Shown: positions 1-37,835 of the stretch, one piece after another
Layout of the letters: each line of letters starts with the position of its first letter
Numbering within the stretch: the stretch's first letter is position 1
Source: a virus
Lineage: Duplodnaviria; Caudoviricetes
Length of the DNA: 37,835 bases
Virus record (IMG/VR): IMGVR_UViG_3300020045_002070
Span: 1 to 37,835 of that record
Strand: one strand, 5' to 3'
The notes under the pieces: model-generated
What the model was told of the DNA's origin: nothing
What the model saw: only the letters and a program-made list of their open reading frames with translations
The model's database searches: none
Program-made: the position numbers and the translations under genes

Positions 1-87
1 GTGCGTGTGTGTCACGCGCACATCGCTCGTGTGCGTGCGTCACGTCGCGTTGCGCTCGTGTGCGTGCGCACATCGCGTCGCGCGCGT
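1..87. repeat. GC-rich, largely alternating purine-pyrimidine tract (GT/GC/CA) at left end
   Basis: gtgcgtgtgtgtcacgcgcac...cgcgcgcgt; internal 16-bp direct repeat CGCTCGTGTGCGTGCG at 24-39 and 53-68; abrupt switch to almost pure AT at 88. Confidence 0.9.
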
Positions 88-158
88 AATAATTATAATA
101 TAAGCAAATTAATTTTTTATAATAAATTCAGTAGTTTATAAAATAAATAAAATAATTA

Positions 159-187
159 TTTACTTTTAAAAAAAAATATTATATAAT
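159..187 (+). promoter_or_regulatory. sigma70-type early promoter
   Basis: TTTACT(159-164)-17 bp-TATAAT(182-187) with AT-rich UP-like region upstream. Confidence 0.75.
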
Positions 188-253
188 TTATCCAGAATTA
201 AAAATAATATATTAATAAATAATTTAATCTATTTATTTAATTCCAGATTTATA

Positions 254-265
254 GCTCTTTGAAAA
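254..265 (+). promoter_or_regulatory. boxA-like antitermination element (copy 1)
   Basis: GCTCTTTGAAAA ~65 nt downstream of the promoter; resembles rrn boxA (TGCTCTTTAACA); second copy at 2269. Confidence 0.5.
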
Positions 266-373
266 TTTGCAAGTTATATTTATTTAATTAGCACAATAAT
301 GAATATTAATAAATATAACAGGCTTGTCTGGTCTATCAAGTCTATCTTGTTTAATAAAATAAGAGAGAATATT

Positions 374-646
374 ATGTCAAAATATGTAAAAGACACTTTG
401 GCCAAGTTAGTAGCTCTTAAGAATGAAGAAGATAAATTTGAAAAGATGAGTGACATAGTTAGAGACACACTGGTTAGAATAAGTAACCATGAAGAATATG
501 ATGATATGCAAAGTACTGGCACTATAGATCTAAAGATATCCATGTCTTCATTGTTCTATCATGTCTTTGTAGATGAAGATGAGAAGTTTAATGATTTGAT
601 TGACTATCATGTCAAATATTTAACCAAGATATATGATATAAAATAA
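374..646 (+). CDS. early hypothetical protein, paralogue A (90 aa)
   Basis: Start at ATG 374 (MSKYVKDTL) inferred from alignment with the paralogue at 1168 (MSKYIKEVL). Confidence 0.8.
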   Translation: MSKYVKDTLAKLVALKNEEDKFEKMSDIVRDTLVRISNHEEYDDMQSTGTIDLKISMSSLFYHVFVDEDEKFNDLIDYHVKYLTKIYDIK

Positions 647-689
647 TATAAACCCAAGCAAGATAGATTTGATAGGCTAGACAAGCTAT

Positions 690-720
690 GTATAATAAAT
701 ATATTAATAGTCTTGACTGT
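690..720. repeat. left arm of 31-bp inverted repeat
   Basis: GTATAATAAATATATTAATAGTCTTGACTGT; reverse complement matches 1059-1089 at 30/31. Confidence 0.95.
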
Positions 721-755
721 ATTAATTAATTTATAATATTAAAGGAATATTAAAA

Positions 756-1043
756 ATGATAAATACAAAAGACCTGTTTAATATGAATAAGGCCAACCTG
801 ATTGAAATAATTATCAAGCTTCAGGCTGACCAGAAGAATATCCCAACTGGCAAAAGTGAAGGCCGGAAAGAGCAGGTACTGAAGTGCCTGAGATCTGGCA
901 TATGCACAATAGAGGCTATAGCTAAAGAGCTGGGTATTAATAGCAAGAATGTATCCAGCCAGTTAACCTATCTCCGGAAAGACGGTCACATGATTTATAG
1001 TATCCGGATCAACAATGTCACAACCCTGAAATTAGAAGAGTAG
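756..1043 (+). CDS. winged helix-turn-helix DNA-binding protein
   Basis: RKEQVLKCLRSG-TIEAIAKELGINSKNVSSQLTYLRKDG wHTH pattern; RBS AAAGGA upstream. Confidence 0.8.
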   Translation: MINTKDLFNMNKANLIEIIIKLQADQKNIPTGKSEGRKEQVLKCLRSGICTIEAIAKELGINSKNVSSQLTYLRKDGHMIYSIRINNVTTLKLEE

Positions 1044-1058
1044 TACTGAAAGACCTAG

Positions 1059-1089
1059 ACAGTCAAGATTATTAATATATTTATTATAC
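1059..1089. repeat. right arm of 31-bp inverted repeat
   Basis: ACAGTCAAGATTATTAATATATTTATTATAC. Confidence 0.95.
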
Positions 1090-1167
1090 TGAATACTTTG
1101 TTATCTGACTAGGTGAAAACATGAGTCTGATTATGAAAATACAAAAACTATTAAAGGAAAACTAATT

Positions 1168-1457
1168 ATGTCAAAGTACATTAAAGAAGTGCTGGCCAGG
1201 TTGGAAGATCTTAAGACGGAAGAAGAGCTCTGTGTCAGGTCAGAAAAGATGTCTGGTATAGTCAAGGATACTTTGAATAACCTTGAAGAATCCGGCCATA
1301 TGCAGGTGGCTGGCTCAATAGACCTAGAAATAAGTATGTCTTCGTTGTACTACCATGTCTTTTCGGTGATGATGGTACTGATAAAGACTTCAATGATTTG
1401 ATTGACTATCATATCAAGTATCTAACCAAGATGTATATCTTTCCAGATATGAAGTAA
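1168..1457 (+). pseudogene. paralogue B of 374-646, frameshifted at T-run 1360-1363
   Basis: N-part ...ISMSSLYYHVF matches paralogue A ...ISMSSLFYHVF; homology continues in the -1 frame as FGDDGTDKDFNDLIDYHIKYLTKMYIFPDMK* (paralogue A: FNDLIDYHVKYLTKIYDIK*). Confidence 0.85.
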
Positions 1458-1491
1458 GATTATCAAACCCCTTAACAGAGGAGTCAGTATT

Positions 1492-1749
1492 ATGAGAGAG
1501 CACCAACAAGTTTTACCTCCTGCCAACTATATGTCCAAGGTAACCAGACAAATTTGTCTGGTTAGCCGGGCTATAGACTGTATCAATTATATAGACCCAA
1601 AACTAGATCCTGCAGTCCATAATTCTCGGCCAGAAGGACAAAATGAAAGTATCAGATCTTTAAAAGTTGAACTGGCTAGTCATCTATCAGAGTTGAAACT
1701 GTCTATTGAGATCCTTGAAACTATAATAGATAGTATCAAAGTTTACTAA
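1492..1749 (+). CDS. early hypothetical helical protein
   Basis: ORF with GAGGAG RBS. Confidence 0.75.
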   Translation: MREHQQVLPPANYMSKVTRQICLVSRAIDCINYIDPKLDPAVHNSRPEGQNESIRSLKVELASHLSELKLSIEILETIIDSIKVY

Positions 1750-1766
1750 CTTAGGAGTCTTGTATC

Positions 1767-1958
1767 ATGGAGATCCAACAGATTAAATATGTGGCTGAGG
1801 AGATCAACTCAACTACCCAGATTATTGAAAAGCTGTGCTTGAATATTACACATAGTGCTGACCAGGAGAGTACCCGTATCTACCTTATGAGAGATGAGCT
1901 CAGGGTTAACCTGGATACACTGACTGAGCAGTTTAAAATACTGGAGAGGTTAATATGA
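1767..1958 (+). CDS. early hypothetical helical protein, weakly similar to 1492-1749
   Basis: AGGAG RBS; C-terminus ESTRIYLMRDELRVNLDTLTEQFKILERLI resembles ESIRSLKVELASHLSELKLSIEILETII. Confidence 0.75.
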   Translation: MEIQQIKYVAEEINSTTQIIEKLCLNITHSADQESTRIYLMRDELRVNLDTLTEQFKILERLI

Positions 1959-2050
1959 CGCATTTATTGCTTGGCGTAATCTGTGGCTGCATAGTTGGTG
2001 CAGCTGTTGTCCTGTATGTTGTGGCTGAACTTTTTGATGAGGATATATAG
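1955..2050 (+). CDS. 31-aa single-TM membrane peptide (not in ORF track)
   Basis: MTHLLLGVICGCIVGAAVVLYVVAELFDEDI*; GGAGAGG RBS; ATGA overlap with upstream stop. Confidence 0.7.
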   Translation: MTHLLLGVICGCIVGAAVVLYVVAELFDEDI

Positions 2051-2221
2051 ATGGATAAGACAGACCGTGCAAGACTTACTTTGGCTATTCTCATGTCCAG
2101 TCAGTTAAGAAGAGCAAGACTGGCAGAGCAGCAAAGATTACAAGACAGTGCTACAGTTACATTGATGGTACTGTGCAGCACTATAATAGCCGCTCAGGTT
2201 GTCTGGGCATTGCTGAACTAA
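2051..2221 (+). CDS. 56-aa protein with C-terminal TM anchor (not in ORF track)
   Basis: MDKTDRARLTLAILMSSQLRRARLAEQQRLQDSATVTLMVLCSTIIAAQVVWALLN*; GAGGA RBS; starts right after the previous stop. Confidence 0.7.
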   Translation: MDKTDRARLTLAILMSSQLRRARLAEQQRLQDSATVTLMVLCSTIIAAQVVWALLN

Positions 2222-2228
2222 CTAACAA

Positions 2229-2256
2229 AGGCTTCTCCTTGACCAGGGAGAAGCCT
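2229..2256. terminator. stable hairpin at end of early cluster (terminator or boxB-like)
   Basis: AGGCTTCTCC-ttgaccag-GGAGAAGCCT 10-bp stem; no U-tract on +, short T-rich tail on -. Confidence 0.55.
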
Positions 2257-2268
2257 ATAACCCCACAA

Positions 2269-2280
2269 CGCTCTTTGAAA
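2269..2280 (+). promoter_or_regulatory. boxA-like element (copy 2)
   Basis: CGCTCTTTGAAA, 12 nt after the hairpin. Confidence 0.5.
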
Positions 2281-2339
2281 TTTTGTGAATTTTCACTATT
2301 TGGTTGACCAGAGTGGCAGCATTTAGCCAAATACCATAA

Positions 2340-2875
2340 GAGATTTAGTTTTGTGTTTTTGTAAAAGTTTGGAAATTTAGTTTTGTATAATACGGAATTT
2401 AAAGTCGTTACTTAAAAGGTATCCTGTATTTTATGAAACACAGAATACAGCTTTAGTATTGCAAATAATGGATAAGATAATACGTATTCTGTACAGATTT
2501 GGGAATGCGCAGATTAAAAAAGATAGTAATTTAAGATAGTTATATATATTATTGTATTTTGTATTTATATTTAAAAAATAATATTAATAGATAATAGTAT
2601 AAATGAGGTAAAAAGGTATAATTATATATATATAATAGGGAAAAACGCAATTTTACAAAATACAGAAAAAAGTGAAAAAGTGTAATCATTTCAGTTAGTT
2701 ACAGTATTCTGTATTTTTTTAATTCTGTAACGCGTTACAAAACTGACGTAACTAGCTGATTTTACTAATAAAGTCATTTTAGGTCATACAAAATTAATTT
2801 GTTAACAAAATCAAGTACTTATGTTTACCAGTTTTTAAGTATTTGATTTTATTAACAAATACAAATAATGTATTT
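2340..2875. other. putative replication origin: AT-rich non-coding region with iterated motifs and palindromes
   Basis: No ORF; repeats TATTCTGTA/TATTTTGTA in both orientations; palindrome TGTAACGCGTTACA 2726-2739; 25-bp IR 2797-2821/2836-2860; upstream of the primase-helicase operon. Confidence 0.5.
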
Positions 2876-2876
2876 G

Positions 2877-2905
2877 TTTACTTTTGTCTTAAAACGTGAT
2901 ACTCT
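2877..2905 (+). promoter_or_regulatory. sigma70-type promoter for replication operon
   Basis: TTTACT-17 bp-TACTCT; same -35 as the other phage promoters. Confidence 0.55.
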
Positions 2906-2987
2906 TATCACAATGAGCAATAACCCAAAAATGTCGTTCTTGGCGCTCTCACTGGCCAGGTGGCACTGACAACAAAGGAACACTTAA

Positions 2988-3134
2988 ATGCTTATGGACC
3001 TGGATTATGATGATTTTGACCTGGATAACAGCTCAACCATTACTGCTGAAACACATGATAAGTATCTTACCAACAGCGCCAGCGCAGACAATAGTTTCGA
3101 AGATGCTTTTGAAGCTGCTTGGAGGGACAGATGA
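2988..3134 (+). CDS. 48-aa highly acidic protein (not in ORF track)
   Basis: MLMDLDYDDFDLDNSSTITAETHDKYLTNSASADNSFEDAFEAAWRDR*; AAAGGA RBS; ATGA overlap with next gene. Confidence 0.7.
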   Translation: MLMDLDYDDFDLDNSSTITAETHDKYLTNSASADNSFEDAFEAAWRDR

Positions 3135-3433
3135 CCTCTATTAACCGACATGAGTTCCAACAACAAGCCCGTGAATGGTACGAGTTAAATAAGCTTTCAA
3201 AGGTAAAAAGTATTTGCACTTGCCCTATATGCGGTGCCACTTTTATCAAGAGAAACAAACTTCACACGTTTTGTACTAACTGGTACACTGACAAGTATCA
3301 TGACTGTAAGACCCAGTTTTGGAATGAAATGGATGAAGTCCGTCGGCGTCAAGCCAGAGAGCTTAAAGACTTAAACACATCAACAGGTATGCGTTGGCAC
3401 CAACAAATACACAGAGAGGAGGAAACAGCATGA
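3131..3433 (+). CDS. Cys-rich putative zinc-finger protein
   Basis: CPICG...FCT...DC; GGAGGG RBS before ATG 3131. Confidence 0.7.
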   Translation: MTSINRHEFQQQAREWYELNKLSKVKSICTCPICGATFIKRNKLHTFCTNWYTDKYHDCKTQFWNEMDEVRRRQARELKDLNTSTGMRWHQQIHREEETA

Positions 3434-3684
3434 AATGCGGACTTGGTAGACCCACCGAATTAACTGATGACCAATTGTATGTTGTCAAGATAGGGTACGC
3501 CAATAATATTCCTGCACCTGAAGTAGCACGTTATCTTAACGTATCAAGGCAAAGGATTTATTATTACTATAAACGGTTCAAGGCTGATAGGTATAAATGT
3601 ACACCGCCCCTTAGCCTATCAACCTTACTTGCTCAACACGCCAACACCAGTAACAACATAGCAGCAGAAGGCCTAACATGTTAA
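3430..3684 (+). CDS. stand-alone resolvase/Hin-type HTH DNA-binding protein
   Basis: GRPTELT arm plus APEVARYLNVSRQRIYYY HTH; GAGGAGG RBS; ATGA overlap. Confidence 0.7.
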   Translation: MKCGLGRPTELTDDQLYVVKIGYANNIPAPEVARYLNVSRQRIYYYYKRFKADRYKCTPPLSLSTLLAQHANTSNNIAAEGLTC

Positions 3685-6155
3685 CAATGGCTGCTTTAGA
3701 GCAGTGGACCGATTGTCTTAGTGATAATCACGGAAAACGTCCTCATTATTCTCCTGGTCAAGGTAAAGGTGTTATCTTGGCCAAGGCAATAGAGATGGCT
3801 AGCAGGTCTACACTATCTCCTAACTACGGATTTCTTTTCACTAAAGATGATCCGTATATTGGCATTGATGTCGACGTTGACCCTACAGGGAAGAGCCAGA
3901 ACGCTACTACAGAGATTCCACCTGAACTCTTGTTTTTCCTTAATAACAACCCCACGCATGCACATTACTCACCTTCTGGTAATGGCCTGCATCTCATTTA
4001 CAAGCTTGACCCAATTGCAGTCGCCAAGGTTAATTCTCTTAACATGAAACAGCGGGCGTGCAGACAAGCAGATGGCGCTCTGTTTAATGGTGATTGGCGT
4101 TGGGATAGCAGTTTCTTAACATTTACCCCTAACACATATAACACCTCAACGTCAACTCAAACCATTTCCACTATTGACTATGACACACTGGTCATGCTGA
4201 TAGGCGATCCAGTTCCCAGTTCGTTAGCCACACAGGTGGCACCTATTGTCGATATACGAACTGGGCTTAAGATGCAAGCCTATGTGCCTACTCTTACAGA
4301 CTTGGAACGAGTGCTTCAGGATGTACCATCAACTTTTAACCATCTGGCTAAGAAGGCCTGTAAGACGTTGAAACATTCTCAGCCTTCTACTAATTATGAA
4401 TATTGGGTACTCGTCGGCCAAGCGTGTGCCCACACAAGTCTTATGTTGCAGGCAACTGGGGCAGACACCACAGGGACAACTGGCACAACAGACATAAGCG
4501 ACATCGGGGAAGCCACTGAGGCCTTATTTGTCAATTGGTCTTCCCGTGATCCAGACTTTGTCTCGATAGAGGACGTCCAAACAAAATACCGCAGTCTTCT
4601 TGCGTCTACACAGACCAAGTTCTTTCTTGACACTGCTACCGCGACTTATAAAGTCTTGCTCACACTGGCCAGAGGGGCTATCTTGGACTTTCCAGTTCTT
4701 GTCGGCAAGGCTCTGTTACCTGACATGGGCTCAATCCAAAATGCCTTGTACCTTATGGATTATGAGGAACTAAGTGTTTGGAGTGACACTATGTCAGGTG
4801 GCTTCAGTATCAAGGGTCCAGAGGAGACCATATCAAAGTGGTTCAGGCCGCATCATAGCACCCATGTTGAGCCAGGTTGCAGCGTTACATTTGACGCGGG
4901 CTCACTTGACGTAGCGATGTTACCTTTCTTTCAGAACCGCTATAAACAGTCTATGTCGCCTGCGCAGGCTCGGTCCGCTTGTAGACAGCTGATGCTGACG
5001 GCACATCCCACGAATGCCTTTCGTGACTGGATAGACTCGAAGCCTTGGGATGGTGAGTCTCGACTTGAGGTGGTCTGCAATTCCATAGACTACGCAGACC
5101 ACATGAAACACAATGCTCCATTGTACCATTCGTACATTGAAAAGTCTTTGTTATCAATGATTGGCATTCACTACTGGCCAGAAGATCATCCTAAGATCCC
5201 TGCTATGCTCGTCTTAACTGGTCCACAACACACATACAAGTCTTCGTGGGCTGAATGGCTACTACCTATTGAGTTAAAGAATTATATGGGTATGGCCACT
5301 ACTGACGTCATTATAGCAGGTGGGACTGATCGTGATCGACTGCTCAGCACACGAGCTGTCCTCGTGATCAATGAATGCGAGACACTATTCATACCACGAT
5401 ACGAACAACGGATTAAATCTTCTGTTGACCAGGAGATCGTGACCTATCGTGACCTCTACATGAACACACCTGTGTCCAGACAACGGACAGCACTGATCAT
5501 AGGGACCACGAATAAACCTGATCTGTATACTGGTACAATGGGTACTCGCAAGATCTGGCAGATCCCTGTAAAGACGTGTAATTCGTACCTTATTAAAGAT
5601 TGTGACAAACAACAACTCTATGCCGAGATAAAGGCTCTCCTGGCCAAGAGGAAAGCTGAGAAACCTAATGAGCTTATCCAGCTAGCTTGGCAACAGTCAT
5701 TTGAGGAGAGACAACAAGTGGAGGAGATAAACCGCGAGTCTAAAGGATCTATGGGTATTGACGCTCTACTTGTGGAGATCTTTGGTGACCCTATAACTAC
5801 ACCACTCGATATCGAGGACTACAAAGGGGCACGCGGACTTGTTGTTCGCAAAGGCAATCCTTACTCTTTAGAAAACAAACCAAATGCTTGGACACTTACA
5901 CCACTATTACGCTTCATGCGCGATAGATTCCCAGATGACATTATAGATCGCCGTAGTCTACGTTATGCAGCTATCTCTTACTGTGAGTTATTCACACAAA
6001 GCAAACATGCTATTGTGCAGCCTTTTAAGAGTATCTCAAAAGCTGAGAGACTTGTATTCCGTGGTGTCCTGGAGATTTCTAAATCTGAGAAGTACTATCT
6101 ATTTCCTGCTATAGGACACACGCCAGACGAGAGTGCGTTCAGTGAAGTAGAGTAA
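3678..6155 (+). CDS. AEP primase-polymerase + PriCT + VirE/VapE-like helicase
   Basis: GFLFT..DPYIGIDVD and SPSGNGLH AEP motifs; YEYWVLVGQA..LFVNWS PriCT-2; WDGESRL, MLVLTGPQHTYKS, IIGTTN, GTRKIW VirE motifs. Confidence 0.85.
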   Translation: MLTMAALEQWTDCLSDNHGKRPHYSPGQGKGVILAKAIEMASRSTLSPNYGFLFTKDDPYIGIDVDVDPTGKSQNATTEIPPELLFFLNNNPTHAHYSPSGNGLHLIYKLDPIAVAKVNSLNMKQRACRQADGALFNGDWRWDSSFLTFTPNTYNTSTSTQTISTIDYDTLVMLIGDPVPSSLATQVAPIVDIRTGLKMQAYVPTLTDLERVLQDVPSTFNHLAKKACKTLKHSQPSTNYEYWVLVGQACAHTSLMLQATGADTTGTTGTTDISDIGEATEALFVNWSSRDPDFVSIEDVQTKYRSLLASTQTKFFLDTATATYKVLLTLARGAILDFPVLVGKALLPDMGSIQNALYLMDYEELSVWSDTMSGGFSIKGPEETISKWFRPHHSTHVEPGCSVTFDAGSLDVAMLPFFQNRYKQSMSPAQARSACRQLMLTAHPTNAFRDWIDSKPWDGESRLEVVCNSIDYADHMKHNAPLYHSYIEKSLLSMIGIHYWPEDHPKIPAMLVLTGPQHTYKSSWAEWLLPIELKNYMGMATTDVIIAGGTDRDRLLSTRAVLVINECETLFIPRYEQRIKSSVDQEIVTYRDLYMNTPVSRQRTALIIGTTNKPDLYTGTMGTRKIWQIPVKTCNSYLIKDCDKQQLYAEIKALLAKRKAEKPNELIQLAWQQSFEERQQVEEINRESKGSMGIDALLVEIFGDPITTPLDIEDYKGARGLVVRKGNPYSLENKPNAWTLTPLLRFMRDRFPDDIIDRRSLRYAAISYCELFTQSKHAIVQPFKSISKAERLVFRGVLEISKSEKYYLFPAIGHTPDESAFSEVE

Positions 6156-6195
6156 AATGCAGTAAAGACAAAATTAATAAGAGGCAAAATAAGTA

Positions 6196-6224
6196 TTTAC
6201 TTTGATAGCGAACTGTAGTATAAT
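6196..6224 (+). promoter_or_regulatory. sigma70-type middle promoter
   Basis: TTTACT-17-TATAAT; flanks GCAAAATAAGT and GTTTTTAA shared with the promoter at 8440. Confidence 0.8.
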
Positions 6225-6270
6225 GTTTTTAATGAGTGCGAAACAAAACCAATAAAACGAGGAGACGACC

Positions 6271-6699
6271 ATGATTAAGAAATTGCACACAATTGAATTA
6301 AGGTATTGCGCGGAAGGTGATGAAGAAGATTTAAAGATGCTTCAGAAGTATGAGCCAAAGATCTCTTGGAAAACTAAAGAAGACTTTGTTATACCTATTT
6401 ACAGTCGTTCGAGAGAAGAGTTTGCAGGGTGGACTGAAGAGCAGTTCAAAGTAAAAGCTCAGCAGGACTATGATAACTATATTGCTCAGCCAATCCGCGA
6501 ATTTAGTGTGCCTTTTGAGTGTAAAGGTTTTAGGTATGTAGATCTTACGGCCTTTCTTAAAGAGAAGCGCTTCATACCATTTAATGTTGTAGAAGAACAT
6601 GGCATTGAGATCTCTGACGCTGTAGTTGATAACATGTCCATCAAGATCTCTGATGTGATTCAAGCCTTACATGACATTGTTAGAAAGGCAGGAAATTGA
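6271..6699 (+). CDS. hypothetical protein
   Basis: 142-aa ORF, GAGGAG RBS. Confidence 0.8.
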   Translation: MIKKLHTIELRYCAEGDEEDLKMLQKYEPKISWKTKEDFVIPIYSRSREEFAGWTEEQFKVKAQQDYDNYIAQPIREFSVPFECKGFRYVDLTAFLKEKRFIPFNVVEEHGIEISDAVVDNMSIKISDVIQALHDIVRKAGN

Positions 6700-6959
6700 T
6701 TACTGAAAGACTTGTTACAAGCGTCCTAGAAGCTGCAGTCTTGGTTATCCCTAATAGTTCTTTACGGATAGCCAAGACTGGCGCGCCGATGCTTGTAATT
6801 AAAGGCGACTCAAATGGCCCAAAGCGTTATGCACTGTATTATATAAGGAACGCACGATCATATAAGCTCTTCTGGCCATGGCCATCATATAAAATGCAGC
6901 AGCATAATAAAGACTTTAAAAACCCTTTTGAAGTGAGGAATTTCGTAAATGGACGATAA
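6696..6959 (+). CDS. hypothetical protein
   Basis: TTG start overlapping the previous stop; fills the operon. Confidence 0.65.
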   Translation: MITERLVTSVLEAAVLVIPNSSLRIAKTGAPMLVIKGDSNGPKRYALYYIRNARSYKLFWPWPSYKMQQHNKDFKNPFEVRNFVNGR

Positions 6960-7191
6960 TCAACTGGCCTTGCTAAATACTTTACAACGCGATATCAAGG
7001 ACAACACAAGACGACTGGATAGCATATGTGTACTGCGCAATAGAGCAGATATATGGCTAAACTTATGTAGTACTGGTGAGCGTGCAGTTATGCTCACGCA
7101 TAAAGATGATATGAAAGATGTACTTGATCTCATAGAGCTCAAACTACGGCGAACACTGGCTATACTTAAAGACCAATATGAGGAACTATAA
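6949..7191 (+). CDS. hypothetical protein
   Basis: GAGGA RBS; coupled to flanking genes. Confidence 0.7.
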   Translation: MDDNQLALLNTLQRDIKDNTRRLDSICVLRNRADIWLNLCSTGERAVMLTHKDDMKDVLDLIELKLRRTLAILKDQYEEL

Positions 7192-8384
7192 TGGCTGAAC
7201 AAGAACAAGAACATGCAAAACATTCTCCCTCACAGTTGCACCGCATAATAGCGTGCCCACAAAGTGCACGACTATGTGAGGGAGAACTTAATGAGACATC
7301 TGGGTATGCAGAAGAGGGTACAATGCTTCATAAAGTTATGGAGCACACCCTGGCCACGTGGCACAATCTTGGTGTACCAGTTATACCTGATAATCTCTCA
7401 CTGATGTCCACTAAAATAGAACCACTGACCAGAGAGCAGCGTAGAGCGTGTGAGGGCGCAGCTGAGTACTATCATGGCGTACTTATCGAAGCCTTTATTG
7501 AGGGTGTCTGCTCAGTTGAGTTAGAAGCGAAGTCTTCCCTGGCCTTTCTCAACATGCCAACTTGTTACGGGACGACCGACGTGCGTATTAAAACCCCTAA
7601 GACCTTACACATCCTTGATTGGAAGTTCGGCCAGGGGATTGAGGTGCACGTTAAAGATAACCCGCAGTTCTTGGCGTATGCTCTTGGGTCTGTCGGTGAC
7701 TTAGTAGAACTTCTAGCATACGACAGAATAGTCACTCATGTGGTGCAACCTAGGTTGAACAACTACTATGGCCAGGAGTACACTCCACAAGAATTGATTC
7801 TGTGGGGAGAAGAGATACTGCGACCTGCTCTTATTGCTACAGAGACTGACGGACCCTGTCACCCTGGCGTTGACCAGTGTAGATGGTGCCTTGCTAAACA
7901 CAAATGCAAAGCACGCTACGAATATGCAGCACGGACTGCACAGGAGATATTTACAATGTATGCTCAAGGTGAAGACACTATAACAGATGAACGCGTTGCG
8001 CACTTACTGAGAGACGCGAAGATGCTCGAATATTATATCAAGGATCTTAAGACTCGCGCTCTTGACCAGTGCTGCTCAGGCAAAGGCTTTCCTGGTTTCA
8101 AAGCAGTCAGTGGCCGCACATCACGATCATGGAAGAACGAAGAAGCCGCTCGAGAGTTTCTCCTGGCCAGAGCTGACCAGGGTGAATTTAGCTTTGAGGA
8201 CTTGTTTGAGAGCAAGTTTCTCAGTCCACCAAAAGCTGAGAAGTTAACTCGCACAATGAAGAAGGACGAAGAGTTTTTGGCTCTCATTGCTGTGAGTCCT
8301 GGAGCACCAACACTTGTCCCTGAGACAGACCCACGGGCAGCGTATAGAGCTGAAGCAGCCCAGGCTTTTGCTGCATTTTTGTAA
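7191..8384 (+). CDS. DUF2800 Cas4-like PD-(D/E)XK exonuclease
   Basis: HAKHSPSQLHRIIACP, AEEGTMLH, GTTD, ILDWKFGQG, NPQFLAYALG, VVQPRL, CRWCLAKHKC. Confidence 0.9.
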   Translation: MAEQEQEHAKHSPSQLHRIIACPQSARLCEGELNETSGYAEEGTMLHKVMEHTLATWHNLGVPVIPDNLSLMSTKIEPLTREQRRACEGAAEYYHGVLIEAFIEGVCSVELEAKSSLAFLNMPTCYGTTDVRIKTPKTLHILDWKFGQGIEVHVKDNPQFLAYALGSVGDLVELLAYDRIVTHVVQPRLNNYYGQEYTPQELILWGEEILRPALIATETDGPCHPGVDQCRWCLAKHKCKARYEYAARTAQEIFTMYAQGEDTITDERVAHLLRDAKMLEYYIKDLKTRALDQCCSGKGFPGFKAVSGRTSRSWKNEEAAREFLLARADQGEFSFEDLFESKFLSPPKAEKLTRTMKKDEEFLALIAVSPGAPTLVPETDPRAAYRAEAAQAFAAFL

Positions 8385-8439
8385 TAAATACAAAATGAAA
8401 ACGCAGCAAAACAAAAATGAAAACGCCGCAAAATAAGTG

Positions 8440-8468
8440 TGTACTTTGGTTTAAAAATGTGCTATAAT
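8440..8468 (+). promoter_or_regulatory. sigma70-type promoter with extended -10
   Basis: TGTACT-17-TATAAT preceded by TG; upstream tandem repeat AAAATGAAAACGC(A/C)GCAAAA. Confidence 0.8.
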
Positions 8469-8524
8469 GTTTTTAAAAGTGAATGTGAGAGCAACCAAAA
8501 CCCTAATGTTTAAAGGAGTCTAAA

Positions 8525-9061
8525 ATGACTGAAACTCTGGATGTAAAAGTACCAAAAAGAACTGTTATACTTGAGGCTATTCAGGCTGGCGGAGCTACCA
8601 AAGAATCTTTGATGGAACTCGCTGAGTGTTCATCTGCAAGTCTTGCAACAAACTTTACCTATCTGCGCCTCATGGGCAAATACCCCGTGAAGAATGACGA
8701 TGACACTTTTGCCATCGTGACAGAAGCAGAGTGGGCAGAGATCACTGCTGACCGCAAAGCCAAGGCTGTTGACCGCAAGGTCTCCACACCCAAGACACCG
8801 GTTGAGCTCTTTAAGATGGCTGAGAAGAGACTTGAGCGTTGCAACAAAGCTCTTGAAGTTGCACAGCAGAAAGCTGAGCACTTTGGTGACAGCGAGATCG
8901 TACAGCTTCGTTTGACGATTACCACCGCTGAAGCCCGCCTTGCTCAGCTCTGCCTTGATGACGCCGCCAAAGGTCTTACTGAGGCAGACCTCGAAGCCCT
9001 TGACACAACGCCTGACGAGGTAGATACTGACACCACCGAAGACACAGACGACCTGGTATAA
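8525..9061 (+). CDS. wHTH + coiled-coil protein with acidic tail
   Basis: KRTVILEAIQAGGATKESLMELAECSSASLATNFTYLRLMG parallels the 756-1043 wHTH; D/E/T-rich C-terminus; AAAGGAG RBS. Confidence 0.7.
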   Translation: MTETLDVKVPKRTVILEAIQAGGATKESLMELAECSSASLATNFTYLRLMGKYPVKNDDDTFAIVTEAEWAEITADRKAKAVDRKVSTPKTPVELFKMAEKRLERCNKALEVAQQKAEHFGDSEIVQLRLTITTAEARLAQLCLDDAAKGLTEADLEALDTTPDEVDTDTTEDTDDLV

Positions 9062-9071
9062 CGGCTGCACC

Positions 9072-9098
9072 GTGAGCCACTCATAGTGAGTGGCTCAC
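9072..9098 (+). terminator. 12-bp hairpin (terminator or mRNA stabiliser)
   Basis: GTGAGCCACTCA-tag-TGAGTGGCTCAC just after the stop; no U-tract. Confidence 0.55.
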
Positions 9099-9126
9099 AC
9101 TAAATACGTAAATAAGGAAATACGAC

Positions 9127-9486
9127 ATGGCACACGAGCACAAATTCTCATCTGGCAAGGTCCGCTATGATCTTGTTGACCCCGAAGCAATCCACGGAAT
9201 AGCGCTTGCCTTCACTCATGGCCAGGATAAAGGTTATGAAGAGTACTCATGGCAGAAGGTTCCTGCTGCTGAGTATGTAGGAGCGTATCAACGTCACATG
9301 CGAGAGCACCTCAGAGCACTGAAAACCAACAACATCAATTATGCGTTCGACAAAGAGTCAGGGTTGCTGCACATCGATCATGCTATGGCGTGCCTTAGCA
9401 TTCTTCGGTGGCACATTACCCAAAACAAGGTAGTTCAGAAACGGTTAGACAACAGGGAGGAAGCACATGAAAATTCAGACATATGA
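9127..9486 (+). CDS. DUF5664-like (dATP/dGTP diphosphohydrolase N-terminal domain) protein
   Basis: K..SGKVRYDLVDP..A.AFTHG..KGY..YSWQK..RH..DKESGLLHIDHAMACL signature. Confidence 0.8.
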   Translation: MAHEHKFSSGKVRYDLVDPEAIHGIALAFTHGQDKGYEEYSWQKVPAAEYVGAYQRHMREHLRALKTNNINYAFDKESGLLHIDHAMACLSILRWHITQNKVVQKRLDNREEAHENSDI

Positions 9487-10144
9487 AGACATCACTATCG
9501 AGGTTCTACGCTCAACACAGCAGCCTGCTAAGCTGGTTCACATGGCTGCACGACAGACGCAAGTTATGTGTCCTGCTGAGGGTGCTGAAGATCCTGCAAA
9601 GTTGATCGAGTTTCTGGTTAACTCCGGGCACCATAGCCCGCTGGAGCATGCCCATATAACTCTTCACCTACGTGGCTGCTCGAGATCTCTCCTGGCCCAG
9701 ATCACACGCCAGCGCACATTTAAATTTACGTCTTCAAGTCAGCATTTCCAGGACTCCAAAGACTATCCTTGTGTAGTCCATCAAGATCTTATTGGTTCAC
9801 AAAAGCATTTGATGGAGATCTATGATACTGCTTTCACGGCAGCGTACAAGGCCTACATTGATCTGATGCACGAGGGAGTTCCTAAAGAAGAAGCTCGGCA
9901 GGTCTTGCCAAATGCAGCTGCAGTAAACTTGATCGTCACAGCTGACGCCCGTAACATGATGTACTTCTTGATTCAACGGCGTTGCCAACGTAATGTTGAG
10001 GAAATGCAGATTGTTGCAGATGGCTTTTCAAAGATCTGCAAGGCTTGGTTTCCCGAGCTTTTCAAACTTGTAGGGCCTGACTGCATAATGACAGGTAAGT
10101 GTCATCAAGGATCCTTGATTGCACCGGAGTGCATGGGCGTATGA
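9467..10144 (+). CDS. thyX: FAD-dependent thymidylate synthase ThyX-like (atypical motif)
   Basis: GHHSPLEH, SRSLLAQITRQR-x7-S, EEARQVLPNA. Confidence 0.85.
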   Translation: MKIQTYEDITIEVLRSTQQPAKLVHMAARQTQVMCPAEGAEDPAKLIEFLVNSGHHSPLEHAHITLHLRGCSRSLLAQITRQRTFKFTSSSQHFQDSKDYPCVVHQDLIGSQKHLMEIYDTAFTAAYKAYIDLMHEGVPKEEARQVLPNAAAVNLIVTADARNMMYFLIQRRCQRNVEEMQIVADGFSKICKAWFPELFKLVGPDCIMTGKCHQGSLIAPECMGV

Positions 10145-10521
10145 AACAGATTGTAGCAACCCAGTTGGCCTATCAAATAGCTCTGGGCAATGGACCTGAC
10201 AGCTTTGATGGCCAGGAAGGTAGGATGCAGTACATACGTGATACTTGTCTTGCCCTGAACATAGAAGTTGCAGAGTTCCTGCAGGAGTTGCCATGGAAGC
10301 CTTGGCGTCCTGCGTATAGGCAACCCTGCAATATAGACAAAGCTGCAGAAGAGTTAGTAGATGTAATTATCTTTGCCCTCAATTTGTGGATAACTCTTGG
10401 TTGGGCTCAACCTGGCCAGAGTGGAGCAACTTTAGAGCAGATGATAAAGCAGAAGCAAAAGACGAACAGTGAACGACTAACAAGTGGATACAATAAAACT
10501 AAAACAGGAGAAACAAAATGA
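10141..10521 (+). CDS. all-alpha (MazG/dimeric dUTPase-like) dNTP pyrophosphatase
   Basis: LNIEVAEFLQELPWKPW...EELVDVIIF; ATGA overlap at 10141. Confidence 0.8.
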   Translation: MKQIVATQLAYQIALGNGPDSFDGQEGRMQYIRDTCLALNIEVAEFLQELPWKPWRPAYRQPCNIDKAAEELVDVIIFALNLWITLGWAQPGQSGATLEQMIKQKQKTNSERLTSGYNKTKTGETK

Positions 10522-11078
10522 GCGTAACACCAGAGATGATTGCGTCCTTCGTAAAAGTATTTGAAGCAGAGCCAAACCTTTCAGGTGACATGAAGTATTC
10601 CATTCAGTTGATGATTCCCAAGACTGACAAGAAAGGAATCGCGCTGCTCGAGTCATACATTGCCAAGGCCAAAGAGAAAGGCAAAGAGAAAAAATGGGGT
10701 GGCAAGGTTCCGACCTTCAGGTATCAGCCTCTTCGTGATGGTGATGTTGAACTGGCTTCTGGCGAAAAGACGGATGCCTGCTATAAGGGCATGATGTTTA
10801 TCAATGCTTCAAGTAGTGAGAAAGATCGGCCCCAGATTGTTGGTCCCGACGCAATGCCTCTAATGGACGAGAGCATCCTGTATTCTGGTTGTGTCGTTCG
10901 TGCAGACCTGAGTGCCTTCGCCTACAAGAATGGCGGTAACTGCGGTATTGGTTGGTACCTCAACAGTCTTATGGTTGTACGTGATGGCCAGCGCCTAGAT
11001 GGCAAGCAGAACGCCGTTGATGCTTTCGCAGGTTATGCAGTTGAAGAGGCAAGCCCGACAGAGGAAGGACTTGAGTAA
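10518..11078 (+). CDS. DUF2815 ssDNA-binding protein
   Basis: KYSIQLMIPKTD, PLRDGD, FINASS, YSGCVVRA, GIGWYLN, DGQRL; acidic C-terminal tail. Confidence 0.9.
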   Translation: MSVTPEMIASFVKVFEAEPNLSGDMKYSIQLMIPKTDKKGIALLESYIAKAKEKGKEKKWGGKVPTFRYQPLRDGDVELASGEKTDACYKGMMFINASSSEKDRPQIVGPDAMPLMDESILYSGCVVRADLSAFAYKNGGNCGIGWYLNSLMVVRDGQRLDGKQNAVDAFAGYAVEEASPTEEGLE

Positions 11079-11091
11079 ACAGTAGATCCTG

Positions 11092-11176
11092 GATAGCTTA
11101 AGCTATCTAAATTTCAACTTTCTTAACTTTTAAGTATAACCCTATTAGCTCAAATTCGTAATGAATTTGAGCTAAT
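11092..11176. promoter_or_regulatory. two palindromes (operator-like or hairpin)
   Basis: GATAGCTTAAGCTATC 11092-11107; ATTAGCTCAAATTC-gtaat-GAATTTGAGCTAAT 11144-11176. Confidence 0.55.
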
Positions 11177-11215
11177 TTGGACACTATAAATACATAATAC
11201 GTATAAGGAGCTCCC

Positions 11216-11512
11216 ATGAAAGTAACAAAACAATACAGTGTACTTCTGGAACTAACCCAGGAAGAGGCAGACAACCTTGCAACCCTCATGGCAAACATGG
11301 ATGCAAAGATAGGTGGGCAGCTCCGTTTAGATATATTCAGGGCAATCAGGGGTAGAGAGATCGATGCGCCAGCACCGCATAATTACTATAGCAGTGTAGG
11401 TGCTGGAGGGGCTACCTGCAATGAAGAAAGCTTTATACCTAACCATGGATGTGTAGCTGTTGAGAACATGGGGCAGGGGGCACGTAAAGACGTATATAAG
11501 GAGAAGTGGTAA
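11216..11512 (+). CDS. hypothetical protein
   Basis: TAAGGAG RBS. Confidence 0.7.
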   Translation: MKVTKQYSVLLELTQEEADNLATLMANMDAKIGGQLRLDIFRAIRGREIDAPAPHNYYSSVGAGGATCNEESFIPNHGCVAVENMGQGARKDVYKEKW

Positions 11513-11712
11513 TCATGAATGCACCGATAGACCCTATTGGCCCTATTGGCCCTAATGAACTAATCTGTTTGGACTGCTTTTGGACAGGCTTAGCAGAAGA
11601 CTTGCAAACCTATGACTTCTTCGAAGGCCTACAAGTTTGCCCTGTGTGCGGATCTGACCATATAACGTACCATAGAATTATAAGAGGTGGCCTTGCTAAA
11701 ACTAAGGATTGA
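11506..11712 (+). CDS. small zinc-ribbon protein
   Basis: CLDC...CPVCGS; AAGGAG RBS. Confidence 0.65.
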   Translation: MVIMNAPIDPIGPIGPNELICLDCFWTGLAEDLQTYDFFEGLQVCPVCGSDHITYHRIIRGGLAKTKD

Positions 11713-13627
11713 CTTTGAAACATATAGTGAAGTAGATATCAACCTGGTCGGAGCGTTCAAGTATATAGATCACTCTTCAACCCGGCCACTGTGTATGTCA
11801 TACAAGATAAATGATGAACAAACTAAGTTGTGGACAGACAAGTTAGATATCCCTGAAGACCTACAGGTAGCAGCAGACTTGTGTTCCTCTGGCCAGGGGA
11901 AAGCCTATGCTTTTAATGCAACGTTTGACTTGACCGTGTGGAACAAGCTAATGGCGGACGCATATGACTTGCCTGTCATTCCTCTTGAAAACTGGGTAGA
12001 CGTTCAAGCCCTCTGTGCGCGCTTCAAGTTACCACAAAACTTGCTGAATGCAGGTCGTGCGTTAGGCTGTGCTACTGAGAAGATGGCAGTAGGTAAAGTA
12101 TTAATACGGAAGTGCTGTATTCCTGGTGGTAATCCAACAACGCAGAACTTTATAGATCTCGGGCAATACTGTATAGTAGATACAGATGTCATGACAGAGG
12201 TTATGGAGAGACTGCCTGTCGATTACCTCACACCACAAGAGCAGCAGATATGGGAGATGACTTATAAGATTAACGAACGAGGTGTGCCAGTTGACCCTGC
12301 GGAGTGTAATGCTATAATCAAATACCTTAAGATTTACATGGAAGGCCAGGTAAAGATACTACCAGAGTTGACCAACGGTTTTGTTACTACACCTGGCCAG
12401 ATACAAAAGATAAAAGCTTTCTGTGCTAAGCAAGGTGTTGAGATGCCTAACTTATCTGCAGAAATAGTTACCGAATTTCTGGCTATGGATGACTTGCCTG
12501 ATGTTGTCCGTTCAGTACTGCGTCTGCGGCAAGAGCTTGGCAAGAGTTCTGTTAAGAAGTTCCTTACAATTGCGCAGATGCAGAATCGTGGGAGGGTACA
12601 AGGGAACCTTAACTATCATGGCGCGGGTACAGGACGGTGGGCTGGTAGAGGCTTTCAATACCATAACTTGCCAAGAGCGAAGACTAAAGAACCAGAGGTC
12701 TGGCTACAGCGGTTCATAGATCGTGAACCTATGGAAGACCCAGTAGAAATGGCTAAAGCTCTTATAAGGCCTATGATCAAAGCACCACAGGGCCAAAGTC
12801 TTATTGTTTCTGATTACTCATCTATAGAGAATAGGTTCTTAGCGTGGCTGGCTGGTGACGAGTTAACTCTTCAAGGATTTAGAAATGACTTTGACCAGTA
12901 CAAAGATATGGCGTCCTTCTTGTATGACAAGCCTGTCGAAGATATTGCAAAGTCTGAAAGACAACTTGGTAAAGCGCTGATCCTCGGATGTGGCTACGGG
13001 ATGTCATTTCGTAGGTTTGTAGTAGCTGCTCAGACTTATGGAGTATTCATCGATGATAACCAAGCGCGCATAGCTGTTGATGCTTACCGTAAAAAGTACT
13101 ACCTCATAGTAAAGATGTGGTACAGACTGGCTAATGCTGTTATGAATGCTGTAAAGTTTCCTGGTAAGAAGTACGAGTCTAACAGGTGTGAGTGTTCAAA
13201 AGTTAAAGACAAAGTAGGTCACTCATGGTTGCGTATTACGTTACCCTCTGGCCGAGCGTTAATGTATATGGACCCTCATATTGGCCAGGGAAAATATGGT
13301 CCTGCTGTTTATTACAAAGGCCAAGATCAAAAGACTTTTCAGTGGACAAACAAAGAGTTAACACCTGGTCTGATTACAGAGAATGTTACACAAGCCGGTT
13401 CGCGTGATGTGCTGTGCGAGGGTATGCTTGAACTACAATCGAAGATGCCTGAAGCAGAGCTTATCCTTTGTGTGCATGATGAAGTAGGCACAGTTATCCA
13501 TGACTCACTCATTGATGACACTCTTATGGAGAGATTTAATACGCATTTCTGTGTCAACAAAGAGTACCGACATGACCTGCCACTAAAGGCTGAAGGTTAT
13601 ATTTCACGGAGGTACAGAAAAGACTAA
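11687..13627 (+). CDS. family A DNA polymerase with 3'-5' exonuclease (APSE/SPO2-like)
   Basis: Exo IDFETYS, FNATFD; GAGTGRWAGR; motif A SDYSSIENR, motif B RQLGKALILGCGYG, motif C VHDE. Confidence 0.95.
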   Translation: MALLKLRIDFETYSEVDINLVGAFKYIDHSSTRPLCMSYKINDEQTKLWTDKLDIPEDLQVAADLCSSGQGKAYAFNATFDLTVWNKLMADAYDLPVIPLENWVDVQALCARFKLPQNLLNAGRALGCATEKMAVGKVLIRKCCIPGGNPTTQNFIDLGQYCIVDTDVMTEVMERLPVDYLTPQEQQIWEMTYKINERGVPVDPAECNAIIKYLKIYMEGQVKILPELTNGFVTTPGQIQKIKAFCAKQGVEMPNLSAEIVTEFLAMDDLPDVVRSVLRLRQELGKSSVKKFLTIAQMQNRGRVQGNLNYHGAGTGRWAGRGFQYHNLPRAKTKEPEVWLQRFIDREPMEDPVEMAKALIRPMIKAPQGQSLIVSDYSSIENRFLAWLAGDELTLQGFRNDFDQYKDMASFLYDKPVEDIAKSERQLGKALILGCGYGMSFRRFVVAAQTYGVFIDDNQARIAVDAYRKKYYLIVKMWYRLANAVMNAVKFPGKKYESNRCECSKVKDKVGHSWLRITLPSGRALMYMDPHIGQGKYGPAVYYKGQDQKTFQWTNKELTPGLITENVTQAGSRDVLCEGMLELQSKMPEAELILCVHDEVGTVIHDSLIDDTLMERFNTHFCVNKEYRHDLPLKAEGYISRRYRKD

Positions 13628-13914
13628 TGAACTTTAAAGAGATGTTGCCTGTGTTTAACTATGACGAAGAGAAGCAGTTCTTTGAGGAGATGTCAGGGTG
13701 GGTTAAGTTTCAGCCTATCTTAGCAGAGATCGAAGATCCCGTTGAGTGCCTTAAAAGACTTGCGTATGAAATACAGTATTACCAGCGCAAGATGATTATG
13801 GAACGGCTAGTGCAGAAGTACAATAAAATAAAAGCCAAAGAGATGGAGCGTGCATTTTATGAGTATTACAATAGCAAACGTCGTGCCGCGTGTAGCACGA
13901 GAGAAGATAGTTGA
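13627..13914 (+). CDS. hypothetical protein
   Basis: TAATG coupling to pol; GGAGG RBS. Confidence 0.7.
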   Translation: MNFKEMLPVFNYDEEKQFFEEMSGWVKFQPILAEIEDPVECLKRLAYEIQYYQRKMIMERLVQKYNKIKAKEMERAFYEYYNSKRRAACSTREDS

Positions 13915-14227
13915 GAAGTACTTGGTACGCGAGATTGCAAAGATAGGTGGCACAGCTTACAAGTTTGTGTCTGAGCAACACCGTGGAGTTACAGATCGCT
14001 TGTGTGTGCTGCCCAACAGAGTTGTATTGTTTGTTGAGTGCAAACGGCCAGGAAAGGAACCTACTCCTGCGCAGTGGCGCGAGCTAGAGCGCTTAAGGGA
14101 GAAAGGACAGCTAGCTACCTGGGTGTCTACAAAAGAAGAAGTAGACTACATGATTAACCGAGTCAAGCCGAAGGGTTTAAAGCTACCCTTCTTGTCAGCA
14201 GAAACTTTAAGGGAGGACGGCAGATGA
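13850..14227 (+). CDS. VRR-NUC nuclease (true start probably a little downstream)
   Basis: REKIVEKYL, GGTAYKFVS, GVTDRL, FVECKRPG..PTPAQ. Confidence 0.9.
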   Translation: MHFMSITIANVVPRVAREKIVEKYLVREIAKIGGTAYKFVSEQHRGVTDRLCVLPNRVVLFVECKRPGKEPTPAQWRELERLREKGQLATWVSTKEEVDYMINRVKPKGLKLPFLSAETLREDGR

Positions 14228-15027
14228 TTGAAAGACATGAAGTGCAGCAACTGAAAGAGTACAATGAGAGCAAGATGAAGTTCCCTTGTCTTGGTCAGGT
14301 GAAAATGGATGGCATCTTTGGTAGGTGGGACCCCATAGAGAAGGCCTTCTTCACACGCCCAAATGCAGTGACTAAGAAGCAGACACGCATCAGGGGACTA
14401 GGCATACTTGAGCGTGAAATGGCACATCATACGGTACCCTTCGATGGCGAACTTGTTATTCCTGGCCAGAACTTTTATACTATGAATGGTGATATCCGCA
14501 GCTTTAATGAAACACCTAACTGTGTTTACTACGTGTTCGATCGGCCAGAAGATAAGGGGTACGCTCAGCGGCATGCAGCTTACTTTGATCAAGTGACAAA
14601 TACACATGTGCAACCTATCAAGGTGCACGTTCTGCATAACCAGGAAGCTGCTGATTCATTCTACCAGAAAGTGTTGACAGCTAAACATGAAGGCGTTGTG
14701 TACAAGAGTGTTGACGCTTTATATCGGCATGGCAAACACTGGGAAAACATGAAGCGCGTTCCTATCAAGACTTGTGAGTGTAAAGTAGTATGCGCATATG
14801 AAGGTCTCGGCAAATTAAAAGGCATGCTTGGTGGGTTTGTTGTAGACTTTAATGGTGTGTCTGTTAAGGTAGGCGGTGGACCAGGTATAGACATGGCTGC
14901 ACGAAAAGAAATGTGGGATAACCAAGATGCTTATCTCGGGCAGCTGATGAAGTGCCAGTATAAGAAGCTTACCAATCATGGTTCAATGAGATCTCCACAA
15001 ATGCTAGGAATACGATGGGACATTTAG
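14224..15027 (+). CDS. ATP-dependent DNA ligase
   Basis: KMDG adenylation motif, FDGEL, YYVFD, EGVVYK, C-terminal OB fold. Confidence 0.9.
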   Translation: MIERHEVQQLKEYNESKMKFPCLGQVKMDGIFGRWDPIEKAFFTRPNAVTKKQTRIRGLGILEREMAHHTVPFDGELVIPGQNFYTMNGDIRSFNETPNCVYYVFDRPEDKGYAQRHAAYFDQVTNTHVQPIKVHVLHNQEAADSFYQKVLTAKHEGVVYKSVDALYRHGKHWENMKRVPIKTCECKVVCAYEGLGKLKGMLGGFVVDFNGVSVKVGGGPGIDMAARKEMWDNQDAYLGQLMKCQYKKLTNHGSMRSPQMLGIRWDI

Positions 15028-16400
15028 AACCACATGAGTATCAGGTAAGAGGTAAAGAGTTTTGGCTGGCTAACACTAGAGCGTACTACGCAGTGGATAT
15101 GGGACTAGGCAAAACTCTAACAACTCTAATGGCTCTAAAGGAGATAGGGAAGCGTGCTCTCATCATAGCGCCTGTAAGAACTATCCATACCACCTGGCCA
15201 GAGGAAATCTTAAAATGGAATTTTGACTTTGACTTTGAAGTTATACATGGTGCAGATAAAGGTGCAGCATTAAAGAGGAAAGCAGATCTGTACATATCTA
15301 ACTTCGAAACAGTGCCATTCATCTATAAACATCTTGTCTCTCTGGTCAAAGCTAAGAAGCCTATGCCATTTGAGGTATGTGTTATAGATGAAGGTTCCAT
15401 GATCAAGTCATCTGATACTCTGCGGTTCAAGTACTTGAAGGCTTTACGAAGTGTGTTTCCAAAGTACCGTCTCATACTGAGTGGCACACCAGCGCCCAAC
15501 TCATTAGAGGATCTGTGGTCTCAGTACTACTGGCTAACTGATGGTGCTGCTTTAGGGGAAAGGATAACGCACTTCCGTAATAAGTATTTCACGTATACTA
15601 AAGAAGCATTTAAGTGGACATTAAAACCTGGAGCTGACCAGGAGATATATAAAGCTGTAGCACCTTATACTTTTAGGCTTGACGCTAAGGACCATTTAAA
15701 GCTACCAAATCTGATTAAGAATGAGATTAAGCTTGAACTACCTAAGCAACTTGAAAGTCAGTATAAGGAGCTTGAAACGAGCTTCTATCTTGAACTAAAT
15801 GGAATAGAGCATGAAGTATTTAATAAGGCCAGTTTGAGTATGAAGCTCCGTCAATTCTTGCAAGGTGGATTATATTACCCATTAGCGGAGGTAGATAAGA
15901 ATGGTGATCATCTAAGAGGCACAACGTTTGTCCATGATCTCAAGCTCAAAGCGTTGCAAGAATTAGTAGAGGTCACACCTGGCCCGGTACTTGCAACCAT
16001 TCAATTTAAATTTGAGCTTGAGATCATACGTAAGAAGTACCCAGATGCTCCTATAATAGCAGGAGGAACATCTGCTAAAGTTGCGGCACAATACATTAAG
16101 GAGTGGAACAAAGGTAATGTACCACTCCTTATATGTCACCCAGCATCAATATCACATGGTGTTAACTTACAGTCTGGTGGCTGCACAATCTGTTGGTATG
16201 GTATGACGTGGAGTCTTGAGCAGTACTTACAGTTTAATGCAAGACTTCATAGACAGGGCCAGAAGAATGCAGTGACTGTGCACCACTTGTTAGTACGAGG
16301 AACAGTAGATGAGAAAGTCTACAGGGCAATAGCGCAGAAAAATATGAACCAACGTAAGTTACTTGATTACTTAAGGAGTGTGTCTAATGGCAATAAATAA
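15015..16400 (+). CDS. SNF2-family helicase
   Basis: DMGLGKT, IDEGS, SGTPAPN, HGVNLQ, QFNARLHRQGQ. Confidence 0.92.
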   Translation: MGHLEPHEYQVRGKEFWLANTRAYYAVDMGLGKTLTTLMALKEIGKRALIIAPVRTIHTTWPEEILKWNFDFDFEVIHGADKGAALKRKADLYISNFETVPFIYKHLVSLVKAKKPMPFEVCVIDEGSMIKSSDTLRFKYLKALRSVFPKYRLILSGTPAPNSLEDLWSQYYWLTDGAALGERITHFRNKYFTYTKEAFKWTLKPGADQEIYKAVAPYTFRLDAKDHLKLPNLIKNEIKLELPKQLESQYKELETSFYLELNGIEHEVFNKASLSMKLRQFLQGGLYYPLAEVDKNGDHLRGTTFVHDLKLKALQELVEVTPGPVLATIQFKFELEIIRKKYPDAPIIAGGTSAKVAAQYIKEWNKGNVPLLICHPASISHGVNLQSGGCTICWYGMTWSLEQYLQFNARLHRQGQKNAVTVHHLLVRGTVDEKVYRAIAQKNMNQRKLLDYLRSVSNGNK

Positions 16401-16797
16401 GTGGCATAGGCGAATGATGGATGTTGCAGAGCTCGTAGCCACCTGGTCTAAGGATCCTAATCATAAAGTAGGTGCTGTGCTTACTTCACTAGATAACCGG
16501 ATCTTAGCAACAGGCTTTAATGGTTTTCCGAAGCATGTTGAAGTCGCTCCTTCTGCTTGTGGTAGTACGATTCATGCAGAAGTAAATGCTCTGCTGGCCG
16601 CACGTATGACAGCAGAGCACAAGAAGATGTATGTAACACGCTGCCCATGTCTTTCATGTGCAGCGTGCATGATTCAAGCAGGTGTGATCAAAGTTATTAC
16701 AAGACCACCAGAGCCTGAGTCTCACTGGTTTAAAGAAATGAATGATGCAGTAGAGCTCCTTAAACAAAGGGCTGTTGAAGTTATATTTATTGCTTAA
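16387..16797 (+). CDS. dCMP deaminase-like zinc deaminase
   Basis: WSKDP..KVGA, TGFNG, HAE, PCLSC; AAGGAG RBS before ATG 16387. Confidence 0.9.
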   Translation: MAINKWHRRMMDVAELVATWSKDPNHKVGAVLTSLDNRILATGFNGFPKHVEVAPSACGSTIHAEVNALLAARMTAEHKKMYVTRCPCLSCAACMIQAGVIKVITRPPEPESHWFKEMNDAVELLKQRAVEVIFIA

Positions 16798-19700
16798 CTA
16801 TTGTTGCTTAAGCGTCTTTAACTGCTCTTCGACAATCTTCATTTGCAGGGCCCGTAAGTCCTGCATTTGATTGTCTGCTTCTTCCTCCGTGATTTCCTTC
16901 CTCTTTACTTTCCGCAATATAACAGACTTCTGCCCACTAACTGCTTTCTGAATCTGCCGCAAATGGATGCTAGCAAACTGGTCAACCTTCTCTTGGTTAG
17001 CAGGTGTTAACTTAATGCCCATTAAAGCAGACACTACTGCACCACCTAAGTCTTTCTTCCTACCTGCATAATCTTCTTCTTCCTGGCCAAGGATACTGTT
17101 CTTAAAGCCTGTCATAAGTTTGTCAAATCCGTATCCACCTGGTGCTAGAGATGGCCCAATCTGCTTCCACGCAAATTCAAGGTACTTGCCTGCTACTTGT
17201 GCAGAGCTGTCAAGAACTTTATCAGTTATCTCTTTGCCTGTAAAAGCTTCTTTGTTAGACATGATAGCAGCAGAGATAGTAAAGAGCGGATGACTAGGCA
17301 GCCAGTCACCTAATCCTATTCTAGACTGCCCCCAAGTATCACCAACGCCACTCCAAGGCATGAAGGCTTCTGCATCGAAGTATAGCTTGTCTCCCTGGTC
17401 ATTCTTAAAAGGTAGTAATACTTGGCCTATCCCTTTCTCCATAAGTACTTGATCCTTGTCTACTGCAACCTCTTCATCAGATACCCCAAGCTTGCTTTGG
17501 GCTAGTGCTGTTAAAGCATACATAGAACCAAATACAGCACCGACTTTCCAGGGCTTTACAATCGCAGTCTCGGCCAGGAGAGGGATGGCTTTGTAAGTAT
17601 ACGTTGCGAACGGAGCAGCCCATCTTTTATAGTGCCTAACTACTGGGGGTATATCTTGGTAGTTAAACAGGTACTTCTCAGCGTGTTTGGCAGCTTCGTC
17701 TATTGTAGCACCACCCTCGCGCTGCTTTATGAAAACAGCTGTCTTGAAAAATCGTTCACTCTGGTCATACATTGTCGAAGGTATAGATGCCACTTTGCGG
17801 ATCCACGTAGCTAACTCACTCGCTCCTCTTAACTGGTCAAGTTCATCACGCACAGCAGATATATCTGATTCAATGAAAGTGTTGTTGTATAACCCCCATC
17901 CTTCTGCCTCTTTAAAGAACTTGTCTTCTCTGCCATTTTTAATTGCACTGGCTGCTTTAGTATACACACCCACATCTGAAGGATCTACACCACCAAAATA
18001 AGCAAGTACTGCATTTGATACAGCATTACGGGCATGTGTTGCAGGATTAAGTATTGCCTTACCATATTTCCAGTATCCTAAATATTTATCCATGTTGCGC
18101 TCGAAACCATTACGGGTATCGATTACGCTCTGCAGATCACCGAGTACGTCATTACGAATACGACGGCCATTGAGTACACCCCACTCGTCCCCGTATAACT
18201 TAGTAAAGTTTGCAGGTGTAGGGCCCGCGCCTGTTCCTTTCTTTGGCCATACCCATTCAGGGTTCGACTCTACATCTTTAAGCAGTTGTGCTTTCAGAAC
18301 GTCTAGCCCTTGAACAGCCGAACCTTTAGCCACACGGTAAGCAGGTCCAATAGTATTGTTAAACGCTTGAGTTACAGAAGCAGGGAGATCTTGCCGCATA
18401 TTAGAGTACCCCTGGTCAAGTGTAATAACTCCTGCAGTTGTCTTAGCCTTGGTTCCTTTCTTCAGCAGGATCTCAAGCTGTGCTATTTGGTCTTCTAGTA
18501 AAGGGTCTCCTTCTGGATTACCAAATCTAGATTTCTTACGCATTGCTTTTATCTCGTCAACAAGGATGCTTTTATCTGCTTTAGTGAGACCTTCAACCTG
18601 CGGGTTAAATATAGGCAGGTACTCTTTAGCAGAGCCTGTATGGTAATAGTTGTTAAGCATTGACTGTGCTGTCTGCACTTCCGCAACTGGTGTGTTAGGG
18701 TCTTTAATAATGGTCCGCAGTTCTGTACGTTGCTTACGAGTGAGTTTATCAAAGCGTGAATACATACTAAGGTTCAACGCACGGGTCGCTTCTTTCAAGT
18801 CCTTAAACATAACATGAACTTGGTTGGCCTTCTTGGCCAGGGTGGGGTTTGTAGTTATGCCACCCTCTAGTACTTTCGCTAAGCGTTTCTGGCTAAGAGA
18901 GTTAGGCGCAATTGTGTTCAACTCCTGGCCAAGAGAAACAGCTTTACGTAGCACTAACTCAGACTGACGTTTGAACTCTTTAGTCATTGCTACGACTTCT
19001 TCTGAGCGGCCCATACCAAACTGGTACCGCACAGATTCATTTGTTATAGCCCCATTAACTATATCTTTCAAAGGCTCTACTATCTTGTTCTTAGCAAAGC
19101 TTGACCAGTGTGAAGCAAGCTTAGGAGCAGTCGTTATTCCCATGCCTACAGATGCACCTATAAGCATTCCCTTTAACATCTTGTCTGGGTCTATATTGAC
19201 AGTGCCAGTTTCTTCAAACTCCTCCCAATCAACTCCAGCGTACACACCACCTGTTACTGCTGTGGTTGCAGAGACACCTGAGTGCGCCATGAACTTAGCA
19301 GTGAGCAACGAGTTTTCAAAGACTGGCATTGACTGAGCACGAAGTTTTTCAGTCATCTTCATACGTTCTAAGTTACCTGTAAAATTTGCTTCTCGCTCGC
19401 CAAGTATATTTACATAGACATCATAAGCTTTACTTTTATGAAACTCAGTAGCAATGTCGCGTACTTCGCTAAGACGGTCTGCTTCTAACCGTAAAGTTTC
19501 TACATGATTAGACAGCTTATTAAACTCCTCTGACCCCGGAGTGTGCGTTAGAAGCTTATCAGCGGCGCTATTATACTCGTCATCAATTGATGAGATCTTT
19601 GCTTCTATCTCATCAATTTTATCCCCTTGAGCTTTCATACCGAAGCGCTCACGAAGTCTCTCATTCTTCTTAAGTTCTTTGCGTAAAGCAGGGGCTTCTT

Positions 19701-21225
19701 CTTTTGACGCTGTTTTCAGTAAGTCTTTTAAATATCTGGAGCGCATACGTTGATCATAGTCTAAATCTAGAACAAGACTTGGTGAGCCCCCACCAGCATG
19801 ACCTTCAATAAATTGAACAACATGCTGTACTTCATGCAGTAGTGTCTCATTTGTTTTAAGTCTTCTTTTATTGATACCTATCATACCTATATCTGTAAGG
19901 GGGTCATCCCCTTTAGCAAAGCCCCCTAGCACGCCTGCTGACGTTAGATCAAACATCTTTACATCTTTAAGCTGTGGGTAGTGCTCGTATAGTTTAGGGT
20001 GATCAAGCACCTCTCCTAAAGTTTTATCTGTCAAATCTTTAGGCATATTGATTACAGCTTTAGAGTCATCAATCTCATGACGCCACCGGCCGTCCTCTGC
20101 TTGCCATAGACCTGTCTTACGAAAGATCAGTTTAGGGTCTACTTCTTGTTCAGCTAACACACGAGCAGCTTCTCTGCGGACCTTGATATCATGTTTGACA
20201 CCTCCTTTAATGCCAGGCATGCGTGTGCCACCAATCATCTTACTTGCTTGCTGTGCTGCAAAGCCACCAGCAATAGCACCACCTAACATCAGGCCAGGAT
20301 GAATAGTAATATTACCTTCTTCATCCTGGCCGATACCTGCACCTGCTCCTAAGACAGAGCCATGTAAGTGCTCACCTGCTTTAGGTATCTCAGTTTTAAA
20401 AGCATCTGGTGCAATTGCATCTTCGGTCTTGATCTCAGGGACTTCAGCACTAACACCTTTAGCCTGCTTGGCTTTTGTTATAGCAGCTACTGCCTCTTTC
20501 ATATTAGCAGGTTTTGTAGGCTGCTTGATAAGATCACTGATTACTTCTTCTGCTCCTGTGTCATCTACCTTAATCTCTTTAAGGTATTTGAAGACAGCTT
20601 CAGGTGTTATCTGTTCCCCCTTGGCCAGGAGAGCCCGCTTAACAGAGGAACTTAATGAACGGATACCCGCCTCTGCAAGTGTGCCTGTGACTATACCAGT
20701 TGCTAAGTTGACAGGCAGCTTAACTAAGTCAGGCACACCTGCCTCAGTCATGCTGTCATCGACTGCTTCCATGGTCTGCCCTACTATGGGCTCTGCTGCT
20801 AGTGAAGTAGCTACTGCAGTAGCTGTCTTCTTCAGTCCCCAAGAAGCCATTCCTGCACTAATTGCTTTACCTGTTACTTTGCCTATCAAAGCTCTTGCAC
20901 CATAACCTAGTGGCATCATTGCAGCTTCAGGTGACACCCAAGGTTCTTCCATACCCTCAGAGTCACCTGCTTTTATCTTAGCCTCCATGCTAGCGCCATA
21001 AGCCATCTTATCTTTCTCAGATAGCTTATCAAACTTTTGCTGCCACTGCTCATTTGACATCTTGTCGTCAAGTGTATTAGTTAAGCCTACTGATTTAGTG
21101 AACTCACCAATAGACATCTTGTCAGAGTAGTATTTTTTATAGAGACTTGTAGCCAGTTTATCATCTGGCCAGGAAGTCTTATCCGCGTACGCCGGATTTT
21201 GCTGTCTAAAGTCATCTAGTTTCAT
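16798..21225 (-). CDS. large polyvalent DNA-ejection protein (LPD23-like + zincin-like HExxH + LPD38-like C-terminus)
   Basis: TGLWQAEDGRWRHEIDDS, LDHPKLYEHYPQL, LLHEVQH, GEREA; C-terminal NPATHARNAVSN..APFATYTYK; last gene of the virion operon. Confidence 0.75.
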   Translation of the reverse strand: MKLDDFRQQNPAYADKTSWPDDKLATSLYKKYYSDKMSIGEFTKSVGLTNTLDDKMSNEQWQQKFDKLSEKDKMAYGASMEAKIKAGDSEGMEEPWVSPEAAMMPLGYGARALIGKVTGKAISAGMASWGLKKTATAVATSLAAEPIVGQTMEAVDDSMTEAGVPDLVKLPVNLATGIVTGTLAEAGIRSLSSSVKRALLAKGEQITPEAVFKYLKEIKVDDTGAEEVISDLIKQPTKPANMKEAVAAITKAKQAKGVSAEVPEIKTEDAIAPDAFKTEIPKAGEHLHGSVLGAGAGIGQDEEGNITIHPGLMLGGAIAGGFAAQQASKMIGGTRMPGIKGGVKHDIKVRREAARVLAEQEVDPKLIFRKTGLWQAEDGRWRHEIDDSKAVINMPKDLTDKTLGEVLDHPKLYEHYPQLKDVKMFDLTSAGVLGGFAKGDDPLTDIGMIGINKRRLKTNETLLHEVQHVVQFIEGHAGGGSPSLVLDLDYDQRMRSRYLKDLLKTASKEEAPALRKELKKNERLRERFGMKAQGDKIDEIEAKISSIDDEYNSAADKLLTHTPGSEEFNKLSNHVETLRLEADRLSEVRDIATEFHKSKAYDVYVNILGEREANFTGNLERMKMTEKLRAQSMPVFENSLLTAKFMAHSGVSATTAVTGGVYAGVDWEEFEETGTVNIDPDKMLKGMLIGASVGMGITTAPKLASHWSSFAKNKIVEPLKDIVNGAITNESVRYQFGMGRSEEVVAMTKEFKRQSELVLRKAVSLGQELNTIAPNSLSQKRLAKVLEGGITTNPTLAKKANQVHVMFKDLKEATRALNLSMYSRFDKLTRKQRTELRTIIKDPNTPVAEVQTAQSMLNNYYHTGSAKEYLPIFNPQVEGLTKADKSILVDEIKAMRKKSRFGNPEGDPLLEDQIAQLEILLKKGTKAKTTAGVITLDQGYSNMRQDLPASVTQAFNNTIGPAYRVAKGSAVQGLDVLKAQLLKDVESNPEWVWPKKGTGAGPTPANFTKLYGDEWGVLNGRRIRNDVLGDLQSVIDTRNGFERNMDKYLGYWKYGKAILNPATHARNAVSNAVLAYFGGVDPSDVGVYTKAASAIKNGREDKFFKEAEGWGLYNNTFIESDISAVRDELDQLRGASELATWIRKVASIPSTMYDQSERFFKTAVFIKQREGGATIDEAAKHAEKYLFNYQDIPPVVRHYKRWAAPFATYTYKAIPLLAETAIVKPWKVGAVFGSMYALTALAQSKLGVSDEEVAVDKDQVLMEKGIGQVLLPFKNDQGDKLYFDAEAFMPWSGVGDTWGQSRIGLGDWLPSHPLFTISAAIMSNKEAFTGKEITDKVLDSSAQVAGKYLEFAWKQIGPSLAPGGYGFDKLMTGFKNSILGQEEEDYAGRKKDLGGAVVSALMGIKLTPANQEKVDQFASIHLRQIQKAVSGQKSVILRKVKRKEITEEEADNQMQDLRALQMKIVEEQLKTLKQQ

Positions 21226-21226
21226 G

Positions 21227-22162
21227 TTATAATCCTAGTGGGTTATCAGGGTCTGCATCTCTCAGAATGGTTTCAATGGCTTTGTCATTCCATCCTTTTC
21301 TCTTCAACTCAGCTTTTATCTCAGCATTGATAGCACCAGCATCCTTAGCGTTATCAACAGCCTTCTTCGCGTCATTCTTTGAAGTCAGTAGAGAATCTGC
21401 TGGGATCTTCTTAACTTCATCTGCAGCACTTGTAGCAGCGTCGTATCGGTTGATCTCTTTGTTAAGCACCTTGATAACATCTGTACCTGGTTTACCTGCC
21501 ATACCTAGATCGGTTTCAGCGAGCACAGTGTCGTACTTCCTCTGGCTTGCTTTGTCTGGCCAGCCTGTTTGGTCAGTATAACCTAGAGAAGACTTGAGAG
21601 TTTGACTGGCATACTTCTGCCAGTCTGCAACTTTGCTACTCAGCTCATCTGCTCCACCTGCTCCACCAGCTCCACCTGCTGCTTCTGGTTTATCAAAGGA
21701 CTGCAGACCTGCTTGATCCTCAGTACGCACCGTGTAGTTAGCACCTTGTGGTCGGATGTTTATAAGGGCCTTCTTGTCTTTAGCACTTATCTTTTTAAAG
21801 GCAACAACCATATCAACCATGCCTTTCATTTCAGGCATTGACATTTCATTCTTTTCAGCGAAAGCTTTTAAGCCCTGCGGAGTGTAGTCACCTTTAGCCA
21901 TAAACTCATTACCCAGTTTGCGCATACGTGCAGCAAGGGCTTCCTCTTTACTTTCCTTCTTGGCCAGTTGAGAATCCTCACGTGCATAACCTTCTCTACG
22001 TGCAGAGTCATCATGGGCGTAGCCCTCTTGGCGTATCGCGGCCTGCTGTGCTGCCTGCTGTGCAGCCATAGCGATATTCTCTTCCTGCTCTTTCCTGGCT
22101 CTATCTTCTGCCAGATACTGTGGCAGATTCTGCACTGTTGCAGCTGACATAAACTGTACCAT
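21227..22162 (-). CDS. putative internal virion/ejection protein
   Basis: Helical Ala/Gln/Lys-rich; podovirus gene order. Confidence 0.55.
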   Translation of the reverse strand: MVQFMSAATVQNLPQYLAEDRARKEQEENIAMAAQQAAQQAAIRQEGYAHDDSARREGYAREDSQLAKKESKEEALAARMRKLGNEFMAKGDYTPQGLKAFAEKNEMSMPEMKGMVDMVVAFKKISAKDKKALINIRPQGANYTVRTEDQAGLQSFDKPEAAGGAGGAGGADELSSKVADWQKYASQTLKSSLGYTDQTGWPDKASQRKYDTVLAETDLGMAGKPGTDVIKVLNKEINRYDAATSAADEVKKIPADSLLTSKNDAKKAVDNAKDAGAINAEIKAELKRKGWNDKAIETILRDADPDNPLGL

Positions 22163-22171
22163 ATTTTCTCC

Positions 22172-23302
22172 TTAGGCGAAAAGAGTGCCTATGCCTTTAA
22201 TGTAATCAAGGATGCCTGGTTGCATAGCATCTATCTTAGCGTCCGCTTCATTGCCAGACTGTGTAAGAGTATCACGAGCTATGTCTATAGACTCTCCTGT
22301 AGTAGCTAAGCTTTTTAACTGGTCGAGATACGCTAGACCTGCTGACTGTGGTGAGGTAGCTAAGCTATTCTTAAGAGTGTCGTCTGCAGCAGATGCTTGA
22401 GCGCCATACAGATTTGCGGCATTGGACACACCTGCCTGGCCGAGCTCAGCCATTTGACTTGCTTGATCTCTCTGAGCCTTTGGAACAAATGCAATCTGCT
22501 GTCCGGCCAGGGTAAAATTAACTGGCGAGAATAGTCCTGTGCCTTCTCGTGACTGGTCTATAAGATCATCGAGCAGGCCACCTTGCTTTTCTACTTCAGC
22601 TGTGTAGTCATTTAGAGGCTGACCTCTGTTAACCTGCCAATCTGTGTACTGCTGTTTTATGAAGTCTGCTTGGCCTTGTAGCATGTCTTTAGCTGACTGC
22701 ATTCCTTCAGGAGTACCAAAGAACTGAGATACATAATCATCCCATGTTCCAACAGTAGGCGCCGCAGGAGTAGCTGTTAACGCAGCGGCAGGGTCCGCTA
22801 CTATCTTGTCAAGTGATGCTATTAATTCAGTATTGTTTGAGCCACCACTATCTCCGCCACGCAAGCCATCTGATGCTGCTGCAGCTCCTGCAGCTGCAGC
22901 ATCTGCTTCACTCATACCTCGGTCTAAAGCATCTGCTATTGCGTTAGCCACTTTAGTGCCAAGCGTTTCACCAGTAGCAAGCTTAGAACCTAGGTTGGCA
23001 ATACCTGTTATAGCATTCGAGAAAGACAACCCATCCACCGCTTTGGCAATTACACCATAAGCTAGGTCTGCTATATTAGAGGGTAAATTTGTAGTGAAGG
23101 TTTTAACTGCTTCTGATATAGCTTCTCCTAAACCTTCGCCTCCTGCAGGAGCAGACCCACCAGGGCCATACCCACTTTCTTCAGAGCCTTCTCTAGCATC
23201 TGGAGACATACCACCACTTGTATCTCCCCCACCACCAGACCCATTGCTTCCGCTATCTGGATCGCCATTGCTATTATTTGAATGCCCACCATCACTTGGC
23301 AT
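22172..23302 (-). CDS. putative ejection/pilot protein
   Basis: Gly/Ser-rich N-terminus, Ala/Gln-rich helices, amphipathic C-terminus; position. Confidence 0.55.
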   Translation of the reverse strand: MPSDGGHSNNSNGDPDSGSNGSGGGGDTSGGMSPDAREGSEESGYGPGGSAPAGGEGLGEAISEAVKTFTTNLPSNIADLAYGVIAKAVDGLSFSNAITGIANLGSKLATGETLGTKVANAIADALDRGMSEADAAAAGAAAASDGLRGGDSGGSNNTELIASLDKIVADPAAALTATPAAPTVGTWDDYVSQFFGTPEGMQSAKDMLQGQADFIKQQYTDWQVNRGQPLNDYTAEVEKQGGLLDDLIDQSREGTGLFSPVNFTLAGQQIAFVPKAQRDQASQMAELGQAGVSNAANLYGAQASAADDTLKNSLATSPQSAGLAYLDQLKSLATTGESIDIARDTLTQSGNEADAKIDAMQPGILDYIKGIGTLFA

Positions 23303-23310
23303 AATACCTC

Positions 23311-24534
23311 CTACATCATTCCTAAAAGAAGTTGACTGTATAAATTATAAGGGGCCAGGGGGTCTGTTGAAGTACCTGAAGACAGGCCAGAAGATGACCC
23401 TGTTGATGTACTTGTTGAGTCACCAAAAGAGGACCCTGTTGACGTACTTGTTGAATCACCAAAGGACGAACCAGACGAATTACTTATTGCGCTACTAAAT
23501 GAAGATCCATCAGATACACTGGTCGACCTATTTCCAAGATTAGCGACATCTGCAAGGATACCGGGTATCTGGATTTTCATAGCATCTGCATTACTCATGA
23601 TACCCAAGTCAGTAGCAGACTGTGCTTTAGCTGCATCTACTGCTGCAGTAGATATCGTGTCACTTGCTACTGTACTACTTGTTAATCCGCGTTTTGCAAG
23701 GTCAGCTAGCACACTAGTAAGATGACCGTCAAGTAAGTTCTTTGATGCACTTCTGCTAGCTGCTAAATTTTTATCTGTCCACTGATCAACCTGGCCAGGG
23801 AGATTCTTAATAGAGTCTTGCAGAGTAGGAAGTAAGCCCTGCAGAAGAGGGTCTGTGAACCAACTTGCAATACCTGAGTCACTTTCAGAGTGCTCTGTAG
23901 AACCAGATGTGCTTGCACTATTCGAGGCATTCACTGAGCCTGACGTGCTCACACTATCAGAGGCGTTCACTGAGCCAGACGTGCTAACACTATTAGAAGC
24001 ATTTTCTGCAACGGTGGCAGATGAGCTATCTGTCGTCGGGTACAAGGTCGGTTGGAATAAGTCTAAGTACCCTGGGTCTGCAGTCGTCGGTGTAGTCGTC
24101 GGTGTAGTCGTCGGTACTGGATCAGCAGCAGGCCCTACTGGTGTAGTTGTGCCAGTAGCAACATCATTGTTCTTAATCGCAGTAGCTGCATTCTGTAAAG
24201 CAGTGTCTAAGTTATTTAGTGTTACTCCAGAAGCTGGATCATTAACTTGCTTAACCCAGTATTCTAGTCCTGCCTGATCTGGAGCGTACCCAAAGAGGCG
24301 CTGGTAGGCTGCCTTAACATCTTCAGTAGGCCCCGTGGCTGTGGTCGTACCTGTAGCAACATCATTGTTCTTAATCTCAGTAGCGGCTGTCTGCAAAGTT
24401 GTGTCAAAGTTGGCCAGTGTGATACCTGAATTAGGGTCGTTAAGTTGACCTACCCAGTAAGATAGACCTTCTCTATCTGGTGCGTACCCAAAGATGCGCT
24501 GGTAGGCTGCTATTACATCTTGTTCTGTTGCCAT
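23311..24534 (-). CDS. virion protein with two N-terminal DUF4214-like repeats and Ser/Thr-rich repeats
   Basis: AAYQR(I/L)FGYAPD..GL.YWV.Q.N twice (198-bp duplication); 36-bp Ser/Thr tandem repeats. Confidence 0.7.
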   Translation of the reverse strand: MATEQDVIAAYQRIFGYAPDREGLSYWVGQLNDPNSGITLANFDTTLQTAATEIKNNDVATGTTTATGPTEDVKAAYQRLFGYAPDQAGLEYWVKQVNDPASGVTLNNLDTALQNAATAIKNNDVATGTTTPVGPAADPVPTTTPTTTPTTADPGYLDLFQPTLYPTTDSSSATVAENASNSVSTSGSVNASDSVSTSGSVNASNSASTSGSTEHSESDSGIASWFTDPLLQGLLPTLQDSIKNLPGQVDQWTDKNLAASRSASKNLLDGHLTSVLADLAKRGLTSSTVASDTISTAAVDAAKAQSATDLGIMSNADAMKIQIPGILADVANLGNRSTSVSDGSSFSSAISNSSGSSFGDSTSTSTGSSFGDSTSTSTGSSSGLSSGTSTDPLAPYNLYSQLLLGMM

Positions 24535-24544
24535 ATTATATCCT

Positions 24545-24910
24545 TTAGAAGTTAGACCCTCTACCTAAGTAAGCACCTATGCGTACAATAGTGTACACGC
24601 CTGTCTTCGTTAGTTTGTTACTTGATGCGCCTACTTCTTCCCGTAGTCTTTGGTCAGCCCATTTGCGTTCTGCTGCATTTCGCGCTTTACCGCACCTATA
24701 ATCATGCTTACAGGATTCAGCAGGGTACTCGTGCCTAGGGAAGAAGGGTAGCAAAAACCAAGGAGTTGAGTTGCCATCCCAGATAAAGTTAACTGGGATA
24801 ACCTCAGTTGTGCCGTCAGGCATGAGACATTCTAAGGGACTTATAAGTCGTCTTAACTTACGGTCCCCTAGAACATTGCTCATGAATATTTCCTGGCCAG
24901 GATGATCCAC
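24545..24910 (-). CDS. DUF1353 family protein
   Basis: IPVNFIWDGNSTPW..SCKHDY..R.WADQ..VRIG. Confidence 0.8.
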   Translation of the reverse strand: MDHPGQEIFMSNVLGDRKLRRLISPLECLMPDGTTEVIPVNFIWDGNSTPWFLLPFFPRHEYPAESCKHDYRCGKARNAAERKWADQRLREEVGASSNKLTKTGVYTIVRIGAYLGRGSNF

Positions 24911-25342
24911 TTACTTCAGGACTCCTGTCATTATTTCAGCTTTGCGATCAGCTGTTATAAGTCCTTTGCCCTCAAGATAATCCATAAGAGCAACATTGGA
25001 TTCGAGGTTAAGATTGATCTCTTTCAACCTGACATCATCCAGGATTGAGAAAAGATCATTCAGGATCAAGTCATTGGCTCGTTCAGCAATGATTGCCATG
25101 CGCTCCATGGGTGTGAACAGGAGCTTAAACTCAACGGGTGATATGATAGGGATCAATGGCCTTTGAATGATTGGCTCAGGGATAACAGGAGCTTCCCATT
25201 TGCCATCTTTGAGCATCCAATGGTCTTCAACCTCGTCTGGAACTTCCACAAACTCAGCCACAACGTTGGGTGTAAAGCAGTTTTCTGGGTGCTCTGAGCG
25301 GACATCCACTGCGATGTCGTTTATTATCCTTGTGTATTTCAT
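24911..25342 (-). CDS. putative tail-fibre-associated/chaperone protein
   Basis: VEVPDEV...W...DGKWEAP; ISPVEFKLLFT..ER; follows the Gly-rich fibre gene. Confidence 0.5.
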   Translation of the reverse strand: MKYTRIINDIAVDVRSEHPENCFTPNVVAEFVEVPDEVEDHWMLKDGKWEAPVIPEPIIQRPLIPIISPVEFKLLFTPMERMAIIAERANDLILNDLFSILDDVRLKEINLNLESNVALMDYLEGKGLITADRKAEIMTGVLK

Positions 25343-26319
25343 TAGTATCCCTCCGTCCAGTAGAGAAGTGCAAAACCTATACCACCCACACCAGCAGTAG
25401 GACCACCACCTCCGCCACCGCCAAGACCTCCTGAACCACCCATAGATGCTCCACCCCCTCCACCTCCTCCTAATCCACCAGCACCCCCATAGCTACCACC
25501 ACCACCTCCGCCGCCACCAAGACCTCCTGAACCACCAGTACCACCCCCACCGCCACCTCCACCAGGCCCACCAGATGAACCTACGGATGCATAATAACCA
25601 CCACCACCATCCAACCTCTTGGATGGGATATCAAGGATACTCCCTGTACCACCTGCTGATGTAGCTGGAATATCTGTCCCCGCTGAGACTGCACCAAAAG
25701 GTCCACCACCCATAGTGGCAGAGTTTGAAGACGTAGATCCTCCACCACCACTTGAAGATCCAATACTGTTTTTTAGTCCACCACCACCGGATTGGGTTGC
25801 TGTCGCCGAAGATCCTCCCCAGCCCCCTCCGCCGGCAATATTAGTAGCCCCTGAGTTTCCACCATTCCCCCATGGAGATCCACTACCACCACCACCTGTA
25901 TTGGTAGAAGCCCCAGATGCCCCACCAGAAGCGGTAAACGTTTTACGCAAACCAGCAATAGCCGTGCCTGTTCCACCTGCTGCACTTGCAGTTGATGTTG
26001 ATGTGGTTCCACCCGTGGCAGTGAGTATGTTACCAAACGATGATGTCCCTGCTACTCCCCCAATTGTAATCGTTGGCAGTAACTGACCCGGAACAACGTC
26101 AATTATGGCTTGAGCAAAACCTCCTCCACCACCACCAGAGCCAGTGTCCTTACCATTGCCGCCACCCCCAAAAACCATAGCAAGCATCTGAAAAACATTC
26201 TGGGGAACCACCTCTCCAGAAGTTGTGGTGGTGATCATTTTGTAGTTGAGCCATTCAGGGGGTTCTATTCTTACTGCCTTGTTTGGGCCAGTCGGGAAAC
26301 CTAAGTTAGATCCGTTCAT
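25342..26319 (-). CDS. glycine-rich tail fibre/receptor-binding protein
   Basis: VFGGGG.G..GGGGGGF..ITIG..GTSSFG glycine-rich domain; GGxGGLGGGGGGG repeats. Confidence 0.7.
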   Translation of the reverse strand: MNGSNLGFPTGPNKAVRIEPPEWLNYKMITTTTSGEVVPQNVFQMLAMVFGGGGNGKDTGSGGGGGGFAQAIIDVVPGQLLPTITIGGVAGTSSFGNILTATGGTTSTSTASAAGGTGTAIAGLRKTFTASGGASGASTNTGGGGSGSPWGNGGNSGATNIAGGGGWGGSSATATQSGGGGLKNSIGSSSGGGGSTSSNSATMGGGPFGAVSAGTDIPATSAGGTGSILDIPSKRLDGGGGYYASVGSSGGPGGGGGGGGTGGSGGLGGGGGGGGSYGGAGGLGGGGGGGASMGGSGGLGGGGGGGPTAGVGGIGFALLYWTEGY

Positions 26320-26714
26320 TAAAAGTCACCCCCTATGGCGATGATGTTAAATGACTCTCCCTTTTCTGTTGAGGCTCTCAACGAGTAACCAGATGGTAGG
26401 ATCAAGGGCAAGGTTGTTTCAATCTCCTGAGAAAGCACAGCAGAGAATGACGGAACGGTTGCAGCAGGCGTTACGGCAACTACCGGGATCTCTTTAAATA
26501 GGAAATAAGCTGTGCCATTGTAAAGGAACAATCTTATATTCCCTGCTGTGGTTGTTGCTTGAGCGCAAATGATAATCTTTTCAATCCGTGAACCATTTGC
26601 TCCAGCTGTAAAAACAGTTCCTACCGTGCCTGTACCCGTTCGTGCTGTGTTTGCTGTATTGATTGTTACTACACCCATCTTTGGAGTACTAACAAATTGT
26701 GGTGATTCAGACAT
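26319..26714 (-). CDS. putative tail structural protein (beta-rich)
   Basis: TVFTAGANGSRIEKI..LILPSGYSLRA; coupled to the fibre gene. Confidence 0.55.
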   Translation of the reverse strand: MSESPQFVSTPKMGVVTINTANTARTGTGTVGTVFTAGANGSRIEKIIICAQATTTAGNIRLFLYNGTAYFLFKEIPVVAVTPAATVPSFSAVLSQEIETTLPLILPSGYSLRASTEKGESFNIIAIGGDF

Positions 26715-26725
26715 ATTTAAGTCCT

Positions 26726-27304
26726 CTATATTAAATTAGTAAAGGAGTATACTGCTGTTTTAGGTGTCTTTACCCACTGAGCAGTTGTGCCATCTGTATG
26801 TAAGAATGTATCTTCGTGCCCAGGCATATCAGGTAGAACTGCATTAAAGGCCATCTGGTCAACGTAGTTTTTTGTAGCAGGCTCTTCAGGTAGAATAGGC
26901 TCAACTATGAGAATAGTTTTATTGGTCAATGTCTGTGTAGCCGAAGTTGTGACAAGATCACCAGATAAGCCAACAACTCCCTGGATGTCTACATCAACCA
27001 AAGTTTTATTGGTCAAAGTCTGTGTGTCTGTAGTTCCTACAACCTGGCCAGTGATACCATGCACACCTTCAGTTAAGTCATCAACTTCTTCACCATGCCT
27101 TAGACCAGAGAGAGTGTTATTTGTGGCACTGATTACTTTGTTGGTCAGCGTCTGAACTTCAGTTGTCCCTACTATTGTGCCACTGATGCCGTGCTCACCT
27201 GTTGTTGCGATCTTATGAGCATAAAATTCATCTGTGTTAGAGGGTATCTTTTCAAGCAGAACTGGTTTTACTCTGTCAGATCCTACCCACGTTTGCTTAG
27301 CCAT
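26726..27304 (-). CDS. tail fibre proximal/adaptor protein
   Basis: Three QTLTNK repeats, two HGI(S/T)G.(I/V)VGTT repeats, ATKNYVD motif. Confidence 0.65.
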   Translation of the reverse strand: MAKQTWVGSDRVKPVLLEKIPSNTDEFYAHKIATTGEHGISGTIVGTTEVQTLTNKVISATNNTLSGLRHGEEVDDLTEGVHGITGQVVGTTDTQTLTNKTLVDVDIQGVVGLSGDLVTTSATQTLTNKTILIVEPILPEEPATKNYVDQMAFNAVLPDMPGHEDTFLHTDGTTAQWVKTPKTAVYSFTNLI

Positions 27305-29244
27305 TAGTCCTCCATAGGTCTATAACGTATAGTAAGACCATCTATATAAGCAGGCTTACCAATCATCTTAATATCATCTAAGTGCACCTGATAAGCGAAG
27401 CACCTAAAACCGAGGCGTATGACCAGGGGGACACCTGCTGGGTCTATAATGACATCCATGTCATCTATAACAGCGTCACCTAGATCATCAATTATTACAT
27501 CGTCATGTAGAGCAGACGCTCCTTGCCACCTATATGTCTCTTCAAAAGTGTCATTATCTTTATAGCACACAAAGTCATAACTTACACCTGTTCTAGAGTC
27601 AAGAAGCACACGTGCTTCTAAGACGTCTATCAACCTGAATGAAGACTGAAAATACTTCGTCTTCATGCTAATGTAAAATGGCAGGCCATCATCTTTAGTT
27701 AACAAGTCATTTGGTGCATAGACAAAACCATCTTCTGCGCCTACTACAATATCGTCCCACTGGCCTAAACAAGTTGGGACGAAGTTAAACTGAAATTCTG
27801 ACCAGGGATAGCGAACCCTATTGATTCCTTCTGTTGGTGCTTTAGTGTGGGCAACAAATATCTTGCCACCTAATACCACCCACAACTGGCCACGATCAAT
27901 GTAGTAACCTGTGTAAGCTTCAGAGGTCCATAGCTTTTCTATCTGGTCATCTATTGCTACCGACTCTGAATACGTTCGTACGTCCCCGTATAGATTAACA
28001 CCTGTAAGACTTGATACTCCTCCACGACTTAACATCCACACATCATTAAGTATTTCTGCTGTCATCTTTGGTGCTGACCAGATGGGTTGCCTTAAGTCGG
28101 TTAACACAAAGTCAGTGCCTGTACCAGAGAGCTGAAGTAGATAGGGCGTTTCTTCAGCTCCAAAAATAAAGAGTGTGCCAAAGTAAGACACTACTGAACC
28201 AATAGGGTAGGTGTCTTTATGATTATCAAGTGTAGTTAAATAGCCTGCTTGACCAGCTGTTGACCAATCGAAAGGCGCAAAGTTACTATAGAACAGAGTA
28301 CCTTTGTTAGTGTCATCTCCATAGGCCCATAGTCGTCTATCATGGACCAGAAGATTACTACACTTTGGAGGAAGACCAGGTGAGACACCACAAATAGGTA
28401 CTGAACTATCACCAGTATACCACTTAATATAGTTTGCAACATTGTATGTACTCATAGCAAGACGAACATAATAAGCAGTGTTTGGTGCTAGCTCATGCAC
28501 AACTGTCATGTTTGCTACTTCAAAGTCTCCAGGGTCCGGAGCAACAAATGGAGCCTGCACTTCTAAAGCACCATAAGCCATTTGTACATTATCTGATGTT
28601 CGGTAGATACTTAGTACTATGTTACCTGTACCACCTGTACCAACTCGGCCTACTTTAATCTCAAGCTTAGTTGGTGGCATTGTATATCCTACTGGCCAGG
28701 AGGGTGTTGTAAAATTAACTTGGTTTGTTGCTGCAGCAGTGTAATTAATAGCACCAGATATACTGTCTCCTCTGTTATCAAAGAGCCCTGGGGTTCCACC
28801 ATCCCAAGCTAACTTAAGTACATCTGTGCTATCTATGTACTTAAGGTACCCCCCATCAGCTACCATAGCTTTGCCACCAAAACTTACAATACTCGCAGGT
28901 CCTTCAGCTGTTCCTAAGGCTGTTGCTGTTCCAGTGAAGTCTATCTTACGAATTGAGTTGTCTACAGACTGCGCTAAATAAACAACCTTATCCTCTATAC
29001 TGCAAGAGGCTAAGGTTATTACTTTTCCAATAGATGTGTGGTTTAGCTTTTTCATACCTGCCCGAGTTTGTAGCTGCCCACCTCTATTTACTTGCAGGTT
29101 TATACATTCTACTAACTCAGTGTCTTGTACCATCGAGGCTGGTACAACTGTGCAAAGGCCTTGAGGAAACCCGAGAAACGATACATTCTCGATAGCTGCA
29201 GCAGGCCTCGCTTGTCGTGCTATACTTTCAAATTTAGATCCCAT
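27304..29244 (-). CDS. tail nozzle/DNA stabilisation protein (P22 gp10/T7 tubular B-like)
   Basis: ~646 aa beta-rich; LVECINL..GQLQTRAG, RRLW..LFYS; position; GAGGAAGG RBS before ATG 29244. Confidence 0.65.
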   Translation of the reverse strand: MGSKFESIARQARPAAAIENVSFLGFPQGLCTVVPASMVQDTELVECINLQVNRGGQLQTRAGMKKLNHTSIGKVITLASCSIEDKVVYLAQSVDNSIRKIDFTGTATALGTAEGPASIVSFGGKAMVADGGYLKYIDSTDVLKLAWDGGTPGLFDNRGDSISGAINYTAAATNQVNFTTPSWPVGYTMPPTKLEIKVGRVGTGGTGNIVLSIYRTSDNVQMAYGALEVQAPFVAPDPGDFEVANMTVVHELAPNTAYYVRLAMSTYNVANYIKWYTGDSSVPICGVSPGLPPKCSNLLVHDRRLWAYGDDTNKGTLFYSNFAPFDWSTAGQAGYLTTLDNHKDTYPIGSVVSYFGTLFIFGAEETPYLLQLSGTGTDFVLTDLRQPIWSAPKMTAEILNDVWMLSRGGVSSLTGVNLYGDVRTYSESVAIDDQIEKLWTSEAYTGYYIDRGQLWVVLGGKIFVAHTKAPTEGINRVRYPWSEFQFNFVPTCLGQWDDIVVGAEDGFVYAPNDLLTKDDGLPFYISMKTKYFQSSFRLIDVLEARVLLDSRTGVSYDFVCYKDNDTFEETYRWQGASALHDDVIIDDLGDAVIDDMDVIIDPAGVPLVIRLGFRCFAYQVHLDDIKMIGKPAYIDGLTIRYRPMED

Positions 29245-29863
29245 AGAATAGCCTTCCTCTGTTTGTACGGCGTATTCTTCCGTGGGAGTACGTAACCAAG
29301 GCTGCTTCAGTCCATGCATTTTCAGCTTGCGCTATGGCTACACCTAGATTCCTTTCTAAAATTGTCAAGCACTCTAGCACCAGAGACCGCAGTATCGCAC
29401 GGTTCCACAGGCCCAGCCAAGGAAAATCATAAGTATCCAAAGTGGCTAAAGTTGGTGCAACAAAACTATTAGGGAACATGAAATTAACAGTGTACACTGC
29501 ATTAGGAGTAGGATAAAATTTTACTTGGCCATCCCCTGTTAACGCGAAGAAGCGGGGTATGTTTGCTAATTCAGTTTCAACAGGCTCTACTACTAACTGT
29601 AAAGGAGTTGCTATATCTGCAATCCATACACTGCCATCTGTTATGTTTTTCACATTACCTAGCGCATAAGTATCAACGCCTTCCTCAGTAGTTATCGAGG
29701 AAGGCTCTAATACCAGGTTTGACTCTAACCGACGAAGCTCTTCAAAGACTTGATCGAGTATTTCATTGGTCAAGTCTAGCAAGTCTGAATCAGTGAACTC
29801 ATTCTTGTATTGATCTTTAACACGCAAACGAGTACTCGTGAATGTGTCTAATAGAGTTCCCAT
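29234..29863 (-). CDS. head-tail adaptor/tail tubular protein A-like
   Basis: ~200 aa, FYPTPNAVYTV motif, position after capsid genes. Confidence 0.6.
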   Translation of the reverse strand: MGTLLDTFTSTRLRVKDQYKNEFTDSDLLDLTNEILDQVFEELRRLESNLVLEPSSITTEEGVDTYALGNVKNITDGSVWIADIATPLQLVVEPVETELANIPRFFALTGDGQVKFYPTPNAVYTVNFMFPNSFVAPTLATLDTYDFPWLGLWNRAILRSLVLECLTILERNLGVAIAQAENAWTEAALVTYSHGRIRRTNRGRLFYGI

Positions 29864-29871
29864 GTTACTCC

Positions 29872-30279
29872 TTAGAGGATACTACCAACCTCTACGATTG
29901 AGTAGTTCGGTCGGTGACTTTCTGCGTACAGCTCACCTGATGCAGAGTTTTTCATGATCCTAAAGCCTGGGAATTGCCGCATAGCCTCTTCACGAGGATT
30001 ACTGCTACTGTAGATCCCAGACTCTGCAGGAATGTCAATTCGATTACGCTCAACAGCATCTTTGAGAATGCTAATCTGAACCATTGAAAGTGTTACTTCC
30101 TGGCCAGGAAAGAATGCTGCCCTGCCATTTACGTCACCCATGTCATTTACGACTATTTCAAGGTTCTGATTCTTCTCATCAACATTAAGCCTGTTAACAA
30201 CAACCCTCTTGAAGATCTGTCGTGGGTCTGTGTTAGGTTCCTCTGCTTGTACTGCTGCAGGTGCTTTCTGGTCTGCCAT
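29872..30279 (-). CDS. hypothetical virion-associated protein
   Basis: GGAG RBS; follows the capsid gene. Confidence 0.65.
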   Translation of the reverse strand: MADQKAPAAVQAEEPNTDPRQIFKRVVVNRLNVDEKNQNLEIVVNDMGDVNGRAAFFPGQEVTLSMVQISILKDAVERNRIDIPAESGIYSSSNPREEAMRQFPGFRIMKNSASGELYAESHRPNYSIVEVGSIL

Positions 30280-30293
30280 AATTTAGTTCTCCA

Positions 30294-30314
30294 AGGCCCT
30301 CAAGTAGAGGGCCT
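30294..30314 (-). terminator. hairpin after major capsid gene
   Basis: AGGCCCTC-tactt-GAGGGCCT 8-bp stem with weak T tail (read-through likely). Confidence 0.6.
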
Positions 30315-30326
30315 GTTTAAGAAGGT

Positions 30327-31349
30327 TTACAGTGCGGATACAGCGTGTTCGTAACGTACGAGAAAGTCATCATTGAGAATCTTCAGTGTTGTGTAGGCTT
30401 TCCATCCTGAAGTGTTTCTCTGGTTGAGAGCATCACTGGTACCGGAGTTCTGAGCTTTCTTGATAATGTTTTCGATACCACCTTTCTGCAAAGGCACAAT
30501 ACCAAAAGCATTCCTGGCCAGGATGAGGGTCTGGTAGATATCCAGGTTTGTTCCTGAAGTTGAAACGTTCGTACCTTTGACAGCACCTGCATCAGGTACA
30601 AGACCGGCATTCGTGGTTGTGATCAATCGGATTCCTTTGATCTCACCAATCTCGGTATCCATTACTTCAGTCTGCGAAGCATACTGCTCAACAGGAGTGA
30701 AGCCTGTGAGAGCTTCCCAGTCCTGCCTGCAATCTGTATGTGTGATACCGATGAAAGCCGCACGAAGTGGAGTAGTTGAAACCTTAACACCCGCGTTAAC
30801 TTGCTCACGAATGGGCTTTGCATTTCTCTTTTCAAGGCCTCTGACAATGGACTGTACATCTTTGAGCTGAACGGGTTTTGCTGTCAGCAACCTTGTAGCC
30901 ACGCCATCAGCGTACCGTACAGTTGTACCAGCAAGAAGGATGTTCCTGTGGAGAGTATCAATGGTAAGACCTGCCTGCTCGCCAAGAAGATCTCCAGCTT
31001 CCATGAGAATAGGGTCAAGGCCCAAGTCAAGAAGCTTATCAGTGATCATGATATAATCACCATACTGCGCGATTGTAGCATAGATCTCTGAAGATGAAAG
31101 AACCTTACCAGCCGGAGTTACACCCTCAGTGAGGGGAGTTGTGTTAACGGCCAGGGAGGCATACCTTCTGAAGGTGATGCGATCTCCAGAGTTCTTTGGC
31201 AGTGGTCTTGACTGCCCAAACTTACCATAGAGCAGAACAGGTATCGCACGCTCAAGGAGATTACGATCATAATGACCCTGAATATTTATTGTCTGATCCG
31301 CTGTCCCAGTAGCATTAACCGGGTTTGTTGCAGGATTGATTGAAGCCAT
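30327..31349 (-). CDS. major capsid protein, N4-gp56 family
   Basis: FGQSRPLPKNSGDRITFRRY, LTEGVTP, QYGDY..ITD, EIG, SDALNQR..GWK. Confidence 0.9.
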   Translation of the reverse strand: MASINPATNPVNATGTADQTINIQGHYDRNLLERAIPVLLYGKFGQSRPLPKNSGDRITFRRYASLAVNTTPLTEGVTPAGKVLSSSEIYATIAQYGDYIMITDKLLDLGLDPILMEAGDLLGEQAGLTIDTLHRNILLAGTTVRYADGVATRLLTAKPVQLKDVQSIVRGLEKRNAKPIREQVNAGVKVSTTPLRAAFIGITHTDCRQDWEALTGFTPVEQYASQTEVMDTEIGEIKGIRLITTTNAGLVPDAGAVKGTNVSTSGTNLDIYQTLILARNAFGIVPLQKGGIENIIKKAQNSGTSDALNQRNTSGWKAYTTLKILNDDFLVRYEHAVSAL

Positions 31350-31351
31350 GA

Positions 31352-32161
31352 TTAATATCCTTTCACTTTACTTACAAGTTTATCAAAGTCTTTGGAAGAT
31401 AACTCCCAAGCACTTTTATCTGATTTTGATTGCCGAGGTGGAGCACCTCCGCCAGACCTTGCACGAAAAGTTTGCTTAGGCTTAGAGCTTGTCGTAAGTA
31501 CCTTTGCTTTAACAGTATCATAAAACTCTTCCAGCTTGTTTATGTCCCTGTTAATCTTTTCATACTCAGTTACTGTGAGGTTGTTTGCGTGTTCCCCTAA
31601 AACTGACAGAACCTTTTCGTAGTTTTCAGGGTCTTTCGTTTTAAAGAATTCAATTATCTCCTGGCCAGGTGAGACTGGTGCAACCTGCTTGTACTGCTGA
31701 GCCTTTTGACGTCTTACAAGGTTATCTTCGAGCCAAGCTTCCTCGGTATCAAAGTCCGCAAGTTTAGACGTCTTAGGCTTTACACGTTCAGCAACATGGT
31801 CATTAACGAGCTTACCTATTTCTGGGTCACTCTCGATTAGAGTTACCAGCTTTTTATGAGGTGCAATACGATTCATGTCAGTGTGGTAACTGAAGCCTTT
31901 CTGCGCCAGTTCAGTCATCTTAGCTCTTGTCAGATTATGTTTTTCACCTTTGTACATAATCTCAAACAACTGCTCAGGCTCGGCTTCAGGCTCGGCTTCA
32001 GGCTCGGCTTCAGGCTCGGCTTCAGGCTCGGCTTCAGGCTCGGCTTCAGGCTCGGGCTTGGGCTCAGGCTCGGGCTCAGGCTCAACACCTAATAAGCCTG
32101 ACACACTTTTCTCGTATTCTTCTGTACTCATATCCATTGGATCAACTTCTGTTTCTGGCAT
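31352..32161 (-). CDS. capsid scaffolding protein
   Basis: Acidic EPEA repeats, ELAQKGFSY, C-terminal WELSSKDF; upstream of the capsid gene. Confidence 0.75.
   Translation of the reverse strand: MPETEVDPMDMSTEEYEKSVSGLLGVEPEPEPEPKPEPEAEPEAEPEAEPEAEPEAEPEAEPEQLFEIMYKGEKHNLTRAKMTELAQKGFSYHTDMNRIAPHKKLVTLIESDPEIGKLVNDHVAERVKPKTSKLADFDTEEAWLEDNLVRRQKAQQYKQVAPVSPGQEIIEFFKTKDPENYEKVLSVLGEHANNLTVTEYEKINRDINKLEEFYDTVKAKVLTTSSKPKQTFRARSGGGAPPRQSKSDKSAWELSSKDFDKLVSKVKGY
31974..32083. repeat. 12-bp tandem repeat (TCAGGCTCGGCT x6 plus degenerate 6-mers)
   Basis: Encodes the (EPEA)n linker of the scaffold. Confidence 0.95.
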
Positions 32162-32390
32162 GCTCACTCCTTGCTGCTAAGAGATTGTACTCATTAGTGT
32201 ACTCGTCAAGTTCTTTCTCGAGTTTTGTTATGGCCAAGAGATATGCACGGTTGTCGAGGAGCTCCTCGTGTGCACATGTTTTCATTGCTTCTATTGTCTC
32301 TATTACTTGAACAGTGAAGAACTTATCAAGCAGCTTATGTAGCGTGCTCGCAGCTCTTGCTGTCTCTAATGCTTTATTTAACCTTTCCAC
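32142..32390 (-). CDS. small hypothetical protein after portal
   Basis: GTG start with GGAGG RBS. Confidence 0.6.
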   Translation of the reverse strand: MERLNKALETARAASTLHKLLDKFFTVQVIETIEAMKTCAHEELLDNRAYLLAITKLEKELDEYTNEYNLLAARSEHARNRS

Positions 32391-34476
32391 GGTCTGCCTC
32401 CAGCTTAGCAATACCTAACTGGTAATCTCGTAGAGAGTCAGCTTCTTTTTGTTTTACATCATTTTCAGCTTTCGACCTTGCCGCTTCTATCGTGGCAACG
32501 TCTACCTGATGATCACCTTTAATCTTGCTAGCTTCTAGGTTTACCCGCATCTGCTCAAGCTTAAACTCTGCCTGCTGAACCTGCTGCTGCATCTGAAGCA
32601 TTTGTTGCTGCATCTGCTGCTGCTGTTGCTGCATCTGCTGGTTCTTACCAAGATGTGCTTTAAGAGGTGATATGAATTCTTCTGTTGCAATGTAGCCCAT
32701 AGCATTCACATACTTAGCTGCAAGTTTGTGAATTTGTTCAGGACCAAAAAGACCTGGGGCCATCTTATCAAAGCCCTGAAGTGTACCAGCCATACGCTCT
32801 AAACGCTGTGTTTCTGCCATTCCGATCTGAGCTTCTACACCCATAGCAACTCGGGCTAACACACGACCTTGAAGCATATCAGGTGTTACTTCTGTAGGCT
32901 CACCATTAACCATGGCCAGGAAGGGCTTACGAAGATTTCTTTGGTATAGCATCGCAGCCTTTTGATAATAATCCTTAAGGCCTTCTGCGAAGATACGCGC
33001 TATCAATTCAATACGCTGCATTGCAGCAGACTGAATCATTTGGATACCTTGTGCTGTCTTGTTTAAGGTACCTGAATCCGTTCCTTGTGTATACTTTGTT
33101 GATCCTGTGCGCTGCTCTTTAACGCCATCAATATAATCAAATAGCGCAAGATTCTGTGGGTGAAAAGGCGTCGGTGTCTCATTACGGATACTGTTTGGAT
33201 CAACTTCTACACAGTCTCCTGGGACCCCATCAAGCAGTGCTTTGATGTCTACTTTTGCACCCGGAGTAGTGAACCACCTACCAAGATTCTGCCAATCGAA
33301 GTTATCTAAAACACGCCGAAATAGCACAGTTTTCAAGGTCTGAAGTTCTATTACCAGATCTGCGTAGGACATACCATTAAACTTATAACAATCAATAATA
33401 GGAGAAAGTGTAGCAATTGGAACAAAGCCATCATCATTGTCTTCCCAGCGTATTAACTTACCATTAGCTCTCCAACATATAACATCCCGTAGGTACCCAG
33501 ATCCTTGGATATCTAAGCGAGTATACCACTCTTCTAACTGGACTCTTGACTTAAGGCCTACTGCCTTTTCACCGTCTTCATACTGGTCTCCGTAAGCCTC
33601 AAACTCCATGTAACTTTGCTTCTCAGAGTTTAAAGAATTGATTGTTCCTTCATGCTCACCTGACTTCATACTGGCCATGTGCTCGACTTCATCAAGGCCT
33701 ACAAAGTAAGGTTCGTCATCCCGCTCCGTCATGGCTTTATTAATACGCTTAAGGTAATCCATTGTCACATATGTGACATGCCCTTTAGCGTGTTCATCAT
33801 TTATATTACGTGTGCGCTTGCTTGTGACAAACTCCCATGTAGGAATATTCTCTGTAACTAACTGGTCACGTCGTAACTGGCGAATCGTGATATGCACATC
33901 TTCATAACCGCCAGGTACATAAGAAGCTTTGTTTATATTAATATCTTCATTTGCTTCTAACTGGCCAAATTGCTCCATAGAAACAGAGGGAATATTTTCG
34001 TCTTTCTCCTCGTACTCTACTTCCCAGAACAGTTTAGCATACGAAGAACCTGACACCAGCGAATCTTTAAACCATTGGTAGAAGACATTGAACATCGACC
34101 CTTGAGCATCAGCACTTAGATCTTCATAGATCTTACGCATTAAAGCTTCACCTACCCAGACAGGCTGTCCTTCAATCTCTAACTTGATTTTAGAATCACC
34201 ACTGGCCAAGGTTTTAATAAGGGTTGGCATAATCCATTCGATTGTCTCTAAAAGATCTCGAGACATGTACTGCGACCGGCCTTTAATTTCATTGCCTAGA
34301 GGGCGCCCGTAATAGCGGTCCCACTTTTCAATTCGGCCAGGGGAGAGGATATCACGACAATAACGAATTGCAGCGTCTGCCTCAGTTCCTACGACCGTTT
34401 CCACCTCATCCCAGGTCATAGCCTCTGTTTCTTTTGGCGGAAAACCTTTTAATTTTTCTGCATTATCATTCGCCAT
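32374..34476 (-). CDS. portal protein (P22-like with C-terminal barrel)
   Basis: RYYGRP.GNE.KGRSQY.SRD..ETIEWIMP, KEQRTGSTKYTQG, NKTAQGI, RIELIARIFAEG; Gln-rich coiled coil. Confidence 0.9.
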   Translation of the reverse strand: MANDNAEKLKGFPPKETEAMTWDEVETVVGTEADAAIRYCRDILSPGRIEKWDRYYGRPLGNEIKGRSQYMSRDLLETIEWIMPTLIKTLASGDSKIKLEIEGQPVWVGEALMRKIYEDLSADAQGSMFNVFYQWFKDSLVSGSSYAKLFWEVEYEEKDENIPSVSMEQFGQLEANEDININKASYVPGGYEDVHITIRQLRRDQLVTENIPTWEFVTSKRTRNINDEHAKGHVTYVTMDYLKRINKAMTERDDEPYFVGLDEVEHMASMKSGEHEGTINSLNSEKQSYMEFEAYGDQYEDGEKAVGLKSRVQLEEWYTRLDIQGSGYLRDVICWRANGKLIRWEDNDDGFVPIATLSPIIDCYKFNGMSYADLVIELQTLKTVLFRRVLDNFDWQNLGRWFTTPGAKVDIKALLDGVPGDCVEVDPNSIRNETPTPFHPQNLALFDYIDGVKEQRTGSTKYTQGTDSGTLNKTAQGIQMIQSAAMQRIELIARIFAEGLKDYYQKAAMLYQRNLRKPFLAMVNGEPTEVTPDMLQGRVLARVAMGVEAQIGMAETQRLERMAGTLQGFDKMAPGLFGPEQIHKLAAKYVNAMGYIATEEFISPLKAHLGKNQQMQQQQQQMQQQMLQMQQQVQQAEFKLEQMRVNLEASKIKGDHQVDVATIEAARSKAENDVKQKEADSLRDYQLGIAKLEADRGKVK

Positions 34477-34666
34477 TCATGCATTCCTTTTTTAATTGCA
34501 ATTCTGCTCGTAAAGCTCGTGCGCGGTGTATTCGTATCTGGTATATGAGCGCAACGATTGCTAACACTGGTACTGATTTAGAAATTACTAAACACACACC
34601 AGTCCCAAAGCAGTGAAGAATATCCTCTGTAGTAACTGTGTCGAACAGCCGTGCGAGATAATTCAT
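34466..34666 (-). CDS. putative holin
   Basis: Hydrophobic segment(s) and basic C-terminus; next to the endolysin. Confidence 0.5.
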   Translation of the reverse strand: MNYLARLFDTVTTEDILHCFGTGVCLVISKSVPVLAIVALIYQIRIHRARALRAELQLKKECMNGE

Positions 34667-34674
34667 AGTCTCAC

Positions 34675-35067
34675 TTATCGTATATACAATTTTATCTCTG
34701 TAGACTTTTGAAGTAATTTTTTAAATTGCTCAAAAGCTTGTGTCGACCGCTCTAACGTTATTGCATGTGAATTTCGTGTGACTATTTGACCAAGAAGAAT
34801 GCAACCTTCAGTGTCTGTTATAGTGTTCCCTTTATGAAATAGAATGCCAGATCTATCTTTAACGTCTTCAACTAAGTACGAATCTTTAAACTTTGACGAC
34901 GCATACTTAACAACATTGTACTGGCCAGTGGGGATACAAGATACATTTTTCTGGTTTTCTCGCCAAGGCCTTTCGAGTGTTAGACAAACAAATTGACCGT
35001 CTATCAGTAGAGCACCCACAACACCATGGCGACTGGACTCAAGTCTCGTCAAATCTATTAAAGTCAT
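34675..35067 (-). CDS. DUF5675 family putative endolysin
   Basis: CLTLERPW, SCIPTGQY, RSGILFHKGN..DTEGCILLG. Confidence 0.85.
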   Translation of the reverse strand: MTLIDLTRLESSRHGVVGALLIDGQFVCLTLERPWRENQKNVSCIPTGQYNVVKYASSKFKDSYLVEDVKDRSGILFHKGNTITDTEGCILLGQIVTRNSHAITLERSTQAFEQFKKLLQKSTEIKLYIR

Positions 35068-36563
35068 ACACTCACACGTGCCCGTTTATTAAGGATCTGC
35101 TCTCTCGCATTTTGGTGACCATAACCTTGCTCATTCGACACCAGACCTTTGATTATAGCTTGCATACCATACCTATAAGAAGATGCTCCGTGTTCATGCT
35201 CGTTATGTAATGGGCTATCACTAAAGCAGTCCATCTTAGCATTCCAAGCTTTCACATAATTGCCAAGGTGCATAAGACCTTTCTCACATTTTAAATCAAA
35301 GTAACAACGGTTGAAACCTGACCGGACAATATTGATTCCTGTCATAATGTCTAACCGAGGAAGCTGAATAAAGTATAGACCAAGTTTAGCTGCCATCTCC
35401 TGGCGGGTTCGGCCAGATGAGAGCTCGCGTGCGCCAATATCGTGGGGCGCAAAATGCTGACCATAGGTATACCCAAAGCGCTCTCTCTTGGCCTCAAGCA
35501 TAGCCTTGTAATGTGGAAAACCTTCTTCTGAATTTTCGTAGTAATCTATCCAGTGAATCTCTTGGCCTACTAACTGAAAAAACCAAATCGTCATTTCATC
35601 TGATATACCAAGATCCCAACAGGTATGCACAAGAGCAGCTTCGTCATGTGGTACACTGCAGCCTGCACGTTTGTCAAGACGTGCACGTGCAAGTTGTTTA
35701 GCATAGTACGAACCTATCAACGCCGCCTCGAAGGCTTCCTCAGGAGTAGATGGAAACTCTCGCTTCATCTCATCTTGTTGTGTCTCGTACTTTTTAGTGT
35801 ACCAGTTTTTCTGCTCAATAGACAAGATGATCCCAAAGTTTTGCTCAATCTCGTCGTAGTACTCAAGCAATTCCTGTGGATGATTTACATTGTCAGTCAT
35901 CTGGTACTCAGGGTGTCTATGCCAGGGAAAGAAAAAGAACTTATAATCAAGAGGCGTCAAGGTCTCTTTAGCTCTCTGCTTCGCCATGGCCAGGATAGAA
36001 AACTTATAGAAGTCGCCTGTTCGGCCTTCCGCTGTTGATTCTATAAAGACATAGTTGCCTTGTTCTACTGTATTAAGAGCGCCTGTTCTAATCTCTTTCG
36101 CCTTCTCAGGGAACCGTGCACAGATCTTGCCGTGTTCTGAGATATGCAAATACTGCAAAGTAGTTGAACGCATTGATGTGCCAACTGAAATAGAGGAGTT
36201 GTTATCAAATTTCAACTCTTTTGCAGTGCTTGTATCGGCAGGGCGGGCCATACGTATAGCCTCAGGAAGCTGATCGTACGCATACTTTATCTTATTACGG
36301 AAAAACTTTTCTGCGTCCTCTTTGTTGTGTGCGATAATTCCACAGTTGGTATTGCTGTTGAACATCGCGGTGTCTAAAAAGAAGATACACAAGAAGGTGG
36401 TCATGCCCAACTGCCGAGCTTTCAGCAGAATATTGCAATACCACATGCCCTCAAGCAAGGCTAGCTGTGCCCAATTCGGTTTGAACTGAACGCGCTTACC
36501 ATGTTTGTCGACAATGTAGTAGAGGTTATTCAACCGCCACCACCTACTTTGGAGTCTCTGCAT
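35064..36563 (-). CDS. terL: terminase large subunit
   Basis: LKARQLGMTT, LHISEHG, ESTAEG, WDLGISD, PHD nuclease motifs. Confidence 0.95.
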   Translation of the reverse strand: MQRLQSRWWRLNNLYYIVDKHGKRVQFKPNWAQLALLEGMWYCNILLKARQLGMTTFLCIFFLDTAMFNSNTNCGIIAHNKEDAEKFFRNKIKYAYDQLPEAIRMARPADTSTAKELKFDNNSSISVGTSMRSTTLQYLHISEHGKICARFPEKAKEIRTGALNTVEQGNYVFIESTAEGRTGDFYKFSILAMAKQRAKETLTPLDYKFFFFPWHRHPEYQMTDNVNHPQELLEYYDEIEQNFGIILSIEQKNWYTKKYETQQDEMKREFPSTPEEAFEAALIGSYYAKQLARARLDKRAGCSVPHDEAALVHTCWDLGISDEMTIWFFQLVGQEIHWIDYYENSEEGFPHYKAMLEAKRERFGYTYGQHFAPHDIGARELSSGRTRQEMAAKLGLYFIQLPRLDIMTGINIVRSGFNRCYFDLKCEKGLMHLGNYVKAWNAKMDCFSDSPLHNEHEHGASSYRYGMQAIIKGLVSNEQGYGHQNAREQILNKRARVSV

Positions 36564-36718
36564 TATTTGTGTTTGCTTTGGTATTGACCAAGGAGAGTCT
36601 TGGCCAGGGAGAGGGCTGAGTTGACAACTAACTGAGTAACAGAGTTGCTCTTGATGGGTAACATGCCAACCACCTCAGAGGCAATCGCGAAGCATAAAAC
36701 TAATAGGTCAGGTGACAT
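36563..36718 (-). CDS. 51-aa small membrane (holin-like) protein (not in ORF track)
   Basis: MSPDLLVLCFAIASEVVGMLPIKSNSVTQLVVNSALSLAKTLLGQYQSKHK*; AAGGA RBS; TAATG coupling to terL. Confidence 0.75.
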   Translation of the reverse strand: MSPDLLVLCFAIASEVVGMLPIKSNSVTQLVVNSALSLAKTLLGQYQSKHK

Positions 36719-36749
36719 GGTAAGTCCTTGTTGTTGGTTAGGTTATGAG

Positions 36750-36817
36750 GCTCGACCAGGAGGGAGTCAGGTTCCTGGTCGAGCGGATACGCACAGGGAA
36801 GGAGGACCGGCGTGCGC
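36750..36817 (-). ncRNA. candidate structured RNA (two hairpins with C-rich loops)
   Basis: GCTCGACCAGGA/TCCTGGTCGAGC 12-bp stem (36750-36784) and CGCAC/GTGCG stem; minus-strand loops contain CTCCC and CCTCCTTCCC. Confidence 0.35.
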
Positions 36818-36839
36818 TGGGAGAACAGTGTAATAGGTG

Positions 36840-37391
36840 CTACAGGTCATCCGGGTCATCCGCAGGTAGAGATCGCCCGCGACCGTCAAGCTGGTCTAAC
36901 ACTTGAGCAAGACCAGATGATTTGAGTAAAGCCTCGATCTTCTTGTCAGCCAAGGCTGGCGTAGCTATAGCCTCGTGGAGTAGCGCCTGTTTGTCTAGTA
37001 ACTTTGAATAAGCCGTGACAATGCGCGCCAGGTCTTGAGACGCTCCGTCTCGCCCAGAATCGTATACCTTTAAAGTATCGTCAATGGCTGTCACGACAGA
37101 ATCCTCAATGCTCATCAGTTTAGAGAATTGCTTGATTGCCCGTCGTGTCATTAGCGTGGTGAGGCGCATCCTACCACGTTTATAGTAAGCGTTGACTTCT
37201 TCTTCAGAGGCCTCTTGGCCAGGTAAGAGGACCTGAACCCAAGATTCTTGTTTAACCAGGGCCTCAAGATCCCGAACAAATATACCAAGATCTCGGCAAA
37301 TCTCGGGAACTGATTCACCAACAACCTCGTATCTGAATCGTATCTCTTCTATGTCTACCACAGGGCTCTCCCAGTTAAAAATATTATCCAT
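36840..37391 (-). CDS. putative terminase small subunit
   Basis: N-terminal HTH-like IRFRYEVVGESVPEICRDLGI, helical body; first late gene; the longer ORF start lies upstream of the promoter, so ATG 37391 is preferred. Confidence 0.6.
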   Translation of the reverse strand: MDNIFNWESPVVDIEEIRFRYEVVGESVPEICRDLGIFVRDLEALVKQESWVQVLLPGQEASEEEVNAYYKRGRMRLTTLMTRRAIKQFSKLMSIEDSVVTAIDDTLKVYDSGRDGASQDLARIVTAYSKLLDKQALLHEAIATPALADKKIEALLKSSGLAQVLDQLDGRGRSLPADDPDDL

Positions 37392-37398
37392 TATCACC

Positions 37399-37427
37399 AT
37401 TATAATATGATCCTTCCAAAAAGTACA
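37399..37427 (-). promoter_or_regulatory. sigma70-type late promoter (leaderless)
   Basis: Minus strand TGTACT(37427-37422)-17-TATAAT(37404-37399), then 7 nt to ATG. Confidence 0.75.
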
Positions 37428-37600
37428 CTTATACACTATACATATTTCGTACTAGTTATTAGCTCAAAATTTTGGTAGAAAAAATAGGTCATACTAATAT
37501 ATAGGGAAACCTATAAAACTAAAATTTGAATAGCTTAAACTATCTAGAATTAAGTGTATAAAGAACTTTAAGCAGAATCTTAGTGTAAAAGTGAAACCAT

Positions 37601-37685
37601 AACACTGTAACACAAATACTGTTTAACGCGGTACTATTTAACGCTAATACTATTTAACTATAGTAAAGAAGTACAATACTGTAAA
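37601..37685. repeat. ~15-bp-period imperfect direct repeats
   Basis: AATACTGTTTAACGC, GGTACTATTTAACGC, AATACTATTTAAC plus partial AACACTGTAA and AATACTGTAA. Confidence 0.75.
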
Positions 37686-37795
37686 GTTGAAAACCAATAT
37701 GCGGGTTACGTGTACTTATAGGTTCATCCGGAAAATACCCCTACCCTCACTCCCTCGTGCCCCTCTCACACGTGCGCGCGTTCCATTAAATGCTA

Positions 37796-37835
37796 ACACA
37801 CACACACAGGTGTGTGTGTGTGTGTGTGTGTGTGT
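37796..37835. repeat. (AC)6-AG-(GT)13 dinucleotide repeat/palindrome at right end
   Basis: ACACACACACAC AG GTGTGT... running to the window end. Confidence 0.95.

Follow-up and report, generated by a model that had tools for sequence, protein, structure and literature searches.

TGGCCA in a phage genome, a virus counterpart of the cyanobacterial HIP1 repeat

The palindromic hexamer TGGCCA occurs 49 times, i.e. one copy per 772 bases, in a viral contig of 37.8 kb (37,835 bases, ~71% complete), the whole of which is referred to here as the window. Since it recurs once per ~770 bases, irrespective of reading frame and contrary to the codon habits of the genes that carry it, TGGCCA in the uncultured window phage is a virus counterpart of the cyanobacterial HIP1 repeat. 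With a probability of roughly one half, the sites represent a dispersed duplex-DNA recognition site of ~20 bp, present about once per 0.8 kb, kept by selection and read by a dimeric protein.

Abundance and placement of the palindrome

The 49 cores, which a preliminary description of this DNA had put at ~45–50 by eye, span positions 399–37221 and start at:
399, 1193, 2953, 3778, 4666, 5175, 5293, 5641, 6873, 6879, 7351, 7769, 8164, 9219, 10209, 10413, 10985, 11890, 12394, 13282, 14463, 15195, 17084, 18244, 18834, 18926, 20622, 21166, 21557, 21961, 23792, 24411, 24894, 27045, 27887, 28693, 29526, 30101, 30515, 31662, 32231, 32913, 33672, 33962, 34203, 34922, 35987, 36601, 37216

An exact search recovers all five perfect copies of the 10-mer CCTGGCCAGG reported earlier (at 23790, 24892, 30099, 30513 and 31660), together with 23 one-mismatch copies, where about 20 had been claimed; all 18 positions that had been named are among them. 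The perfect copies, the sole adjacent pair and the only copy outside open reading frames (ORFs) are:

23790–23799, perfect CCTGGCCAGG in gene 23311–24534 (minus strand), frame 2, read as L-P-G-Q-V
24892–24901, perfect CCTGGCCAGG with flanks TT..AT, in gene 24545–24910 (minus strand)
30099–30108, perfect CCTGGCCAGG within the 14-bp palindrome TTCCTGGCCAGGAA (30097–30110), in gene 29872–30279 (minus strand)
30513–30522, perfect CCTGGCCAGG in the major capsid gene 30327–31349 (minus strand), frame 1, read as I-L-A-R-N; the aligned place in the near relative L006 is CTTGCAAAAA
31660–31669, perfect CCTGGCCAGG in gene 31352–32167 (minus strand); one of two positions common to the window and L006
6873–6884, sole adjacent pair, TGGCCATGGCCA, encoding W-P-W-P
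2953–2958, only copy outside ORFs, ACTGGCCAGG, in the ORF-poor stretch 2308–2987

In 22 of the 23 one-mismatch copies the change affects one of the two outermost positions at either end, with the core kept, and none falls within GGCC; 14 of these 22 flank variants represent C>T or G>A transitions.

The enrichment of the palindrome is confirmed by comparison with a series of null models. The G+C content of the window is 43.8% (~43% had been assumed), giving a zero-order expectation of 6.9 copies of TGGCCA, close to the ~7 calculated before; the expectation rises to 9.7 and 13.8 under first- and second-order Markov models and to 16.3 in a synonymous shuffle, so that the excess is 3–7 fold, depending on the null. 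In dinucleotide shuffles TGGCCA reaches a mean of 9.44 (sd 3.03, largest 20) and CCTGGCCAGG a mean of 0.02, with 0 of 100 attaining the five observed. The preliminary description had named an amino-acid-preserving shuffle as the control under which a spurious enrichment would vanish. When codons are permuted within genes with the proteins kept (1000 runs), it persists: 49 copies of TGGCCA against 16.3±3.2 (reached in 0/1000), 20 of CTGGCCAG against 3.0, five perfect copies of CCTGGCCAGG against 0.72 (reached in 1/1000) and 23 one-mismatch copies against 5.05 (0/1000). Ranked against this shuffle, the top two of all hexamers are CTGGCC/GGCCAG (87 vs 26, z 12.9) and TGGCCA (z 10.2). Base composition, codon usage and dipeptide content account for part of the raw excess, as is evident from the climb of the expectation with stricter nulls, but it is scarcely credible that they account for the whole, since the 49 copies remain 10 sd above the strictest null, occupy all three frames and are built from rare codons.

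Within genes, eight copies lie in frame 0 (W-P), 19 in frame 1 (L/M-A-x) and 21 in frame 2 (x-G-Q), the remaining copy (2953) being intergenic. Site 29526 was assigned by hand to frame 2 in ORF 29234–29863, an SU10-type adaptor in a Pfam scan; the gene-set tally without that ORF is 8/19/20 with two intergenic. Both arms of the genome carry the motif in all three frames and, as the shuffles are exceeded, the earlier statement that codon or protein selection does not explain it stands. Contexts permitting TGGCCA are filled in 47 of 146 cases against 12.2 expected from codon usage, comprising 8/8 W-P contexts, 19/84 in frame 1 and 20/54 in frame 2, and the codons needed are uncommon (GCC 15% of Ala codons, GGC 26% of Gly codons). 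In addition, the permissive peptide contexts are themselves in excess (146 vs 107.8±9.9 in amino-acid-order shuffles). The palindrome runs counter to codon preference and has left its mark on the proteins as well; these observations support a DNA-level signal independent of frame, for which codon usage and peptide content provide no explanation.

The sites are also more evenly spaced than chance. The coefficient of variation (CV) of the spacing is 0.62, compared with 0.97±0.13 when positions are random (P 0.0006) and 0.90±0.12 when they are sampled from the 146 permissive contexts (P 0.0009). Close neighbours are too few, with five gaps below 250 bp against 10.9 expected (P 0.012).

Shape of the site

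The site extends over ~20 bp and is two-fold symmetric, following the pattern yyyyCC-TGGCCA-GGrrrr, with a half-site CCAGGRnRR and a symmetric preference reaching ~9 bp from the centre. At 4, 5, 6, 8 and 9 bases from the centre the flank preference is significant position by position (chi-square >16.3), with C depleted there, and it recurs in all three frames. The palindromic core and the flanks, of which the 5' ones are rich in pyrimidines and the 3' ones in purines, are what would be looked for in palindromes kept as DNA or mRNA hairpins or cruciforms. However, the flanks of a site are no more complementary to each other than flanks swapped between sites, and they fold slightly worse (−3.92 vs −4.36±0.24 with RNA parameters, −1.44 vs −1.70±0.12 with DNA parameters; P(null≤obs) 0.977 and 0.993, respectively). 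In mean folding energy, the surroundings of TGGCCA have no advantage over those of other palindromic hexamers. Since own flanks neither pair nor fold better than swapped ones, the site appears to be read as duplex DNA and not as a hairpin, and maintenance through secondary structure is most improbable. A dispersed repeat of the REP/MITE kind, with copies that would have extended sequence in common and lie mostly between genes, was likewise rejected: what the phage copies share is limited to ~20 bp of degenerate flanks, all but one lie within genes, and they show no insertion relative to L006.

Relatives, hosts and other iterated words

L006, the one near relative, comprises 8 kb with 72%, 73% and 76% amino-acid identity in TerL, portal and capsid, respectively. 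It contains seven copies of TGGCCA against 1.85±1.25 expected (P 0.0015). Two of eight aligned window sites are common to L006 (background hexamer identity 0.120, P 0.25), a comparison of low power with eight sites at ~70% nucleotide identity. That only two of the eight are common indicates that the sites were gained independently; site positions turn over between relatives while the density persists. In L005, which is more distantly related (capsid 51%), TGGCCA is not enriched, and the signature is absent from 78 other TerL relatives. Two further viral contigs, G001 and G005, were discarded as sharers of the motif, as several palindromes are enriched there at once and TGGCCA is not special among them.

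No genome with the signature was found among ~1,600 sampled, 401 each from Chloroflexota, Bacteroidota, Cyanobacteriota and Gammaproteobacteria. The matches in Chloroflexota belong to an unrelated repeat, of which the copies share ~75 nt and are REP/MITE-like. The preliminary description had proposed either a HIP-type DNA-level process in the host or a dispersed binding or self-marking signal; the latter fits the 20-bp symmetric flanks and even spacing, whereas the host origin finds zero matches in these genomes. Anabaena phage A-4L, used as a control, contains no HIP1 despite a HIP1-rich host, and a phage therefore need not mirror the iterated palindrome of its host. A-4L, a podovirus of ~42 kb, resembles the window phage in its two-arm layout and in that a single palindromic hexamer greatly exceeds the protein-preserving null (GTTAAC, 77 vs 33.8±4.5). 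In contrast to TGGCCA, however, GTTAAC lacks a flank preference and is randomly spaced (CV 1.12), while GATC, GGCC and numerous further palindromes have been purged from the A-4L genome; the excess of GTTAAC may for these reasons be a different phenomenon.

DNA uptake sequences of Pasteurellaceae and Neisseriaceae and Chi sites are short words that occur about once per kb through genes and are fairly evenly spaced, as is TGGCCA here. Those words are asymmetric and orientation-dependent, whereas TGGCCA is palindromic with symmetric flanks. HIP1 (GCGATCGC) is associated with CGATCG/GATC methylases, while the window phage is without a cognate methylase in the 37.8 kb of its ~71% complete contig. 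HIP1 and the alternate cyanobacterial HIPs are, like TGGCCA, short G+C-rich palindromes that occur about once per kb in coding DNA and in all frames, with non-random spacing; codon and peptide use explain neither. The reported frequency of HIPs is about one per 1000 bases (PMC4390886, Elhai 2015), and that paper describes one-off variants of HIP1 as concentrated at the outermost positions, as they are here. Nevertheless, the carrier is a virus and not a cyanobacterial chromosome, the word TGGCCA is absent from those named in the text of that paper, and the window phage has a 20-bp symmetric flank preference. In addition, the 3–7 fold enrichment is modest compared with the 15–300 fold given for HIP1 in PMC5861425 (Xu et al. 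2018), where HIP1 sites are described as position-conserved between related genomes above background; the window and L006 have two of eight positions in common (P 0.25, only eight sites compared).

What may maintain the sites

It is likely that the sites are under selection, on indirect evidence from how they are spaced and how often permissive contexts are filled in a single genome, together with one 8-kb relative. The TGGCCA site would be recognised on double-stranded DNA by a dimeric protein, and each site would serve its own neighbourhood of ~0.5–1 kb, which would explain the rarity of close neighbours. As candidate reader, a host system linked to TGGCCA-specific cytosine methylation is slightly preferred, by analogy with HIP1, over a phage-encoded protein. 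In favour of the recognition-site reading, TGGCCA is a genuine methylation target in other genomes, as detailed below.

A phage-autonomous signal, read either by the primase-helicase (3678–6155) or by a small helix-turn-helix protein for which the sites would form a genome-wide operator, is rather doubtful, but several observations point towards it. The signature is confined to one lineage, being present in the window and L006 and absent from L005 and the 78 other TerL relatives as well as from the sampled bacterial genomes; the phage encodes its own replication set; and the even ~0.8 kb spacing and two-fold symmetry suit a site required on both strands. For a primase, the palindrome would offer a site on whichever strand lags, at about Okazaki-fragment spacing, an idea drawn from the spacing alone. 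Two small ORFs, both with matches below the Pfam cut-offs, are putative readers of the palindrome:

756–1043 (plus strand), small early ORF, weak ArsR-type helix-turn-helix match (PF01022, E 3e-4, 21 bits, below the curated cut-off of 22)
3394–3684 (plus strand), small ORF, weak HTH_23 match (PF13384, E 5e-4, 20.3 bits, below the curated cut-off of 24.6)

In E. coli, Dcm methylation combined with Vsr very-short-patch repair leads to over-representation of CCWGG. An unselected by-product of methylation-linked short-patch repair, of the Dcm/Vsr kind or as in Elhai's repair model for HIP1, is an unlikely origin of the TGGCCA sites, in which a host TGGCCA/CCWGG methylase and a T:G mismatch endonuclease would convert near-cognate words during phage replication. 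The 10-mer consists of CCTGG followed by CCAGG, and the 8-mer joins CTGG and CCAG, words favoured by Vsr repair. TGGCCA is a documented target of cytosine methylation, called as m5C at 13 of 15 sites in a marine viral genome (PMC8919816) and as m4C in Acinetobacter baumannii A118 (PMC10287943). The C>T and G>A bias of the flank variants, the abundance of TGGTCA/TGACCA, the transition product of the inner C (44 vs 26), and the enrichment of the two related genomes, the window and L006, at different positions, as expected of an ongoing mutational drive, are also in favour. However, the converted words should be depleted, yet no depletion is seen for any of the nine words one letter away from TGGCCA, and TGGTCA/TGACCA exceeds its expectation. 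After masking of TGGCCA, CCAG/CTGG (325 vs 318.2, z 0.5), CCWGG (74 vs 71.9, z 0.4) and GGCC (z 0.5) are at expectation, with CTAGG at 27 against 33.8. The description of the 10-mer as two CCWGG (Dcm-type) sites is therefore true of its letters, but these sites are not the driver. Independent conversions would yield neither the deficit of close neighbours nor the 20-bp symmetric flank preference. Moreover, no Vsr-like or dcm-like gene was found in the window by Pfam and six-frame scans of the 37.8 kb, and no methyltransferase among its 50 ORFs against Pfam or PF00145 in six frames; the earlier statement that none is encoded thus holds for the 37.8 kb seen of a ~71% complete contig.

The expected frequencies of CCWGG, CCAG and GGCC outside the motif and the undepleted one-off words argue against a Dcm/Vsr by-product and also against sparing of restriction sites, in which a host enzyme would purge GGCC and T-flanked copies would survive shielded by a modified base. 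Sparing is very unlikely: a nucleotide-metabolism cluster identified by Pfam (ThyX, dCMP deaminase, a dUTPase_2/MazG-like protein and a dATP/dGTP diphosphohydrolase N-terminal domain) might point to base modification, but GGCC is not purged (140 vs 103.7; 91 vs 87.3 with TGGCCA masked), and TGGCCA lies three-fold above the protein-preserving null, which is beyond mere sparing.

Tentatively, the palindrome may be virus-borne and kept for the phage's own use, as ~50 evenly spaced, symmetric 20-bp sites with a phage-encoded reader that would serve, for example, as lagging-strand starts on either strand or in marking self DNA. If this is true, no system smaller than this ~50 kb genome would be known for settling the long-unsolved purpose of HIP words at the bench.

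Enrichment of TGGCCA and its cost to the genes

The palindrome TGGCCA is present 49 times in the window, compared with 9.4±3.0 times in dinucleotide shuffles and 16.3±3.2 times when synonymous codons are permuted within each gene; none of 1000 shuffles of the latter kind reaches the observed count. Under the same synonymous-codon null the longer forms of the motif are also in excess. The 8-mer CTGGCCAG occurs 20 times versus 3.0 expected (0/1000 shuffles reach this number), one-mismatch copies of the 10-mer CCTGGCCAGG occur 23 times versus 5.05 (0/1000), and the perfect 10-mer occurs 5 times versus 0.72 (1/1000). The preliminary description had located five perfect 10-mers, and exactly these five were recovered (0.02 expected); all 18 one-mismatch positions that it listed are among the 23 counted here. 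CTGGCC/GGCCAG and TGGCCA are the most extreme hexamers of the window relative to the synonymous-shuffle null, and after masking of TGGCCA no GGCC-like word is left near the top of the ranking. Because this null is imperfect, with many unrelated short words at z-scores of 5–8, only the largest effects were given weight. A near-cognate word resembling GCTGACCAGGAGA recurs at positions 823–846, 1845–1878, 5412–5436, 15621–15645 and 28071–28094, and TGACCAGG, likewise near-cognate, has 10 copies in the window versus 3.9 expected. The GCTGACCAGGAGA-like words may represent weaker or decayed forms of the TGGCCA site.

The genes pay a cost for carrying the motif. All three frames are used, with 8, 19 and 20 sites, respectively; restoration of the adaptor ORF to the gene set adds one further frame-2 site and leaves a single intergenic copy. 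The encoded proteins leave room for TGGCCA at 146 places; it occupies 47 of them, while 12.2 are expected from codon usage, and it is found in all eight Trp-Pro pairs (8/8). The codons required are rare ones, GCC making up 15% of the Ala codons and GGC 26% of the Gly codons. The peptide contexts that allow the word are also more numerous than expected (146 versus 107.8±9.9), and an alignment with the nearest relative, the 8.2-kb viral contig L006, reveals that sites arise via amino-acid changes as well as via silent changes.

The window, 37,835 bases long, is an entire viral record that is classed as linear with an estimated completeness of ~71%. Its genes are laid out in two arms:

Plus strand, to ~16.8 kb: replication and nucleotide genes
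Plus strand, replication: VapE-type primase-helicase, DUF2800 nuclease, Gp2.5/Enc34-type single-strand binding protein
Plus strand, replication (continued): family A polymerase, ligase, SNF2 helicase
Plus strand, nucleotide genes: ThyX, dUTPase_2-like protein, dATP/dGTP diphosphohydrolase N-terminal domain, dCMP deaminase
Minus strand, structural genes: 1475-aa protein, major capsid protein, SU10-type adaptor and portal, large terminase (TerL)

No tRNA genes and no Rfam families were found in the window. The nucleotide-metabolism set, located at 9127–10521 and 16378–16797 (PF18909, the dATP/dGTP diphosphohydrolase N-terminal domain; ThyX; a dUTPase_2/MazG-like protein; dCMP deaminase), could serve in remodelling of the dNTP pool or in making a modified base; neither a PurZ-like gene nor a hydroxymethylase gene is visible in the window. 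Two intergenic 79-nt copies (6154–6232 and 8398–8476) are 75% alike and end in a sigma-70-like TTGATA ... TATAAT, and a 31-nt inverted pair (690–720 and 1059–1089, 97% complementary) flanks the ORF at 756–1043 on both sides. These elements are probably phage promoters or operators. Other repeats lie within genes: a 12-nt tandem repeat in the gene adjoining the capsid gene (31950–32099), a 198-nt tandem duplication in a DUF4214-bearing gene (24121–24516), and Gly-rich repeats (25381–25608) in the gene at 25342–26319.

Anatomy and spacing of the site

From the dyad outward, the half-site is CCA-G-G-R-n-R-R, and each of positions 4, 5, 6, 8 and 9 is individually significant. C is depleted at these positions, and the full site therefore spans ~18–20 bp, pyrimidine-rich on the left side and purine-rich on the right side. 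The flank preference is the same across every frame class, and is thus a property of the DNA. Variants retain GGCC: 22 of the 23 one-off 10-mers differ at the outer two positions only, and 14 of these 22 outer-position variants are C>T or G>A. A stem is ruled out, as flanks belonging to the same site show no greater complementarity than flanks swapped between sites, and fold slightly worse than the latter with both RNA and DNA energy parameters.

The sites are spaced more evenly than expected by chance. The coefficient of variation of neighbour gaps is 0.62, compared with 0.97±0.13 for uniform random placement (P 0.0006) and 0.90±0.12 when 47 sites are drawn from the 146 permissive contexts (P 0.0009). 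This evenness stems mainly from a deficit of short gaps, only 5 being below 250 bp where 10.9 are expected (P 0.012). Site density differs little between the two arms, and the A+T-rich early region has a similar value.

As a cause of the excess, a general Dcm/Vsr signature or unselected repair bias fits poorly. Such a by-product of repair is at odds with the counts obtained after masking of TGGCCA, which are at expectation for CCWGG (74 versus 71.9) and show CCAG/CTGG at 325 versus 318.2 and GGCC at 91 versus 87.3. It is also at odds with the one-off neighbours of TGGCCA, none of which is depleted, while TGGTCA/TGACCA is in excess (44 versus 26). Restriction-site sparing is ruled out, since GGCC is not purged in the window. 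A six-frame search of the ~71% complete window gave no match to a C5-methylase, and no methyltransferase is present among its 50 ORFs.

Relatives of the phage and other carriers of the word

L006 is the only near relative that was found, with amino-acid identities of 72% for TerL, 73% for the portal and 76% for the capsid protein. The TerL scan returned 80 loci, among which L006 alone is close; the capsid scan gave only L005 (capsid identity 51%), the metagenome portal scan two remote matches and the PolA scan none. No cultured close relatives were found. In one sequencing run, labelled as a microbial mat metagenome, 44 short contig pieces are 80–99% like the window. L006 carries four extra ORFs (80, 394, 128 and 113 aa; 1590–3741) that have no Pfam match and are absent from the window; they are flanked by the DUF5675 gene and the portal gene.

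In L006 TGGCCA is enriched as well (7 versus 1.85±1.25 in synonymous shuffles of its genes, P 0.0015), mostly at other positions. Alignment of five genes places 8 sites in the window and 6 in L006, with only 2 positions in common; with 8 sites only, this sharing of 2/8 does not significantly exceed the background hexamer identity of 0.120 (P 0.25). In three of the non-shared sites the partner is one letter off (TGGCTA once, TGGTCA twice), the others being unrelated. TGGCCA is not enriched in L005, nor in 78 other TerL relatives. It follows that the force acts in this lineage, has persisted across ~30% nucleotide divergence and is still creating new sites. Many distant TerL relatives (L020, L025/L026, L066, L068, L070, L073 and L077–L081) have differing palindromic hexamers as top-ranked words, i.e., CTGCAG, ATCGAT, CAGCTG, CGCGCG and TCGCGA, with z-scores of 7–13 on a crude zero-order score that is not codon-aware.

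Cellular genomes were scanned for the word as well. A symmetrised 16-mer scan of 6 of 64 parts of the bacterial and archaeal genomes yielded at least 128 matches, and about half of those listed are in Dehalococcoidia/Chloroflexi genomes. Five of these genomes contain 52–178 copies of CCTGGCCAGG each, versus 0–8 for the reversed control word. There the 10-mer forms the centre of a dispersed repeat, ~75 nt long and conserved, and the genomes have a G+C content of 55–69%. The repeat occurs in both orientations, with conserved arms around a 24-nt perfect palindrome, ccccCTTCCTGGCCAGGAAGgggg (L215–L217, L227, L246, L283, L284, L290 and other loci of genome G006; also G008–G010), and looks like a REP/MITE-like or small-RNA element common to several genomes. 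This is a separate phenomenon from that in the phage, the word belonging to a REP-like element rather than forming in-frame copies, and Dehalococcoidia are unlikely as host. In four sparse samples of ~401 genomes each, no genome matches the density of the phage, one CTGGCCAG per 1.9 kb; the best counts are 178 per 1.8 Mb in Chloroflexota (10-mer) and, for the 8-mer, 341 per 5.5 Mb in Bacteroidota, 568 per 2.7 Mb in Cyanobacteriota and 371 per 2.5 Mb in Gammaproteobacteria. In 10 cyanobacterial genomes, chosen among those ranking highest in 8-mer count or in count-to-control ratio, composition accounts for TGGCCA (observed/expected ~0.5–1.6, second-order Markov). Two cyanobacterial loci are HIP examples, as seen in their first 20 kb: an alternate one in L349 (genome G1092), with 63 copies of GGATCC, 8.2 times the first-order Markov expectation, and the classic one in L345 (G837), with 42 copies of HIP1. 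A protein atlas search with ThyX gave no hint of a host.

Among viral contigs a 14-mer scan returned 120 stretches, approximately the number expected by chance. Three viral records, G001, G005 and G003, appeared TGGCCA-enriched at first. G001 and G005 were dropped as support for a common host because CAGCTG, CTGCAG, ACCGGT and other palindromes are equally or more enriched in them; they have no genes in common with the window, and a weak kinship of G001 to Bacteroidota phages gave no host lead. G001 (L206/L207), a 40.6-kb phage, lacks all six CTAG-bearing palindromic hexamers and has a roughly five-fold excess of CAGCTG, CTGCAG, ACCGGT, TCCGGA, GGATCC and TGGCCA together. Anabaena is a host genus known for HIP1, yet Anabaena phage A-4L (L350, NC_024358) has no HIP1 copy, so phages do not simply copy the iterated palindrome of the host. 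A-4L is also devoid of GATC (157 expected) and GGCC (93 expected). Many other palindromic hexamers are absent from it too, and GTTAAC is present 77 times versus 33.8±4.5 in protein-preserving shuffles, with random spacing and no flank preference.

A probable selected site on duplex DNA and its relation to HIP1

The 20-bp symmetric footprint, the scarcity of closely spaced sites and a turnover of sites with density maintained point to a protein-read site under selection rather than to a by-product of repair. Selection would retain the TGGCCA site for a factor that reads it on duplex DNA, and each copy would serve the stretch of DNA around it. Site occupancy, the use of rare codons and the shift in protein sequence fit such a selected duplex-DNA site, as do the footprint, the few close neighbours and the turnover at constant density. 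Part of the evidence for duplex reading is that the footprint is two-fold symmetric without stem pairing; a dimeric protein that binds or modifies DNA would be expected to recognise such two-fold symmetry over 20 bp.

TGGCCA is a proven target of cytosine methylation in a marine viral genome (PMC8919816) and in A. baumannii (PMC10287943). The excess of TGGTCA/TGACCA, the transition products of the inner C, would suit a methylated, deamination-prone cytosine. On these two grounds we lean slightly towards a methylation-linked reader supplied by the host. A reader encoded by the phage has almost the same likelihood, since the signal is so lineage-bound. Candidates for it would be two small putative helix-turn-helix proteins (756–1043 and 3394–3684) and the primase-helicase (3678–6155).

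The role of highly iterated palindromes has been a standing question ever since HIP1 was described in 1995. To our knowledge, the well-studied HIP cases all come from cells with multi-megabase genomes, in which the effects of selection, of biased repair and of methylation are difficult to tell apart. The closest known parallel is found in cyanobacteria, with HIP1 and their alternate HIPs (PMC4390886, PMC5861425). Those palindromes resemble the phage motif in density, frame independence, the bias of variants to outer positions and non-random spacing. The present case differs from them in its viral carrier and in the word TGGCCA; its symmetric flanks are long, its fold excess is lower and no methylase is visible. 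Searches of the literature, which largely excluded subscription journals, turned up no account of excess TGGCCA and none of a phage with an iterated palindrome. Here a signal of this kind is carried by a genome measuring a few tens of kilobases. If its reader were found, in the phage or in the host, the system would provide a small, tractable model for HIP-type words, and the TGGCCA motif could act as a fingerprint that links the phage lineage to its host.
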